A stretch of 64,000 bases of DNA from Promethearchaeota archaeon (GTDB lineage: Archaea > Asgardarchaeota > Lokiarchaeia > Sigyniarchaeales > SOKP01). The translations under genes and the position numbers were made by a program. This document shows, piece after piece, positions 1 through 64,000 of the stretch (positions within the stretch are counted from its first letter, which is position 1; each line of letters opens with the position of its first letter). Location of the stretch: assembly GCA_016840085.1 (NCBI GenBank), contig JAEOTA010000085.1:32001-96000 (forward strand), given 5' to 3'. Under the pieces are notes generated by a model, which worked only from the letters and a program-made list of their open reading frames with translations, searched no databases and had not been told where the DNA came from.

Positions 1-1
1 C

Positions 2-793
2 ATTGATATTGGATTTCTTACATTTAACAAAATCAATCCATTAATCACTTCTGATAGAAAGTTAATTGAAAATGAAATAAAAATTGAAAATCAAAATAAT
101 ATATTAATTAGATCCGCTGTAGAATTTGAAGGAGATTTATTTGTAAAATTTAGAAATTTTGATAAGAATAATAAAGATCATTGCATATTGTGGGCAAATG
201 GAATCAACCTCGCTCTAAATATTAAAAATAAGTGGAAAATTCAACTTTCTCTTAACTATCCAAATTATGGTAATATAAACGATCTTGCTGAAGTTGCTAC
301 ATGGCTATTAAGTAATGATGCAAGAATTAAATTTATGGAGAATATGACAAAAAATTTTATACCAGATGAATTTTTAACAGAGCCAGATAACAATTTATCA
401 TTTTATGAGTATATTATTTTAAGTCGAGCAAGTCCAGCTAAATCTCTTGGATTGGGACAAATTAAAGGAAATTTGGGAATTGGTGCTGATGGAGACGTTA
501 ATATTTTAGATATTGATCTACATAACATCGATACAGTTAAAGATTATGATGTAATCAAGAAATCGTTAAGTAATATTGAATATGTTATAAAATCTGGTGA
601 AATTATAAAATATGGGGATAATTTAGATTTGTCACATCAAGGTAAGATTTTTTGGACAAGGGGCACTATAGAAAAAGAGGATAGATCAATTATTTTGAAA
701 CAAAAAAAGGATTTTTATCAAAAATATTATTCAATTTTCTATGATTCTCTAATAACTTCAATTAATAATAAATTTTTAAGGTTAGTTGATTAG
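2..793 (+). CDS. fwdA: Formylmethanofuran dehydrogenase subunit A-like amidohydrolase, 3' part (5' truncated by window edge)
   Basis: Frame is open from base 2. LSFYEYIILSRASPAKSLGL...KGNLGIGADGDVNILD matches the FwdA/FmdA C-terminal pattern. Confidence 0.7.
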   Translation: MDIGFLTFNKINPLITSDRKLIENEIKIENQNNILIRSAVEFEGDLFVKFRNFDKNNKDHCILWANGINLALNIKNKWKIQLSLNYPNYGNINDLAEVATWLLSNDARIKFMENMTKNFIPDEFLTEPDNNLSFYEYIILSRASPAKSLGLGQIKGNLGIGADGDVNILDIDLHNIDTVKDYDVIKKSLSNIEYVIKSGEIIKYGDNLDLSHQGKIFWTRGTIEKEDRSIILKQKKDFYQKYYSIFYDSLITSINNKFLRLVD

Positions 794-902
794 AATATAA
801 AATTTGAAGTTATTATTCAAACCAATGATTTTTAATAGCATGAAATTAAAAAAATTCAATGAAAAAAAAATCTGTTAAGAGAATTTTTAATCTTTCTTAT
901 TT

Positions 903-2414
903 CTAACCTATAGCGTGGTAGTGAAGCATAGAATGATGATAATACCTTGGTGCTATAATATACGCTAAAGGTCTTCTCCTTATGTAAGTTTCTAAATCTT
1001 GTTCGAAAAAAGAGTATATGCTAAGATGTATCAAAGGATTTATTAAATATTTCCATTTATCCAGTTGCTCTTGTGAGATATTATTTTCAATCAATAATAC
1101 ATTGGGATTTAAACACATTAGAATAGCATATTCCATTAATTCTGGAATAAATTTTGCACTTTGGGCTTTTAATATGTTTGATTGTGCTCGCAATAATACT
1201 CTCCACGTCTCTTCAGGGTCCCATGGAAATAATGAGGAGATTGCTGAAAAGAATTTCGTACCTTCAGGTATATCTTCAATAATTTCATAAAAATAATTAT
1301 AAGAGTCTAATTTAGTGGAAAATGCTAAAATTAACAATACGAATATCATTTCTTCATCAATATTTTGCTTTAAATGTTGATAAAGAATTGTCTTCTTTCC
1401 GATCATTGGTAAATCTCTTTGAAAGTCTATGAAAATTCTAAGATTTTCATAATATTGCATAATTATATTTCTATTTACCTCATTTTTTGAACCCCATATT
1501 GTAAAAAATTTACCCAATAACGAGATCGCTGTTCTGATTTTATGAGTTGATATATTAGCATTATTAAGGATTTCATGAAATATTCTTTTATATTCATTTT
1601 CGGGATATTTATATTTAAATTCATTCTCAGTAATCTTTGCTTCATGATTATTCTTTGGAATCATATTTTCTGGATGGTTCATGAGATAAAATGATAAATT
1701 CATCATTCTTTTTTGTGCGTTATTGTAATTACGTTCACGTAGCGTAATAATATTCATAATTTTAGATAGATTTAGCATATTTGTATTAAGAAAGTATAAA
1801 GCCCATACCGGTGAGAACTTATTTGTTCTCATAATATTTCCAATACTGTCGATAAGCATGGTGAATGTGTCATCTAAATTCTTTAACACAATAATTAGCT
1901 CTTTTAATTCTCGAGAATAGAATCTCCTCCGAGCTTTTATTTCATCAATAATTGTTTCACCTATGGGGGTAAGAAAAACTCTAATACCATTAACCTTAAC
2001 GGCTCTTTCATAAGATTCAATTTCTCTATTAAGTTTTAACAAATCGTTCTTCAATATTTTCAGATTAATTTCGTTATTTTCAATGAATTGACATAAATCA
2101 GATATGTCCTTTTTTAATGTTGCACCTCTTCCAATTTTTAAATAAGCAAAAAAGCGGGATATCGTTGATACATGATTATAATCACCCTCTAATGATACTA
2201 AATTTTGATAAGCTTGTCTTATATCATTAGATAACTTCACATACTTTCTTTTTAGACTTGTTATGTCTTTTTCTCTTGACGTCTTGGGGATTTTAGATTT
2301 GAATTCTGAAATAAGATGATTTTCTTTTAATTCAGAGATCTCTTCATATGATGTCAATATATCTTTTTTATCTTTTATAGAACTTAATATCTCTAACGCT
2401 CTCTCACATCTCAA
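903..2414 (-). CDS. Hypothetical helical protein with N-terminal coiled coil
   Basis: 503 aa ORF. TTG start overlaps the upstream TGA stop (TTGA), implying translational coupling. Confidence 0.75.
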   Translation of the reverse strand: MRCERALEILSSIKDKKDILTSYEEISELKENHLISEFKSKIPKTSREKDITSLKRKYVKLSNDIRQAYQNLVSLEGDYNHVSTISRFFAYLKIGRGATLKKDISDLCQFIENNEINLKILKNDLLKLNREIESYERAVKVNGIRVFLTPIGETIIDEIKARRRFYSRELKELIIVLKNLDDTFTMLIDSIGNIMRTNKFSPVWALYFLNTNMLNLSKIMNIITLRERNYNNAQKRMMNLSFYLMNHPENMIPKNNHEAKITENEFKYKYPENEYKRIFHEILNNANISTHKIRTAISLLGKFFTIWGSKNEVNRNIIMQYYENLRIFIDFQRDLPMIGKKTILYQHLKQNIDEEMIFVLLILAFSTKLDSYNYFYEIIEDIPEGTKFFSAISSLFPWDPEETWRVLLRAQSNILKAQSAKFIPELMEYAILMCLNPNVLLIENNISQEQLDKWKYLINPLIHLSIYSFFEQDLETYIRRRPLAYIIAPRYYHHSMLHYHAIG

Positions 2415-3613
2415 ACTTGATTCACCTTTTCTAAAATTGGTATTTCAACCGAGGGTAAATCCTTACCCTCTACTATAATTGTTAAATTTTCATTTATATT
2501 TTCTACATAAGTAAAAAAATCTTTATTTAAAGCTTCATAAATAAGTAATGCTAGTTCTTCTCTTTGTTTTTGCCAAGAAATTTGACGTTCTTCCAATAAA
2601 TGGCGATAAGAGTCGAGTTGAACTAAAGCATAGAGAAACTCATACACTAATTTCTGCCACTCTTTTTTCTGAGTCTCTTTATATTCATCCATAGGCACTT
2701 TTTTCCAAATAAATCCTTCAATATCTGCAAAATGTATTGTTCCATTCGGTGCTACTACACAATCCTTATCTAACCATACATCTTGATAAAATATACCTTT
2801 AATTTCGTTTCCTTCAATTATTGCTGATCGTGTATAAAGAGTTAAAAGCGCTATTCCACTTTTAATAAAATTCAATTCAAAATTCTCTGCCCTTTCTATG
2901 TTATCAATCTCAAATAACTGGAAAACTGAACTTGGATTAGCAATGACATGAGATGATTCAAAATACAAACGTACATTTGAAGGGAGTAGGCGTAGAACTT
3001 GATAAAAATGATCTTTATATGTTCTAAACCAAAAGAATTTCTTGGCCACTTCTTCGATTTCTTTTGGTAACTTAATAACTGCTACTGAGGGGCATATGTA
3101 AGCTCCATTAATAGAATCCAATTTAGCGATTCTAGAAAATTTCAGTTCATCAAATCCATTTATAAAACCTTGAGCGCCATATGGACTTTCACCCATCCAA
3201 GATTCCCCCATTATGAATCCTAAACCAGTGGATAATGTTTCAATTTTACTTAGATGTTTTATATCTCGACATGCGTTTTTTATTTTACTCGGGTTCAATT
3301 TTCCTCCAAAAAACATATCCTCATAAGCACCACACCCTTTTACTGATAAATATACAATTTTTCCTCCAATTTCAATAAAGTTTTCTGGAATCATTGCGTT
3401 TCTATTTTCATCTCTAACCGCTGGCTGTGATTTATGATTTAACCCATGAAACTCAGCAGTGGCTGGCCCTAAATAGGCAGAATACCATTCTTCCGGTAAT
3501 TTAAATTGCTTATTAATTTCAATAGCCTCAGGTTCAATCTTGAATAAATTAAAATTAACAGAATTTAGTAATTTTTGATGATAAAGTGTATTGTAAGTTA
3601 AATTTTCATTCAG
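2411..3613 (-). CDS. Protein kinase-fold / SelO(YdiU)-like protein
   Basis: Frame is open 73 codons upstream of the track's ATG, to a CTG at 3613 that follows AAGGTGAG and overlaps the upstream TGA. Motifs SVKGCG, LRLLPSNVRL and HFADIE resemble SelO motifs. Confidence 0.55.
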   Translation of the reverse strand: MNENLTYNTLYHQKLLNSVNFNLFKIEPEAIEINKQFKLPEEWYSAYLGPATAEFHGLNHKSQPAVRDENRNAMIPENFIEIGGKIVYLSVKGCGAYEDMFFGGKLNPSKIKNACRDIKHLSKIETLSTGLGFIMGESWMGESPYGAQGFINGFDELKFSRIAKLDSINGAYICPSVAVIKLPKEIEEVAKKFFWFRTYKDHFYQVLRLLPSNVRLYFESSHVIANPSSVFQLFEIDNIERAENFELNFIKSGIALLTLYTRSAIIEGNEIKGIFYQDVWLDKDCVVAPNGTIHFADIEGFIWKKVPMDEYKETQKKEWQKLVYEFLYALVQLDSYRHLLEERQISWQKQREELALLIYEALNKDFFTYVENINENLTIIVEGKDLPSVEIPILEKVNQV

Positions 3614-5253
3614 TAGCGTCTCACCTTAACTTTAGGCATCTTTTTACCTAAAAGGTATATTGTACCTACTATTTGAGCATTATAATCATCATATATGTTT
3701 TTAGCGGGACTATTCCATTCAGCAATTTCCGTAATTGCTCGTGTACATCCTATTTCCTTGAGCGCTGAAAGTCGAGCTAATACAAGCATTCTTCCGATTC
3801 CATGATTTCTAAAAGCAGGATGGACGTAAAGACCATATAACCATCCAGTTTCTTCTCCGGGAGTAGCAAAACCTACACCTAATATTATTTCATTAGCTAT
3901 AGATTCTGGTTTAGGATAATTACTTTGAAATAAATCTGACATTATTGATTGAATCCAAGTTTCTGTTCTTAATGCAGTAGCTCCAACCGCTATATCATCC
4001 TCATAAGATTTAGTAACCCATTTTGCATATTTCTTGCTTTTTTTACCCCTATCTTCATTTGCGATCATTTTCATGATAGCATCTAAATGTTTCTCCTCAA
4101 CAGGTTTTATATGAGCAGTATCAAAACTTAAATCTCTTTGCTGGAGATTATTAATTTCAAAGATATTATATTTCTCAATTGTGCGAAAACCCTTTAATCC
4201 TCTTCCACTTTCAGTAAATGCATATTTAACTTTAGTATAATTTACCATATCCCATATGTGATTACCATAAAAGGTACCAACTTTCCCTTTTTGTTCAATA
4301 AATCCTATTCCTTCTACTACTCCATTACTATGAGCGCTGATGATTTTTTTTTCATGAGATCTCGCTCTAACTAAATAGGAGGGTATCATTTCTGAATAAG
4401 CAGATTGTATTTCAAATTTAACAAAGTTAGGTAGATTTCTTTCAACGATAATTTCTATATCTCCTTTCGGAATTATCCTTGATTTCCAACGGAGGTTTTC
4501 ATATATTACATAAAATAGAATCATAAAAAATAATATAGGACCCCAGTAAGCTAAAAAGTACATTCCAAAATTAAAAGGTCTTAGATAACTAGAAGATGTA
4601 ATGAAGACATAGGAATTTATTCTAAATTTTGACCAATGCCCTGTTTCTCCATCATATCCATCATCTACTTCTGTATAAATCTCTCCAATCAAATAACCAT
4701 CTTTCGTAAAGAAATTATCTACTTCATATTTAGCATCAAATTCTCCATACACATCATCTCGAGAATAGTAGCCCTCACTATGAAGTTTTTTTCCACTAAA
4801 AGGCATTAGATTTCCAACCCAAATAAGGTGTTCTCCACTGATTACATCATATGAAGTATCGAGAATATCATATTGAGACGCTTTAATCCCTCCAGGAATA
4901 TGAAACCAAACATTCATATCAGTAGTATTAAGGACATCTTGGTCAGTGCCCCATACATAAGCTCCATTAACTAGTGAATATGAAAACTCATAATTATCTA
5001 CGCTTTTTTGGGAAGAACCATAGTAGTTTTCAGAAAATCTCCATGAAATCCGAGCGGTCACATTTGCATAATTTCCATTAAAATCAACAAGATAATGCCC
5101 TTTTGCTCTAAAAGTTTCTGTATATCCATCATACCAACCTCCTGTTCCTACCAAATCCCAATTATAGACATATTCGAATTCTAGGTCATGAGATGTAAAT
5201 TTAATACCTAAATATGGCATCCCGAATAATTGAACAATAACAGAAGTTATCAC
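3610..5253 (-). CDS. Membrane protein: extracellular beta-rich domain, TM helix, C-terminal GNAT acetyltransferase
   Basis: GNAT motif A LYVHPAFRNHGIG. TM segment FLAYWGPILFFMILFYVIY. Frame is open further upstream (IIRKRTILIVIF), so the true start may be near 5289. Confidence 0.8.
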   Translation of the reverse strand: MITSVIVQLFGMPYLGIKFTSHDLEFEYVYNWDLVGTGGWYDGYTETFRAKGHYLVDFNGNYANVTARISWRFSENYYGSSQKSVDNYEFSYSLVNGAYVWGTDQDVLNTTDMNVWFHIPGGIKASQYDILDTSYDVISGEHLIWVGNLMPFSGKKLHSEGYYSRDDVYGEFDAKYEVDNFFTKDGYLIGEIYTEVDDGYDGETGHWSKFRINSYVFITSSSYLRPFNFGMYFLAYWGPILFFMILFYVIYENLRWKSRIIPKGDIEIIVERNLPNFVKFEIQSAYSEMIPSYLVRARSHEKKIISAHSNGVVEGIGFIEQKGKVGTFYGNHIWDMVNYTKVKYAFTESGRGLKGFRTIEKYNIFEINNLQQRDLSFDTAHIKPVEEKHLDAIMKMIANEDRGKKSKKYAKWVTKSYEDDIAVGATALRTETWIQSIMSDLFQSNYPKPESIANEIILGVGFATPGEETGWLYGLYVHPAFRNHGIGRMLVLARLSALKEIGCTRAITEIAEWNSPAKNIYDDYNAQIVGTIYLLGKKMPKVKVRRY

Positions 5254-5641
5254 AAATATTACAATTAAAATTGTTCTCTTTCTTATAATTTTAAAACAAC
5301 TCCTAAGGATATTAGATTACTTTTTGTAATATATTTAATGCATATCTTAATTTAAAATATGTTAATATTGAATTTCTTTTGAATTTAAATATAAAAATAA
5401 GCCTTTAAATATTCATATTAGATCAGGGGATTTTTATACATTTACTATATTTATTTGTAATATTTTTAAGTAAAAAATCCTCTAATTTATGAATATTTCA
5501 TACTAAATAAAAGAAAACTAACTAAATGTTTATTTTGAAGTTATAAATAAAGTTGATTGATTAAAAATTAGTTTAGGTAAATATTTTTTATTTTATATGA
5601 TAAAATTTAATCGATAAAAAAGGAATTAAATTAGAAAAGGA

Positions 5642-7192
5642 TTAAGAATTGAATATTTTACCAGTTTTAGCTTCTTCTTCTTCACGGAGTGGTTGTTTCA
5701 TAATCTTACCTGTAGGAGTCTTAAGTAGATCATCTCTGAATTCCACATATTTTGGAATTTTGAAATTAGCAAGATTCTTTTTGCAATGTTCAATTATTTC
5801 TTCGGCAGTTGTAGTTTTTCCTTCTTTCAATACTACAAAAGCTTTAGGAAGTTCTCCATAGATATTATCTCGCACTCCAATAACAGTTGCTAATGAAACA
5901 TCAGGATGAGCATATAGCACCTCCTCTATTTCTCTAGGATATATATTTTCTCCACCTCGAATGATCATATCTTTTTTACGATCTGTAATATAGAAAAAGC
6001 CATCTTCATCCATATATCCAATATCACCTGTATATAACCAACCCTCTTTGAGAGTTTCAGCATTTGCTTCCGGATTTTTAAAATATTCTTTCATAATATT
6101 ATCCCCTATAATCACGATTTCTCCTTTAGTGTTAGGGGGAACATCATTACCCTTATCATCTACAATTTTCATTTCATTCCCTGGTAGGGGTAGACCAATA
6201 CTGCCTACTTTTCGCTTATCTTCAGTCTCAGACGGCATGGGATTAACTGAAGAAGCACAAGTACCCTCCGTAAGACCATAACCTTCTATAATTTTACATT
6301 TAAATGTTTTTTCAAATTCTCTAAATACTTCTACAGGTAAAGGAGCAGCTCCACAAATAATAAATTCTAATGAAGAAAGATCCAGATTTTCATGGGGCAT
6401 TCTGAGCAAGACAGAAAGCACTGTTGGCACGGAACTAAAAGTAGATGCTTTATATTTTGCTACAGTTTCCCAATGTGTTTGAGCTGAGAATCCAGGAGTT
6501 AAAATACAACTAGCGCCAATAGTGAAAGGTGCCATGACAGTTACTATCTGAGCATTAACATGGAATAGTGGTAAAATTAACATGAATCGAAAATCTTCCC
6601 TAGCTTTTAAAAACTCTTGAATCATTTCTCCATTTCTCCTGATATTAAAATGGGTTTGTAAAACACCTTTTGGAAATCCTGTGGTTCCTGATGTATAGAG
6701 AATTGCCGCAGGATCCTCTTTTTCATCAATAGAAACTATAGGAGGAGCATCTGAAGATGTTTTGTCCATCAATTCCCAAAAATTTAAAGTACCTTCGACA
6801 GGTTCTCCAATTACTAGTATATGTTCCAAATTGGGGAGATCGTCTTTGATTTCATTAACCAATTCCATAAATTTTGGGATCGTAACTATAGCTTTAGCTT
6901 CTGAATGCCCTACTACAAATTTAACTTCTCGAGTCTTAAATAATGCATTTACTGGACCAGTAATCGCGCCGATTTTTGGAATACCTAAGTATACATATAC
7001 ATATTCAGGCATATTTGGAAGGTAAACACTTACTTTTTCTCCTTTTCTTATTCCTAAATTATATAATAAATTAGCCACTTTATTCGTAAGCTCATTCAAT
7101 TGAGAATAAGAAACGGTAATATCCTCCCAATATAAAAAAACCTTATCCTTATACTTTTCTGCCTGAGTTTCTACTAATTCTCTTAGATTCAT
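5642..7192 (-). CDS. Long-chain-fatty-acid--CoA ligase (AMP-binding enzyme)
   Basis: YTSGTTGFPKG, GYGLTEG, TGD, GGENIYPREIE, KTPTGKI motifs. Confidence 0.93.
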   Translation of the reverse strand: MNLRELVETQAEKYKDKVFLYWEDITVSYSQLNELTNKVANLLYNLGIRKGEKVSVYLPNMPEYVYVYLGIPKIGAITGPVNALFKTREVKFVVGHSEAKAIVTIPKFMELVNEIKDDLPNLEHILVIGEPVEGTLNFWELMDKTSSDAPPIVSIDEKEDPAAILYTSGTTGFPKGVLQTHFNIRRNGEMIQEFLKAREDFRFMLILPLFHVNAQIVTVMAPFTIGASCILTPGFSAQTHWETVAKYKASTFSSVPTVLSVLLRMPHENLDLSSLEFIICGAAPLPVEVFREFEKTFKCKIIEGYGLTEGTCASSVNPMPSETEDKRKVGSIGLPLPGNEMKIVDDKGNDVPPNTKGEIVIIGDNIMKEYFKNPEANAETLKEGWLYTGDIGYMDEDGFFYITDRKKDMIIRGGENIYPREIEEVLYAHPDVSLATVIGVRDNIYGELPKAFVVLKEGKTTTAEEIIEHCKKNLANFKIPKYVEFRDDLLKTPTGKIMKQPLREEEEAKTGKIFNS

Positions 7193-7391
7193 ATAAATTT
7201 CCTCATATTTTTAAAATTATCAATTATGATTTTAAACAAGCAAAAATATGTTCTCTCTTATATAAAGTTTATAATCCTAATATTAAAGTTAATTTTATCC
7301 ACCTTAATAGTAGAGAGATTTAAAAATAAAACTATTATAATATTTACATAATTATTTTATATTTTGAATGATAAAAATAAATGATTAAGAT

Positions 7392-7643
7392 TTGATATTT
7401 ATGGAATTTAAAGAATTTTTTAGCGATTTTGCGGTTTTCCTAAAGACAGGTCTTAAAAAATTAATACTTGTTAGTATCCTCGTTTTCTATTTTTCATTTT
7501 TGGGTTTTTATAATGCTTTTAGGATGAATTTAGATTATTCAGTAGAATTTAGTTGGATATATGGTATAATCTCTAGCCTAATATTCACTATAATTTTCGT
7601 TTTACTTGTAGAGATATTCCTCTTTTATCTCAAGAAACGATAG
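7392..7643 (+). CDS. Small two-TM membrane protein, paralogue of 14441-14698
   Basis: MEFKEF...VFYF...YN..R.NL.YS.E.SW pattern is shared with 14441-14698. Confidence 0.75.
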   Translation: MIFMEFKEFFSDFAVFLKTGLKKLILVSILVFYFSFLGFYNAFRMNLDYSVEFSWIYGIISSLIFTIIFVLLVEIFLFYLKKR

Positions 7644-7711
7644 TAAATTTTTATTATCAGTAAACAAAAATGTATTATAATAATAAGTATCTTTATTAGA
7701 GGGTGGATTAA

Positions 7712-8935
7712 TTAAGGATTTGACAAATTTTTGAATAGATCTAAATACTTTTCTACGTGAGTTATCAAAAGAAATTCATTTTTAACTTTCTCGCGGCCTT
7801 TTTCGCCCATTTTTTTAGCAATTTTTGGATTCTTTAAAAGATAAATTACTTTTTCAGCAGTCTCATCAATTGTATCAACTAAAAAACCATTAATTCCATT
7901 TTCAATTTGTAATTTAATACCTCCAACATTTCCACCGATAACGGGAGTTTTTTTCCATAGTGCTTCGGTGACAGTGAGACCAAAACCTTCTCTAATTGAT
8001 TTTTGGAGAATAATTTCAGAAACTTGTTGGAACGCATTTACTTCTAAATCTGCAACTCCATCTAAATTTGATAAGATATGAATGCTTGGATCATCTCCAG
8101 CATAATTTTTTACTTTTTCTAACCATTTAACACCTTCCGGATCATCATGAGCAAGACTTCCTATTAAAACTAAACGGATAGGAATTTCTTCATTAACTTT
8201 TCTATAAACATCAATTACACCCAATGGATCCTTCCAGGGATCAAATCGGGAAACTTGTGTAATAAGGGGTAAATCTAATGGAACAAATTTTTCGACAATC
8301 TCTTTGGCAATATTTTCATCTAGTTGTTTATTCTTCTCTGAAAATGGATCAATTGAAGGTGTTATTTGAAATATAGGTGTTGTAATATCTTCTTTGGCAA
8401 ATTCTCTCTTAGTAAAAATGAGGGCATTATATAAAGGAAGATATTCCGAAATCAAATCCCATGCGTGAGGATTTGGATTAGAAGTATCAATATGACACCG
8501 CCAAATCCATTTACCTTTCTTCTCTTCAGCAAATTTGATAATAGGACATGGTTGAGGATCATGAATTATTATGAAATCACCATCAGGTCGAATTTGTTCA
8601 TATGACGATTTTGCTTGCAAAATATATGAGGAAATTTCGTCATCAGAGAATTTGATATCCATATTCCCCTGTAATGCATTATGCATTTTCTTGGATATTT
8701 TAAAAAATTTTTCAGGAGCTGTAAAAACTTTCCAATCCACGTTAATTTTTAATTCTTGCATTAACGGAATCATATTATGTAAGATTTCAGCAACCCCTCC
8801 ACCAAATTTAGTAGCGTTTATATGTAAAATATTATAATTCTCAAACTCTTTTGCTTTTTTTTGGACTCTTTTTATTACTTTATTCCCTAATAATTTAGAA
8901 TATTGTTTTAATAGATTATCAGATTCAGTATCCAT
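7712..8935 (-). CDS. treT: Trehalose glycosyltransferring synthase TreT (GT4)
   Basis: GGGVAEIL, HNALQG, HDPQP, WRCHID, SRFDPWKD, EGFGLTVTEALWK motifs. Confidence 0.9.
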   Translation of the reverse strand: MDTESDNLLKQYSKLLGNKVIKRVQKKAKEFENYNILHINATKFGGGVAEILHNMIPLMQELKINVDWKVFTAPEKFFKISKKMHNALQGNMDIKFSDDEISSYILQAKSSYEQIRPDGDFIIIHDPQPCPIIKFAEEKKGKWIWRCHIDTSNPNPHAWDLISEYLPLYNALIFTKREFAKEDITTPIFQITPSIDPFSEKNKQLDENIAKEIVEKFVPLDLPLITQVSRFDPWKDPLGVIDVYRKVNEEIPIRLVLIGSLAHDDPEGVKWLEKVKNYAGDDPSIHILSNLDGVADLEVNAFQQVSEIILQKSIREGFGLTVTEALWKKTPVIGGNVGGIKLQIENGINGFLVDTIDETAEKVIYLLKNPKIAKKMGEKGREKVKNEFLLITHVEKYLDLFKNLSNP

Positions 8936-9183
8936 TTCTTTAATTCCACTATCTTTTTTTACAATTACTATAATTACTATAAATCTAGTTGGTTCGAATT
9001 CATAACTTATTATTTTTTATTCATTTTACGCATATAAAATTGATTTGTTTATTTATCAAAACAGTAACATTTATAAACATTACTATCGTATTTTCTTTTT
9101 GATTTTTTCCCTCTTCATTCTCATTAAAAAGGGAAAAAATGAAAATTTAACAAAAATCAAAAAATTTGGGTCGAAATTAAAAA

Positions 9184-10638
9184 ATGAGAAAAAAAATTAA
9201 TTATAAAGCATCAACCATTTTGATTAGTCTTTTATTGTTAATTTCCGCTTCAGTAATTGTTATTCCCGTTAACGCCGGTCCAAAAATCTCACAAGTAACC
9301 TTAAATATTGTAGTTACTAGTGAACAAATAGAGTCAATCGAAGGTGTAATAGACGATTTTCTTGCCACAGATGAAGCAGAAGGAATAGATGATGTGAATG
9401 TTATTTCTTCAGGAGATACAGCTGATGATCAGCTAACATATATACAAACGCGTATGGCAACAAAAGATACAACTTTGGACGTTGTAGGAATGGATGTTAT
9501 TTGGACAGCTCTTTTTGCTGAGAATGGATGGATTATAAATTTAGATACACATTTAGAAACCAAAGAAATGGATGATTATGTTGGTGGTATGGTCGATTCA
9601 GGTGAATATCAAGGTAGCCAGTGGGCATTTCCTTATTTCTTTAACTTAGGAGTTCTTTTCTATCGTAAAGATCTATTAACAAAATATGGATATAATGAAA
9701 CAGATTTTGATACTTGGGCTGAATTAAATGCAACAACAAATGATATTTTAGAAAAAGAAGATAATTCTAAACTAGTTGGATACGTAGCACAATTTGATAA
9801 TTATGAAGGAGGAACAGTTAATTTTCAAGAATGGATAGGAAGTATGGGTGTTACAGCAATATTTGATGCAGAAGGTACTCCAGATGTTACTGATGTAAAA
9901 ATTGTAGCCGCCTTGACATTTTTAAAAGGATTAATAGCTCCTGATGATGATACTGATTTAAGAGATACTGATTATATTATTCCCCGTGATGCATTGGAAA
10001 TGAATGAAGGTACATCAGAGGCAAAATGGACAGTTGGGGAAGCAATATTCTGTCGACAATGGCCATACGTTTATGGTATAACTATATTAAATGATAAATT
10101 GAATGCTAGCACTGGTGGAGTATACACTCAATTTGGAGTAGCACCTATACCAACTTTTACTGGTGCAGCAGGTGAGAAATCTTCTTGTGTAGGTGGTGCA
10201 ATTTTAGGAATTTCAGCATATAGTGAACACACAGATGAAGCTATTGCCCTTGCTAGATACTTATGTCAAAATCATTCCCAGTATTATGCGTTAGAGAAAT
10301 ATGGCCATTTTCCTGCATTGAAAGCAACATATACAAAACTACCTCCAAAATATGAATATGTCGATGACTTTTATAAAGCAGCAGGTGTAACTCTAGCTAG
10401 ACCAAAACATAAAGAATATCCAAAAATTAGTGATGCTATATCAGATCGATTTACAGAAATAATTAGTTGTCAAAGTACTCCTACAGATGGAATGGATGAT
10501 TTACAGAAAGATATTGAAGATATTATTACTCCAGCAGAAGAGATTATCCCAGGTTTTGAATTACCGATTGTGCTTTTAACCATAGCTTCAATGATGTCAA
10601 TGATATTCATTTTAATAAGAAAAAAAATTCTTCATTAA
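9184..10638 (+). CDS. Sugar ABC transporter substrate-binding protein (trehalose/maltose type) with C-terminal membrane anchor
   Basis: Signal peptide. DVVGMDVIW, LFYRKDLL, YEGGTVN and RQWPY motifs. Ends with IPGF, a TM helix and a basic tail. Confidence 0.9.
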   Translation: MRKKINYKASTILISLLLLISASVIVIPVNAGPKISQVTLNIVVTSEQIESIEGVIDDFLATDEAEGIDDVNVISSGDTADDQLTYIQTRMATKDTTLDVVGMDVIWTALFAENGWIINLDTHLETKEMDDYVGGMVDSGEYQGSQWAFPYFFNLGVLFYRKDLLTKYGYNETDFDTWAELNATTNDILEKEDNSKLVGYVAQFDNYEGGTVNFQEWIGSMGVTAIFDAEGTPDVTDVKIVAALTFLKGLIAPDDDTDLRDTDYIIPRDALEMNEGTSEAKWTVGEAIFCRQWPYVYGITILNDKLNASTGGVYTQFGVAPIPTFTGAAGEKSSCVGGAILGISAYSEHTDEAIALARYLCQNHSQYYALEKYGHFPALKATYTKLPPKYEYVDDFYKAAGVTLARPKHKEYPKISDAISDRFTEIISCQSTPTDGMDDLQKDIEDIITPAEEIIPGFELPIVLLTIASMMSMIFILIRKKILH

Positions 10639-10709
10639 AATTCTAAAATTTAAAAATTACTTTTTTTTTTTATTTATGTTGCAATAATATTTTTCAAAAG
10701 TGAATAAAA

Positions 10710-12743
10710 ATGATAAATAGTTTAACTCAAAAAGCTGAAGTTATCGAATTCCCTGATAAAAAATTTGATAAACCCCCTTCTGATACAAAATTTGTTATTT
10801 CACTACTAACTCCCGCAATAACCCTTTTTTTAATTGCTATTTTTATTCCAATAGTAATTGGTATTTTTATTAGCTTTACTAATAGCAGTGCACAAACTGG
10901 CTATTTAGGGAATAGATTAGTTCTTACTAATTTTTTTGATTTGTTATTCTATGGAAGAAGAAATTCTACTATCTTTTGGCAATATACATATCAGACGATT
11001 TTTTTTTCAGTTGTCGCCTTAATCCTCGAATTTGTATTAGGATTGGTTTTTGCCTTAATATTAAATAAAGAATTTAGAGGTCGTGGATTAGCGAGAGCAA
11101 CATTACTTATTCCGTGGGCAATTCCAACAGTTGCCTCAGCAACTATATTTAGATATGAAATATTTTCACCTGCTAGCCAATTTGGACTTATAAATAGTTT
11201 ATTTTCTCTTGTAAATTTTCAAACAATAAATTTTTATGGAGTAGATGCAGACACACTTTTTAATTTACCTGTTTTTGTTCCATATGATCCTTTTATAACC
11301 GAAATCCCAATAAAAATGACTATGGTAACTGTTATAATAATTGATGTATGGAAAACAACACCTTTTATTACATTATTAATTTTAGCTGCTTTGCAAATTG
11401 TACCTGAAGATTTATATAAAGCAGGAGATATTGCTGGCGCAAATGGTTGGCAGAAATTTAGATATATTGCGTGGCCAATGATAAAACCTGGTGTTGGAGT
11501 TGCCTTGATATTTCGCATGATGCAAGCACTTAGAGTTTATGACGCAGTTGTAGTTTTTAATGATAACAGTGTTAATTCTATGACCTCACAATCAGTAAGT
11601 TTATGGATTAGTGGAGACTTTGGTATCGCTTCAACTGTTGCATTCTTATTATTTGTGCTAATCATCATTTTTGCAATATTAATTTTATTTTTAACAAGGA
11701 GTAAAGAAACTGTTAAATTAGGAAAAGGTGAAGATGTTGAAATAGTCTATAAAGAGAAAGAAGAAAAATACGGTGTTGATCAGTTTCTTGCTGCTACGGG
11801 GGGTCAGTTTAAAAGTAGAGTTGAAAGCCCTTCTAAAAGAAGAATCAATTGGTATAAAAGGAAGCGGATTATCAAGAAAATTGTCTTTTATCTTATGGCT
11901 GTTTTTATGTGTCTTTTTTGCGCATTGCCTTTTATTTGGATTGTTTTGAGGTCTTTTAGATATCCATATTTAGATGAGCAACAAACATATTTTGAAATAA
12001 TACCTAGAGTTTTCTCCATTGAACCATATAAGATAATTTTTGAAAATTCGCGATTTACTGGGGTTTCGTTTGATAAAGCTCTTCTTAATAGTGTCATTCT
12101 TGCTGGTTTGACGGTTTTAGTTGTAATCATTTTAGGATCTTTCATTGCTTATGCCATAGCGAAATTTAAATTTCGAGGAAAACGGGTTTTAAATTCCTTC
12201 ATTTTTTCTATGAATAGCTTACCACCATTAGTTATTATTATTCCATTCTTCATTCAAATATCATTATTTATGGATTTACTCCCAATTTTACAATTAAAAG
12301 ATAATATTTATACATTAATTTTACCATATGCTGCAGTTAATTTACCGTTAGCTGTTTTTGTTTTAACAGCATTTTTTAATGAAATCCCTGAAGAACTATG
12401 GAGTGCAGCAAAAGTTGATGGCGCATCGAATTTTCAAATATTTAGAAAAATAATCTTCCCTTTAACAATTCCAGGTGTTTTTACATGTGCTATTTTAGTA
12501 TTTATTGCAGCCTGGAATGAATTACTGTTTGCTCAGATTTTTTTAACGTCTGATCGTAACCATACTGTTCCACGAGCGATATTGAGATTTGTATTTAATG
12601 AATTAAGTTTACAAGCTCCATGGGACACAGGTATCGCATTATTGGCAGCAACATCATTAGCCACAGTTCCATTAGTTGTTGTTGTGTTAATTTTCCAGAA
12701 AAAAATTATAGGTGGTTTAACTAGAGGTGCTGTTAAAGGATAA
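10710..12743 (+). CDS. Fused MalF/MalG-type sugar ABC permease
   Basis: Two EAA-loop equivalents (LYKAGDIAGAN; LWSAAKVDGAS) in one 677 aa ORF. Ends GAVKG like MalG. Confidence 0.9.
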   Translation: MINSLTQKAEVIEFPDKKFDKPPSDTKFVISLLTPAITLFLIAIFIPIVIGIFISFTNSSAQTGYLGNRLVLTNFFDLLFYGRRNSTIFWQYTYQTIFFSVVALILEFVLGLVFALILNKEFRGRGLARATLLIPWAIPTVASATIFRYEIFSPASQFGLINSLFSLVNFQTINFYGVDADTLFNLPVFVPYDPFITEIPIKMTMVTVIIIDVWKTTPFITLLILAALQIVPEDLYKAGDIAGANGWQKFRYIAWPMIKPGVGVALIFRMMQALRVYDAVVVFNDNSVNSMTSQSVSLWISGDFGIASTVAFLLFVLIIIFAILILFLTRSKETVKLGKGEDVEIVYKEKEEKYGVDQFLAATGGQFKSRVESPSKRRINWYKRKRIIKKIVFYLMAVFMCLFCALPFIWIVLRSFRYPYLDEQQTYFEIIPRVFSIEPYKIIFENSRFTGVSFDKALLNSVILAGLTVLVVIILGSFIAYAIAKFKFRGKRVLNSFIFSMNSLPPLVIIIPFFIQISLFMDLLPILQLKDNIYTLILPYAAVNLPLAVFVLTAFFNEIPEELWSAAKVDGASNFQIFRKIIFPLTIPGVFTCAILVFIAAWNELLFAQIFLTSDRNHTVPRAILRFVFNELSLQAPWDTGIALLAATSLATVPLVVVVLIFQKKIIGGLTRGAVKG

Positions 12744-12774
12744 TTTAAATTCAAGAAAAAGAAGGTAAAAAAAA

Positions 12775-13866
12775 ATGGTACATATAAAGTTAAAAAATGT
12801 TAACAAAATTTTTCAACCAGATGTACAAGTTTTAAATGATATTAATCTTGAAATTAAGGATAAGGAATTTATGGTTCTCGTAGGTCCTTCAGGATGTGGT
12901 AAATCCACTTGTTTAAACATCATCGCAGGTTTAGAATATGTTACAGATGGAAAAGTCTTTTTTGATGATGCAGATGTTACTTATCTTCCACCCAAAGAAA
13001 GAAAAGTAGCAATGGTATTTCAAAGTTATGCTTTATATCCTCACATGAATGTTAGAGAAAATATGGGATTTGCTTTAAAATTATCAAAAATAGATAAGAA
13101 GGAAATTAATAGAAGAGTTGAGGAGGCAGCAAAACTTTTGGGGATTTCAGAGTTATTAGATAGAAAACCCGGTGAATTAAGTGGGGGACAACGCCAAAGG
13201 GTAGCATTAGGAAGGTCAATTGTTAGAAATCCCACAGTATTTCTTTTTGATGAACCATTAAGTAATTTAGATGCGAAATTACGTATTCAAATGCGAGGTG
13301 AAATTATTAAATTACAAAGAAAACTTCAAATTACTCAAGTTTATGTGACACATGATCAAGTGGAAGCAATGTCTATGGCAGATCGTATATCTATCTTATT
13401 TGAGGGTAAATTTCAACAAATTGGAACGCCTAGCGAAGTATATAATAAACCAGCTAATAAATTTGTTGCGGGGTTTATTGGATCACCTTCTATGAATTTT
13501 TGGGATGCTAGTTTTAATGCAACCAAAATAATTTTTGGTGTACAAGAATATCAATTACCTTCAGAGCTCGCACAGAAACTTGATGATGAGAGAGTAGAAG
13601 AAATGATTTTAGGAATACGCCCAGAACATATTAAAATAACTCCTACTGCTCATGACAATTCTTATGAAGTTGAACTAACAGTAGTGGAGTTCTTAGGAGC
13701 AGAAACAATTGTTACTTTTGAGTTTCCAGATGGTATTAGTGGCATGATATCTGCACCTGGTTTTTATGAATCAAAAATGGGGGATAAATCATATATTTCA
13801 TTTCCTTCTGAAAAAATTCATATATTTAATAAGGAAACGGAAATAAATCTCATCCATAAATATTAA
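12775..13866 (+). CDS. malK: Sugar ABC transporter ATP-binding subunit (MalK type)
   Basis: GPSGCGKS, LSGGQRQRVA, DEPLSNLD, THDQ motifs and a C-terminal TOBE region (GIRPE). Confidence 0.93.
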   Translation: MVHIKLKNVNKIFQPDVQVLNDINLEIKDKEFMVLVGPSGCGKSTCLNIIAGLEYVTDGKVFFDDADVTYLPPKERKVAMVFQSYALYPHMNVRENMGFALKLSKIDKKEINRRVEEAAKLLGISELLDRKPGELSGGQRQRVALGRSIVRNPTVFLFDEPLSNLDAKLRIQMRGEIIKLQRKLQITQVYVTHDQVEAMSMADRISILFEGKFQQIGTPSEVYNKPANKFVAGFIGSPSMNFWDASFNATKIIFGVQEYQLPSELAQKLDDERVEEMILGIRPEHIKITPTAHDNSYEVELTVVEFLGAETIVTFEFPDGISGMISAPGFYESKMGDKSYISFPSEKIHIFNKETEINLIHKY

Positions 13867-13892
13867 CAACCACATAAATTCTATATTAAAAC

Positions 13893-14372
13893 TTGGTGAA
13901 TTATATCCCTTTCATTGCTAATTTATATCAAAATGCTAAAGAAAAGAACATCCTTGCTGGAGTAGTTATTATCGACTTAATTTCCTTTATTTCATATATT
14001 ATTTTTTCAGCAGGTTTTTTCTATTTAGGAGATCTCCAAATGGTTATTGGATGTATTGTAGGAACTTATTTTTCTCTTAAAAACATTAAATCTAATCAAT
14101 CTTTTATAAAACATGGTATAATGGTTAGCTTAGGTGGAACTATTTTATCAGCAATTTCAATGAGTTTTTTTGACTGGATTATATTTTGGCAAATAACAGG
14201 ATTTTCTCTATTTTCATTTCTAGTGATTTTTGGCCTATTTTCAATTGAAGCATTGATCATAGGATTAATCATTGGAGGGATTCTTGGAGGTTATTACCAT
14301 CATACAAACAAGAAAGGAATTGAAACATCCCCTAAAGAAGATGAATTTTATGAAAGTTTAATAGAAAAGTAA
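13893..14372 (+). CDS. Hypothetical multi-pass membrane protein
   Basis: About four hydrophobic helices; follows malK on the same strand. Confidence 0.7.
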   Translation: MVNYIPFIANLYQNAKEKNILAGVVIIDLISFISYIIFSAGFFYLGDLQMVIGCIVGTYFSLKNIKSNQSFIKHGIMVSLGGTILSAISMSFFDWIIFWQITGFSLFSFLVIFGLFSIEALIIGLIIGGILGGYYHHTNKKGIETSPKEDEFYESLIEK

Positions 14373-14440
14373 ATTTTTAGAATATAAAATTTAGTTAAAT
14401 ATATGCCAATTCAAAAATTAAGTAAATAAGTATTGATAAA

Positions 14441-14698
14441 ATGGAATTTAAAGAATTTCTAACCAAATTTATTAGCTATAATAAAAGAATTATAAGAAAG
14501 TTAATAGTAATCACTTTTATTGTCTTTTATTTTGCTTTTTTAATTTTGTACAATCTTTTAAGAATAAATTTACAATATTCCATAGAATCAAGTTGGTCAT
14601 TAGGATTAATTTATGCGCTAATATCCGCTCTTATTCTAGTCTTGATTGTAGATTTATTGCGTTTCATCTACATAATTAAATCGGGAAAAGAATTATAA
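14441..14698 (+). CDS. Small two-TM membrane protein, paralogue of 7392-7643
   Basis: Direct sequence similarity to 7392-7643. Confidence 0.75.
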   Translation: MEFKEFLTKFISYNKRIIRKLIVITFIVFYFAFLILYNLLRINLQYSIESSWSLGLIYALISALILVLIVDLLRFIYIIKSGKEL

Positions 14699-14800
14699 GA
14701 GAACTCTTAGTTTTTTAAGATTTAAGAAAAATAATAATTACTAGTTTTCAAAATGAGTATATAAAGCTATATTAGTTTCTTAAACCTACTCTGAAAAATT

Positions 14801-15970
14801 TTATAGTTTTAATGGATATTTACGATATTTCTCTATAGCTGCTCTGAATGCTAAAATGTTTTCCCATGGCACATTTAAGATATTATGACTTGGTCCTGCA
14901 AAATAACCTCCACCATAAGCAGCTGCCTTGATACATCTTTTTACTTCTTGCTCAACTTCTTTAGCAGTTGCAAAACTTAATATTCTAGTAGCATCCATTC
15001 CACCCATAAAACTCAATCGATCTCCTAAAGTTTCCTTTAAGTGTGCCAAATCAACACCCGCAGCAGGTTCCAGTGCTTGAATGCAATCTAATCCTGCATC
15101 AACCATGTCTGGGAGTAATTTATCAATATATCCACATGAATGCTGAACAATAAATATTCCGTGTTTTTTGCATTCTTGATACATCTTCTTGTAGTAGGGT
15201 AGCATAAACTTACGAAAATTCTCAAGGGAAAACATCGAACGCCCTTTATACCCTAGATCATCGTAATAAAATACAACATCTATTCCTGCTTCAGCATAAC
15301 GTTTAATAAATTCTAAATTTGTTTTAGTATATTCCTCCATAACTTCATGGATAAATTGTGGGTTTTTTCGCATATGATAAGTAACCCTACTTACGGTCAT
15401 TCCTTCGAATAGAGCTTCATTCATGGCAATCATTAATCTAGCCATTGGATATAAGTATGGAGAGAGACTGTCTACAAACTCTTCCCAGATTTTGGGGGAA
15501 TAATTAACCTCATCATTAATACATTCAGAAGGTTTTCCATATTCATCCCAATAAGAGTGTAAAATTTCAGGTGTTCTGAAATAGCCATCTAGATACCATG
15601 CATAAGTTAAGCCCGTCTTAATTTGTTCCACTCGCTTAAATATTCTCCCAGCTGTTGGGACTATGTAACTTCCAGGATATTCAGGTGGACCTTCAGCAAT
15701 AACTGTTTTCATTCTATGCCTCCATGGATCAATTACATGGCAATCAACATTCCAGAATCGCAGTTCTGTGATATCTCCCGCCCATCGATATTCTTCTTTT
15801 GAATAGTTATTTTTAATATAAGTGTGATTTTCTTTATATTCATCTGATTCCAGATATTGTTGATAAGCAGTACCAGTTCTTTCGAAACCGAGAGTATGGA
15901 TAGGTACCATATCTGGCTCCTCATCACATTCTAAGGCTCGAATAACTCGTTCTCGTTTTGATAAAACCAT
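14801..15970 (-). CDS. Uroporphyrinogen decarboxylase superfamily protein (MtaA/CmuA-like methyltransferase)
   Basis: DDLG, HSCG, GGYFAGPSHN, VPWEN motifs. Divergent from a corrinoid protein gene. Confidence 0.85.
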   Translation of the reverse strand: MVLSKRERVIRALECDEEPDMVPIHTLGFERTGTAYQQYLESDEYKENHTYIKNNYSKEEYRWAGDITELRFWNVDCHVIDPWRHRMKTVIAEGPPEYPGSYIVPTAGRIFKRVEQIKTGLTYAWYLDGYFRTPEILHSYWDEYGKPSECINDEVNYSPKIWEEFVDSLSPYLYPMARLMIAMNEALFEGMTVSRVTYHMRKNPQFIHEVMEEYTKTNLEFIKRYAEAGIDVVFYYDDLGYKGRSMFSLENFRKFMLPYYKKMYQECKKHGIFIVQHSCGYIDKLLPDMVDAGLDCIQALEPAAGVDLAHLKETLGDRLSFMGGMDATRILSFATAKEVEQEVKRCIKAAAYGGGYFAGPSHNILNVPWENILAFRAAIEKYRKYPLKL

Positions 15971-16093
15971 AATAAGAAATTAATTTTGGTTATTTAAAAA
16001 AATTTTTAATACAAATATAGTTGTAATAATTATTATAAACTAAAATGGAATTGGGGAATATTAAACTACTTATTCAAAAATTGGCCTTATATT

Positions 16094-16729
16094 ATGGATT
16101 TTGAAGAATTAACTGAACTTGTTGTTGAATTGGAATTAGATGATATAGCTGACGCTGTAAAGATTGCACTAAAGGAAGATGGAAAAGATCCATTTGAAAT
16201 TTTAACAGCTTTAACAAAAGGTATGGACGAAGTAAGTCGACGTTATGAGGAATTTGAATATTTTTTAGGTGAATTAGTATTAGCAGGAGATACTATGAAA
16301 GCCGGTCTTGAGGTTTTAAAACCAGCTTTAGCAGTTTCAGATGGTACTAAAGAAAAAACAAAAGTTATAATTGCAACTGTTAAAGGAGATCAACATGATC
16401 TTGGGAAAAACCTACTAGGAACATTACTGCTAAGTGCTAATTTTGAAGTATACGATCTAGGCAGAAATGTGGATGCAGAAACAATAGTAGAAAAGGTTAA
16501 AGAAACTGGAGCATCAGTTGTAGCTTTAAGTTCTTTATTATCTATGACGGTAGATCAAATTGGGGTTGTTCACAAAGCACTGGAAGAAGCAGGATTACGA
16601 GATAAAGTAAAATTGATCGTGGGAGGTGCCCCTTTAAATATGGAGCTTGCAAAGCAATTTGGTGCCGATGATTATGCTGATGATGCTATATATGGGGTTG
16701 ATCACATAAAGAAATTAGCTGAGAATTAA
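16094..16729 (+). CDS. Corrinoid (B12-binding) protein of methyltransferase systems
   Basis: ATVKGDQHDLGKN (DxHxxG), ALSSLL, IVGGAP motifs. Confidence 0.93.
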   Translation: MDFEELTELVVELELDDIADAVKIALKEDGKDPFEILTALTKGMDEVSRRYEEFEYFLGELVLAGDTMKAGLEVLKPALAVSDGTKEKTKVIIATVKGDQHDLGKNLLGTLLLSANFEVYDLGRNVDAETIVEKVKETGASVVALSSLLSMTVDQIGVVHKALEEAGLRDKVKLIVGGAPLNMELAKQFGADDYADDAIYGVDHIKKLAEN

Positions 16730-16753
16730 TGTAATATTAGTATTCTCATGATT

Positions 16754-17389
16754 TTATTGATAAATAATTGAAAAATAACATATATAATACCCAATCACAC
16801 TAATAGTGTTAATCAAAATTATCCAATCTCTTTTATTTTTTCTATTATAATCTTTTCTAATTTGTTCTCTTTTTAATTCAGCTTCGAGGGCTTGTTGTTG
16901 GTAACTTTTTACAATGTCAGGATCAGTCAATACGTAATGAATAGATGGATCATATTGAGCCCTACCGCTTCTGGCAGCATCTCCAACGTAAGTTAGTCTG
17001 CTTAAATTTTCTAATAAGGGGGAATCTTTAGTTCAAATAACTATGTAGAAAATTTCAGAAATAGAAATGCCAAATATAATATAATCCAAAAATCCATAAC
17101 TGAAATTCATAAGTGGAATCATAAAAAGTCCAGGTATGGCGTAGAAAGAACCACAAATTAAAGCTCCGAACACGAAATATGAATTAAAAGGATTCTTTAC
17201 TTTAAAAGTAAAAATAATTCCAATTGTTATTATTGCTATAAAAATAAAAGCAAGAATTACTAAGATTAAATTATTCGGAATTAACAAGATCATAAAGCTC
17301 ATTATAAAACAATTGAACAAACCAAAAAAAATATCATAATATTGAATTGTCTCTCTCTTGTCTGAAGTGCTATTTATTTCTTTATCCAT
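16754..17389 (-). pseudogene. Membrane protein gene interrupted by one in-frame TGA (17033-17035)
   Basis: The frame continues ~92 codons past the TGA (TKDSPLLENL...RDWIILINTISVIGYYICYFSIIYQ) to TAA at 16754-16756. Confidence 0.6.
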
Positions 17390-17627
17390 AAAATATCTTG
17401 ATTCATTATTGTTTTGTATTCTAGGAAGTAATATTATAAATTAAAGGATTTTAATTTGAATTGAAATGTTAACTAAATGATTCGTGTCCTCTTTAAACGC
17501 AATTAGCCTATAGTTAATTAGAAAGTAGCTTTAGATGGAATTAAACAGATTATAAAACTGAAAATCAGAATATGCAATATTTCTAAAATACTAATAATTA
17601 AGTTATACCTTAATTGAACTCTAAGAT

Positions 17628-19133
17628 TTACTCGATTTCAGGGATTAAAAAAATGAACTTAGCACCTTTAGTGTAATCCCCTTTCACCCTATCTTCAACC
17701 CAAATTTTGCCACCATAACTTTCTAATATTTTCTTTACAAGTGTTAATCCAAATCCCATTCCTTTTGAACCTTTTTCTTTGATAAACCTTTCTTGGAAAA
17801 TTACTTTTTTCTTTTCTTCAGAAATCCCAATGCCATTATCTATGAATTCAAATTTAATGAACCTAATATTTTTTTGTAATTCTTTAGAAACTCTTACGAG
17901 AATCTCCACTTTGGATTTATCATTATAATTTAAAGCATTAATTAATAAATTTTCAAAAATATCGATTAAGAGATCATTAGCTTGGATGAAGATTTTATCT
18001 TGAAATGAATCTAATGAAATATCAATATCTCTTATTCTTTTGTTAGCCCTAATACAATTAATCGCGTCTTTTAATACTTTAATTGCATCAATAACTTTAA
18101 TTGATTTTTCTGAAACATCTAAAGAAGATAATTTTTGGACATTTGCAACTAACTTTTTACCTCTGGCAAATTGTTTTTTAATTAAGTCATAAAGTTCTTC
18201 AATATCACTTTCTCTCTCTGGTTCATTTAGATATTTCTCACTAAGTTCAATTGAAATACCAATATTAGTAAGTATGTTATTAATATCATGATAGAATAAA
18301 TCTTTATAAAGTTCAGCTCGATTATATGCTTCTCGAAATTGCTTCTCTGATTGTTTTAATTTCTTTTCAGCTTCTTTTTTCTCAGTAATATCTCGAGTAA
18401 AACCATAAAAACCAACTTTTCTTCCACTAGAGTCGTATCTTAAATAAAAAGATCCTTCAAAAGTACGCTTTTCGCCATCACTTCTTATAACTTGACTTTC
18501 AAAAGTCCCTTTTGGAAGTTCATTCTTATATAAATTATTAAAGATATTAAATACTTCTTCTATTGTTTTTTTATCCACTTGAGTAGTGTAACTTTTTCCT
18601 AATAGTTTTTTTTTCGGAATCCCTACGTATCTACTAATATAATCATTTACATAAGTATAATTTCCTCGTAGATCTACTTCAAAGTATCCATCCTCAATAT
18701 TCTCGATTATTTCTCTATACTTTTTATCAGATTCCAATAATTTTTGTTGAGTTTCTTTTATTTGTGTTATATTTCTTAACAATAACACGATTTTACCATG
18801 ATTATTATCATCAACCAACTGGCCTTTTGCGGAAAATTGAATATAATTTCCTTTTTTGTGCTGTACTTTTAGTTCAGCAGATATAGCGTCATTTGTTTTT
18901 ATTGCGTTATTAAGTATCTCCTTTATTCTTAACCTATCATCAGGATGTATAAGATGAATAAATCTTTGTCCTATAAATTCTTTAGATGAATAACCAAGTA
19001 GGCCATTAACTTGAGGATTAATATATGTAATAGCTAAATCTAAATTTATTTCAACTAGTATATCTAAAATGCTGTTTATAAGATTAAGATATCTCGTTTC
19101 AGATTCTTTTAATTCATTTTTAAACTTACTCAT
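17628..19133 (-). CDS. PAS-PAS sensor histidine kinase
   Basis: Two PAS domains, H-box HDINN, N-box NLLINA, DNGIG and GMGFGL. Confidence 0.93.
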   Translation of the reverse strand: MSKFKNELKESETRYLNLINSILDILVEINLDLAITYINPQVNGLLGYSSKEFIGQRFIHLIHPDDRLRIKEILNNAIKTNDAISAELKVQHKKGNYIQFSAKGQLVDDNNHGKIVLLLRNITQIKETQQKLLESDKKYREIIENIEDGYFEVDLRGNYTYVNDYISRYVGIPKKKLLGKSYTTQVDKKTIEEVFNIFNNLYKNELPKGTFESQVIRSDGEKRTFEGSFYLRYDSSGRKVGFYGFTRDITEKKEAEKKLKQSEKQFREAYNRAELYKDLFYHDINNILTNIGISIELSEKYLNEPERESDIEELYDLIKKQFARGKKLVANVQKLSSLDVSEKSIKVIDAIKVLKDAINCIRANKRIRDIDISLDSFQDKIFIQANDLLIDIFENLLINALNYNDKSKVEILVRVSKELQKNIRFIKFEFIDNGIGISEEKKKVIFQERFIKEKGSKGMGFGLTLVKKILESYGGKIWVEDRVKGDYTKGAKFIFLIPEIE

Positions 19134-19459
19134 AACTTAAGCTCCTTTTTAAATACATTTTATCTAAAAACATTACAATTGGCAGGCTAGGTCTTTTCAT
19201 AAAATTGGATTAAATCTATTATTATAAGTTTTTAAATTTGATTAAAATTCAATAGATATTACTATGAAGATAAGTAAGAAATTTAATTTTTTCTTATAGA
19301 TTTAATTTACGTTACAATAGTTAGAATAAAGAGGGAAAAAGAAAAAGAATTGAATTATTTAGGATAATTTATTTTGACTCCTCTTTTTAATAATCTCCCC
19401 AAAATAAAAAAATTTAAGTAAGGTTTATGAATTCAAGGATTTGCACAATTTCTTGTATA

Positions 19460-20884
19460 CTAAAAGTTTAATCCCTTAAAGTAATTTACTGTTGTATAAA
19501 TATCTTTACCACCTTTTCTAAGATAATCCATAGCTTCTTCGATACCTTCAATTGTTAAGTCAAACATAGGAATTATGCTAGAGATGATCTTTCTAGTCCA
19601 TGGTGACCATTCAGGTCTTATAAGTTCAGGATTTAACCATACGATTCCATTTTTAAAATGATCCCCGAGCTCCTTGATATAATAGATTCCTGGTAATTCA
19701 TTTCTATGATAATAATATATCGAACCATATTTTTCAGTTAATTCCCAAGACGCCATTGCAGCGTCGCCCACTATGACAACTCTATATTTATTATCATATT
19801 TTCTTAGAAAATCGTTGAATTCAATAGCTTCATCAGGATTGCGTTTTGCATTGAAATAAATTGTTTCATAGATGCAATTATGGAAATAATAATGTTTAAA
19901 ATCTTTCCAATGAGACATATTATTTGCTGCTGAGAAAAGTAAATTAACGAGATGGGCATAAGGAGTCATACTACCTCCAACGTCCATTAAAAGGAGGAGT
20001 TTTACATCATTTTTTCTACGTTTATCAAATACTATTTCAATATCTCCACAGTTTTTAGCAGTTTTATCAATAGTTTCATCTAAATTTAACTCGTCTCTTT
20101 TTCCAATTTCTTCAAGCTTCTTGAGTTTTTTCAGAGCAACTTTGATTTGTCGTGTATCTAAAACGATATCTTTGCGATAATCTTTAAAAATTCTTTTTTC
20201 TGCTATTTGAACTGCTGTCCGCATACCTGAAGAACCACCAATTCTCATTCCCATAGGATTTTCTCCAGAATGCCCAAAAGGAGATGTGCCCTGCGTGCCA
20301 ATCCAATGATCTCCAAAATTATGTTCTTCATCTTGTCTTTGCATTAAATCTTCGAATTGTTTTTGCATTTCTTCGAGATTAAAAAATTGGTTTAACATTT
20401 CTTGGGATATCCCATCAATTTCAGCAATACCAAGGTTTTTCTGCAACCATTTCAATATTTCCTCCTTAATATCCTCTGGTGCGTTTATTAAAAGCTTACC
20501 TTCAAGTTTATCTCTGTATTTCTCTAACAGTTCTTGAAGTAATTCTTGTATATCTACAACGTTGAGGTATTGTTGATATTCTCTTAATAATAATTGCAAT
20601 CCTTCAATTAATTCTGGGAAAGTAATATCTTTCTCTAACCAATCCCAAATCTCGTGTTTAAGATCATCAGGGAATCTTATCATAGCATTTTTAAAGAAAT
20701 TAGCAAAAGAAATGTCATAGATGTCAAAATGATGTTCATTTTTGCATAAAATAGATCTTGAAGTATAATAAAACTCGACCATGTTATGGATAAGCCCTTT
20801 ATTTAACGCCTCTAATAGGGTAATATACTCTGTTATTGATACAGGAAGTCTTTCTTTAAGGTAATAAAAAAATTCGATAAACAT
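19460..20884 (-). CDS. VWA-domain protein (CoxE-like), partner of the MoxR ATPase
   Basis: MDVGGSM MIDAS-like motif, YFHNCIY, VGDA, WLNP, WIGTQGTSPFG. Confidence 0.85.
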   Translation of the reverse strand: MFIEFFYYLKERLPVSITEYITLLEALNKGLIHNMVEFYYTSRSILCKNEHHFDIYDISFANFFKNAMIRFPDDLKHEIWDWLEKDITFPELIEGLQLLLREYQQYLNVVDIQELLQELLEKYRDKLEGKLLINAPEDIKEEILKWLQKNLGIAEIDGISQEMLNQFFNLEEMQKQFEDLMQRQDEEHNFGDHWIGTQGTSPFGHSGENPMGMRIGGSSGMRTAVQIAEKRIFKDYRKDIVLDTRQIKVALKKLKKLEEIGKRDELNLDETIDKTAKNCGDIEIVFDKRRKNDVKLLLLMDVGGSMTPYAHLVNLLFSAANNMSHWKDFKHYYFHNCIYETIYFNAKRNPDEAIEFNDFLRKYDNKYRVVIVGDAAMASWELTEKYGSIYYYHRNELPGIYYIKELGDHFKNGIVWLNPELIRPEWSPWTRKIISSIIPMFDLTIEGIEEAMDYLRKGGKDIYTTVNYFKGLNF

Positions 20885-21112
20885 TTAATTAAATCTTAAT
20901 ATCTTCAATGGTCGTTATTTAAATAGAGTTAACCATATAATATTAGTTTTTGGTCAATATCAATACTTCTTTAATCTTCTTATAAAATAATTTGGTCTTA
21001 TAGTAATAAACTAAGTATAAGAAAAAATTATTTATAAACTTGAAAACCCAAAAACTCATTGATATTATCTGGATATTTATTATTTTGAATTATTATTAAT
21101 GGACGCATCGCT

Positions 21113-22210
21113 ATGAGAAAGATTTCATATCAAAATTGTAAAGAATTGGCAAAGCTAAGAGGGCTTGAATTAGTAATTTCTGAAAAAGAGTTTAATAAAC
21201 TAATAAATAGAAAAAAATCAGCTCTAAGCAAAATTAAAATTAAATGGAAATGTGACAAGGGACATCAATGGACTGCAACATATAACAATATAAAACAACA
21301 TGAATCTGGTTGTCCTTATTGTTATGGTAATGTTGCAATATCCTATCAGGTCTGTAAGGATTTAGGAAAACTAAAGGGATTTGAGTTAATAACCTCTGTA
21401 AATGAATTTAATATATTAATGAAAAATAGAACCAATGTTCCTAGTAAAGTTAAATTAAGATGGAGTTGTTTTTTAGGACATAAATGGAATGCAGCATATA
21501 ACAATATAAAGCATACAGATACGGGATGTCCTTATTGTTATGGTAATCTACCATTATCATATCAAAATTGCATAGAATTAGCAAAACTGAGAGGATTTGA
21601 AATATTAATATCTGAAAAGGAGTTTATAGGTTTAATGAAACAGAGAACTACAGTTCCAAGTAAAGTAAAATTAAGATGGAAATGCGAAAAGTGTCATGAA
21701 TGGTGTGCGATATATAATGATATACAACAAGGTAAGGGATGCCCAGAATGTGCTGAAGGTAAATATGAGGAAAGCTGTCGTTGGTATTTTGAAAAAATTT
21801 TCAAAGAAAAATTTAATAAAATCAAACTATCCAAATTAATACCTTATTATAATGGTCAGATGCATTTAGATGGATTTGCTTTAGTAATGATTGCTGAAAA
21901 TCAAATTAAGTTAGCTTTTGAATTTAATGGTATACAACATGATGAATTCCCTAATTTCTTTCATAAAACATATCAAGACTTTTTAGAACAACAACGATAT
22001 GATAATGAAAAGAAAGAATTATGTGAAAATAATGGAATAATTCTTATTGTTTTTCCCCAGAAAATTGATTTAAAAATGAATCATCCTGAAATAATTCAAA
22101 AATTCATTATAGACGAATTAGAAAGAAAAACTGGTTTTAGATTATCAAACATTCAACAATATAATCATCTGGTTGAATGGGCTAGTTGGAGAAGTTTAGA
22201 TAATTTTTAG
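21113..22210 (+). CDS. Zinc-ribbon repeat protein with C-terminal PD-(D/E)XK/Vsr-like endonuclease
   Basis: Three ~72 aa repeats WxC..GH.W.A.YN.I....GCPxC. C-terminus LDGF...LAFEFNGIQH...KKELCENNGIILI. Confidence 0.75.
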   Translation: MRKISYQNCKELAKLRGLELVISEKEFNKLINRKKSALSKIKIKWKCDKGHQWTATYNNIKQHESGCPYCYGNVAISYQVCKDLGKLKGFELITSVNEFNILMKNRTNVPSKVKLRWSCFLGHKWNAAYNNIKHTDTGCPYCYGNLPLSYQNCIELAKLRGFEILISEKEFIGLMKQRTTVPSKVKLRWKCEKCHEWCAIYNDIQQGKGCPECAEGKYEESCRWYFEKIFKEKFNKIKLSKLIPYYNGQMHLDGFALVMIAENQIKLAFEFNGIQHDEFPNFFHKTYQDFLEQQRYDNEKKELCENNGIILIVFPQKIDLKMNHPEIIQKFIIDELERKTGFRLSNIQQYNHLVEWASWRSLDNF

Positions 22211-22302
22211 TAAATTTATTCTATCACATATTCTGTAATACTAACCAGTAATCTTTCTTTTAAGTAATAATAAAATTCGATAAACATTCTTAAAAATCAA
22301 AA

Positions 22303-23154
22303 TTAGGTAGGGAATTTTATTTTATCAACAACTATTTCAAAATCTTTCTCTTTCTTTATCAAAACGCCAAGAAATGGAATTCCTTTCTTTAATTCATCTA
22401 TTGTAATCCCGCTTTTTAGCAAAACTCCAATCCAATCAAGAAGTTCCGAAGTTGATGGCATTTTTCTTAATTTAGTAATCGCTCTTAAGGCATAAAAATG
22501 TTTTAAACATTGTTCTAATAAGTTCTGCTTTAGATTCGGATAGTGTAATCTGCAAATTTCTGCCATGAAGCTTTTAGAGGGAAATTCAATCCAGTGGAAT
22601 ACACATCTTCTTAAAAATGCATCTGGGAGTTCTTTTTCATTGTTAGATGTAATAATTACAATTGGTCTGTTTTTAGCTTTCACAAATTCTTTTGTTTCTT
22701 TTATATAAAATTCCATAACATCCAATTCCTGTAAAAGATCATTAGGAAATTCAATATCAGCCTTATCAATTTCATCAATTAATAAAACTACCTGTTCATC
22801 AGAAACAAAAGATTCGCCTAATGGGCCCAGCATTATATAATCGTGAATATTATCTACATCTCGATCATCACAGCCAAATCTACTATCATTTAATCTTTGA
22901 ACTGTGTCATACATATAGCACCCATCAATACCCTCACTCGTGCTTTTAATATTCCAGATAATTAATTTTTTACCTAAACTTTCAGCTATTGCATGCGCGA
23001 GCATTGTTTTCCCTGTTCCTGGCTCTCCTTTAACTAATAAGGGTCTTGCTAATGCTATTGATACGTTAACTATGTTCCTTAGTTGAGGATCAGCAAGATA
23101 TTTAACCCTATCAGTTTTTACGTCTCCTTGGAATTTATTAAATGTAGCATCCAT
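22303..23154 (-). CDS. MoxR-family AAA+ ATPase (CoxD-like)
   Basis: GEPGTGKT, LIDEIDKAD, TSNNEKELPDAFLRRC. Confidence 0.92.
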   Translation of the reverse strand: MDATFNKFQGDVKTDRVKYLADPQLRNIVNVSIALARPLLVKGEPGTGKTMLAHAIAESLGKKLIIWNIKSTSEGIDGCYMYDTVQRLNDSRFGCDDRDVDNIHDYIMLGPLGESFVSDEQVVLLIDEIDKADIEFPNDLLQELDVMEFYIKETKEFVKAKNRPIVIITSNNEKELPDAFLRRCVFHWIEFPSKSFMAEICRLHYPNLKQNLLEQCLKHFYALRAITKLRKMPSTSELLDWIGVLLKSGITIDELKKGIPFLGVLIKKEKDFEIVVDKIKFPT

Positions 23155-23330
23155 AGTTACTCAAAATTAATGTAAAATTATATAATTTTTGAATATATTT
23201 CAATAGTTTTTTGTTTACAATTTATAAAAAATTCAAAAAAATTTTAAATAGTTAAGAATAGTACAAGAAATTACTCAATTTTAATATAGAGAATAGTAAG
23301 AGTCAATTTAAAATAACAAAATGATTAATC

Positions 23331-23735
23331 ATGTCAAAAGAAGAAGAGGTTCTAGAAGAATTAAAAAAAATTCGTGAGTTGCTTTCTCCACCTCCGCCAC
23401 CACCAAAACCTAAAAATTTATTTGAGGAATTCAAGCAATTTTTAGAGAAATATAAAGTTGTAGGGATTGCTGTTGCTTTTATTATGGCAATTTATCTTGG
23501 CGCATTAATTCAGTCTCTTGTCAACAATCTAGTAATGCCAATAATAGAGCTTTTCTTACCTGGTGTTGATTGGGAGTCAGTAAAAGCAGGTCCTTTTAGA
23601 GTTGGAGCATTTATAGGAGATCTGATAACATTCGTTATTGTTGCTTTCGTAATTTTTATGTTAGTTAAACTAACTACTCAATTTGGAGAATACAGTAAAA
23701 AAATACAAGAAAAAGTAGGTCAAGTAATAGATTAA
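23331..23735 (+). CDS. mscL: MscL-family large-conductance mechanosensitive channel
   Basis: EFKQFL..YKVVGIAVAFIM..., LVNNLVMP, GAFI..LITFVIVAFVIF. Confidence 0.85.
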   Translation: MSKEEEVLEELKKIRELLSPPPPPPKPKNLFEEFKQFLEKYKVVGIAVAFIMAIYLGALIQSLVNNLVMPIIELFLPGVDWESVKAGPFRVGAFIGDLITFVIVAFVIFMLVKLTTQFGEYSKKIQEKVGQVID

Positions 23736-23781
23736 ATTTTTTTTTTATTTTTTATAAATTAGCTTAAAAAGTGATAATTTT

Positions 23782-24957
23782 TTAGTCTCTTTGACTTAAC
23801 ACTGTAACAGAACAAACACTAAACGCACCACCAAGATTGTGGGCTAATCCCGTTTTAGCGTCCGGAACTTGTCTTCCTTCTGCTCGTCCTTGAAGCTGTC
23901 TAGTAATCTCTTGGAGCATTCTACAACCAGTTGATCCTATAGGATGTCCAAATGATTTTAAACCACCTGATGGATTTACTGCTGTTTCCCCATCCCAATT
24001 AAACGTACCATTCTTTAATTCTTCGGCAGCCATTCCACGATCACAGAATTGTAAATCCTGACAATTTAATAATTCTGTAATGGTAAAACAATCATGAACC
24101 TCAGCAGCATCAATTTCTTTTCGTGGATCAGTTATATCTGCTTCTTTATACGCCATCTCAGCTGCTTTAACAGTGGCAGGGGCATGAGTAAAATCAAAAT
24201 TAGGCCAATACCATGGAATGCTTGTATACACGGCAATTGAGTTTGCTTTTACAACTACATAATCGTCTGCATGAGCATAACTTTCTGCAAGTTCTGGGCT
24301 TGTTAAAATAAGTGCTGCTGCACCATCACTCATTGCACAACAATCATAGCGACCAAGGGGATCTGCAATCATTGGAGCATTCAATGCTTGTTCAATTGAA
24401 ATTTTCATTCTGAAATGAGCTTTTGGATGATAATATCCATTATCATGATTCTTAACAGCAACTCGCGCTAAATCTTCTTTTGTCCATCCATATTCCTGAA
24501 AACTACGGGTAGCAAGTAAACAAAACATTGCAGGAGCTGATGGGCGGGGATATACAGGATGACCAAAATATTTTGCGCTAGGAAGTCCTCTACCACCTTC
24601 ATCCATTAGTTTTTCTACACCACAGGCCATAACAACATCATACGCACCGGAAGCAACACCAAAACAAGCATTGCGGAAGGCATCCATACCTGAAGCACAA
24701 TAATTCTCACATCTAGTAATTGGTTTTCCACCTAATCTTAATGTATCTTCTAAAGTGGCGCCAGAAACACCTGTGAAGAAATAATAAACACCTAACCATG
24801 CTGCATCAATTTCATCTTTACTTACCCCTGCATCTTTGAAAGCACCATGGCATGCCTCACTTAAAAGGTCATACTGATTTTTATCCCAGAGTTCCCCATA
24901 TTTCGTCGCGTCACATCCTATTATCGCAACCTGATCTTTTATTCCATGTTTAACCAT
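23782..24957 (-). CDS. Acetyl-CoA C-acyltransferase (archaeal/SCP2-type thiolase), copy 2
   Basis: ENYCASG, EVHDCF, NPSGGLKSFGHPIG motifs. Start placed at MVKHG by alignment with copy 1. Confidence 0.92.
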   Translation of the reverse strand: MVKHGIKDQVAIIGCDATKYGELWDKNQYDLLSEACHGAFKDAGVSKDEIDAAWLGVYYFFTGVSGATLEDTLRLGGKPITRCENYCASGMDAFRNACFGVASGAYDVVMACGVEKLMDEGGRGLPSAKYFGHPVYPRPSAPAMFCLLATRSFQEYGWTKEDLARVAVKNHDNGYYHPKAHFRMKISIEQALNAPMIADPLGRYDCCAMSDGAAALILTSPELAESYAHADDYVVVKANSIAVYTSIPWYWPNFDFTHAPATVKAAEMAYKEADITDPRKEIDAAEVHDCFTITELLNCQDLQFCDRGMAAEELKNGTFNWDGETAVNPSGGLKSFGHPIGSTGCRMLQEITRQLQGRAEGRQVPDAKTGLAHNLGGAFSVCSVTVLSQRD

Positions 24958-25112
24958 AATACACAATCCAATAGTAATTTCTACTAAAATAATTAAGTTT
25001 TCTATTAAAAATTAATTGATTATATTAGTAAGAGTTTTTTAAATTTCCTAATATTTACACACAGTCTTAAAAAAAAGAAAAAGAAAAAAATAAGGATTTT
25101 TGTTATAAAATC

Positions 25113-26300
25113 TTAATCTCTTTGACCTAAAATAGTTACAGAGCACACACTATATGCTCCACCGAGATTGTGGCATAAACCTAATTTAGCGTCTGGAACT
25201 TGTCTTCCTTCTGCACGTCCTTGAAGTTGTTTAGTAATTTCTGTTAACATTCGACAACCTGTAGATCCTATTGGATGACCAAATGATTTCAGACCACCTG
25301 ATGGATTTGTTGCTGTTTCACTATCCCAATTGAAGGTTCCATTCTTTAATTCCTCGGCAGCCATTCCACGATCACAGAATTTCAAATCCTGACAATTAAT
25401 TAATTCTGTAATTGTAAAACAGTCATGAATCTCAGCACAATCAATTTCTTTTCGTGGATCAGTTATATCTGCTTCTTTATACGCCATCTCAGCTGCTTTA
25501 ACAGTAGCAGGAAAGCTTGTAAAGTCAGCTCCAGGCCCATTAGAAGGCACATACCATGGGGTATTAGTTCTGCATGAAAGAGCATTTGCTTTTACTAATA
25601 TATAATCATCAGCATGAGCATAACTCTCTGCAAGTTCTGGTGTAGTCAATATTAGAGCTGCAGCGCCATCTGACATGGCACAGCAATCAAATCGTCCAAG
25701 AGGATCAGCAATCATAGGTGCATTCATTGCTTGTTCAATTGATATTTTTCTTCTAAAGTGAGCTTTTGGATGATAAGAACCGTTATCATGATTTTTCACT
25801 GCAACTCGAGCCAGATCTTCTTTTGTCCACCCAAATTCATGAAAACTGCGGGTAGCAGCCATAGAGAACATTGCAGGAGCGGATGGGAGAGGTAATACAG
25901 GATGTCCGAAAATTTTGAATCCTGGAAGTCCACTTGACCCTTCATCCATTAGTTTTTCTACACCACAGGCCATAACAACATCATACACACCCGAAGCAAT
26001 AGCAAAACAAGCATTTCGAAAGGCATCCATTCCTGAAGCACAATAATTTTCTGTTCTCGTAATTGGTATTCCATCTAATCTTAACATATCCTCAATTGTA
26101 GCACCAGACATTCCTGTGAAATAATAATATATCCCCGCCCATGCTGCTTCAATCTCATCTTTTTTAATGCCAGCATCTTTGTAAGCATCTCGAGCTGCTT
26201 CAAAAAGTAAATCATACTGACTTTTATCCCAGAGTTCTCCATATTTTGTCATATCACAACCAATTATAGCAACTCTATCTCTTATCCCTTTAGTTACCAT
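25113..26300 (-). CDS. Acetyl-CoA C-acyltransferase (thiolase), copy 1
   Basis: Same motifs; tandem paralogue of 23782-24957. Confidence 0.92.
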   Translation of the reverse strand: MVTKGIRDRVAIIGCDMTKYGELWDKSQYDLLFEAARDAYKDAGIKKDEIEAAWAGIYYYFTGMSGATIEDMLRLDGIPITRTENYCASGMDAFRNACFAIASGVYDVVMACGVEKLMDEGSSGLPGFKIFGHPVLPLPSAPAMFSMAATRSFHEFGWTKEDLARVAVKNHDNGSYHPKAHFRRKISIEQAMNAPMIADPLGRFDCCAMSDGAAALILTTPELAESYAHADDYILVKANALSCRTNTPWYVPSNGPGADFTSFPATVKAAEMAYKEADITDPRKEIDCAEIHDCFTITELINCQDLKFCDRGMAAEELKNGTFNWDSETATNPSGGLKSFGHPIGSTGCRMLTEITKQLQGRAEGRQVPDAKLGLCHNLGGAYSVCSVTILGQRD

Positions 26301-26316
26301 TTTTTATCTACCTCCT

Positions 26317-27756
26317 TTACGGTCTCCCTCTTTCAGGGCGACATTTCCAATAATAATTTAAAAATTCAGCTCCTTCATGTTCTTTTCTAAACGTCAATTC
26401 AACTCTCATACCTATATGAACTTTTTCCTCAGGTTTGTCTATTTCTGTCATATTTAATAGAACTCTTCCACCACCATCTAAATCAATCACACATCGAGGT
26501 ACAGGTGTGGCAAAATAATTACCACCCACGAGATGATCTAAGGTAAATGTAAAGATGGTTCCTTTTAACTCGAGTTTTACCGGTTCTAACTGATCATCTG
26601 CTCTACACACATAACAAGAACGTAAAAAGTCTGGATATTGAATTGTTCCGCAATTTTTACATTTAACTCCATACCACTTATATACTGATGCTGCATCACG
26701 CCATAGCGTTACAGCAGAGCTTTTTCTTTTATATCTATCTTTTTCAAGAACCTCCTTAAAATCAATAAATTTACTGTAATCTTTTAAGGTTGCCATAGAT
26801 TTTTGATGTCCGACGACACCCATTCGAGTTTTTCCAAGATCTCTTAGAGCATTTCTGTCTCGAACTTGCATTAAAATTGCGTCTGCTCCATCTCCAAATC
26901 CTGCCATAATTATCTTTGCATCAGGTTTAGGTCTTCTTAAAGCGGAAATTAAAAGTATAAATGGCATTGGAGTTCCTAAATCACCAACTTGAAAAAATAC
27001 ACTGTTTTGAGCAACCCCTTGTGAAAATTTCATCATCTTAGCTACTCTACCGTGCATTCTAGGATTATTATAATAATAAGCAGCAGCACCAATATCCTCA
27101 GGTTTTAAATTATTTCTTTTTAAAATTTCTGACATTGTTTTAGTTATATTCTCAAGATAAAACCTAGCATCCATCTTTGCTTCAAATGTCCTTATAAATT
27201 TATCTTTATCAGCTCTTTTCCATGGTCCAGTAACATTAGCAGCAACTGAATAATAATCATCAATTGATAAAGCTAGATTATCATCTTCTGATATAAGTAA
27301 AGCAGCTGCCCCATCAGCAAATCCATATTCCCACATCGTTGATGGTTCTGGCACACGTGTATCTGCAGCAATTACAAGAATGTTTCTAATATCTTTATTT
27401 GCTTTAATAGTATCAACAGCTCGAGCAACTGCACTTGTTCCTGCTTTCAAAGAATCTGTAAAATCAGCAGTAATTATATCCTCTCTCATATCTAATATAG
27501 TGGCGAGTAAGGATGCTGAATCCTTTTCTGTATAGACTTGAGTTGTTGATGCAAAATATAATCCATCAATTGTTTTTGGATCAATTCCCATTAGGCAATC
27601 TAAACCGGCTTCAACTGACATAGTAATACTATCTTCATCTGCCATCGCAACAGCTTTAGTACCAGGAACGACAGGGAAATCCCATGCTTTCCCGATTAAC
27701 TCTCTTGGTAATAGATATTTTGGCAAATAAGCTCCATATGATTTAATTCCAATCAA
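26317..27756 (-). CDS. HMG-CoA synthase-like domain fused to DUF35 (Zn-ribbon/OB-fold)
   Basis: IGIKSYGAYLP, DEDSITM, GFGDGADA, then CKNCG...CYVC and GMRVELTFRK. TTG start at 27756 follows AGGAG. Confidence 0.85.
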   Translation of the reverse strand: MIGIKSYGAYLPKYLLPRELIGKAWDFPVVPGTKAVAMADEDSITMSVEAGLDCLMGIDPKTIDGLYFASTTQVYTEKDSASLLATILDMREDIITADFTDSLKAGTSAVARAVDTIKANKDIRNILVIAADTRVPEPSTMWEYGFADGAAALLISEDDNLALSIDDYYSVAANVTGPWKRADKDKFIRTFEAKMDARFYLENITKTMSEILKRNNLKPEDIGAAAYYYNNPRMHGRVAKMMKFSQGVAQNSVFFQVGDLGTPMPFILLISALRRPKPDAKIIMAGFGDGADAILMQVRDRNALRDLGKTRMGVVGHQKSMATLKDYSKFIDFKEVLEKDRYKRKSSAVTLWRDAASVYKWYGVKCKNCGTIQYPDFLRSCYVCRADDQLEPVKLELKGTIFTFTLDHLVGGNYFATPVPRCVIDLDGGGRVLLNMTEIDKPEEKVHIGMRVELTFRKEHEGAEFLNYYWKCRPERGRP

Positions 27757-28089
27757 TTTTAATTTTCTCCTTTTTTTGATTTTAGTATTTTGTTTTAAAT
27801 TTATTATATATATGAATTTGAATGTAATAAGATAAAAATATTTCTGCAAATTAGAATGAAAAAGTAACACAAAAAAAATATTTTTTGCAGAGTTGTATCC
27901 TTTATTGCTTTTATTTTTTTAAGGATTTAATTTAATCCTTACAAGTAAATACTTAAATCTATCAATTCTACGAATTTATAAGAGACTCCTTTATAATGGG
28001 AATAATATGGGAGGATATCTACGAAATCTTTTTCAAATCATTATTCTTAATTCACCTATAATTAGAATTTATATAAACAGATGGTTTAA

Positions 28090-29487
28090 ATGAATGGACC
28101 CCCCGAACCTTTTAAAATTAAGATGATTGAACATGTTGGAATGCCAGATCAAATAAGAAGAAGTGAAGCAATTAGAGAAGCTGGTTATAATACATTTCTA
28201 TTAAGATCCGAGGATGTTTACATTGATCTCCTAACCGATTCTGGTACATCCGCCATGTCAGATTATCAATGGAGTGGTCTTCTTTTAGGTGATGAAGCCT
28301 ATGCTGGAGCCCGAAATTTTTATAATCTCGAAAAAGCAATACAGGATGTACTTGGTTATAAATATATCGTTCCAACTCACCAGGGTCGTGGTGCTGAGCA
28401 TCTTATGTATAGTTACCTCGTAAAATCAGGTCAGCTTGTTCCAAGAAATATGTATTTTACTACTTCAAAACTCCATGTTGAGCTTCCTGGTGGAAAAATG
28501 GTTGATGTCATCATTGATGAGGCACATGATCCAGAAAATTTACATCTATTTAAGGGTAATATAGATTTCAAAAAATTACAAGCATTTATTGATGAATATG
28601 GAGTAGAAAAAATCGCTTTTGTGAATGTTGAAATGGACGTGAATATGGCAGGAGGGCAACCTGTATCTATGCAAAATCTTCGTGATTTACGAGAATTTTG
28701 CAACGATTATAATTTGAAAATAATATATGATGCTACAAGATCGAGTGAAAATGCATATTTTATTCGAGAACGTGAAAGAGGTTATGAAAATACACCAATT
28801 ATAGATATTTTGAGAGAAATGATGAGTTATTCTGATGGATGTATTTATAGTTCAAAAAAGGACTGTCTAGTAAATATTGGTGGTTTTCTTGCCACAAGTG
28901 ATAAGGATATTTTTGAACATTGCCGTAATATGGTTGTTGTTTATGAGGGATTGCATACTTATGGAGGTATGGCGGGTCGAGATATGGAAGCTGTAGCAAG
29001 AGGATTAAAAGAAAGCACATCATATGAATATTTAAAGTATAGGATAAATCAAGTTCGCTATCTGGGCGATTTATTGATGAAAGCAGGAGTTCCTATCGTA
29101 AAACCTACAGGTGGGCACGGTGTATTTATAAATGCATTAAAATTTTTACCCCATCTTGAAAGAAAACAATGGCCCGCCCAAACCCTTGCTGCAGCCATTT
29201 ATGAAGACTCGGGCGTCAGAAGTATGGAACGAGGTGCAGTATCAAAAGGACGAGATAAAGAAACAGGGGAAAACATCTTTCCAGCATTAGAGCTCGTGAG
29301 ACTCACAATTCCTCGAAGAGTTTACACAAACACACATATGGAGTATACAGCGGAGTCAGTAATTCGCCTATATGAAAAGCGAGACTCTATCAGAGGTTTA
29401 AAGATGGTATATGAACCAGAATATCTCCGTTTTTTTCAATCTCGTTTTGAAGTCCTAGAGTCATCAAAGTCATACTTAGAGACATAA
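28090..29487 (+). CDS. tpl: Tyrosine phenol-lyase (beta-eliminating lyase)
   Basis: DLLTDSG, THQGRGAE, KKDCLVNIGG. Has TPL-type NMYFTT, GVRSMERG and LRFF rather than tryptophanase-type residues. Confidence 0.85.
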   Translation: MNGPPEPFKIKMIEHVGMPDQIRRSEAIREAGYNTFLLRSEDVYIDLLTDSGTSAMSDYQWSGLLLGDEAYAGARNFYNLEKAIQDVLGYKYIVPTHQGRGAEHLMYSYLVKSGQLVPRNMYFTTSKLHVELPGGKMVDVIIDEAHDPENLHLFKGNIDFKKLQAFIDEYGVEKIAFVNVEMDVNMAGGQPVSMQNLRDLREFCNDYNLKIIYDATRSSENAYFIRERERGYENTPIIDILREMMSYSDGCIYSSKKDCLVNIGGFLATSDKDIFEHCRNMVVVYEGLHTYGGMAGRDMEAVARGLKESTSYEYLKYRINQVRYLGDLLMKAGVPIVKPTGGHGVFINALKFLPHLERKQWPAQTLAAAIYEDSGVRSMERGAVSKGRDKETGENIFPALELVRLTIPRRVYTNTHMEYTAESVIRLYEKRDSIRGLKMVYEPEYLRFFQSRFEVLESSKSYLET

Positions 29488-29823
29488 CAATTGCGACTAT
29501 CAAACACAAATTTAGTAATTTTCTATATTTTTTCATACATTTACTCACTTTTGATTTCTTTAATTTTCGATTATTTTCAAAATGTTTATGATTAAAAAAA
29601 AAAAAATCACCTCTAATATTTAACATTTTTCTTAAGAGGGAAAATTAGATGCAGGAAATTAAGAAAATAAGCAAGAAAATGACTAAGATTTTATAATTTT
29701 AAGCTCTTTTAATTTATTGTTTATTGGAAATTTGTCGGGGTCCTGACTATTAATTTTCCGTGCAATTATCAGTGTAGTGAGAAGTCAAAAAGATACAGGG
29801 ATATACAACGTGGCTTTGGAATT

Positions 29824-30729
29824 GTGTTAGAGGGTATTGGAGAGAGACATAGTAATTATAACCAAATCTTATATAATGAATTATATTATGGGGATGTGGG
29901 GATTTATTTAGATAATTCAAATTATAATACCATTAAATATAATACTTTTTTTAAAAATCGAGTATTTATACAAGAAGAAAATAATTGTATAGGAAATATT
30001 ATTGAAGACAATTATTACGTAAAAAGAGCTTATTTTAATTGGTCTATTATAATTATAGCAGTAATAGTCTTAATAATCATATCTGTGTGTATTTTTTTAT
30101 ATTATAAATTAAAGAAGAAGAAAGCCTCTATGAAATCAGAAACTGAAGATGAAATAGCGGAGTCAGTCACTATCCAAAGTGAAACATTGATTTCTGAAGA
30201 AGAGCAGACTCCAAAGATATTTCCACATGAAATTGAACAAAAAGAGTCTCAAACTTCTATGGTTGAATCCATCTCTGTTGAAGATGATGTACCACCCCTT
30301 ATAGAGCAACTTCCTGAAATCAGTCCTGTAGATAAATTTAACATTTTTTTAAGCTATTCTACTTTAGATTCGCAGTATTTCCAAATAGAAAAGATTGTGG
30401 AGCTTCTGGAGCAATATCCCGAAATTGGTAAGATATATTATTGGGAAGCGGACAGTAAAGAAAATATCGTTGAATTTATGAATGAGACCTTAAAAAAAAT
30501 TAATGTATTTATTCTCCTCTGCAGTGAGAATTCACTCAAATCTAAAGCTGTGAATGACGAATGGCAAGCAGCGTTTCAGATGCGAAAAGAAGGATTATTA
30601 AAAATTATCCCTGTATATGAACAACAAGACCATATACCAAATATCTTATGGCATTTACTTAATGTAAAGTATACCAAAGACGACTTTAAAGGCTTTCTTG
30701 AGAACTTGCATCGTGAAATTTTGAGATAA
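29824..30729 (+). CDS. TIR-domain membrane protein (beta-helix remnant, TM, acidic linker, TIR); probably 5'-truncated
   Basis: NosD/PbH1-like GIYLDNSNYNTIKYNTF, a TM helix, then TIR-like IFLSYS...ILLCSENSLKSKAVNDEW...IIPV. Confidence 0.75.
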   Translation: MLEGIGERHSNYNQILYNELYYGDVGIYLDNSNYNTIKYNTFFKNRVFIQEENNCIGNIIEDNYYVKRAYFNWSIIIIAVIVLIIISVCIFLYYKLKKKKASMKSETEDEIAESVTIQSETLISEEEQTPKIFPHEIEQKESQTSMVESISVEDDVPPLIEQLPEISPVDKFNIFLSYSTLDSQYFQIEKIVELLEQYPEIGKIYYWEADSKENIVEFMNETLKKINVFILLCSENSLKSKAVNDEWQAAFQMRKEGLLKIIPVYEQQDHIPNILWHLLNVKYTKDDFKGFLENLHREILR

Positions 30730-30911
30730 TAGAGAGAAATATAAATAACAGATTCAACATACTCTTTCTATTTTTTTTTTAAATATGTACCTATTACTTT
30801 AGAGTAATAGAAAGAGCAGTAGTGAGAGCGAAGACAAATAGACGAAAATGTGTCTTACCTTATGATATTTGAAATATATGAAAAAAAGAAAATAAAGACA
30901 TAAGAATAATT

Positions 30912-31232
30912 ATGGGAGTAATTGATAATTATCTTAAATCAAAAGAAAAGAAGAAATACTATTGCTTAAGCTGTTTCCTGTATACCAAGAAAAGATATGT
31001 TCTCCATGTTCTTGAAGATGAGACAGGAAAGGTATATAAATGTCCAAATTGTCCACCATTAGAGCTCGTTAGACTCACAATTCCTCGAAGGGTCTATACT
31101 AACACACATTTGGAATATACGGCGGAATCAGTGATTCGCCTATATGAAAAACGGGACACTATTAGAGGGTTAAAAATGGTATATGAGCCCCAATATCTAC
31201 GGTTTTTTCAGGCGCGATTTGAAAAATTATAA
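30912..31232 (+). CDS. Chimeric ORF: CxxC..CxxC zinc finger fused in frame to a copy of the TPL C-terminus
   Basis: CLSC and CPNC, followed by LELVRLTIPRRVYTNTH...LRFFQARFEKL. Confidence 0.65.
   Translation: MGVIDNYLKSKEKKKYYCLSCFLYTKKRYVLHVLEDETGKVYKCPNCPPLELVRLTIPRRVYTNTHLEYTAESVIRLYEKRDTIRGLKMVYEPQYLRFFQARFEKL
31052..31223 (+). repeat. Diverged direct copy of the tpl 3' end (29280-29451)
   Basis: Ungapped alignment at offset 1772; differences are mostly synonymous. Confidence 0.95.
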
Positions 31233-31401
31233 AAAAGATAATTTTTAGAATAAATATCAGCCAAAAATAAAAAAGTTAGGGAAAGAGAATGGATGTTCCT
31301 GTTTTTTTCTTAGCAATCCATTGCCGCATTTCCTCATAACATTCCACGCAGTACTATGCGCCATCGCGTAGGTTGTACGTCATGTCTTGGTCTGATCTTG
31401 C

Positions 31402-32103
31402 TTATTCTCTAACCTTTTCTATGGATAAAATAACTCTTTTTAATTCCCAATTAGGATCTCTCTTACCAGGAAATTCCAAAATCTCCTTACATTGTAAACC
31501 CAAATTTTCTAAAAGTCCATTCCATTCTTGTACTGTTAAAACTTTTGAACTTTTTTCACCTTTATATTTCCTTCTGATTATTTTTTGAAAAATAAATCCG
31601 ATAATTTTTCCTATTTTTGTGCGCCATTTATCTGGGGCACATATATCTGCTATTACTAATCTTCCATTATTTTTTATGACTCTTTTAAACTCATTTAATG
31701 CTTTTTCAACCTTCATATGACGGATAGCAAAAGAGCTTATTATCAAATCAAATGAACTATCACTAAAAGGAATATTTTCTCCATTTCCCTTTTCTGTAAT
31801 AATAAAGTTTTCAAAACCTTGCTCTTTTATATTTTTTTTAGCAATCGCAATCATTTCATCCACGGGTTCAAGAGCAATTATCTTAAAGTTATTAGATATC
31901 TTTTTTGCAAGAGCTAAAGAAGTGAGTCCTGTTCCTGCTCCTACATCTAATATTCTAATATCGGGTTTTAATTCACATAATTTTATAAAAGATTTCATAA
32001 AATCTTCATAATTAATACCTGATCTCTCAAACATCCTTAACTTATCATCCTCATAAGAAAGAGCCCATTTTTTATATTGTTCTTCAATTTTTTTTTCTTT
32101 CAT
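31402..32103 (-). CDS. Class I SAM-dependent methyltransferase (UbiE/Methyltransf_11-like)
   Basis: ILDVGAGTG, IPFSDSSFD, EFKRVIKNNG. Confidence 0.9.
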   Translation of the reverse strand: MKEKKIEEQYKKWALSYEDDKLRMFERSGINYEDFMKSFIKLCELKPDIRILDVGAGTGLTSLALAKKISNNFKIIALEPVDEMIAIAKKNIKEQGFENFIITEKGNGENIPFSDSSFDLIISSFAIRHMKVEKALNEFKRVIKNNGRLVIADICAPDKWRTKIGKIIGFIFQKIIRRKYKGEKSSKVLTVQEWNGLLENLGLQCKEILEFPGKRDPNWELKRVILSIEKVRE

Positions 32104-32113
32104 TTTTTCATCT

Positions 32114-32459
32114 CTAATTTGGTTTTTCTACAATGAAATGTCCAAGCGCGTTTTTATACTTATAATTTAATTTAACAAAACCTGATTTTCTCAACAGATT
32201 TATACATTTTTTCTTAGATAAAAATTTCCATGATAAGAGAGGGCATGGAATAATCGTTCCAACAGTTCGCAATGGTTCTATTGATAGAAATTTACCTCTT
32301 GGACGAAGCACTCTAAAAACTTCTGACAAGTATTTTTATACCTCCTAACTTTAAGAAAAATAAAATAATTAGTATTCCCAAAATAACATCTATACTAATA
32401 ATAAGATGAAAGTATCCAAATCCATAATATCCATAAAATGGTTTTTCTGATTTATTCAT
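32114..32459 (-). pseudogene. Internally deleted membrane-anchored methyltransferase
   Basis: An ATG at 32459 opens MNKSEKPFYG... plus a TM helix, joined out of frame to the methyltransferase tail EVFRVLRPRGKF. The SAM-binding core is missing. Confidence 0.55.
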
Positions 32460-32470
32460 AACCTCATGCC

Positions 32471-33034
32471 TTATAAAAAATCTTCAATGACTTTTCGATT
32501 TTCCACTTCTTCCTTAAGCTCTTGAAGCCATTTCAATTCTGCTTCCCAATGAGCATAGTGATGTTTAATAATATAAATTGCAAAAAAGGGGATTTTTCTC
32601 TTTAATGTATCTATAAGACCTTTATGTTCCTTATTTTTTTTTTGAATATACTGAATTCGTTTATCAATGGCTTCAATAATTTCACTCTTAGATAAAATGG
32701 GCATGAATAATAACCCTACATCAAGAGGATATCGTATTGGCTGGATTTCGAAAAAATTTTTTCGAATCATTACAATTAATTCTGTTTTTCCCTTCTCTGT
32801 TATATGATATAATGTTCTTTCTGGACGTTCACTATCTTTTTCCTTTCTACTACTTAATAAACCTTCTTTTTCCATTTTTTCTAAATTGTAGTAGAGAGAT
32901 CCATAAGAGATTTCCGTAAATTCGCCAATAGCCCATTGATTTATCACTTTTTTAATCTCATATCCATGAATGGGTTTAGGAAATTCAAATAAAATCCCTA
33001 ATAAAATCAATTTTGTAAGATTTTGAATTGCCAT
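32471..33034 (-). CDS. PadR-family transcriptional regulator
   Basis: HGYEIKK, GSLYYNLEKMEKEG, YHITEKG. Confidence 0.9.
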   Translation of the reverse strand: MAIQNLTKLILLGILFEFPKPIHGYEIKKVINQWAIGEFTEISYGSLYYNLEKMEKEGLLSSRKEKDSERPERTLYHITEKGKTELIVMIRKNFFEIQPIRYPLDVGLLFMPILSKSEIIEAIDKRIQYIQKKNKEHKGLIDTLKRKIPFFAIYIIKHHYAHWEAELKWLQELKEEVENRKVIEDFL

Positions 33035-33235
33035 TATTTTATTTTAGATAGAATATTCTATATAGACTATATCTTTTATTTAATTTAAAAATTTCTTTAA
33101 ATTGCTTTTGACCTTTTAATAGAGTTAAATATGAATTCCTCTAAAGAGTTGCAAGATTTGAACCGTTACCATTATGAATTAAAAAAAGTGGATTTCGATC
33201 TTACTTTTCATACAGGATTATTAAATGATTAAAAG

Positions 33236-33712
33236 TTAAAACCTTTTTTCAAGCACGATAATGATTGGTTGAAATCCTGCTTTAGCAAAAACATCAAGTA
33301 ATTTTTTATCTGTTTTATACGCAAGATTTATTCGAAGGGAGTCGCACCCCCATGACTCTAAAATTTGAGTAGCTTTATCCGCTAAGAGTTTTCCCACACC
33401 CTTACCAATAAATTCTTTTTTAGTGGCCCAATTATCAAGATATCCGATATATCGCCCAAGAGTATTCTTCACAGCTTCAATCATTCCCATACTTACCACT
33501 TGACCGGTAGATTTTAATTCTGCGATTAAGGTTATTCTTTTTAAATTGGGTTTAAATTGCCGAAGCCCACTAGACTCTCTCCATTGTTTTTCATCAAAAC
33601 CAATATCAAATAATTCATTAAGTTCTTTTAAAATTGCTAAAGTCGCCTGATAATCTGAAGTACGATAATTTCTAATTACAATATCTTCTTGTTTAATTTC
33701 TTCCTCTAACAT
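33236..33712 (-). CDS. GNAT-family N-acetyltransferase
   Basis: EFIGKGVGKLL motif A and GF near the C-terminus. Confidence 0.8.
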   Translation of the reverse strand: MLEEEIKQEDIVIRNYRTSDYQATLAILKELNELFDIGFDEKQWRESSGLRQFKPNLKRITLIAELKSTGQVVSMGMIEAVKNTLGRYIGYLDNWATKKEFIGKGVGKLLADKATQILESWGCDSLRINLAYKTDKKLLDVFAKAGFQPIIIVLEKRF

Positions 33713-33725
33713 TTTTATACAACAA

Positions 33726-34784
33726 TTAACTTGTAATTTTTTTTATTAATTTTAAATCAATTCTTTGTGTAAGAATTTTTTCTCTATCTCCCCCATCATC
33801 TAATTGACGAATAGAGAATAAATATTCGTCAATATGAGGAACAATTGGGGAGATAAATAAAAGTTCCTCGTGGGGAAACCATATATCAACTTGTTGGGTC
33901 ATTACTTCTTTCTCAAAAAATTCTTTAACATGAGTAATTGTAATAGAGATATTGTTCAATTCCTCATCTGTATTATTTTGGACAGTTATTTCTATTTCTT
34001 GACTATTTTCAATAAAATAAATATTGTTAATTGATAGTGGAGTCGTGGTAGAAAGATCTACAGCAACCTGTTGTTTAGGATCAAATAAATCTACATTATA
34101 AAAAGTATTTTCCCCTTTAAGACTACTTAGAGGAGAAAACTCAAATCCTCTTATAGAGAAATAAGAAATAGCTTTTTGTGCTTTAAGAGAAGGAGCGTCT
34201 GATTTTTTTTCTATAACTTTTGAGAAATAATCTTTAATAGTATTATCAATTAATTCTCTCAAAAATAATTTTATTTTATTTCCTTCAGATATTAACTCTT
34301 GTATTTTAGGTGTTTTAATAACATTTTCAGATGCAATTTCACTTACAATAACTTCAGATAATTGATCTTCAAATTTAGCTCGTATATTATTAGTTAGAAT
34401 ACGTATCAAATCATCCCCAAAAATATCTATCTCAATAGGTAAAGATACTATAAGTACTATAGTTTCAGGAGTTTCTTCTTTAAGTCCTGCTCTCCTCTTT
34501 TTCCTTTCTGATTTTGCTAAGAATTTTTTACCAAAAAAGGTGTAACCCTTATATTCTAAATCAATATGGTCTAAATCATCAGTTTCTAAAAACCACACAG
34601 GATGATAATGGATCGGACGCATATATTTTTTATTACTTCTGAGTCTATCATCAGGATACATTAACAGTGGAATTTGCCCCTTTTTTTCATCAAAATACAA
34701 CACATATACAACGCATAAATCTTCATTAGGGTTTTTTTCCACTGATGCGTTGTTAAATACGTCTGCCACTTGAAACCATTCCAA
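33726..34784 (-). CDS. uDENN/longin-like domain protein with C-terminal beta-sandwich
   Basis: VLYFDEKKGQIPLLMYP resembles the FD..xG.....YP signature of uDENN/longin domains. Confidence 0.6.
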   Translation of the reverse strand: MEWFQVADVFNNASVEKNPNEDLCVVYVLYFDEKKGQIPLLMYPDDRLRSNKKYMRPIHYHPVWFLETDDLDHIDLEYKGYTFFGKKFLAKSERKKRRAGLKEETPETIVLIVSLPIEIDIFGDDLIRILTNNIRAKFEDQLSEVIVSEIASENVIKTPKIQELISEGNKIKLFLRELIDNTIKDYFSKVIEKKSDAPSLKAQKAISYFSIRGFEFSPLSSLKGENTFYNVDLFDPKQQVAVDLSTTTPLSINNIYFIENSQEIEITVQNNTDEELNNISITITHVKEFFEKEVMTQQVDIWFPHEELLFISPIVPHIDEYLFSIRQLDDGGDREKILTQRIDLKLIKKITS

Positions 34785-34904
34785 GAAGTAATTTTAAAAA
34801 TACAAATGATTCTTTTTTCAAAAGAATTAAATAATCCTTATTCTAAAAATTTAACTATAAAAAAATTAAAATAAATAGTAAAATTCTGTTTGTTGATGTG
34901 TAAA

Positions 34905-35987
34905 ATGGAAATTACAGATATTAAAACATATTTATTATCGCTCGATTTTAAATTTCGCATTGGAGCAATGCCTCCCTTAGAAGCTACAGGGTTATATATT
35001 AATATCAAAACTGATGAAAATATAGAAGGATGGGGCCTTTCACACTGGAATTTAAGCAATAAGGCACAAAAAGTATTTATTGATGAGGTGTTTAGGCGGT
35101 TATTAGTAAAAAAAGATCCATTTATGGTTGAAGAAATTTATCATACTCTCTATCATTCATCAAATCGAATAATGTTTGGGATACCGCAAGCTACGTCTGC
35201 TGTATTGGTAGCATGTTGGGATATTATTGGAAAAGCTTGTAATCAACCTATCTATAAATTACTTGGAGGAATGAAAAAGAAAATAAGAGTGTACGCATCT
35301 ATGCCAAGAGGATACAAACCCAAAGCTGCGGTTGGTGCTGTACAATCTGCTATAGATCTTGGAGGATATAAAGGTGTTAAGCTAAGAATTGGAGGGCGGG
35401 GTGGGAAACCAGAAGCTATTATAAGAGAAGTAAGAGATGTATTTCCAGATTTAAATATTATGGTTGATGCAAATTCTACATATGAATCTGTCAATGAAGC
35501 TCTAAAGATAGCTAAGTTTTGTGCAAAACATGAACTCACTTGGCTTGAAGAACCTATGCCTTCTGATAACCTAAATGGTTTAGCTAAATTAAAAACTCTT
35601 TCTCCAATTGAAATTGCTGGTGGTGAAAACGATATGGGAATATTTAGATTCGAGGATATTCTTAGTAAAGAATGCTACGACATAATACAACCAGATGTGA
35701 ATAGGAGTGGTGGATTTTTACAATTAAAAAAGATTGATGCTATGGCAGAAGTTAAAGGAGTAAAATGCATACCCCATGTTTTTGGCTTAGGACATCAAGT
35801 TGCTGCAAATATGCATTTTGTGATGTCTACTAGATGTGATTGGCTAGAATTTCCTTTTTGGCCGGAACAATATCAAATTTTAGAAGAACCTATTAAAATT
35901 GAAAAGGGTTTTGTGAAGGCAATAGATAAACCTGGTTTAGGAGTAGAAATTAATAAAGAAATGTTTGAAGAACACATAGTAAAATAA
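34905..35987 (+). CDS. Mandelate racemase/muconate lactonizing enzyme family protein
   Basis: WDIIGK, KGVKLR, MVDAN, WLEEP, GGEN, IQPD, PGLG. Confidence 0.9.
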   Translation: MEITDIKTYLLSLDFKFRIGAMPPLEATGLYINIKTDENIEGWGLSHWNLSNKAQKVFIDEVFRRLLVKKDPFMVEEIYHTLYHSSNRIMFGIPQATSAVLVACWDIIGKACNQPIYKLLGGMKKKIRVYASMPRGYKPKAAVGAVQSAIDLGGYKGVKLRIGGRGGKPEAIIREVRDVFPDLNIMVDANSTYESVNEALKIAKFCAKHELTWLEEPMPSDNLNGLAKLKTLSPIEIAGGENDMGIFRFEDILSKECYDIIQPDVNRSGGFLQLKKIDAMAEVKGVKCIPHVFGLGHQVAANMHFVMSTRCDWLEFPFWPEQYQILEEPIKIEKGFVKAIDKPGLGVEINKEMFEEHIVK

Positions 35988-35991
35988 AAGA

Positions 35992-37356
35992 CTATTCTTT
36001 CCTATCTAATTCTTCTCTTCTTTTTAATAACAAATTTCTACATTGTGCAGATTCTTTTGAATAATAGAAATAAGGTAATAACCAAAAGAAACCTCCAAAT
36101 AAGTAAATGATCAGCACTAAAGAAATAGCAAAGGGCAATAAAGATATATTTTTTTCTATCAAAAAAGACAATAATAAATTACCAAAAATCCCTCCAATAT
36201 TTACCATTAAACCATTCATAGCATTAGCAGTACTTCTTGCCTCAGGTGGGCATACATCAGCGTATATCGCGAATTGGTTACCCATTGGGAATGCAGCAAA
36301 AAAGAATCCTAGATACCCCAACATTAAGAAAAAAATCCAAGAAAAGATCACTTCCAAGAGAGTTGCAGCAAAAAAAGGAATTAAATAGAATGCTATCAAC
36401 AATAAGACTCCAATAATTAGACCTAAAAATGAGATAATTACTCGTCCATTTATTTTTTCTTTATGTACATAAGAATCTCCTAATTTTCCCCCTATAATTG
36501 ATCCTAAAAGTGCACCACTACCTGATAGGATATAAAGAGTGGTAGCAATTAATTCGGCATCAGTTCCGTTAATTTTTGAACTTAAATAAAAAATAGCCCA
36601 GATTGCAAGTGTAGCATTAGCTATACCCGCAAAAAGTACTGAAATTAAAATACCTAATACTGATTTTGTCTTAAATAATTGTTTAAGGTTATTAAAAGTT
36701 AATTTATAATTATAATTGATTTCTCCTTTAAAATTCTCGAATTCTGGCTCAGTTCGACCTATTTCCGGTTCTATGCCAATATATATATATGATAATAAGG
36801 CTAAAAATCCTAAAACAAATCCTAAACCATAAGAATATCTCCATCCTGATGGTCCTGCGTAATTTCCCAAAATACCTCCAAATATAATTCCCATTCCAGA
36901 TCCTAATATCATACCAAACTGCATTCCACCAAATCTTTTACCTCTTTCTTTTGGGGGGTAAAAATCTCCTATCATTGCAAATCCAAGTGGCATAAATGCT
37001 CCTATACCAATTGCACTCATAGCGATAAAGAGTAAATAATAGGAGAAGTTTAAGGATAATGAGGCTAATCCAAATGAAATAATCCAAACAAGATTAATAT
37101 ATGCAAATACTTTTTTTCTCGAAAATTTTTCAGCTATTTTATCACCATAATATCCAAAAATTAATATGCTAAAAATTCCAATAACTAAATAAATTGCTGT
37201 TAATACTCCAATTCCGAATTTTGTGGTGTTAGGAAGATTTAGTAGTAAATTATCTATATTTACAGGTAAAATTCCAGTACAAAAATATATCATAAAATAA
37301 AGAAGAAATAAGGAAAAGTATGTTTTTTTTCTTTTTATTTGGTATATTTCATCCAT
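35992..37356 (-). CDS. MFS transporter
   Basis: About 12 TM helices, DFYPPKERG, PEARSTA. Confidence 0.88.
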   Translation of the reverse strand: MDEIYQIKRKKTYFSLFLLYFMIYFCTGILPVNIDNLLLNLPNTTKFGIGVLTAIYLVIGIFSILIFGYYGDKIAEKFSRKKVFAYINLVWIISFGLASLSLNFSYYLLFIAMSAIGIGAFMPLGFAMIGDFYPPKERGKRFGGMQFGMILGSGMGIIFGGILGNYAGPSGWRYSYGLGFVLGFLALLSYIYIGIEPEIGRTEPEFENFKGEINYNYKLTFNNLKQLFKTKSVLGILISVLFAGIANATLAIWAIFYLSSKINGTDAELIATTLYILSGSGALLGSIIGGKLGDSYVHKEKINGRVIISFLGLIIGVLLLIAFYLIPFFAATLLEVIFSWIFFLMLGYLGFFFAAFPMGNQFAIYADVCPPEARSTANAMNGLMVNIGGIFGNLLLSFLIEKNISLLPFAISLVLIIYLFGGFFWLLPYFYYSKESAQCRNLLLKRREELDRKE

Positions 37357-37506
37357 TTTTTGAGTCAGTCTTTTCTACTTATTTTAAGTGATTTGGTTAG
37401 GATCTTTCGAATAATATTATTTGAATTTCATTTTATTTATAATAATGTTTATTTTCATTACAAAAAGATGAGTCTAATATTAGAAAAAGAACGAAATTGA
37501 TATTTA

Positions 37507-37941
37507 TTATAAGTCTATTTTTGTGAACTTTCCTATATCTTTATTAAGTGTTTTCAAAATTTTCTCTTCTAATTCTTCTGGTATATTTCTGAATGAAAAG
37601 TTTTCTAATTCTGGTAAAAGATTTTGAATCGTTAACCTAGTAATATGATCTAAATGATCACATAAGGCAAATAATTGAAAATGAATTGAATTTTCTACTA
37701 ATACAGCACCTCTGCTTACAGTGAAATAGTTTACTTGCTGTTGAAACGTATTTTTCTTGATATTATTCCAAAGATCACGAAATCCTAGTAAATAATGAGT
37801 ATCTTTAGCAGTACTTCTCTTTTCATTTTGTAGACATAATTCCCAAGCAGAATCTTGGGTCCCTATGCAGATTGTATAAACAACACTTTTTTTTTTTAGT
37901 TTGGTTTCCTCTGATTTTCTAAATGTTAATCTTTGGAACAT
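37507..37941 (-). CDS. Hypothetical protein (frame is open further upstream to ~38025)
   Basis: 144 aa ORF. Upstream in-frame KVKILITGFTSSQHDII... suggests a non-ATG start. Confidence 0.6.
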   Translation of the reverse strand: MFQRLTFRKSEETKLKKKSVVYTICIGTQDSAWELCLQNEKRSTAKDTHYLLGFRDLWNNIKKNTFQQQVNYFTVSRGAVLVENSIHFQLFALCDHLDHITRLTIQNLLPELENFSFRNIPEELEEKILKTLNKDIGKFTKIDL

Positions 37942-38051
37942 TCTTCGTAAGATGGCACCAGCAGAGTCATCTATAATGTCGTGTTGAGAAGATGTAAAGC
38001 CAGTAATTAATATTTTAACTTTTTTTTATTTTTGATAAGGGATAATATTTT

Positions 38052-39332
38052 TTAATTAAAAATTGAATCGAAATCTAAGTATAGATTGAATTCCTTCTTA
38101 TTAATGTCAAAATCCTGAAAAGAATTTTTTATTATATAATTTATAGAATTATAGTTTAATTCTTTTTTAAATTTTCTATCCCACTTCCACCAATTTGGTA
38201 AACCTATGAAATTTACATTCCATAAAGATTCTTTATCTTTAATAGATCTTTTAGCTATTTCTTTTGAAAGCAAAATCCAGAATATTATAAGGTTATTTGA
38301 GATTTTCTCATCTTCCCTCATAGGTCCTCTATAAAATTTACCTAATGCTAACAACATTAAGATACCCAAACCATACTTTATTTGAATTTTCCACGTATTC
38401 ATTAAATAATTGTTCTTTAAAACATTCCAATCTAAATCCTCTGTCATTCCCTCTATTGGCTCATGTGTACTTTCTATTATTTTTTCGATGAAAAAATCCT
38501 TAGTTAAATAAAGTTGGGTGTCAATGAATTGAAAAATCCTAAGAGCCCCTGCGATTCTCCATTCTATCCATTCGTGGGAATATTCTATTGCTTTTTTTAA
38601 AATCAAATTCTTATCTGGCCAAAAACCTAAAAGTGACTTTAGTTTATAATTAACCTCATCATAAAATTTTAAATAGTGATCATAAATTACAGCATAGGAA
38701 TAACCTAAAATATCAATATATGTAAAAATCTCTAACAAGTCTATGAAAATATTACGAGATTTCTCATTAGAAAGTAATTTGAAAAATTCGTTATCATTTA
38801 TTAAAGAATATATTCCATAAAAAGTAGATTCACCTGTGTAAATAGTAGCAAAAAGTAAATGGTATTGAATAATTTTACTTATAAGGAGTTTATCTAAATC
38901 TGAAATATCATAAGGTGCAAGTAATTCTCTATCATTAATTAATAAATAACTTTGATAAGGATGATTTTCCTTATCATAAAACCTTCCGATGTCATGATAC
39001 ATTAAGATAAGAGGTAAAATCAATTCATTTTCTATAGCTTGATCATTTACTTTTTTACTAATAGTCTGTAGAGAACTCATTGATAATGTATTATGAACAA
39101 ATTTATTATTCTTTAGAAGAAAATAAATTTTAAATGATCTAAATATATGCCTTAAAGTCCTTAAAAACTCAAATTTATCCTCATGCCATCCTTCTTCAAA
39201 AATTTCGTGCAAGTTGGGGAAAAGTAACAGAAGTTCATGATAATACCTGCTATTGGTTATTTCATTTGAATTATCAATCCATTCAAGATCAATTGTAGAA
39301 ATAAGATTTTCAAGACATTCAGTTATTTTCAT
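38052..39332 (-). CDS. HD-domain-like hypothetical protein
   Basis: LMYHDIGR motif; overlaps the sulfatase 3' end. Confidence 0.6.
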   Translation of the reverse strand: MKITECLENLISTIDLEWIDNSNEITNSRYYHELLLLFPNLHEIFEEGWHEDKFEFLRTLRHIFRSFKIYFLLKNNKFVHNTLSMSSLQTISKKVNDQAIENELILPLILMYHDIGRFYDKENHPYQSYLLINDRELLAPYDISDLDKLLISKIIQYHLLFATIYTGESTFYGIYSLINDNEFFKLLSNEKSRNIFIDLLEIFTYIDILGYSYAVIYDHYLKFYDEVNYKLKSLLGFWPDKNLILKKAIEYSHEWIEWRIAGALRIFQFIDTQLYLTKDFFIEKIIESTHEPIEGMTEDLDWNVLKNNYLMNTWKIQIKYGLGILMLLALGKFYRGPMREDEKISNNLIIFWILLSKEIAKRSIKDKESLWNVNFIGLPNWWKWDRKFKKELNYNSINYIIKNSFQDFDINKKEFNLYLDFDSIFN

Positions 39333-40629
39333 TTTTTTTATACCTTACTCCATTTTGAGGTTCAATTGTGCCTTTTAAAAGGGGATCATTAGTTTTCAAC
39401 ATCCAATTAAGTAATTTTTGCCTTAATTCCAGTACAATCTTTTGATAATTTGAGTTATTAACTAAGTTTTCTTGTTCGTTTGGATCATTTTCAAGATCAT
39501 AGAGTTCTTCTTCACTTCTTGGCTTTTTGATCTTATCTATTAAAAATTTTCCTGAAAGCCCTCTTTGAATATCAAGCGGCATTTGATATAACGTATCTGA
39601 ACTTGTAAAATTTCTAATGTACTTATATTTTTCAGTTCTTATACTTCGCATTGGGTCATAAATTTCATGAAAAGTTTTTTCTGTATAAATTTCTTTTCTG
39701 AAATTTCCAAATTTATTTTCTAGTACTGGTAAAAAAGAAATCCCCTCAATATTTCTCGGTTTTTTAGCTCCAACAAGATCCAATAATGTTGGTAAGAGAT
39801 CAATATTACTTATCATATAATCAATTGATTTTCCCCCACTAACAAAATCTAACTCTGGACAATTCATAATGAGAGCAATTTTAATTCCTGGATCATATAA
39901 TGTGCATTTAGCTTTTGGAAATGGGCTCCCATGATCGGTCGTATATATAAATAAAGTATTTTTTCGCAACCCTACTTTTTGTAAGCAATTAATTATAGTC
40001 CCAATTGCTAAATCAACATTATTGATAACTCCATAAAAAAGTCCAATATCTTCTCTCACCATTTCATCGTCAGGTAAAAATTGCGGAACACTAACAAATT
40101 TTGGATCAACAGGATCACTCCATATGACAAATGGACGGTGATTTTCAATTGTCCCTATATTTACAAAAAAAGGGTTATCTTCATTTTCTCGTTCTTCGAA
40201 GAATTTAAGATATTCATCTTCCATTCTTTTGGTAGAATACTTATAATCCTTAACTCTTTTACTAACATAATCATACCCCAATGTTGAAGCATCTTTACTC
40301 TCATGTTGTAATCCAAGAAGATACGTATTATAACCATTTTCTCGTAAATACATTGGCAATGTTTTATTGTTTTCAGGTAAAGTCCATCCGAGATTGACAA
40401 GTCCCATTAAACCATTTTGATGGGGATATAAGGATGTCATTAAGCTTCCTCTGCTTGGACTACATTGAGGAGCAGTACAAAAATAATTTGTAAACCGTAC
40501 TCCATTTTCAGCAAGTCTGTCTATATTGGGAGTATAAAGTGATTTTGTGGTCTGAGGAGTCTCATAACATCCTAAAAATTGGCCTTGATCATGTGTTATG
40601 AATAAAATTATGTTTGGTTTTTCTTTCAA
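39319..40629 (-). CDS. Sulfatase (Cys-type formylglycine)
   Basis: PNII..THD, CSPSRGSLMT, TDHG, ELYDLENDPNE. Confidence 0.92.
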   Translation of the reverse strand: MKEKPNIILFITHDQGQFLGCYETPQTTKSLYTPNIDRLAENGVRFTNYFCTAPQCSPSRGSLMTSLYPHQNGLMGLVNLGWTLPENNKTLPMYLRENGYNTYLLGLQHESKDASTLGYDYVSKRVKDYKYSTKRMEDEYLKFFEERENEDNPFFVNIGTIENHRPFVIWSDPVDPKFVSVPQFLPDDEMVREDIGLFYGVINNVDLAIGTIINCLQKVGLRKNTLFIYTTDHGSPFPKAKCTLYDPGIKIALIMNCPELDFVSGGKSIDYMISNIDLLPTLLDLVGAKKPRNIEGISFLPVLENKFGNFRKEIYTEKTFHEIYDPMRSIRTEKYKYIRNFTSSDTLYQMPLDIQRGLSGKFLIDKIKKPRSEEELYDLENDPNEQENLVNNSNYQKIVLELRQKLLNWMLKTNDPLLKGTIEPQNGVRYKKNENN

Positions 40630-40663
40630 GATATTTCAAATAATAAAAAATTGTTTAAAAATT

Positions 40664-41641
40664 CTATTTTAATTCAATCAGAATCTTGATAAAATCTCTT
40701 TCACCAGGCTTTAAAAATGATTCAAAAGTTTCTTGAACATCCTTTAAAGGTATAACTTTGGAGATAAATTTTGCTGCATCAATTTTGTTTTGACCAAATA
40801 GTTCAATTGTAGAAAGGATGTCATTACGATCATGTCCTAGGCACCCTTTTAAGCAAATTTCTTTATTAATGATTTGAAATGTAGGAATAGACATACCTTT
40901 TTGAATTCCTTCCAATAATAATGTTCCACCTCTTTGAATTAAATCAATTGCCATCCTTAAAGTGTCTTCACTTCCTACACAATCAAAAACAATAGAAGGT
41001 TGCCCATGTGTCTTTACAAATTTCTTTATTTTAGCTTTACTTGGGGGAAAAGCATCAATCGCACCAAATTCCTTTGCTTTTTTCCTTAAAAATTCATGAG
41101 GTTCTATCACAATTACATATTCAGGACTTTTTTCACTTAACAAAGTGACTAGAAAAGCTAATCCAATATTTCCTCCTCCAATGACCATGATCCTCTGGTT
41201 ATTTTCTATCTTTGACATTCTTATAGCTCTTATTATATTAGCAAATGATTCAATCATAACAGCTTCTTTTATAGAAATCGATTTGGGGGGATAAAATATA
41301 TTACTCCTTCGCACTTTCACATACTCTGCAAATCCACCATTTTCAAATATTCCTAATCCTTTTAATTCTCCCATAACATATTGCGAAACATTCATAGCAA
41401 TTACTTTATCACCAACATTAACATCTTTAATATTCTCACCTATTTCTACTATCTCTCCAGAAATCTCATGCCCCATTACTAAGGGAACTTGATACATCTT
41501 ATATTTAAAATTGGTAACATCGCTTCCACATATTCCACAGAAATGTACTCTAACCAGAACATCGTCCGGACCAGGAACTGGTTTAGGATAATCTTCCTTA
41601 TACACTATTTTTTGAATATCTTCAAAAACCGCTGCTTTCAC
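40664..41641 (-). CDS. Zn-dependent alcohol/polyol dehydrogenase (MDR family)
   Basis: CGICGSD, GHE, IGGGNIG. The four-Cys structural Zn loop is absent. Confidence 0.88.
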   Translation of the reverse strand: MKAAVFEDIQKIVYKEDYPKPVPGPDDVLVRVHFCGICGSDVTNFKYKMYQVPLVMGHEISGEIVEIGENIKDVNVGDKVIAMNVSQYVMGELKGLGIFENGGFAEYVKVRRSNIFYPPKSISIKEAVMIESFANIIRAIRMSKIENNQRIMVIGGGNIGLAFLVTLLSEKSPEYVIVIEPHEFLRKKAKEFGAIDAFPPSKAKIKKFVKTHGQPSIVFDCVGSEDTLRMAIDLIQRGGTLLLEGIQKGMSIPTFQIINKEICLKGCLGHDRNDILSTIELFGQNKIDAAKFISKVIPLKDVQETFESFLKPGERDFIKILIELK

Positions 41642-41791
41642 AATATTTTGAACTTTTAAATTTGATTTCTATTAAACCAAAAAAATCAATTAATAATTTC
41701 TCATAAAAATATATAATACTTATTTTATAGTGATTTATATAAAATTAGATTTATGATGAATATTAGAAAAAGAAAATTTATTTAGAGCATT

Positions 41792-42034
41792 ATGAAGCCT
41801 CCTATATATTGCATATGTGATGAAAAATTAAAAGATATGAATGACGGTGGTTTGATAGATTTTAAGAAACGGCTTTCTGATATTGAATGGGAAAAACATA
41901 TGGAAAAAATTAAAGGTGTTGGACATCCTCCATATGCGGAATGGTTCTGTAAAAAACATTATGATAAAGCAAGTGAATTAAAACACTTACCTATTGACAA
42001 AGCTTTAAAAATTTTAATGTCTGAAGGAACTTAA
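41792..42034 (+). CDS. Small putative zinc-binding protein
   Basis: CICD...FCKKH; 80 aa. Confidence 0.65.
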   Translation: MKPPIYCICDEKLKDMNDGGLIDFKKRLSDIEWEKHMEKIKGVGHPPYAEWFCKKHYDKASELKHLPIDKALKILMSEGT

Positions 42035-42109
42035 TTCTTTAATTTGGTTAGTAAACTCTGTAATTATCTCAGCAAATCTCTTCCCTTCAGATCCGCTAAT
42101 TCATTCTAA
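42015..42109 (-). repeat. Decayed copy of the mvhD 3' end (43028-43122)
   Basis: Ungapped alignment at offset 1013. Translates [30 protein letters not shown]. Confidence 0.92.
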
Positions 42110-42162
42110 TTATATTTACTTAATTAATATAAATTTAGTAATATCCAGTATCTCCATCACTA

Positions 42163-42696
42163 TTATAATTTTAAATCCTTAGCTTTTTCCAATAAAATGG
42201 TATAGTACTTTTTTTCCATCCATAAACCCATCTCAATCATTTTATCAAGTAATTCATGGAATTCTTTATAATTTTTCAAGATTCTTTTTTCAAGAGCTTC
42301 TAAGAGAATTTCAGTGCTCCATTTCGTATTGATACTTTTTGATTCAGCAATTAACCTGGCTCTCTTATCGTTTACAAGTAATAAGTCAGCATTTAGCTCT
42401 AAACATAGAGCTATGGCATATGCCTCTCCGCGCCCTAATTATTTTGTAAGATTTAAAGCAATTTCATGAGATTTATCTGATTCCGGGTCTTTAACGATAA
42501 GCCATCCTTCTTCTTTAGCATTTAATTCATATTTTATATCTTGTGGGATTTCCTCATCTAGTTTAGAAAATGGATGTATTAATTCTTCCCAAACAGCATT
42601 ATGAATGAATACTGTCGAATATAATTCTTTTAATAGAAATAATTTCTCAATTTTAGCAAAAAATATTAAAGGAGAGGTATCAGAAATAACTATCAT
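42163..42696 (-). pseudogene. DUF3368/PIN (VapC-like) toxin with internal TAA at 42439-42441
   Basis: MIVISDTSPLI start; the frame resumes LGRGEAYAIAL...NDKRAR after the TAA. Confidence 0.85.
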
Positions 42697-42707
42697 ATAA
42701 ATCAGTT

Positions 42708-42944
42708 TTATATATGAACAGGTATTCTGGCTTTTGTACGAATCAATTCTAACTCTCGATATGAAATTCGTGCTATTTCAGAAGCTTTACCAAATGATAT
42801 ATCTCCTCGCATATATAATTCTAAAGCATCTTGAATAGCCTCTGGAAGTGATCTTATATATTCCCAATCTATAGGTTTAATTAAATCCTTTTGATTGAAC
42901 CAATATTGACTTAAATCACTGTTCTGTACCATATTATATCTCAT
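42708..42944 (-). CDS. UPF0175-like antitoxin
   Basis: ALELYMRGDISFGKASEIA; directly upstream of the PIN gene. Confidence 0.75.
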   Translation of the reverse strand: MRYNMVQNSDLSQYWFNQKDLIKPIDWEYIRSLPEAIQDALELYMRGDISFGKASEIARISYRELELIRTKARIPVHI

Positions 42945-43002
42945 TGATTCTTATTCAATAATTTAAAGGAAATATTCATATAAAATTTTATTGGCTTAAA
43001 TA

Positions 43003-43473
43003 TTAACTGTTATCTTCTATACTCTTATAATGTCTGAAGGGACCTAATTCTTTAATTTGGTTAGTAAATTCTGTGATTACTTCAGCAAATCTCTTTCCTT
43101 CAGATGCACTGACCCATTCTAAACGCACCCTTTTTGGATCTACTCCTAATTGTTTAATCAGAATATTATGTAATCTCTCGAATCGTTCCTGTGTATATTC
43201 ATTTCCAGTAATATAATGACAATCTCCAATATGACATCCACTTACTAGAACTCCATCAGCGCCATTTTTTAAAGCTTTTAGGACAAATGATGGATCTACT
43301 CTTCCAGAGCACATTACCCTAATGATTCGAATATTCGGAGGGTATTGAAACCGTGAGACTCCTGCTAAATCTGCTCCTGCATAACTGCACCAGTTACAAC
43401 AAAAAACTAAAATATGAGGTTCGAATTCTTCTTTTTTTACTTTTTTTCTTGATCGTGACATTTTCTTATTCAC
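43003..43473 (-). CDS. mvhD: MvhD/FlpD iron-sulfur subunit (Cys form)
   Basis: [35 protein letters not shown]. Confidence 0.95.
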
Positions 43474-46400
43474 CTTTAGAATTAATAGTTGCTTTTTCTA
43501 ATAAATAGGAATCTATCATTGTATTGATCTGGTCAAAATCATAATGTTTTACTATTATTGCACCTACAGGGCAAGTTGCAGCACAAGTTCCACAACCTTT
43601 GCACACAGCTGCATTTATATTTGATTTCTTCACTATGATGCTTAGATCTTCAAATTCTTTAGTTATTTCCGTAAGCTGTATTGCTTTATAAGGACAAACC
43701 TCCTCACATTTACCACATCCTATACATTTTTCTTCTAAAACCTCAGCTACCAATCCAGATGTGGTAATTTTATCAGCACTTAAAAATCTACTTGCTCTGC
43801 CCGCTGCACCGTTAGCTTGTGAAATTGAATCTTGAATATTTTTCGGCCACTGAGCACAACCACATAAGAAAATCCCATCTGTAGCAAAATCTAAGGGTCT
43901 TAATTTAACATGAGCTTCTAAGAAGAAACCGTTTTTATCCAATGGAACTTTCAGCATCATTGCTAATTCTTTAAGATTGTCAGCTGGAATCATGGGTGTT
44001 GAAAGTATTACCAAATCTGTTTCAAATTCAATATTATCTTTCAAATTAGTATCAAATACTTTTATTTCAAACTTTTCTGAGCTTCTTTTTTTCTTTTTTA
44101 CTACTGGCAGATTATCTAGGTCATATCTTAGAAAAATTGCATCTTGTCTACGTTCACGATAAAATTCCTCAAAATATTTCTTAGCCATTTGCAAATCCCT
44201 ATAAATCACAACTATTTCTAACTCAGGCTTCTTTTCTTTTAAGATTCTAATGTTTTTAATTGAATTCGCGCAACATATATTAGAACAGTAAGTAATTCCT
44301 TCGTTTTGTCTAGCATTTACGCATAAAATCATTGTTATTCGATTTATATTTTCTAACCATGATTTATCCTTGCTTTTTAATTTCTGTTCTAACTCCAATT
44401 GGGTTATTACATTATTATTTTTATCGTTATAGCCAAAAAGACCATTAGGTTTATACTCTTGACCACCAGTAGCAACTATGATAGTTCCAATTTTTAACTC
44501 ATGGATTTCGTTATTTGAATCATTTAATATCACGTCATAATTTCCAACATACCCTTTAATACTCTTAATTTCAGCATTAAAGAAGGTTTGGATGTTATTG
44601 TTTTTTTCTATCTTTTCTTTTGTTTCATTTAATAAATCTAACGCATTTTTATGAACTGGATACAATACATTTAAAAATCTTAGGTTTCCCCCTAATTCAC
44701 TTTCTTTTTCAACAATAATAGTTTTAAATCCTTGATTAGCAGTATTTAATGCAGCAGTCATTCCCGAAATACCTCCACCAATAATTAATGCTGTGTGTGT
44801 AATATCTATTTTATCTTCCTTTTGTGGTTTTAATAATCTTGATTTAGCAACATGCATTCGAATTAAATCCATGGCTTTTTCTGTAGCTGCTTCTTTTTCT
44901 TTCATATGAACCCATGAACATTGATCTCGAATATTTACAAGTTCAAAGAGATATTTGTTTAAACCCGCTTCCTGACATGTTTCTTGAAATAAGGATTCAT
45001 GGGTTCTAGGAGTACAAGACGCAACAATAAACCTATTTAAATCATATTCATCAATTAATTCTTTAATCCTTATTTGGGAATCAGGTGAACAAGAGTATAG
45101 ATTATCTTCACACAACACTACATTTGGGAGGGTTTTTACGTATTCTACAACTTTAGGGACATCTACATAATTTCCTATATTAATTCCACAATGACAAACC
45201 ATTACACCTATTCTTGGTTCATCTGTAATTTTAACCTCTTTTTCTGGTATATCAAATATTTTCTCTTGTATTTTTGTGAATTTAACAGCATTTAGTAACT
45301 CGGCAATTTGCGCAGCCACCCCGCTGGCATCTGCAACTGTCTCAGGGATGTCCATTGGGCCTTGGCAGAATCCACATAAGTAAATTCCTTCTCTTGTTGA
45401 CTTTAATTTATTAAAATATGATTTTTCTTGGAAGAAATTGTATTTATCCAATTCAATACCTAACACTTCTCCTAACTCATTAACTCCTTTTGACGGAACT
45501 AGAGGTGAAGCTAAAACTACTAAATTTGCACGGAAATCCTTAAATTCACCTGTCTTTAAATCTTCATAATGTATGAGTAAATCATTTGTTGCAGGATTTT
45601 CTTCGATGGTACTGATCTTAGATTGGAAATATTGTACTCCATATTCTTCTTGTGCTCTTTGTGTGAATTCGTAAAAATTTTTACCATATGCGCGAATATC
45701 ATGTCGAAATATATAACATTTAGAATTTTCAGAATGCTCTTGAGTAATAATTGCTTGTTTTGCAGTGTATGTGCAACAAACACTAGAACAATAAGGTACA
45801 TTTTCATGAAGATCTCTAGAACCCGCACATTGAACGAAAGCGATTACCTCAGGTTCTTCTTCATCGCTTAACCGCATAACATGCCCGCTAAATGGTCCAG
45901 ATGCGCATAATATTCTTTCATATTCAAGAGCACTTACTACATTTTCGTATCGATAACCCCATCTTGAAGATAATTTTTCAGCAGGCATCTGAAAACCTGT
46001 AGCAACTACCACAGCTCCAACTTTAATCTCAAATTCTTGTGACTTCTGCTCAAAATCTATTGCATCAGCAGAGCAAGCTTTTTTACATACTTGACATACG
46101 CCCTTCGTTAAATATAAACACATTTCTGGATCAATTAAATAAATAGGGGGTACTGCTTGAGGAAAAGGAATATATATGGATTTTCTTGTACCAATATTCA
46201 TTTCAAAAGGATTTGGAGCCATTATTTTTGGGCACTTGTTTGAACATTCTCCACATCCCTTACACTTTGTTTCATCAACATATCGAGGTTTCTTTAGAAT
46301 TTTGGCAGTAAAATTACCAGGTTCTCCATCAATTTTAAGAACTTCATGATATGTCATTAATTCAATATTAGGATTACGAAAGACTTCAACCATTTTAGGG

Positions 46401-46576
46401 GCGAGGATGCATAATGAACAATCTAATGTTGGAAAAGTTTTATCCAATTGAGCCATTCTTCCCCCAATTGAAGGTGACTTTTCTACTAAATAAACTTTAA
46501 ATCCTAATTCCGTTAGATCAAGTGAAATTTGAATTCCAGCTATACCTCCTCCAATTACTAAAACTGAACCTTCCAT
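43466..46576 (-). CDS. hdrA: Large heterodisulfide reductase subunit A-like flavoprotein (1036 aa)
   Basis: [33 protein letters not shown], two Rossmann regions and ferredoxin motifs. Confidence 0.93.
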
Positions 46577-47874
46577 TATTTTACCTCCTCCACTTTTTCA
46601 CTTGATTCCACAATATTAATCAAATCCACTAAAAATTCAGAAAAATCTACTATTTCAATTGAAGAGATATCTTCATAATCTTCTTGTAAACATGATAAGT
46701 GCATTTTACACTTTGGACATGAGGTCACCATTATTTCTCCAGCTTCTTTTGCTTCCAATAGTTTCTTGTAGCGTAACGCTTTTGAGCGATCATTACAATT
46801 CATCCAAGAACTCACACCACAGCATAAAGAATCTGTTTTATTATGTACCATTTCTTTAAATTCATAACCCAATTCTTTTAAATAAGAGAAAATTTCACGT
46901 ACATTTTCTATAATATCACTTTCTTTTGGTAAAAATCTGCTTAGACGACAAGGATCATGATAAGTGAATTGAATAGATTCCTTTTTATCACTTGGATTTT
47001 TAAATTCTATCTTATTTGCTTTCCAATTTTCGTAAATATATTCTATTAAATGTTTAACTTCAAATTTTTTGTTAAAATCTTCAAATAGCTTTTGATACTC
47101 CACTTTAAATGTTCGATAGCATTCAGCACATGCAGTTATTATCGTTGAAATCCCTGCTTTTTCAAACTTATCCAAATTCTTTTTTGCTAAATTGATGAAA
47201 GCATTAAGCTTCCCTTGACCCCAATAGAGATCATGACCACAGCAAATTTCGTCTTTAAGGACTACAATTGGTTCTTTTTCTATCTGGCAAATGATTTTTA
47301 AGGTGCTTTCTGCTATCGAATCTGAATTTTTAAATTCAAAATTAAAAAAGGGTAAACATCCAACATAATACATAATAGTTCCGTGTTCTGAAATCTTACA
47401 TCCTTTGGGTACCCAATCAAGAGATCTATTTGGCTCTATATCGGATTCACTCATTATTTCTGAAACTATAGTATATATACCTTTATGAGCAACATATTCA
47501 TCCGGATTTTGATTATAAGATGTCCGCATTTTATATTTTGCCATTCTTACAATATCTGCGAAATTTATTCCCTCAGGACAATTTTGAAGACAGGTATTAC
47601 AAGTTAAACAATCCCATAAAACACCACTCTTGATTATTTTGTCTTCAAAACCTTCTAATATCATTTGAATAATTCTACTAGGTTCAAAAGTTTGAACCTT
47701 ACTGAGTTGACATACCCCACTACAGCGAACACATTGATAACATCGATATAATAATTTTCTTATATCTGGTTCATAAATTTTTTCAAGATAAGAATTAATA
47801 TCATCGCTGAGTTCTTCTGAATCATCCGCTTTTTTAGTCTCAGTAATAATCTTCACTTTTTTTTGGTAATTCAA
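46576..47874 (-). CDS. HdrD/GlpC-like Fe-S oxidoreductase (2x 4Fe-4S motifs + 2 CCG domains)
   Basis: CYQCVRCSGVC, CLTCNTC, EICCG, YHDPC, LCCG, TSCPKC. Confidence 0.88.
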   Translation of the reverse strand: MNYQKKVKIITETKKADDSEELSDDINSYLEKIYEPDIRKLLYRCYQCVRCSGVCQLSKVQTFEPSRIIQMILEGFEDKIIKSGVLWDCLTCNTCLQNCPEGINFADIVRMAKYKMRTSYNQNPDEYVAHKGIYTIVSEIMSESDIEPNRSLDWVPKGCKISEHGTIMYYVGCLPFFNFEFKNSDSIAESTLKIICQIEKEPIVVLKDEICCGHDLYWGQGKLNAFINLAKKNLDKFEKAGISTIITACAECYRTFKVEYQKLFEDFNKKFEVKHLIEYIYENWKANKIEFKNPSDKKESIQFTYHDPCRLSRFLPKESDIIENVREIFSYLKELGYEFKEMVHNKTDSLCCGVSSWMNCNDRSKALRYKKLLEAKEAGEIMVTSCPKCKMHLSCLQEDYEDISSIEIVDFSEFLVDLINIVESSEKVEEVK

Positions 47875-48007
47875 ATTTTAATAATTTGAACCAATGATGA
47901 TAAGAAAAAAAAAGGAAATAATTTATTTTTTCTGATTAGATTTCATAACTCTATTATCAAATGAGAAAATATAGATATGATAAAGTTATATTCTATTAAG
48001 TTTCAGG

Positions 48008-51000
48008 TTACATTGCTAATGTCCTAATCATAGCATTGATTTGTTCAAAATCGTAATGTTTAATAGAAATTGCCCCAACTGGACAATTCACTGCACAAGT
48101 TCCACATCCTTTGCATAAACCTGAATTTACAGAAATTTTTTTTATTGGTAGACTTACCTCTTCAAATTCTTTTAGGACGTTTGTAATTTCTATTGCGTTA
48201 TAGGAACATGCTTCCTCGCATGTTCCACATCCGATACACACATCTGGATCTACTTCCGCTATTAATCCAGATGTAGTAATTTCCTCTGCGATTAAAAACC
48301 TACATGCTCTTCCTGCTGCACCATTTGCTTGTGATATTGAACCTTGTATATTTTTTGGCCAATGAGCACATCCACACAAGAAGATACCATCAGTAGCAAA
48401 ATCTAATGGTCTTAATTTAACGTGAGCCTCGAGAAAAAAACCATTTTTGTCTAGAGGAACCTTGAGCATCTTTGCTAGCTCATCTGAATTGTCAGCTGGA
48501 ATCATAGGTGTCGATAATACTATTAAATCTGTTTCAAATTTGATATTATCTTGTAGATTGGTATCAAAAACTTTAATTTCGAACTTACTTGTTCCACTAT
48601 TGCTCTCTTTAATTGTAGGGGGAGCATCTAAATCATACCTCAAAAAAATAGCATCTTTTCTTCGTTCACGATAATAACTTTCGAATTCTTTCTTTGCCAT
48701 CTGAAGATCTCTATAGAGAACTATTAATTTGAGGTCGTGCTTTAATTCTTTTAGGATGTTAATATTCTTTATAGCACTTTCACAACATATATTTGAACAA
48801 TATGTTATCCCTTTCTTTTGTCTAGCGTTCACACATAATAGGGTAGTAATATGATTAAGTTTATCTAACCATGATTTATCTTCATCCTTTAATTTCTGTT
48901 CTAGTTGTAATTGTGTAATTACGTTGTGGTTCGTATATCTATATTCAAAAAATTCATTAGGTTTTAATTCTTGTCCTCCAGTGGCAACAATAATAGTACC
49001 AATTTTTAACTCATGAATCTTATTATCTGAATCAATAAGTGAAACATTATAATTACCAAGATATCCATTAATATCGTTTAAATTAGAGTTTAAAAAGAGT
49101 TGAATGTTCTTATTTTGTTCAACCTTTACTCTGGTTTCGTTTAATAAGACTGAAGCATCCTCTTGAGTAGGATATAGCATATTTAAGAATCTTAAATTTC
49201 CACCTAAATATTTCTCTTTTTCTATAAGATAAACAATAAATCCTTGATTAGCGATATTTAATGCAGCAGTCATTCCGGATATTCCTCCACCAATCACCAA
49301 TGCAGTTTGAGTAATTTTTAATTTCTTTTCTTCTTGTGATTTTAATAATCTAGATTTAGCAACTCCCATTCTTATTAAATCAATTGCTTTTTCCGTAGCT
49401 AGCTCCTTTTCTTTCATATGTACCCATGAACATTGATCACGGATATTCACCATTTCAAACAAGTATTTATTTAATCCCGCTTCTTGACATGTCTCTTGGA
49501 ATAGAGATTCGTGTGTTCTTGGCGTACAAGAAGCTACAATAAATCTATTTAAATTATATTCACCTATTACTTCTTTAATTCGTTCTTGAGAATCTGAACT
49601 ACAAGAATATAAGTTATCTTCACAAAAAACTACATTAGGCAACTTTTTTATGTGTTCTATAACTTGAGGAATATCAATATATTTTCCAATATTAATACCG
49701 CAATGACAGATAAGGACCCCAATTCTTGGTATATCCGTTTCTTTAACTAATTTTTCTGGTATCTTAATAATTTTTTCTTTTGTTTCAGTAAATTTAAAGG
49801 AATTAAGTAAAGTTGCCACTTGTGAAGCTACCCCACTAGCATCAGCCACTGTTTCTGGTATATCCATTGGACCTTGACAAAAACCAGCTAAAAAAATACC
49901 TTCTTTAGAGGATAAAGATTTAGTAAAATATGATTTCTCTTTAAAGAAATTATAATCATCCAATTCGATATCTAAAACTTTAGCTAATTCTTTAGTTCCA
50001 GCTGAAGGGACTAGAGGTGTAGCTAATACCACTAGATTTGTGTTAAAGTCCTTAAATTCACCAGTTTTTAAATCTTCATAATGAATTACTAAATCATTCG
50101 TTTCTGGATCTTCTATTATTCTACTAATTTTAGTCTGGAAATATTTTACTCCATATTCTTCTTGAGCTCTTTGGGTAAACTCATAAAAATTTTTGCCATA
50201 AGCTCTAACATCATGCCTAAATACAAAACACTTTGAGTTTTCAGAATGTTCTTTCGTAATGATGGCTTCTTTGGCAGTATACATGCAACACACACTAGAA
50301 CAATAGGGAATTCCCTCGCGTAAATCCCTTGAGCCCGCACATTGAATAAATGCAATTGTTTCCGGCTCATTCTCATCGCTAGGACGTAAAATATGTCCCC
50401 CAAAGGGACCAGAAGCCGATAACATTCGTTCATATTCTAAAGCACTTACCACATTTTTATAATTATAACCCCATCTTGAGGTTAACTCTTCTCCTAACAC
50501 ATCATATCCAGTTGCAACAACGATAGCACCAACGTTTAATTTGATTTCTTGAGGTTTTTGTTCATAATCTATTGCTTCTGCCTTACATTCTTTCTCACAA
50601 ACCCCACATACTCCTTTAGTGAGTTTTAAGCACAATTCAGGGTCAATTAAATATACAGGAGGAACTGCTTGAGGAAAAGGAATGTAAACAGACTTTCTTT
50701 TACCTAAATTCATATCAAAGATGTTAGGAGATTCAATCTTAGGACATATAACAGCACAGTCACCACATCCTTTACATTTAGTCTCATCAATATAACGAGG
50801 TTTCTTTAGGACTGAAACTACAAAATTTCCTGGCTTTCCTGAAACTTTTTGGACTTTATGATAAGTCATTAATTCAATATTAGGATTTCTAAATACTTCC
50901 ACCATTTTAGGGGCAAGAATACATAAACTACAATCGTTTGTAGGAAAGGTTTTATCAAGTTGAGCCATTCTTCCTCCAATTGAAGGTGTTTTTTCTACTA

Positions 51001-51088
51001 AATAAACTTTAAAGCCTAATTCAGTTAAATCTAAAGAACTTTGTATCCCTGCTATTCCACCACCAATAACTAACACTGATCCCTCCAT
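48008..51088 (-). CDS. hdrA: Large HdrA-like flavoprotein (1026 aa), close paralogue of 43466-46576
   Basis: Same motifs and domain order as 43466-46576. Confidence 0.93.
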   Translation of the reverse strand: MEGSVLVIGGGIAGIQSSLDLTELGFKVYLVEKTPSIGGRMAQLDKTFPTNDCSLCILAPKMVEVFRNPNIELMTYHKVQKVSGKPGNFVVSVLKKPRYIDETKCKGCGDCAVICPKIESPNIFDMNLGKRKSVYIPFPQAVPPVYLIDPELCLKLTKGVCGVCEKECKAEAIDYEQKPQEIKLNVGAIVVATGYDVLGEELTSRWGYNYKNVVSALEYERMLSASGPFGGHILRPSDENEPETIAFIQCAGSRDLREGIPYCSSVCCMYTAKEAIITKEHSENSKCFVFRHDVRAYGKNFYEFTQRAQEEYGVKYFQTKISRIIEDPETNDLVIHYEDLKTGEFKDFNTNLVVLATPLVPSAGTKELAKVLDIELDDYNFFKEKSYFTKSLSSKEGIFLAGFCQGPMDIPETVADASGVASQVATLLNSFKFTETKEKIIKIPEKLVKETDIPRIGVLICHCGINIGKYIDIPQVIEHIKKLPNVVFCEDNLYSCSSDSQERIKEVIGEYNLNRFIVASCTPRTHESLFQETCQEAGLNKYLFEMVNIRDQCSWVHMKEKELATEKAIDLIRMGVAKSRLLKSQEEKKLKITQTALVIGGGISGMTAALNIANQGFIVYLIEKEKYLGGNLRFLNMLYPTQEDASVLLNETRVKVEQNKNIQLFLNSNLNDINGYLGNYNVSLIDSDNKIHELKIGTIIVATGGQELKPNEFFEYRYTNHNVITQLQLEQKLKDEDKSWLDKLNHITTLLCVNARQKKGITYCSNICCESAIKNINILKELKHDLKLIVLYRDLQMAKKEFESYYRERRKDAIFLRYDLDAPPTIKESNSGTSKFEIKVFDTNLQDNIKFETDLIVLSTPMIPADNSDELAKMLKVPLDKNGFFLEAHVKLRPLDFATDGIFLCGCAHWPKNIQGSISQANGAAGRACRFLIAEEITTSGLIAEVDPDVCIGCGTCEEACSYNAIEITNVLKEFEEVSLPIKKISVNSGLCKGCGTCAVNCPVGAISIKHYDFEQINAMIRTLAM

Positions 51089-51654
51089 TATTTAACACTT
51101 CTTAATTTTTTTGATAAAAATTTGTATTCGCATCTTTTTTTCCGTTGAATAAATAATAAAGAAATGTAATTATATAAATATTTTTATGAGATATGATCGA
51201 GATCCAACATGTTTCACTTTGTGCATGATCAGTGCCAAACATCTATCACCTTTATTTTTTCCTAATCAGTCATAATTTCCATCTTTCCTTAGTCTTTCTG
51301 AATATTTTGTTCGTTTTTGTTAGAAGATTATGGAGATGAGATCCAGATTGAAAACTTTTTCTGTAAGAATGATGGATTTGAGTAGAACTACTTTTATTAA
51401 TTGTCCATTATCTACATTATGTTAATTGATGATAATAATAAATGGTATAATGATCCATTTCTAGCATATTTCTCGTTAGAATTAGCAAGATCGATCAAGA
51501 ATCATTAATATAATGCAAAAAATGGAAAAAGTATTGATATTTCAGAGGATAATTTGAATTTATAATTTTAATAAATCTTTAGAAAAATAATAAAAAGTGA
51601 ATAAATTTTCTAATAAAATCTAAAGTTATTGTTTTATTCTATAAAAAGCAGTTT

Positions 51655-52086
51655 TTAAATTGGTCTCAAGGGACCAAGTTCTTTAATTTGGTTTGTAAAT
51701 TCTGTTATAACTTCAGCAAATCTCTTCCCTTCAGAGGCACTTACCCATTCAAGTCTAAACCTTTTTTCAAGATTGAATATTCTTAGAATTTCTCGAAAAT
51801 TTACAAATCTATCTCTTGCAAACTCATTTCCTTTCAAGTAATGACAGTCACCAATATGACATCCAGTTACAATGACTCCATCAATGCCATCTTTAAATGC
51901 CTCTAAAATAAAAGCTGGGTCTACTCTACCAGAACACATTACACGTACTATTCTAATAGTGGAGGGATATTGAAATCGTGAAACTCCAGCTAAATCTGCT
52001 CCGGCATAACTACACCAGTTACAACAGAAACACAAAATATTTGGATGAAATTCCTTATTTTTTACTTTCTTTTCTTTACTTATCAA
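51655..52086 (-). CDS. mvhD: MvhD/FlpD iron-sulfur subunit (Cys form)
   Basis: [21 protein letters not shown]. Confidence 0.95.
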   Translation of the reverse strand: MISKEKKVKNKEFHPNILCFCCNWCSYAGADLAGVSRFQYPSTIRIVRVMCSGRVDPAFILEAFKDGIDGVIVTGCHIGDCHYLKGNEFARDRFVNFREILRIFNLEKRFRLEWVSASEGKRFAEVITEFTNQIKELGPLRPI

Positions 52087-52114
52087 TGATAATCATTTTT
52101 TTTTTAATTATATT

Positions 52115-55100
52115 TTAACCTTGAATTAAAAGTGCAGAAATCATAGCGTTGATTTGCTCAAAACCAAAATGCTTAATTAAAATTGTTGAATTAGGGCATT
52201 GTGCACTGCATGTGCCACAACCTTTACAAAGCGCAGGATTTACATGAGATTTTTTAATAGTAAATGTGATATCTTCAAACACTCGTTCTTCCTCTATTAA
52301 TTCGATAGCATTAAATTGGCAGACTTCCATACAGCTTCCACAGCCAATGCAATTTTCTTCTATTACAACAGCCACAAGCCCAGATGTTACAAGTTTTTCT
52401 GTGCTTAAAATTTTAACTGCTTGAGCAGCAGCTCCATTGGATTGTGCAATTGATTCTCGAAGATCTTTTGGTGAATGTGCACACCCACATAAATATATAC
52501 CATCTGTAGCAAAATCAATTGGTCTCAACTTAACATGAGCTTCCAAAAAGAATTTATCCTCATTAAGTGGAACTTTTAACATTTTTGCTAACTCTTCATT
52601 TTCTTTTATGGGTGCCACAAGCCCCGTACTTAGCACAAGTAAATCAGGATTTATTTCAAGGTCACCTAAATCTGGATTGTTTACTGTAATTGTTAACTTT
52701 TTATTTTTAATATTTAATTCTGGAGGCTTAGATTCATCGAATCTAAGAAATATAACTTTATTATCTCGTGCTAAGTTATAGTATTTTTCTTTAAAACCAT
52801 ATGTTCGAATATCACGATATAAAATTACTATTTCTATATTAGGGTTGATTTCTTTTGCTTTTAACGCATTTTTAATAGCTTCTGAACAACAGATTCTGCT
52901 ACAATAAGGGTGATCTTCATTTCTAGATCCAACGCATTGAATCATTACTATTGAATTCAATCCCTTTATTTTATCCGTAGTAAAAAGATCTTTTTCAAAT
53001 TCAGTTTGGGATATAATTCTTTGATCTTGCCCGAAATTATATTCTTTTGGTTGATATTCTTTTGCACCAGTGGCTACAATGATTATCCCATGTTCCAGAT
53101 CAACACTTTTGCTATTATTTCCGTAACTTACATTTGTGGAAAAATTCCCTATATATCCTGATATTGTATTGATTTGAGCATTTTTAAATATGTGGATTAG
53201 TTGATTATCTTTAACTTTTTTAATTAAGTTTTCAATATATTCCTGAATATCATCATTTTCGAGGGTTCGATAAATATTTTTAGCAAGCCCTCCTAGAGAA
53301 CCTTCCTTTTCAATTAAGAAAACTTCATAACCTTGAGAAGCTAGATTTAATGCTGCTGACATTCCAGATACACCCCCACCTATAATTAGACCTTTATTTA
53401 TTACGGTGATTTCTTGTTCTTGTAACGGGATTAATTGGCTAGCCTTCGCTACTGACATCCTCAATAAGTCTTTTGATTTTGCTGTTGCTTTTTCAGGTTC
53501 ATGCATATGAACCCATGAACATTGATCGCGGATATTCACCATTTCAAAAAGATATTTATTCAAACCGGCCTCTCTTATTGTCGCTTGAAATAAGGATTCA
53601 TGGGTTCTTGGAGTACATGAGGCAACTATAACTCTATTAAGTTGGTTTTCTTCGATTTTTTCTTTAATATTAGTCTGAGTATCTGCTGAACAAGTATATA
53701 AATTATGCTCTGCATAGACTACATCAGGTAAAGTTTTAACATATTCAACTACATTAGGAACATCAACAACCCCACCAATATTTATCCCGCAATGACAAAT
53801 AAATATTCCAATTCGCGGCGGTTGATCGCTTACATCCAATTCTTCGGGAAGTTCTTTCTTAGAGACTAATTTATTTCTTGCTTCTGATAGAAGAACATTT
53901 ACATATCCAGCAGCAGCACTAGCTTCTATAACTGTTTCTGGAATATCTTTAGGTGTTGCGAAAGCCCCACAAACATAAATCCCAGGTCTTGAAGTTTCTA
54001 CTGGGTTAAAAGTTCCAGTTTTACAAAACCCATATTCATTTAACTGGATATTTAATTTCTGTGCTAATTCTTTTGCTTATTGATTAGGTTGCATTCCTAC
54101 ATAAAGGACGACTAGATTAAAAATTTCTACAATAATTTTTCCATTTCCCGTTTCATAATAAACCTTTAAATCTTTAGAGTCCGGAATTTCTTTAATAGAA
54201 GATATTCTACGTCTGATATATCTTACTCCATACTCATCCTTCGCTCGTTCAATATATTTATCAAAATCTTTACCATATGCCCTGATATCCATTGTAAAAA
54301 TAGTTGGTTCTATAATATTCATATGCTCTTTTGCTATTACAGCTTCCTTTGTAGTATACATACAACACACAGAAGAGCAGTAATCAATTCTATGCTTTCT
54401 ATCCCTTGAACCTATACAATGTAAAAAGGCTATTTTTTTAGGGATAATTCCATCAGAAGGGCGAATTATTAAACCTGAGTGTGGTCCACTAGCACTGAGT
54501 ATACGTTCAAATTCAATACTAGTAATTACATTTAAATGCTTTCCGTAACCAAATTCCGTTAAAGGAGTAGGATCATATTCATCAAATCCAATTGCTAATA
54601 CTACAGCTCCTACATCTAGACTAATTAATTTATCTTGAAGTTCATAATCGATAGCTTTTGCTTTACATATCCCTTTACAAATACCACAACCTATACATTT
54701 TTCTTTATTAATTGAGAACACTAATGGAACGGCCTGAGGAAATTTTACAGAAATTGCTGCATTGATAGAAAGTCTTTCATTAAAGAAATCTATAGCCTCT
54801 ATAGGACATTGTTGAGCACATAAACCGCACCCTGTACATTTAATCTGATCCAAACGAAGTGTTCTTTGAGTTAAATCAACTTTAAAATTACCTGGAACAC
54901 CTTCGATTTTTTCTATTGATGAATTAATTAAAATATCGATATTTTCATGTCGACCAGTTTGTACCAATTTCGGGGCAAGAATACATATTGCACAGTCATT
55001 AGTTGGAAATGTCTTATCTAATTGAGACATAACGCCTCCAATACTGGTTGTAGATTCTGCAAGATATACTTTATAGCCTGAATCTGCTAAATCTATAGAA

Positions 55101-55156
55101 GTTTGAATACCTGCAATTCCGCCACCAATAACTAAGACAGCTCCGACTTTCTCCAT
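52115..55156 (-). pseudogene. hdrA: Large HdrA-like gene (1014 codons) split by a single in-frame TAA at 54077-54079
   Basis: The track ORFs 54077-55156 and 52115-53839 share a frame, and the gap encodes conserved HdrA sequence (TSRPGIYVCG...PKDIPETV). Confidence 0.85.
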
Positions 55157-56433
55157 TACTTCTCCTCAACAGTTTGATTAGGTTCTATTATATTTATAAA
55201 ATCCACTAAAAACTCTGAAAAATCTAAAATTTCAATAGAAGAAAAATCATCATAGTCTTTTTTTAGACAATTTAAATGCATTCGGCATTTTGGACATGAT
55301 GTAATCATTTTTGTTCCAACAGCTTTAGCTTCTAAAAGACGTTTATATCGCAAAGCTTTAGAACGTTCATTACAATTCATCCAAGAATTTACTCCACAAC
55401 AATAAGAATTTTCTTTATTATGTTCCATTTCTTTAAAATTATAACCAATAGTTTTCAAATGCTTGAAGATTTCTCGGACTTCCTCAATTATCTTATTATC
55501 CTTTGGTAAAAACCTACTCAACCTGCAAGGGTCATGGTAAGTAAAAGGAATAACCTCATTCGAATTGTTAGGATTTTTAAATTGAACTTTTCCCTGCTTC
55601 CATTTATCAAAAATATATTCAATTATATGTTTAACTTCAAATTTTTTATTAAAATCTTCAAACAATTTTAGATAATCAATTTTAAAGGTTCTATAACACT
55701 CAGCACATGCAGTAACAATTGTTGTAGCTCCTGTTTCTTCAAACATTTTTACATTTTTTTTTGCTAATTCAATAAAGCTTTCGAATTTTGCTTGGCCCCA
55801 ATATAAATCGTGTCCACAACATATCTCATTTTTTAGAACAACTACCGGATCTTTTTCTAAGTGACAAATAATCTCAAGTGTGCTTTCTGCTATAGATAGT
55901 GAGTCTTCAAATTCATAATTAAAAAAAGGTAAACATCCCACATAATATAAAATATTTCCCTTATCTGATGTTTTACAACCTTTTGGAATCCAATCTAAAG
56001 GTCTCTCAATTTCCATATTATCTTGACTCATCATTTCTGACATCAAAGGATAAATACCTTTATGAGCAATAGAACGATCAGGATTTTGAATATCTTTCAT
56101 ACGCATTTTATATCTAGCAATTCTGACAATATCGGCAAAGTTAATATCTTTAGGGCAATGTTGTAGACAACTATTACACATTAAACAATCCCATAATACC
56201 TGGCTATTAATAATCTCATCTTCAAAGCCTTCTAATATCATTTGAATAATTCTACTAGGCGTAAATTTTTGTACTTTACTGATTTGGCACACGCCTGAGC
56301 AACGGGCACATTGATAACATTTTTTTAATAAGTTAATTAAATCTGGTTCATATATTTTTTCTATATATAAATTAGATTCATTCTTTTCTTGTTTTATCTT
56401 TTTAAGTTTTTCTGTCTCAGTTATAGGATTCAC
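55156..56433 (-). CDS. HdrD/GlpC-like CCG-domain Fe-S oxidoreductase, paralogue of 46576-47874
   Basis: Same Cys motifs; TAATG overlap with the downstream hdrA. Confidence 0.88.
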   Translation of the reverse strand: MNPITETEKLKKIKQEKNESNLYIEKIYEPDLINLLKKCYQCARCSGVCQISKVQKFTPSRIIQMILEGFEDEIINSQVLWDCLMCNSCLQHCPKDINFADIVRIARYKMRMKDIQNPDRSIAHKGIYPLMSEMMSQDNMEIERPLDWIPKGCKTSDKGNILYYVGCLPFFNYEFEDSLSIAESTLEIICHLEKDPVVVLKNEICCGHDLYWGQAKFESFIELAKKNVKMFEETGATTIVTACAECYRTFKIDYLKLFEDFNKKFEVKHIIEYIFDKWKQGKVQFKNPNNSNEVIPFTYHDPCRLSRFLPKDNKIIEEVREIFKHLKTIGYNFKEMEHNKENSYCCGVNSWMNCNERSKALRYKRLLEAKAVGTKMITSCPKCRMHLNCLKKDYDDFSSIEILDFSEFLVDFINIIEPNQTVEEK

Positions 56434-56440
56434 TTCCTTA

Positions 56441-57550
56441 TTACAAGTTTTTCATGAATTCATTTCTTCGCTCTATTTTAGCTTCAGAAAATTTGGCTAT
56501 TAAGCTTTTCATCTCTTTTTTTGTATTTTCATCAAGTTCTAAACTTTTAATAATATTTTTGTCTAATGCCTTTTGGAGTAACTGCACACCTTTTTCAGTT
56601 CGGGGTAATACAGTAGTATATTTATCTCGGGATCCAAGCCCACCAAACGAAATATCTGAATATATATTGGTAAAATCTATACAAGAATGGCAAGCTGGGC
56701 GTATATAATTAACCAATTTAGTAAAAGGAATATGGATTATCTTTTCTTTTGAGTCATTATCTTCTAGCTTTAGAATTAAATCCTCCTTAATGTTAATTTT
56801 TACTATATCTTCGAATTTTAACTTAAAATCCTTTTCAAATTTCGCGATTTGAGATTTTTCAAATAGAAAATTGTGATAACAAAATAAGCCTAGAGTAATC
56901 TCAACATGTTCTGAAGGGGTAACACCTAAATCTTGCATACATTTAATCGTATAAATTTGACAGGGTGTTCCCACAATTGCTAACTTTTTGAATTTATAAT
57001 GACTCAATTGAGGAATTGAGCGTGTGTAGGTGTTAAACTTTTGTATTTCATCTACTTGTGGAGATATATTCAAAATTGTACCAGATGCTTTGATTAGGTC
57101 GTCTTTAGTTTCTGCAAACATTGATTCTCTGGAAAATGGACCTTCAACTTTAGAGACTATTGCCCCATCAATAACTTTAGTTTCTAATAAGAAGTTTAAA
57201 AGTGTATTTACCACACCTCCATCTGTCCCATGTTTTAGAAATTCTTCGTCTGTAGTTTGACAAGAATAGATATCTTCAGCAAATCCATAAGGCATTGAAG
57301 TAAAATCAGTGAATTGGTAAGTCTTATTAAGGTCATCATCTAATACATGTGTTTGAGGACACAGGAAATAACATATACCGCACTCGAGGCATGCATCCTT
57401 ATTTATATATTCAGGAGGGGAGTTAGGCTCTTTAAAGCCGATTACATTCTCGAATGCTGCCGAACAGAAAGAAGTACATCCTCCACATTCTTGGCAGATC
57501 CCCTTTTCATGAACTTCCTTAATTAAATCTTGAAAGGTTTTTATACTCAT
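56441..57550 (-). CDS. FrhB/FdhB-family F420-binding protein with ferredoxin domain
   Basis: CQECGGC, DGGVV, VGTPCQ, GLFC, CHSCIDF..DISFG. Start placed at MSIKTF. Confidence 0.88.
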   Translation of the reverse strand: MSIKTFQDLIKEVHEKGICQECGGCTSFCSAAFENVIGFKEPNSPPEYINKDACLECGICYFLCPQTHVLDDDLNKTYQFTDFTSMPYGFAEDIYSCQTTDEEFLKHGTDGGVVNTLLNFLLETKVIDGAIVSKVEGPFSRESMFAETKDDLIKASGTILNISPQVDEIQKFNTYTRSIPQLSHYKFKKLAIVGTPCQIYTIKCMQDLGVTPSEHVEITLGLFCYHNFLFEKSQIAKFEKDFKLKFEDIVKINIKEDLILKLEDNDSKEKIIHIPFTKLVNYIRPACHSCIDFTNIYSDISFGGLGSRDKYTTVLPRTEKGVQLLQKALDKNIIKSLELDENTKKEMKSLIAKFSEAKIERRNEFMKNL

Positions 57551-57566
57551 AATAATACTTTTTACA

Positions 57567-59063
57567 TTATTCCTTTTCCAATTTGATTGGTTTACAATTT
57601 TTTCTTTTAATACCAGCAATCCTTTCTAATAAGGGTTGCCCAGGTTTAACCGCCTTTAAGCTTTTGGATTCTATAAATCCTGTTTTAATAGCTCCTTTAA
57701 AAATTTCTTCCCCTTTCTTATTTCGAGTGATAACAGAAGACCATCCACTCCCAGAACCAATTGAACCAATTGAGATGTCAGCATAATCTGCTGTTAAATC
57801 TTCACAATAATGGCAGTTATTGCGAGCATAAGATTTAACATCTTTAAGCGGAACTTTTAAATCTTCTCCGGTATCCAAATATATGATAAATTCACCACCA
57901 CTAATGTCCATCTTTGTTACTTTATTAAAATCTTGGTTAAATTGCTCTTTAATTAATCCAAGGACTCCTTCATAAGGAAAAGATTCCATGCAAAAAAGTC
58001 CTATTTTATATTTTATATTCTTGAAAAAAGGTACTCCACTTGGAAAAAGATTACCCTTTTCAATAGCATTCATCATACATGGAGTACCTACAACAGCTAT
58101 ATTGTCATATTTCTTGGCTTTATCGATAATAGCTAAAGTAGATGCGTTTGCATATTTAGTTCCCCCCGTCTTATATAGATCTTTCAAATTATCCACGATG
58201 ACGGGTTCAGGCTTCCATTTCTCTTCTGAGTGCTGTACTGCTACAATCGCATCGACTAATTTATTCTTAAGTAAGTATTCAAGTAAAGAAGTAACAATCC
58301 CCCCATCTTGTCGTACTTTTTTAATATCATCCTTAGTGGTGCTGGCAGAATAGGTATTGATATAACCATTAATTTTTTCTGAAAATTTTAAAGAATTATC
58401 TCGCTTATTTATACTCTTACCCGCTTGTTCAATTGAAAATGATCTCGGGCAAACAGAATAACATAAACCGCATTTCATACAAGTTTCATCATCGATCTCT
58501 AAAGTATCTGCTGTTACTGTAAGAGCATTTACTGGGCAAATTGATGAGCACCAACCACATTGACAGCATACTTCAGAATCAAACACGATTGAAACAGGTT
58601 CAAAAAAATGTTCAATAAAATCATCAGGTATATCTTTAACTTGATATCTATAGAAAAATTCTTTTTCCTCAATTTCTTTTTCTTCTCCTTTTACTTTCTT
58701 AATAACCTTTTTAATTTTAATCTCTATTTCTTCTTCAATATAACCTTGTTCTTTTAGATAAATTATATCTCGTATTACATTTTCTGGTGGAAAATTGTCT
58801 ATAATTTTCACAATTTCTTCCAGAAATAATAGTTCTTTACCTTTTAGTTCTTCTAATACTAACTTGCGTTCTGTTTCGGCATCAACCATAGCATCTAAAA
58901 TCTGATAAAATTCTTCCTCTGAATATTTTCCTGCTCCTAAGATTTCTTCTTTTGCTTCAAAAAAAGCACGAACCTGAAAATTTTCTGCCGCTTTATGTGT
59001 TGCTTCCATTAATAATTTAGGGGATATCCCATTAAAGGTTATATCTTTTTCTATTTGAACCAT
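57567..59063 (-). CDS. FrhB/FdhB-family F420-binding protein with N-terminal extension
   Basis: CCQCGWC, QDGGIVT, GTKY, VGTPC, GLFCME, CHYCEDLTADYADISIG. Confidence 0.9.
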   Translation of the reverse strand: MVQIEKDITFNGISPKLLMEATHKAAENFQVRAFFEAKEEILGAGKYSEEEFYQILDAMVDAETERKLVLEELKGKELLFLEEIVKIIDNFPPENVIRDIIYLKEQGYIEEEIEIKIKKVIKKVKGEEKEIEEKEFFYRYQVKDIPDDFIEHFFEPVSIVFDSEVCCQCGWCSSICPVNALTVTADTLEIDDETCMKCGLCYSVCPRSFSIEQAGKSINKRDNSLKFSEKINGYINTYSASTTKDDIKKVRQDGGIVTSLLEYLLKNKLVDAIVAVQHSEEKWKPEPVIVDNLKDLYKTGGTKYANASTLAIIDKAKKYDNIAVVGTPCMMNAIEKGNLFPSGVPFFKNIKYKIGLFCMESFPYEGVLGLIKEQFNQDFNKVTKMDISGGEFIIYLDTGEDLKVPLKDVKSYARNNCHYCEDLTADYADISIGSIGSGSGWSSVITRNKKGEEIFKGAIKTGFIESKSLKAVKPGQPLLERIAGIKRKNCKPIKLEKE

Positions 59064-59115
59064 AATTCTTATTTAATTTATTTTTTATTCAAAAAAATTA
59101 ATTTAATATTTTAAA

Positions 59116-59183
59116 ACCCCTTCCCTTGCGAGGAGAATCTTCTTATAACTAATATTTTTTTATAAGAATCATTCCAAAGGGGT
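59116..59183 (-). promoter_or_regulatory. Eukaryote-like SECIS element
   Basis: mRNA reads ACCCCUU..GGA-AUGA-UUCUUAUAA-[AAAAAUAUUAG]-UUAUAAGAA-GA-UUC...AAGGGGU: an AUGA/GA core, a perfect 9-bp stem, an A-rich loop and a 7-bp outer helix. Confidence 0.8.
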
Positions 59184-59630
59184 AGTTAAGAGTTCCTTCA
59201 TTTCAACTTCTGCTTCTTCTTCACCGATGTTAAGAGGACTTGGCCCTATTCTGCGAATTTTTTCAAAGGAATCTTCAACGCTTTTTACTAATTTTTCTGA
59301 TTCTGCACTTGAGCACCAGTACATATTAATCCGCTCACTTCCAAATCCTCGTCTATCAAGAATTCTTTTAGCAAAGTCTATGTGTTTTGAGGCTGTAAAA
59401 TTACCTTCTTTAAATTGACATTCATTTTCACGTCATCCAACAACCATGACGCCGTCAGCTCCGCTTTTTATAGCATATAATATATGCTTTACGTCAACTC
59501 GTCCTGTACACCTTACTTTAATGATCTTTACTGAGGGTGTATATTTTAAACGGGAAACTCCAGCTAAATCCGCTGCTCCATAGCCTCATTTTAAACAAGC
59601 AAACATTATTATCTTATAACTATTTTCCAC
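59169..59630 (-). CDS. mvhD: Selenoprotein MvhD/VhuD, 153 aa, two Sec
   Basis: GTG start after GGAGG. In-frame TGA at 59586-59588 (CLKU) and 59433-59435 (VVGU) align to Cys in both Cys paralogues. Not in the ORF track. Confidence 0.92.
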
Positions 59631-59652
59631 CTTTTTTCAACCTCCTCTAAGT

Positions 59653-61599
59653 TTAAGTCTCTAATAATGCAGAGATCTCCGAATATAGTTGATCATCTCG
59701 GAAATATTTAATATCTATAGCTTCTGTAGGACAACAACTAGCACATATACCACAGCCATCGCAGTTTAGATCATCAACAATAGCACTTTCTGCCTCCTCA
59801 TCAATAATAATCGCGTTCTTTGGACATTCCTTTTCACATCTTCTGCAGGATATACAAAAATCCTTGTTGACTTCTGCAATTATAAGTTCAAGATCAATCT
59901 CTCCAGCAGATGTTAATTCAGCTACTTTACTGGCAGCTGCTCTGGCTTGTGAAACAGAATATGCTATATTTTTTGGACCTTGAGCAAATCCAGCAATAAA
60001 AATACCTCTGGTCTTAGTTTCTTGGGGCATCAATCCAAAATGAGATTCTGTAAGAAAGCCATTTCGATCTATGTCCAAATTCAAAATTTTCGCAATTTGT
60101 TGTGTTCCTTCTGAGGGTAAAGCAGCACTTGATAAAACAACTAAATCAGCATCAATTATTACAATCTTATCTGTTAATGTTGAATAAACCCGAACTTTCG
60201 CTTTTTTGGTCTCAGGATCTTCAGTGATCTCGCCAACTTTTCCTCGAATCATTCTAATCCCCGCATCTTTCGCCTTCTCATAATACTCTTCGAAACCTTT
60301 TTCGTTTGTTCTGATATCTATATAACAAATTGTGATACTTGCATCAGGAAATTCTTCTAAAAGTAATTGTCCATTCTTAAGAGCTAACATGCAACAAACA
60401 CCGCTACAATATGGTCTGTCAGTTTCTCTAGATCCGACGCACTGAATAAACACAATTTCTTTTGGTTTTTTATCATCCGAAATTCGATGTACATGTCCTT
60501 CTAATGGTCCATTAGGAGCTAAAATTCTCTCAAGTTGAGCTTGAGTAATTACATTTTCAAATTCACCATAACCATATTCCCCAAAAGGTTCATAGATATC
60601 CCATCCAGTGGCGATAATTATTGTACCGACATCAAAATTAACTTCTTTTGGAACTTGGCTAAAGTCTATGGCATCTAATTCACATGCATCAACACAAGAA
60701 AAACATTCAACACACACATCTCTATTGATATCATAAATAAAGGGTACTGCTTGTCCAAATGCTATATCAATCGCTTTTCGAGCACCCAAATATGCATCAA
60801 AATAGTTGGTTATATAAGTTGGACAGACTTCTGTACAAGCTCCACAACCATTACATAATTTAGGATCAACGAATCGCGGTTTCATCTCAACAGTAACATT
60901 ATACTTTCCTACATTTCCTGTAATTTCCTTTACTTCAGTATAACTTAAAATCTCAATATTTTCATTCCGATTAACCTCCAACATCTTTGGACCACAAATT
61001 CATATAGCACAATCATTTGTAGGGAATGTTCTATCTAGTTGAGCCATTCTCCCTCCTATAGTAGTATTTTTTTCTACTAAATATACTTTAATTCCTTGAT
61101 TGGCGAGATCGAGAGCAGCATTCATACCTGCAATTCCACCTCCTACTACTAATGTAGCTTTTGTAACTGGTACTGTTTTTATAGGTATAACTTCTAATCG
61201 CTTTGCCCTCTCAATACCAGCTTTCACTAAAATTTTCGCCTTTTCTAGAGCCTCTTCTTTACTTTCAGTACACCAACTACAATGTTCCCTCACATTTACC
61301 ATTTGAAAATAGTAAGGGCTTAAACCTGCTTTTGCTAGTGAATCTCGATAAATTGGTTCGTGAGTTCTTGGAGTTCAAGCACTTGCAACAATTCGATTTA
61401 AATTCTTTTCTTTAATATCTTCTATTATTTCATTCTGTGCGGCATCAGTACATAGAAAAGCATTTTTCTTTGAAATTATTATACTTTCGTCAAGATCTTT
61501 TACATACTCTACTAATTTATTGCAATCGACTTTGCTATTAATATTTATGCCTCAGTGACATGCATAGAATCCAATCCTATGATTTTGGTTATTATTCAT
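59653..61599 (-). CDS. hdrA: Selenoprotein HdrA, 648 aa, three Sec
   Basis: ATG at 61599 after GAGGTG. In-frame TGA at 61552-61554 (CHU), 61375-61377 (ASAUTPRTHE) and 61000-61002 (DCAIU). Joins two track ORFs. Confidence 0.92.
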
Positions 61600-61984
61600 G
61601 TATTTTTACACATCCACCTCTTTTTTATACAAGATTGTATAATTTTTAACAATTTTCTGAATTTAATAATTCCTTTTTTAGATTCTATTCTTTTTTAACA
61701 TTTTTAATTCTTTCTATTTATCAATGTAATCGATTTTTAGGATAGTGATAGTGGGGATATATCATTTTTGCTCTAATTAGGGTTTTTGGAGGGTTATATG
61801 ATGGAGAATGAAAGTATTATTTAGGTGGATGATCAATTTCCTACATTTTTATTTTAAATATTAACGTTAGTTTTTACAAATATGGAAGATATCTACAAAA
61901 TAATCTTCGCAAAATGGAGTAGCAAAATGTAGGGTTTAATCTATTAATTATTTTATAAGTTTAGGAGAAGAAATTTTTGATAAA

Positions 61985-62152
61985 TCAATAATATGGCCTC
62001 ATTTTTGAAGAATTCATGGTATTAAGATATCCTCTATAGTAGTCCGATTTATTAAGGAGATATTTCCGAAGGATTGGTCTGAACATCATTATAAAGAGAC
62101 GTGAAACGGCTACTTTTTTTCTAACTTTACTAAAATAGTCATCAAGTGTGTG
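61985..62152 (-). repeat. Orphan diverged copy of the 3' end of the epimerase gene (~62991-63122)
   Basis: HTLDDYFSKVRKKVAVSRLFIMMFRPILRKYLLNKSDYY vs YTLNDYFNDVRKKVAISRFFTMMFRPIARKYLLNKSHYY at offset 972. An in-frame stop lies just upstream. Confidence 0.92.
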
Positions 62153-62239
62153 AAATAAAGAATCTGCTTGTTTTTATTCAATCTCATCAAAAGAATTAAA
62201 AATAAAAAAAAATTGAAAATTTATTGTTTTTTGCTGGAA

Positions 62240-62572
62240 TTAACTTTCAGGAAGTTCCATACCTAACGCTTCAAATGCTTCTTGATAAGTTCCCCAAACT
62301 TCAACAGATGTTTCAAAACCCTCGATTTCTGAGAAATAAACCATTTCTTTATTAACCATCTTCAGTGCTTCCTCAAGTTTTCCTTCTTTTACACGTGTAA
62401 CACTTAAAGCTCTTAAACCATCTTCAGTAGATTTCCAAGCTGATAGTACAAGAGTTTCTTGTATAGATTCATCATCAGGAAACAAATTTTTTTGCACAGA
62501 TTCAAGAGCTTTTTGTACAACTTCCCTTACAATGTGAGTGGGGTATTTCATAAACATGACTATATGTGGCAT
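62240..62572 (-). CDS. Hypothetical protein
   Basis: 110 aa ORF with a GAGGGT RBS-like motif upstream. Confidence 0.75.
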   Translation of the reverse strand: MPHIVMFMKYPTHIVREVVQKALESVQKNLFPDDESIQETLVLSAWKSTEDGLRALSVTRVKEGKLEEALKMVNKEMVYFSEIEGFETSVEVWGTYQEAFEALGMELPES

Positions 62573-62959
62573 AATTTTACCCTCTTATATATATAAAATT
62601 TTATCCAATCAAATTGGATTCTATTGTGCATTATTTCTAATCTTTAAAAATTTTTACATTTTTATCAAAGTAACTAGAGACGAGAAGGAGTATGTTCATG
62701 AGCAGATCTTGTACAAAATATCAAGAAAATAAAAAAAATATGTTAGTTAAGATTTCGATACTTTTTTCTGATTAATAAAATCGATGCTAATCCAATACCG
62801 CTGAATAAAAAGTACATTTGATACCATGAATCACAGATGAAGATAAGTTAAAAAGAAATAATAGAACATGCCCTAAATGCGGCTCGTCAATAATTTTAGC
62901 TAATAATTATTATAGATGGACATGTGTAAAATGTGGTTTAAATATCTTTAAAAGAAATT

Positions 62960-63967
62960 TTAATTTTTAATCTTAGATTCAGGATGATGGCTATTTAGAT
63001 ATTCTTTGTAATAATGAGATTTATTTAGTAAGTATTTCCGAGCTATTGGCCTAAACATCATTGTAAAGAAGCGTGAAATAGCTACTTTTTTCCTGACGTC
63101 ATTAAAATAATCATTAAGAGTATATCTTTGATAATTCAGAAGGAATTGACTTTTATATGTTGTCATAAACCCACAATGAAATCCCTTTTTACTAAATGCT
63201 TCTTTAGGTAAAACCTCAGTACCAATACCAAAAATATCCATCATTTCATTAAGATATTCCCGATAAGAAATTCGACATCGTTCTCCACCCGCAATATGTA
63301 AGATTTCTCCCCATATTTCATTCGTTTCCACTGCGTTAGCTAATGCATACCCCACATCTTTAGTATCACAAATTTCAATACACGTATCTAAGGGCATTTC
63401 AAACATAAGTGGATCCATTTGAAGCTTATTAATAGATACAATATACGTTAAACGGAAAATAGCCCACTTTAATCCTGAATTTCTAATAATTTCTTCACAC
63501 TTTACTTTTTGTTTCGCATACTCATCATCTGGATTTGGGTTAGGAAGATCTGTGGGGCTTATTAAAGGGTTTTCTAACCTATCTCCATATATTGCTACTG
63601 AAGAGGTAAAGATGATTTTTGGTTTTTGCGGTTGATTCTGCATTGCTTCAATAATATTTGAGGTTCCTCCAACATTAATTGATTCAGCAAATTTTGGCTT
63701 CTTATCAGCAAGTGGAGGTATAATTGCTGCTGTATGGATAATTACATCTCGCCCTGATACTGCTTTTTCTACTTCCTTATAATTCCGTATATCTCCCCAG
63801 CATAATTCTACTTGATCTTTATACTTATTAGCAATTCTACGGTTTTTTTTAGTTTTTATATCTAAAACTTTGATATCATGATTTCTTTTAAGTAATTCTT
63901 GTAATGTACTCAACCCAACATTTCCAAATGGACCTGTTAATAATACTTTCACCATATTTAACCTCAA
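62960..63967 (-). CDS. NAD-dependent epimerase/dehydratase (extended SDR)
   Basis: TGPFGNVG, HTAA, TSS, YAKQK. Confidence 0.9.
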   Translation of the reverse strand: MRLNMVKVLLTGPFGNVGLSTLQELLKRNHDIKVLDIKTKKNRRIANKYKDQVELCWGDIRNYKEVEKAVSGRDVIIHTAAIIPPLADKKPKFAESINVGGTSNIIEAMQNQPQKPKIIFTSSVAIYGDRLENPLISPTDLPNPNPDDEYAKQKVKCEEIIRNSGLKWAIFRLTYIVSINKLQMDPLMFEMPLDTCIEICDTKDVGYALANAVETNEIWGEILHIAGGERCRISYREYLNEMMDIFGIGTEVLPKEAFSKKGFHCGFMTTYKSQFLLNYQRYTLNDYFNDVRKKVAISRFFTMMFRPIARKYLLNKSHYYKEYLNSHHPESKIKN

Positions 63968-64000
63968 AACTTAAATAATTTGATTTTTTGTGTGACTGAA

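Follow-up and report, generated by a model that had tools for sequence, protein, structure and literature searches.

The e14 and phage 21 elements in icd of E. coli are integrase islands inserted at the 3′ end of a protein gene, and they bring a substitute for that end. They leave a hybrid gene end, then cargo, then the stranded original end, and this is also the order of parts in the archaeal genome described here, where about 25 loci have an ordinary gene, then one or a few genes, then a leftover copy of the last 40 to 430 bases of the gene. The e14 and phage 21 insertions, however, are defined by their integrase and by a fixed crossover core, and neither was found at our loci.

Homology-facilitated illegitimate recombination (HFIR) is said to come from laboratory transformation of naturally competent bacteria, in the work of de Vries and Wackernagel in 2002, Prudhomme et al. 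in 2002, and Meier and Wackernagel in 2003, which PMC5361080 and PMC2884548 cite. In outline, one crossover takes place in a homologous anchor, the second joint lacks homology (0 to 8 nt of microhomology), and the process depends on RecA/RadA and on the uptake of foreign DNA. The likeness to that outline lies in the one homologous anchor, the one probable illegitimate joint, the gain of foreign DNA beside a conserved gene, the related donor lineage, and scars that have no recombinase of their own. The process so outlined was defined in the laboratory, whereas here we infer it across the genome of an Asgard archaeon from the scars left there; a further difference from the outline is that the illegitimate joint would fall within the anchor gene, with a second copy of the native end as the outcome and not its loss. 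We know of no DNA-uptake route in this Asgard archaeon.

Insertion with long target duplication (Nobusato et al. 2000; Furuta et al. 2010, PMC2853133) was described for bacterial restriction-modification genes, with repeats 94% to 100% identical. The criteria of PMC2853133 are an insert below 20 kb and direct repeats over 30 bp that both align to one copy in the empty genome, and no archaeal case passed that screen. Its cassettes, like ours, have no mobility genes, and its repeats, variable at 30 to 420 bp, overlap gene 3′ ends in several cases (PMC2853133). Here, too, both repeats match one copy in relatives with an empty site, at mvhD, C85, C4, C40b, and C83. The differences are that our repeats are 77% to 95% identical with a synonymous pattern pointing to two lineages, and that the cargo is diverse, with no restriction-modification genes in Pfam scans of the cargo proteins.

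C-terminal displacement at rhs, CDI, and T6SS effector-immunity loci (Jackson et al. 2009; Kirchberger et al. 2017, PMC5361080), for which HFIR has been proposed as the mechanism, likewise brings a new 3′ end with a downstream gene while the old end remains as an orphan, and repeated events there build arrays comparable to contig C73, which holds a stacked array of gene-end scars. Those loci encode polymorphic toxins with functionally differing tips, paired with immunity genes and under diversifying selection, whereas the parents here are ordinary enzymes (lyase, MvhD, epimerase, SAHH) whose old and new ends differ little as peptides. Events of this type are already known as HFIR, long target duplication, and C-terminal displacement; the present cases are genome-wide, at ordinary genes, and in an archaeon.

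Three loci in the window

The window is a stretch of 64,000 nt from a Lokiarchaeia genome (contig JAEOTA010000085.1 of assembly GCA_016840085.1). A preliminary description of it held that three of its genes are each followed by a small cargo and an orphan copy of the gene's own 3′ end. A repeat search recovers all three copies downstream on the same strand, at 85%, 87%, and 77% identity. The features are as follows.

28090–29487, + strand: parent gene 1, a beta-eliminating lyase of the tyrosine phenol-lyase/tryptophanase type (tpl), 465 aa (ORF; Pfam PF01212, E = 2.6e-73)
29280–29451, + strand: in-gene 3′-end copy of tpl, gene nt 1191–1362 (repeat family D1; 82.6% to relative G024, 84.9% to the orphan)
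29824–30729, + strand: cargo 1, a membrane (TM) protein of 301 aa with a TIR domain at the C-terminus (Pfam TIR_2, E = 2.8e-14)
31052–31232, + strand: orphan 3′ end of tpl, stop codon included, fused in frame to a 47-aa CxxC...CxxC leader (ORF 30912–31232)
43003–43473, − strand: parent gene 2, MvhD/FlpD, 156 aa, downstream of hdrA (Pfam PF02662, E = 3.8e-58)
43025–43122, − strand: in-gene 3′-end copy of mvhD (repeat family D4; 85–93% to 19 relatives)
42163–42944, − strand: cargo 2, a toxin-antitoxin module (UPF0175 antitoxin 42708–42944; PIN-like toxin broken into 42439–42696 and 42163–42279)
42012–42109, − strand: orphan 3′ end of mvhD, joined to the ancestral downstream region, ORF 41792–42034 (repeat search; 76–85% to relatives)
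62960–63967, − strand: parent gene 3, an NAD-dependent epimerase/dehydratase, 335 aa (Pfam PF01370, E = 8.6e-21)
62992–63121, − strand: in-gene 3′-end copy of the epimerase (repeat family D3; 72–81% to relatives)
62240–62572, − strand: cargo 3, a 110-aa protein (ORF; no Pfam family match)
62020–62149, − strand: orphan 3′ end of the epimerase (repeat search; tblastn 73% over 45 aa)

The tpl pair (29280–29451 and 31052–31223) covers 172 nt at 85% with a spacing of 1772. By codon position its differences are 5:0:21, that is, 21 of 26 at the third position (pN 0.04, pS 0.52), and the description of these copies as differing mainly at synonymous sites was correct. Among 90 tpl genes, the nearest match of the orphan is the in-gene copy. 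The first 1000 nt of the gene are 89–90% identical to G024, and from about nt 1000 the identity falls to 77–79%. The orphan, at 77%, is less like G024 than the in-gene end at 83%, which agrees with the model that we prefer below only if the end of the G024 gene has also been replaced. In at least 8 metagenome contigs the ancestral neighbor directly adjoins tpl, and two metagenome contigs (L085 and L123) have weak relatives of the TIR protein downstream of tpl.

The mvhD pair (43025–43122 and 42012–42109) covers 98 nt at 87%, with a spacing of 1013 and differences of 4:1:6. The nearest relative changes near 43300–43400, within mvhD, from G005/G054-like on the hdrA side to G024-like. At a different locus, G054 has an unbroken pair (74 + 177 aa) to which cargo 2 is 80% identical in DNA; the UPF0175 match of cargo 2 is under the Pfam gathering cut-off (E = 7e-5; 22.9 versus 27.9 bits). 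In six relatives (G005, G046, G042, G003, G024, and G004) the site is empty, with the downstream region directly 3′ of mvhD.

The epimerase pair (62992–63121 and 62020–62149) covers 130 nt at 77%, with a spacing of 972 and differences of 7:5:18. Its orphan, at 70–72% to relatives, has diverged further than the other two in the window and is probably also the oldest. Cargo 3 separates the epimerase gene from the hdrA upstream region in G044, G007, and, in part, G017, all of which lack the orphan; at this position in G024 and G002 it is missing.

Distribution in the genome

The source genome is metagenome-assembled (89 contigs, 7.6% estimated contamination), and the layout was read from the assembled contigs alone. 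To look for the same layout elsewhere, 4040 ORF products were searched by tblastn against their own 4.68-Mb genome. C-terminal fragments that are downstream and on the same strand number 23 (17 at 60% identity or higher), versus 0 to 7 in each other class; the 3′ type outnumbers its mirror 5′ type by 17 to 2 (binomial p = 7e-4). The three-locus observation is confirmed, as is a genome-wide pattern beyond chance, and the 3′/downstream bias that had been put forward for checking is present. The orphan ends lie 0.8–6.7 kb downstream of their parents, on the same strand. Cargo measures 0.8–6.5 kb and is of many kinds, ordinary metabolic genes among them. Co-orientation of the intervening genes, which the preliminary description made part of the architecture, holds for all three window cargos but for only about half of the loci genome-wide. 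Its suggestion of a process common in the lineage is borne out by the roughly 25 loci here and by more in relatives.

The excess of 3′ ends need not belong to the mechanism and may reflect selection against harmful 5′ scars. An orphan 3′ end with no promoter or start codon would be harmless, and 5′ scars would be selected against, leaving 3′ ends dominant.

Divergence of the two copies

Over 32 copy pairs the differences by codon position are 213:135:446, with pS of 0.2–0.8 and pN of 0–0.2. Identity between copies is 77–95% in DNA, and parent and orphan ends are 73–94% identical as protein. The longest exact matches in the window pairs are 20, 24, and 11 nt, and the range across copies is 11–49 nt. 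The distance from orphan to in-gene copy is as large as that to the allele of another species, and one copy of the pair is foreign. Because the differences are mostly at third positions, the copies diverged under purifying selection, as working genes in separate lineages, and not as local duplicates; the synonymous excess upholds the earlier idea that each orphan once served as the end of a functional gene, from a different allele. Near-identical pairs are few (C46 at 95%, C5 at 93%).

Imported and native parts

A further question is which of the two copies came in. At C85, where 5 relatives are without the cargo, the comparison with G024 gives 87.5% for the 5′ part of the gene, 86.7% for the orphan, and 87% for the flank after the orphan, but just 79% for the in-gene end. 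Scores against G024 at C40 are 90% for the in-gene end and 91% for the ABC-transporter cargo (against G054 the cargo scores 92.6%), versus 80% for the 5′ part of the gene and 70–81% for the flanks; the start of the orphan is 92% G041-like and runs on into G041-like DNA. C4 and C83 have an affinity pattern in the same direction. Judged by these affinities, the in-gene end and cargo are the imported block, and the orphan and downstream flank are native, at C85, C40, C4, C83, and mvhD. The comparison is ambiguous or tied at tpl, SAHH, the epimerase, C35, C40b, and C69. Empty sites in relatives, another check that had been proposed, turned up at mvhD, C85, C4, C40b, and C83. As to the proposed check whether the orphan is nearer to relatives' alleles than the in-gene end, the orphan is nearer to G024 at C85, and the in-gene end is nearer to G024 at tpl and mvhD.

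The switch of nearest relative falls inside the parent gene at three loci, C85, C40, and mvhD; tpl and SAHH show it less clearly. The first three switches support the earlier proposal that an exchange within a conserved gene gives it a new 3′ end and carries the neighbors in, although affinity switches within genes may be unrelated events, given frequent recombination among congeneric species. Imported sequence begins 0–300 nt before the start of the duplication at C85, C40, tpl, and mvhD, and up to about 600 nt before it at SAHH. No near-identical donor was found among the relatives compared.

Junctions and recombination genes

Pfam scans of 30 cargo proteins from about 25 cargos found no integrase or transposase. 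The tyrosine recombinase family (PF00589) has just 2 matches in the genome: the nearest, which is broken, lies about 29 kb from a locus, and the other lies about 140 kb from any. The integrase-free route first suggested is therefore kept. No Ku gene was found in the genome. Orphan boundaries differ among genomes, starting at aa 298, 373, 377, 398, 401, 402, 422, and 431 for tpl and at nt 946, 1006, 1012, and 1085 for SAHH. At none of the junctions does the end of the cargo show homology to the parent gene. Only the C40 junction can be pinned, and then to about 6 nt and not to the single base, with a possible TATA(C) overlap that is not significant at 70% A+T.

Proposed mechanism and alternatives

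We think it probable, though well short of certain, that each unit of gene, cargo, and orphan is the scar of one HFIR event between species of one genus, or of one-sided break repair. The incoming fragment would consist of the 3′ part of a conserved gene and the donor's downstream gene or genes. Its homologous part would pair with and cross over in the resident gene, which would then end in donor sequence, and its non-homologous far end would be joined illegitimately, with at most a few bases of microhomology, within the resident gene's own 3′ region. The native end would be kept, displaced downstream as a silent orphan with its native flank still attached. A gene break, one-sided invasion of a foreign template, and then end joining could give the same product. 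We infer the enzymology and the entry of DNA into the cell. A stronger version, that the scars record a dedicated or strongly favored pathway of Lokiarchaeia, such as break repair routinely copying foreign templates or an unrecognized trans-acting factor targeting gene ends, seems to us unlikely; if true, one-sided 3′-end capture would be a main way for the archaeal relatives of eukaryotes to gain genes, and one that could be quantified.

An identical product structure would come from the mirror polarity, in which the gene and cargo are resident and the orphan and downstream DNA are imported by a crossover in the downstream flank, with the illegitimate joint in the donor's gene copy at the left end of the fragment. 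The nearness of the in-gene end to G024 at tpl and mvhD speaks for it, as do the C40 gene and ABC cargo common to G024 and G000, and the epimerase gene and cargo present with no orphan in three relatives. We nevertheless think it unlikely, since at C85, C4, and C83 the orphan and flank match the affinity of the gene 5′ part or upstream flank and the in-gene end does not, two events would be needed at C85 with its cargo missing in 5 relatives, and the C40 in-gene end and cargo form one block at 90–93% against flanks of 70–81%. The preliminary description had offered, besides HFIR, the integration of a small circle (Campbell-type), carrying a gene-end fragment and cargo, through a single homologous crossover, with exit by way of the repeats possible. 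Such a circle yields the layout with no integrase, direct repeats of 100–400 nt could regenerate circles, and the stacked C73 array would suit it. But it predicts no donor sequence upstream of the duplication, and at C40, tpl, and mvhD the switch comes 120–300 nt before it, at SAHH earlier still; it predicts a donor-type orphan start, and the first 60–150 nt are native-type (92–94%) at C85 and C40; and no cargo module with an identical junction was found in two genomes. With imported sequence already present ahead of the duplication, small-circle integration is disfavored and we rate it very unlikely, and of the two mechanisms only HFIR is retained.

The topology also resembles attL/attR, with a new gene end supplied by an element and the old one stranded, so an island that has lost its integrase, with a replacement gene end in its attP, or a recombinase acting in trans, has to be weighed. 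That is a thin prospect given 8 orphan starts at tpl and 4 at SAHH across genomes, about 25 cargos with no integrase and both PF00589 matches at least about 29 kb from the loci, cargo of merely 0.8–6.5 kb, and donor-type sequence upstream of the repeat, which site-specific exchange is not expected to leave. Local events within the genome, either tandem duplication and decay or replication template switching that copies the cargo and re-enters upstream, do produce direct repeats flanking an insert and could still explain the near-identical pairs at C46 and C5. For the diverged pairs this reading is largely refuted, as the third-position excess is far over the roughly 1:1:1.7 expected for neutral drift of an orphan after local duplication, another species' allele is no farther from the in-gene copy than the orphan is, and some cargo is 90–93% identical to another species' copy amid flanks of 70–81%; overall we give it a very slim chance. 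A chimeric strain join might be suspected in a metagenome-assembled genome of 89 contigs with 7.6% estimated contamination, but it is scarcely credible here: the copies share exact words of just 11–49 nt, and the cargo/orphan junction, having no sequence in common with the parent gene, offers nothing to mis-join, so a de Bruijn mis-join cannot produce the layout. The layout also recurs in independent assemblies, namely JGI contig L060, the genomes G054, G014, and G024, and a single-contig relative with 2 cases in 761 kb.

Three genes with downstream copies of their 3' ends

The preliminary description had placed in the window three copies of gene ends stranded downstream of their parent genes, and all three repeat pairs are recovered at the positions claimed. 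The second copy of each pair lies downstream of the parent gene on the same strand, with cargo between the two; we call it the orphan, and the matching stretch of the intact gene the in-gene end. The homology begins abruptly within the gene and ends at the stop codon or a few bases past it.

Parent genes and repeat pairs (window coordinates)
28090-29487, +, beta-eliminating lyase (tpl), long ORF with its 3' end as one repeat copy
29280-29451 and 31052-31223, +, tpl repeat pair, 172 nt, 85% identity
43003-43473, -, MvhD, long ORF with its 3' end as one repeat copy
43025-43122 and 42012-42109, -, mvhD repeat pair, 98 nt, 87% identity
62960-63967, -, NAD-epimerase, long ORF with its 3' end as one repeat copy
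62992-63121 and 62020-62149, -, epimerase repeat pair, 130 nt, 77% identity

The cargo is a membrane TIR-domain protein at tpl, a UPF0175/PIN-like toxin-antitoxin pair with a broken toxin at mvhD, and a 110-aa protein without a Pfam family at the epimerase. The broken toxin (42163-42696, -) is in 2 pieces of 85 and 38 aa beside an intact antitoxin, and its homologue in the relative G054 is unbroken at 177 aa. The G054 toxin-antitoxin locus shares the module but was rejected as donor of the mvhD cargo: its neighbor is a glycyl-radical enzyme gene, and it carries no repeat. A 47-aa leader precedes the tpl orphan in the same reading frame, and the fusion makes a 106-aa ORF (30912-31232, +) that a gene caller would annotate as a protein; the leader has 2 CxxC pairs, resembles a zinc ribbon, and may be a truncated final cargo gene. 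A 71-aa ORF (32114-32329, -) reads like a methyltransferase C-terminal piece and sits just upstream of an intact methyltransferase gene (31402-32103), whose end it does not resemble. It looks like a further gene remnant in the variable stretch between tpl and 33236.

Number and bias of orphan ends in the genome

The genome under study (G000) has 4.68 Mb in 89 contigs with 29.5% G+C, and the window corresponds to C82:32001-96000 in it. The products of 4040 long ORFs were compared with it by tblastn, and short fragments within 6 kb of their own gene were kept. Fragments that are C-terminal, downstream, and on the same strand number 23 (17 at 60% identity or more), and the remaining classes by part, side, and strand have 0 to 7 each. 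The proposed 3' bias is thus borne out, at 17 against 2 for the N-terminal upstream mirror class (p = 7e-4), or 17 against 4 even if start-codon errors have hidden N-terminal fragments among the internal ones. Nucleotide self-comparison adds about 9 shorter cases, for a total of about 25 loci with repeats of 40-430 nt at 72-95% identity and cargo of 0.8-6.5 kb. This number and the repeated targeting of the same genes in relatives agree with the suggestion that the process is common in the lineage. The count is a lower bound on such insertions, because a joint beyond the stop codon leaves no repeat. The 3' bias may stem from selection. Neither a promoter nor a start codon accompanies an orphan 3' end, while a stranded 5' end would yield a truncated protein or cut a gene off from its promoter, and such scars may therefore be selected against.

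Pfam scans of 30 cargo proteins found TIR, 4 toxin-antitoxin modules, 2 ABC transporters, an aldehyde:ferredoxin oxidoreductase with an Fe-alcohol dehydrogenase, phosphoglycerate dehydrogenase, 2 DUF4238 proteins, a Ras-like GTPase, a C25 peptidase, RibD_C, FMN reductase, URO-D, a LAGLIDADG_3 protein, and several proteins without a family. The LAGLIDADG_3 protein (471 aa, L023:2317-3732, -, which is G000:C19:67016-68431) is the sole homing-endonuclease-like cargo. The loci had been described as free of integrases, and indeed none of the 30 proteins is an integrase or transposase; the entire genome has only 2 tyrosine-recombinase hits, one of them broken and about 29 kb from its closest locus, the other about 140 kb from any locus. 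Co-orientation of cargo with the parent gene, also noted earlier, holds at the 3 window loci but not genome-wide, where about half the cargo genes run opposite to the parent. Contig C73 carries a stacked array (G000:C73:1-6285, equal to L027) downstream of a 104-aa gene (453-767), in the order PIN_2/antitoxin pair, orphan 2000-2073, 2 genes, orphan 3982-4101, a second antitoxin/PIN pair, and orphan 5020-5095; it looks like sequential displacement.

Empty sites and repeated targets in relatives

A comparison with relatives finds empty sites. In 6 congeneric genomes the sequence found after the orphan in the window comes immediately after mvhD, and both window copies align to the single 98-nt end there. 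The locus C85:89919-91391 is empty in 5 relatives. In many metagenome contigs tpl adjoins its ancestral convergent neighbor (the gene at window 33236-33712), in others 0.6-6.3 kb of unrelated DNA lies between them, and in contig L060 tpl is followed by 5.1 kb of cargo and a 477-nt orphan immediately beside the convergent neighbor. The epimerase site has 3 states: empty (G024, G002), gene and cargo without orphan (G044, G007, G017), and the full layout of the window. The parent gene at C46 was set aside, as it is itself accessory and its synteny is absent in 5 relatives.

The same genes are struck at different points. By genome, tpl orphans start at residues 298, 373, 377, 398, 401, 402, 422, or 431, and orphans of C19:37536-38804, provisionally labeled SAHH (adenosylhomocysteinase), start at nt 946, 1006, 1012, or 1085. 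G024 itself has an orphan of 206 nt at the C69 gene. Two relatives have only the tpl 3' part, as residues 218-457 (G006:C1:2614052-2614771) and 377-453 (G013:C42:17703-17936), with no complete gene found there by a tpl query; these may be orphan ends outliving the parent gene. Among 80 tpl loci in a metagenome scan, none is above 88% aa identity, so this set has no within-species empty site or donor for the tpl event of the window. The TIR-bearing contigs L085 and L123 are too distant to be donors of the tpl cargo, at 67-79% over short stretches.

Ancestry of the two copies

Over 32 pairs, differences at codon positions 1:2:3 are 213:135:446 (5:0:21 for tpl), with pS typically 0.3-0.8 and pN 0-0.2. 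A truncated orphan is not selectable for its protein, so a drifting local duplicate would show roughly 1:1:1.7; the bulk of the divergence is hence older than the juxtaposition. The distance from orphan to in-gene end is about that between alleles of other species in the genus. The idea that orphans are former working ends of a different allele fits both the third-position excess and this distance, and the 2 ends are, to judge from their divergence, alleles from different lineages.

As a marker of native DNA we use G024, the nearest relative over many stretches at 85-91% DNA identity, against about 75-80% for others.

DNA identity to G024 along 4 loci
C85: upstream 85%, gene 5' part 87.5%, in-gene end 79%, orphan 86.7%, post-orphan flank 87%
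C40 (36837-37784): upstream 70%, gene 5' part 80%, in-gene end 90%, ABC cargo 91%, orphan 83.5%, downstream gene 81%
C4: in-gene end 80%, orphan 85%, orphan flank 88-91%
C83: in-gene end 86%, orphan 90%

The first 150 nt of the C85 orphan are 92-94% identical to G024, and at C83 G054 matches the orphan at 94% and the in-gene end at 86%. The C40 cargo has a 92.6% match at another site in G054, and the C40 orphan begins with sequence that matches G041 at 92%; in G041 the gene runs directly into what in G000 is the post-orphan DNA. For mvhD, the closest relative changes from G005/G054-like (hdrA, 83-92%) to G024-like (87-92%) about 200-300 nt upstream of the repeat. At C85, C40, C4, C83, and mvhD, these affinities group the in-gene end with the cargo and tie the orphan to the native flank downstream. 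The test suggested earlier, whether the orphan is closer to relatives than the in-gene end, comes out positive for G024 at C85, C4, and C83, negative at tpl, and tied at C35, C40b, and C69. The tpl gene falls from 89-90% to 77-79% identity with G024 near nt 1000, and its repeat begins at nt 1191. The tpl orphan, however, reaches only 77% with G024, so the model holds there only if the end in G024 was also exchanged. Neither SAHH copy is G024-like, although the gene is clearly a mosaic (nt 1-400 G024-like, nt 700-1269 G041-like). The epimerase orphan, the most diverged of the 3, is at 70-72% to all relatives and is uninformative for polarity.

Mechanism

Imported tracts start upstream of the duplication, by 0-90 nt at C85, 120-240 at C40, about 190 at tpl, 200-300 at mvhD, and 300-600 at SAHH. 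Recombination within a conserved gene, replacing its 3' end and bringing in neighbors, was the route originally proposed, and the affinity switches at C85, C40, and mvhD support it. The steps would be a homologous crossover inside the resident gene and an illegitimate joint into its 3' region, that is, homology-facilitated illegitimate recombination (HFIR). An equivalent route would be repair of a break in the gene, in which a foreign template is invaded from one side and the ends are then joined; it is inseparable from HFIR because the product is identical. An HFIR-type mechanism is well supported in outline, more tentatively at the junctions. The sole pinned junction is at C40, where the G054 copy of the cargo leaves about 6 nt of leeway and a possible TATA(C) overlap, a weak signal at 70% A+T. 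No shared motif at cargo ends or orphan starts was found in 18 aligned junctions, and a genome search for a Ku gene, as a candidate joining enzyme, gave no hit.

Integration of a small circle, which had been offered as another route, is disfavored: a circle of the duplicated fragment plus cargo could bring no donor sequence upstream of the fragment, where such tracts are seen, and would leave donor sequence at the orphan start, which is native-type at C85 and C40. The upstream tracts also weigh against site-specific integration, as do the missing integrases and the orphan boundaries, which vary at the same gene and so imply that a fixed attachment site is absent; we disfavor it as well. Strain-chimeric joins in an assembly graph do not predict the layout, because the parent gene shares no sequence with the cargo/orphan junction. 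The exact words common to the 2 copies are only 11-49 nt (20, 24, and 11 nt in the window pairs), the same layout recurs in independent assemblies, and the same scan finds 2 classic cases in 761 kb of G006, a single-contig congeneric genome. The scars are real, occur throughout the genome, and record gene gain from sister species without an integrase.

Relation to known systems

The genomes of Asgard archaea are large and rich in genes, and they contain much DNA acquired horizontally. We know of no route of DNA uptake or integration in these archaea, and to our knowledge their described mobile elements (viruses, aloposons, integrase islands) fail to explain small scattered gene gains. Each scar marks an insertion point, an imported block, and a displaced native end, making a countable footprint from which population-level genomes could yield the rate of gene flow in this lineage, its donors, and the lengths of its tracts. 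Annotators should leave uncalled both the orphan ends and any short ORFs that arise from them.

Literature searches found no report of such scars in Asgard or other archaea. Aloposons (PMC8813620) are unrelated, being giant-gene elements at tRNA genes. HFIR was defined by laboratory work on competent bacteria. It has been put forward to explain E. coli dimorphic loci and rhs/T6SS displacement (PMC2884548, PMC5361080). "Insertion with long target duplication" was described for restriction-modification genes with 30-420-bp flanking repeats and without mobility genes, in a screen that no archaeal case passed (PMC2853133); the repeats there are near-identical, whereas ours are 72-95% identical. 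Our results show that such insertion and "C-terminal displacement" extend beyond restriction and toxin genes, and both look like visible cases of a general process.

Other observations

At G000:C37:29205-35532, the end of gene 30702-31826 and the start of gene 29205-30545 are copied about 4.7 kb upstream, which is another kind of local duplication, unlike the orphan 3' ends. Further direct repeat pairs lie at G000:C83:197572-198664, C35:89812-92530, C9:8989-16714, and C75:43452-49696, of 100-210 nt at 86-90% identity and 1-7.5 kb apart. With no ORF of at least 80 aa beneath either copy, they may be the ends of either small genes or RNA genes.

An HdrA paralogue (window 59653-61302, -) is split into 2 ORFs by a single in-frame TGA at 61000-61002. 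A selenoprotein HdrA family has already been reported in Lokiarchaeota. Reading the TGA as selenocysteine gives TFPTNDCAIUICGPKMLEV, in which the U aligns with a Cys in the corresponding 19 residues of the neighboring paralogue, and the gene probably encodes a selenoprotein HdrA.

Follow-up and report, generated by a model that had tools for sequence, protein, structure and literature searches.

In the window, by which we mean the whole stretch of 64,000 nucleotides that was analysed, the minus strand carries an hdrA-vhuD gene pair (Table 1). vhuD (mvhD) lies 22 nt downstream of hdrA and its product matches the Pfam family FlpD (PF02662) with an E value of 1e-42, while Pfam FAD and Fer4 domains are found on the two pieces of hdrA that result from translation table 11. 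The pair contains five in-frame UGA codons at Cys positions, three in hdrA and two in vhuD. When the protein is aligned with three paralogues of this genome, the two vhuD codons fall in invariant Cys columns (CxKC-GY and GC..GEC), and the same two UGA are present in each of 18 vhuD orthologues. The hdrA stop codon is consistent with the published rule that HdrA is never terminated by UGA (PMC4989117). Gene callers using table 11 cut both genes at UGA codons and reach the correct vhuD end by accident; for the annotation of Asgard genomes the locus is a clean and well-conserved example. Two Cys-type mvhD paralogues are located at 43039-43413 and 51670-52041 on the minus strand, with the motifs CNWCSY and GCHIGDCHY, and within one 64-kb window the Hdr/Mvh module has presumptive Sec isoforms next to Cys isoforms.

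Table 1. Features of the hdrA-vhuD locus and of the predicted lokiSECIS at its end (positions in the window)
Feature	Position	Strand	Remarks
hdrA	59653..61599	minus	three in-frame UGA at Cys positions; stop UAA 59655-59653
hdrA in-frame UGA	61554-61552, 61377-61375, 61002-61000	minus	translated as CHUG, SAUTPR, DCAIU
vhuD/mvhD CDS including UGA stop	59169..59630	minus	GTG start at 59630; coding to 59172
vhuD in-frame UGA (presumptive Sec codons)	59588-59586, 59435-59433	minus	Cys positions
Predicted lokiSECIS, whole element	59116..59183	minus	R2 model 89 bits, E 8e-20 (own sequence in seed)
Helix I, 5' strand ACCCCU	59178..59183	minus	within the last codons (Thr-Pro); pairs with 59116-59121
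Putative kink-turn, 5' strand	59169..59175	minus	C-stem GG 59175-59174, bulge A-A-U 59173-59171, G59170, A59169
Helix II, 5' strand UUCUUAUAA	59160..59168	minus	9 bp with 59140-59148; holds in-frame UAA 59162-59160
Apical loop AAAAAUAUUAG	59149..59159	minus	11 nt; direct reading
Helix II, 3' strand	59140..59148	minus	pairs with 59160-59168
3' GA	59138..59139	minus	G59139, A59138, immediately after helix II
C-stem, 3' strand UU	59136..59137	minus	3' of GA
Hairpin III, CCU-CGCAA-GGG	59123..59133	minus	between core and helix I 3' strand
Helix I, 3' strand AGGGGU	59116..59121	minus	continues into U-tract 59116-59113

The 3' end of vhuD reads ...ACU ACC CCU UUG GAA UGA UUC UUA UAA. Its terminal UGA (59171-59169) together with the preceding A59172 makes the AUGA of a hairpin, and a UAA follows two codons past the stop (59162-59160). 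An earlier note on this DNA had described the stop as the UGA of a SECIS core, with the 5' strand of the outer helix in coding sequence and a UAA two codons on, and this description is correct base for base.

By prediction from its sequence, this hairpin is a genuine lokiSECIS, the eukaryote-like Sec-insertion signal of Asgard archaea. Direct reading finds all six features of the published lokiSECIS (PMC4989117). AUGA (A59172 to A59169) stands directly 5' of a main stem of 9 bp that carries a loop of 11 nt; the loop begins with AAAAA and ends with AG; GA is found directly 3' of the stem; and a single element at the end of a UGA-containing gene is common to the hdrA-vhuD tandem. The definition calls for A-rich first five loop nucleotides and for a G, usually after A, as the last, and some published copies have AA instead of GA 3' of the stem (PMC4989117). 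The element is also the sole match in the window below an E value of 0.2 for our covariance model R2. Rfam returned no SECIS family at gathering thresholds across the whole window and none at E values up to 10 on 58900-59400, where the matches were at chance level only. This is in line with the published observation that Loki genes are missed by SECIS tools designed for eukaryotes and archaea (PMC4989117). The element does not conform to a euryarchaeal SECIS, which has a GAA_A bulge and a G/C-rich upper stem: the upper stem here is A/U-rich with a single C-G pair.

Two alignments were used to evaluate the fold. In the 18 orthologous elements, all from one genus, 95.7% of cells are paired, six pairs are altered on both sides and none of 500 shuffled controls was as good. 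In the 54 distinct elements from seven genomes, which are close kin and were aligned by fitting to the model in a way that favours its structure, 92.7% of cells are paired versus 65% in shuffled controls and both-side changes occur in 20 of 20 pairs; slid registers reduce the pairing to 36-54%. All six pairs of helix I covary in this set, with 94.8% of cells paired, and the orthologue from genome G012 has the compensatory version ACUCCC/GGGAGU. All nine pairs of helix II covary, the first position being often unpaired (25 of the 54 elements), and the AUGA core is invariant across the 18 orthologues. Hairpin III has a nearly invariant CC/GG clamp with a covarying third pair, 93.8% of cells being paired among the aligned elements, and it is made from other sequences in three paralogues. 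Covariation supports all four predicted helices, namely helix I, the C-stem, helix II and hairpin III.

The proposal of a Loki-type eukaryote-like SECIS in the earlier note is borne out by the six published features together with this covariation, and the small side hairpin that it drew with a GCAA loop is real and conserved, the loop being CGCAA (59133-59123). It had named a covariance model as a check and a lack of covariation as grounds for giving up the idea; the hairpin covaries across the 54 distinct elements. The other check that it had suggested, RNAfold, gave a more limited answer. On 101 nt the minimum free energy is -20.7 kcal/mol with a z score of -1.28; the score is weak by itself and the support comes from the comparative evidence. 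An extra GGAAU/AUUCU pairing in the minimum free energy structure is found in this genome only and not in the orthologues, and was discarded.

The alignments also concern the lower part of the element. The nucleotide 5' of A-A-U and the nucleotide 3' of the 3' GA, which correspond to the -1b/-1n closing pair of a kink-turn, form a pair in 53 of 53 elements (G-C 41, A-U 10, U-A 1 and G.U 1), and the lone G.U is this vhuD copy. The second pair of the C-stem is formed in 43 of 53. At the sequence level tandem G.A/A.G, a 3-nt bulge and a Watson-Crick -1b/-1n pair are all found, and the core with its 2-bp C-stem appears to have the pattern of a canonical 3-nt-bulge kink-turn on a three-way junction. 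Hairpin III is located between the 3' GA and the 3' strand of helix I, and with it the predicted lower part of lokiSECIS becomes a three-way junction. Read as a kink-turn, the element takes its L3, G1b and A2b from the vhuD stop codon.

The genome (4.68 Mb, 29.5% GC) contains eight or nine lokiSECIS copies according to a simple scan combined with the covariance models R1 and R2. These copies sit behind four vhuD paralogues, vhuU, a Prx-like gene and small UGA-containing ORFs; the two models give 7-8 further genome copies besides the present element, nearly all adjoining UGA-containing ORFs. One more candidate (C85:105695-105773 of this genome, G000; 29 bits) was excluded because its stem is poor and an ORF passes through it. 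The genome encodes SepSecS. A search of the genome with RF01852 did not turn up tRNA-Sec, and the two sub-threshold matches to this model are a tRNA-Gly(UCC) and a tRNA with the anticodon GCU rather than tRNA-Sec; aragorn reports only seven tRNAs in the whole genome and hence was not relied on. Searching the genome contigs with the VhuD alignment, the patterns being back-translated with Cys codons, gave Cys-type homologues only. The sequencing runs listed as matches are metagenomes of sediment, mangrove, marsh and soil, with no RNA run among them.

This association with UGA-containing genes bears on what the hairpin is for. We consider it extremely unlikely that the hairpin acts chiefly at the 3' end of the transcript, terminating transcription or stabilising the mRNA, and is not a Sec signal. 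A run of 3-5 U after helix I in 15 of 18 orthologues is what a 3'-end element would have, but nearly all strong genome matches adjoin UGA-containing ORFs, and the R2 model scan finds no lokiSECIS at either Cys-type mvhD paralogue in the window, a useful internal control. Moreover, the AUGA/GA core, which is invariant, and the A-rich loop belong to a SECIS, and a scan for terminator and promoter consensus sequences gave no call at the element. The hairpin may have a second role as a 3'-end element. The U-tract at 59113-59116 on the minus strand lies about 50 nt ahead of the next gene, which is frhB-like with an ATG at 59063, and may be an archaeal oligo-U termination site.

Several further elements were observed in the course of the scans. 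Elsewhere in this genome (C19:~107120-107600, plus strand, corresponding to L003:3616-4159), two UGA codons stand side by side in the frame of a 157-codon ORF (..DSGC-U-U-EKV..), behind which lies a lokiSECIS-like element; the stop is 10 nt upstream of the core. The protein matches no Pfam family, and its putative Cys-Sec-Sec motif would make it a candidate for a selenoprotein not described so far. In genome G007 (C17:12665-15476, minus strand; L166, L169, L170 and L172) four lokiSECIS are crowded into 2.3 kb, preceded by small ORFs in tandem; two or more of these ORFs are hydrophobic and contain UGA, and in L172 (also L170:347-427) the core is AGGA instead of AUGA. Short hydrophobic ORF families, probably membrane proteins, are present at L158, L165, L177, L182 and others (L153, L155, L169, L178, L187). 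They have an in-frame UGA (G-G-U-G, G-C-G-U-G, L-P-U-T-P and similar) and each is then followed by a strong lokiSECIS; these ORFs may be selenoproteins beyond the five widespread families.

At L149, L157, L173, L180 and L188 (genomes G006, G023, G005, G001 and G004) an hdrA-like C-terminus (..CPARAIDLKYYRD..) ends with UAA at -14 and has its own lokiSECIS directly after the ORF, with no intervening vhuD. In the published picture hdrA always uses the element of vhuD (PMC4989117). In three GC-richer genomes from another family of the same order (L108 in G027, L109 in G029 and L107 in G031) vhuD has one UGA, and inspection by eye shows a different type of element behind it, in which the core reads GUGA...UGA and the side hairpin is longer and GC-rich; in G027 the reading frame seems, again by eye, to meet its first terminal UGA in the GUGA core.

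To find out how well the overlap between stop codon and core is conserved, the protein was used to search genomes of the same genus. An orthologue of vhuD was found in 18 genomes besides this one with 65-78% identity; one is cut by a contig end, and the other 17 plus the copy described here make 18 complete genes. The core UGA is the stop codon in 17 of these 18 despite a tail of variable length and sequence, the 17 endings conforming to ..(T/I)(T/A/N)P.E-UGA-(F/I/L)L-UAA. Conservation of the overlap in orthologues, which the earlier note had proposed to look at, therefore holds with the exception of G012, where the same conserved RNA is present in another frame, the gene stops at a UAA 16 nt upstream (-16) and the element is intact. 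The last five vhuD codons are conserved only as far as the RNA helix demands.

The constant ending invites the idea that the core UGA is itself read as Sec, at least partly, so that VhuD would end ...Glu-Sec-Phe-Leu at the UAA. Although the in-frame UAA at +10 and the (F/I/L)-L tail are present in 17 of 17 overlap-type orthologues, we find this very improbable: no orthologue or paralogue has Cys at the core position, G012 terminates earlier in another frame with the same UAA nucleotides kept, the tails of the paralogues finish before the core, and all presumptive Sec codons are at least 80 nt from the core. In two other genes that stop at the core UGA, vhuU of this genome and L187, no in-frame stop is encountered for at least 20 codons past it. 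We prefer to read the core UGA as a stop. The UAA downstream had been taken in the earlier note for a back-up stop; as a selected feature this is unsupported, since its nucleotides lie within the nearly invariant strand of helix II and are conserved out of frame in G012, so that constraint on the RNA explains them.

We determined the position of stop codons relative to the core, taking the first base of the stop codon and counting the A of AUGA as 0. In this genome the other vhuD genes stop at -3 (UGA; C44), -4 (UAG; C9) and -21 (UAA; C24), the prxL gene (C4) at -5 (UAA), the ORF with the UGA pair (C19) at -10 (UAA) and vhuU (C41) at +1 with a UGA within a UUGA core. The stop of vhuU is the core UGA in all four genomes looked at. 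A census of the 41 elements whose ORF is clear gave 7 with a stop at +1 (core UGA), 16 at -3 to -5, 15 at -8 to -21, 2 at -32 and 1 at +14, past the core, these counts not being independent because the elements represent a few orthogroups in seven genomes of a single genus. The stop thus lies between -32 and +1 for 40 of the 41 elements. The offset is constant within each orthogroup, as exemplified by the UAG at -4 in all C9-type vhuD, and in almost all genes the 5' strand of helix I belongs to the coding sequence. The nearest presumptive Sec UGA is 80-83 nt upstream of the core and there are none between -80 and -33, a gap that is partly by construction as any UGA from -33 onward was counted as stop; terminal UGAs are no more than 8 nt from the core.

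The overlap is optional: G012 and the paralogues stop upstream with the element present. The element abuts the stop as a general rule, hence the overlap is the extreme of that rule and not a special device of vhuD.

An overlap that persists in 17 of 18 genes through indels in a variable C-terminal tail, that recurs in vhuU in all four genomes and that belongs to a family whose stops are never far from the core could nonetheless be a selected regulatory device, the possible feedback of the earlier note, in which a ribosome terminating on the core would unfold the SECIS and so adjust how the ribosomes behind it decode Sec. We judge this unlikely. It is contradicted by G012, which has retained the element without the overlap, by the three paralogues of the same genome with stops at -3, -4 and -21, and by the last five codons, whose conservation goes only as far as the helix requires. 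A ribosome halted a few nucleotides upstream, given the size of ribosome footprints, would melt the core as well. If real, any feedback would then attach to every lokiSECIS, those with stops at -4 or -21 included, and not to the overlap as such. The suggestion of the earlier note that a location within the SECIS protects the stop lacks specificity, as paralogue stops at -3 to -21 are equally within reach of the terminating ribosome.

The account that we favour, and hold to be very probable, is that of a single lokiSECIS serving a bicistronic hdrA-vhuD selenoprotein operon, with its core UGA read as a stop owing to a minimal distance. The anatomy, the covariation, the link with UGA-containing genes and an overlap that is conserved yet optional are observed; the kink-turn folding, the Sec insertion and the reason for termination we infer. 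Once folded, most likely into a kink-turn, the lokiSECIS would specify Sec at the five UGA codons located 263 to 2382 nt upstream. Elements of this family are packed flush against the CDS end throughout the genus, and in this vhuD orthogroup the reading frame happens to enter the core, so that the first stop met in frame is the UGA of AUGA. When the core UGA reaches the A site, the ribosome would already have melted helix I and the core; it would be a stop because a melted core leaves no SECIS to recruit the Sec machinery. A minimal-distance rule was put forward for lokiSECIS, which is effective over a distance yet requires a minimum of spacing, so that an adjacent or internal UGA is a stop and hdrA, far upstream of the element, must avoid UGA as its stop codon (PMC4989117, Discussion). 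The minimal-distance model agrees with the census, in which presumptive Sec codons are at least 80 nt and terminal UGAs no more than 8 nt from the core. As the earlier note had it, one triplet would most likely mean Sec twice and stop once in vhuD, and in addition it would mean Sec three times in hdrA.

A bolder reading takes the element as a k-junction, that is a 3-nt-bulge kink-turn with a 2-bp C-stem braced by the three-way junction and the CC/GG mini-hairpin. Its obligatory location within about 32 nt of the stop would then be mechanistic and not a matter of genome compaction: each terminating ribosome would need to melt and reset the element, and the element or a factor bound to it would be coupled to termination or ribosome traffic, with the core as stop codon representing the limiting case. 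We regard this as speculative and rather doubtful.

The signal and the overlap, as well as the view that a UGA at such close range escapes recoding, are known from papers of 2016 and 2024 (PMC4989117, PMC11227280). The present locus is an ordinary case of this known arrangement, without a new recoding principle. Judged by the portions of these papers considered here, hairpin III, the covarying closing pair of the 3-nt-bulge kink-turn and the offset statistics are undescribed, a modest and computational addition. Hairpin III, the closing pair and the rule of a stop within about 32 nt and Sec codons at 80 nt or more could guide experiments, and these side results bear on which protein reads lokiSECIS in an organism without SBP2, SBP2 not having been detected in Loki (PMC4989117).

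lokiSECIS are known from the HdrA-VhuD, VhuU and PrxL genes of Lokiarchaeota (Mariotti et al. 2016, PMC4989117). The present element has in common with them the AUGA, the 9-bp stem, the 11-nt loop AAAAA..AG and the GA as well as the sharing of one element by hdrA and vhuD, the UAA of hdrA, the overlap with the CDS end and the core UGA as a stop. In the portion of that paper considered here the AUGA of VhuU.1 is stated to be the VhuU.1 stop codon; the core-as-stop case is thus named for VhuU.1 there and here concerns a vhuD orthogroup. Hairpin III, the 2-bp C-stem and helix I are absent from the main-text description of lokiSECIS as far as that portion goes (PMC4989117). Huang et al. 2024 state, in the portion considered, that the UGA stops of Lokiarchaeia selenoproteins often overlap the AUGA motif (PMC11227280). 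Their eSECIS-like type I structures of Asgard archaea share the core pattern and the gene families with our elements, and the type I model, as described in that portion, combines an internal loop with a lower stem and shows no conserved hairpin between core and lower stem (PMC11227280). The corresponding portions of text in PMC4989117 and PMC11227280 make no mention of hairpin III, and a 2026 review has nothing further on the stop/core overlap.

Contact between a SECIS and translated sequence has been seen in other systems. In Methanococcus the CDS is immediately followed by the SECIS (Peiter and Rother 2022, PMC9622424); in eukaryotic transcripts SECIS elements occur within coding regions, according to the part of PMC1802603 considered here. 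To the extent of that part, both cases show that a 3' SECIS tolerates contact with, or a place in, translated sequence; they differ from ours in that other element types and organisms are involved and the core is not the stop codon (PMC9622424, PMC1802603).

Like eukaryotic SECIS (Rfam SECIS_1 and relatives), the element has AUGA...GA tandem sheared pairs and an A-rich apical loop, and it is predicted to act at a distance on several UGA codons under a minimal spacing rule. Unlike them, it has a shorter upper stem of 9 bp, a strict 3-nt bulge and a three-way junction below, and it abuts or overlaps the CDS without 3'-UTR spacing and has no Rfam match. Canonical L7Ae-bound kink-turns, such as those of box C/D sRNA and Kt-7, and 'k-junctions' combine a Watson-Crick -1b/-1n pair, a 3-nt bulge and G.A/A.G with an often non-Watson-Crick 3b.3n. 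The element resembles them in its putative -1b/-1n pair, 3-nt bulge, G.A/A.G and often unpaired 3b.3n, and it is set apart from them by a C-helix of only 2 bp that opens into a junction.
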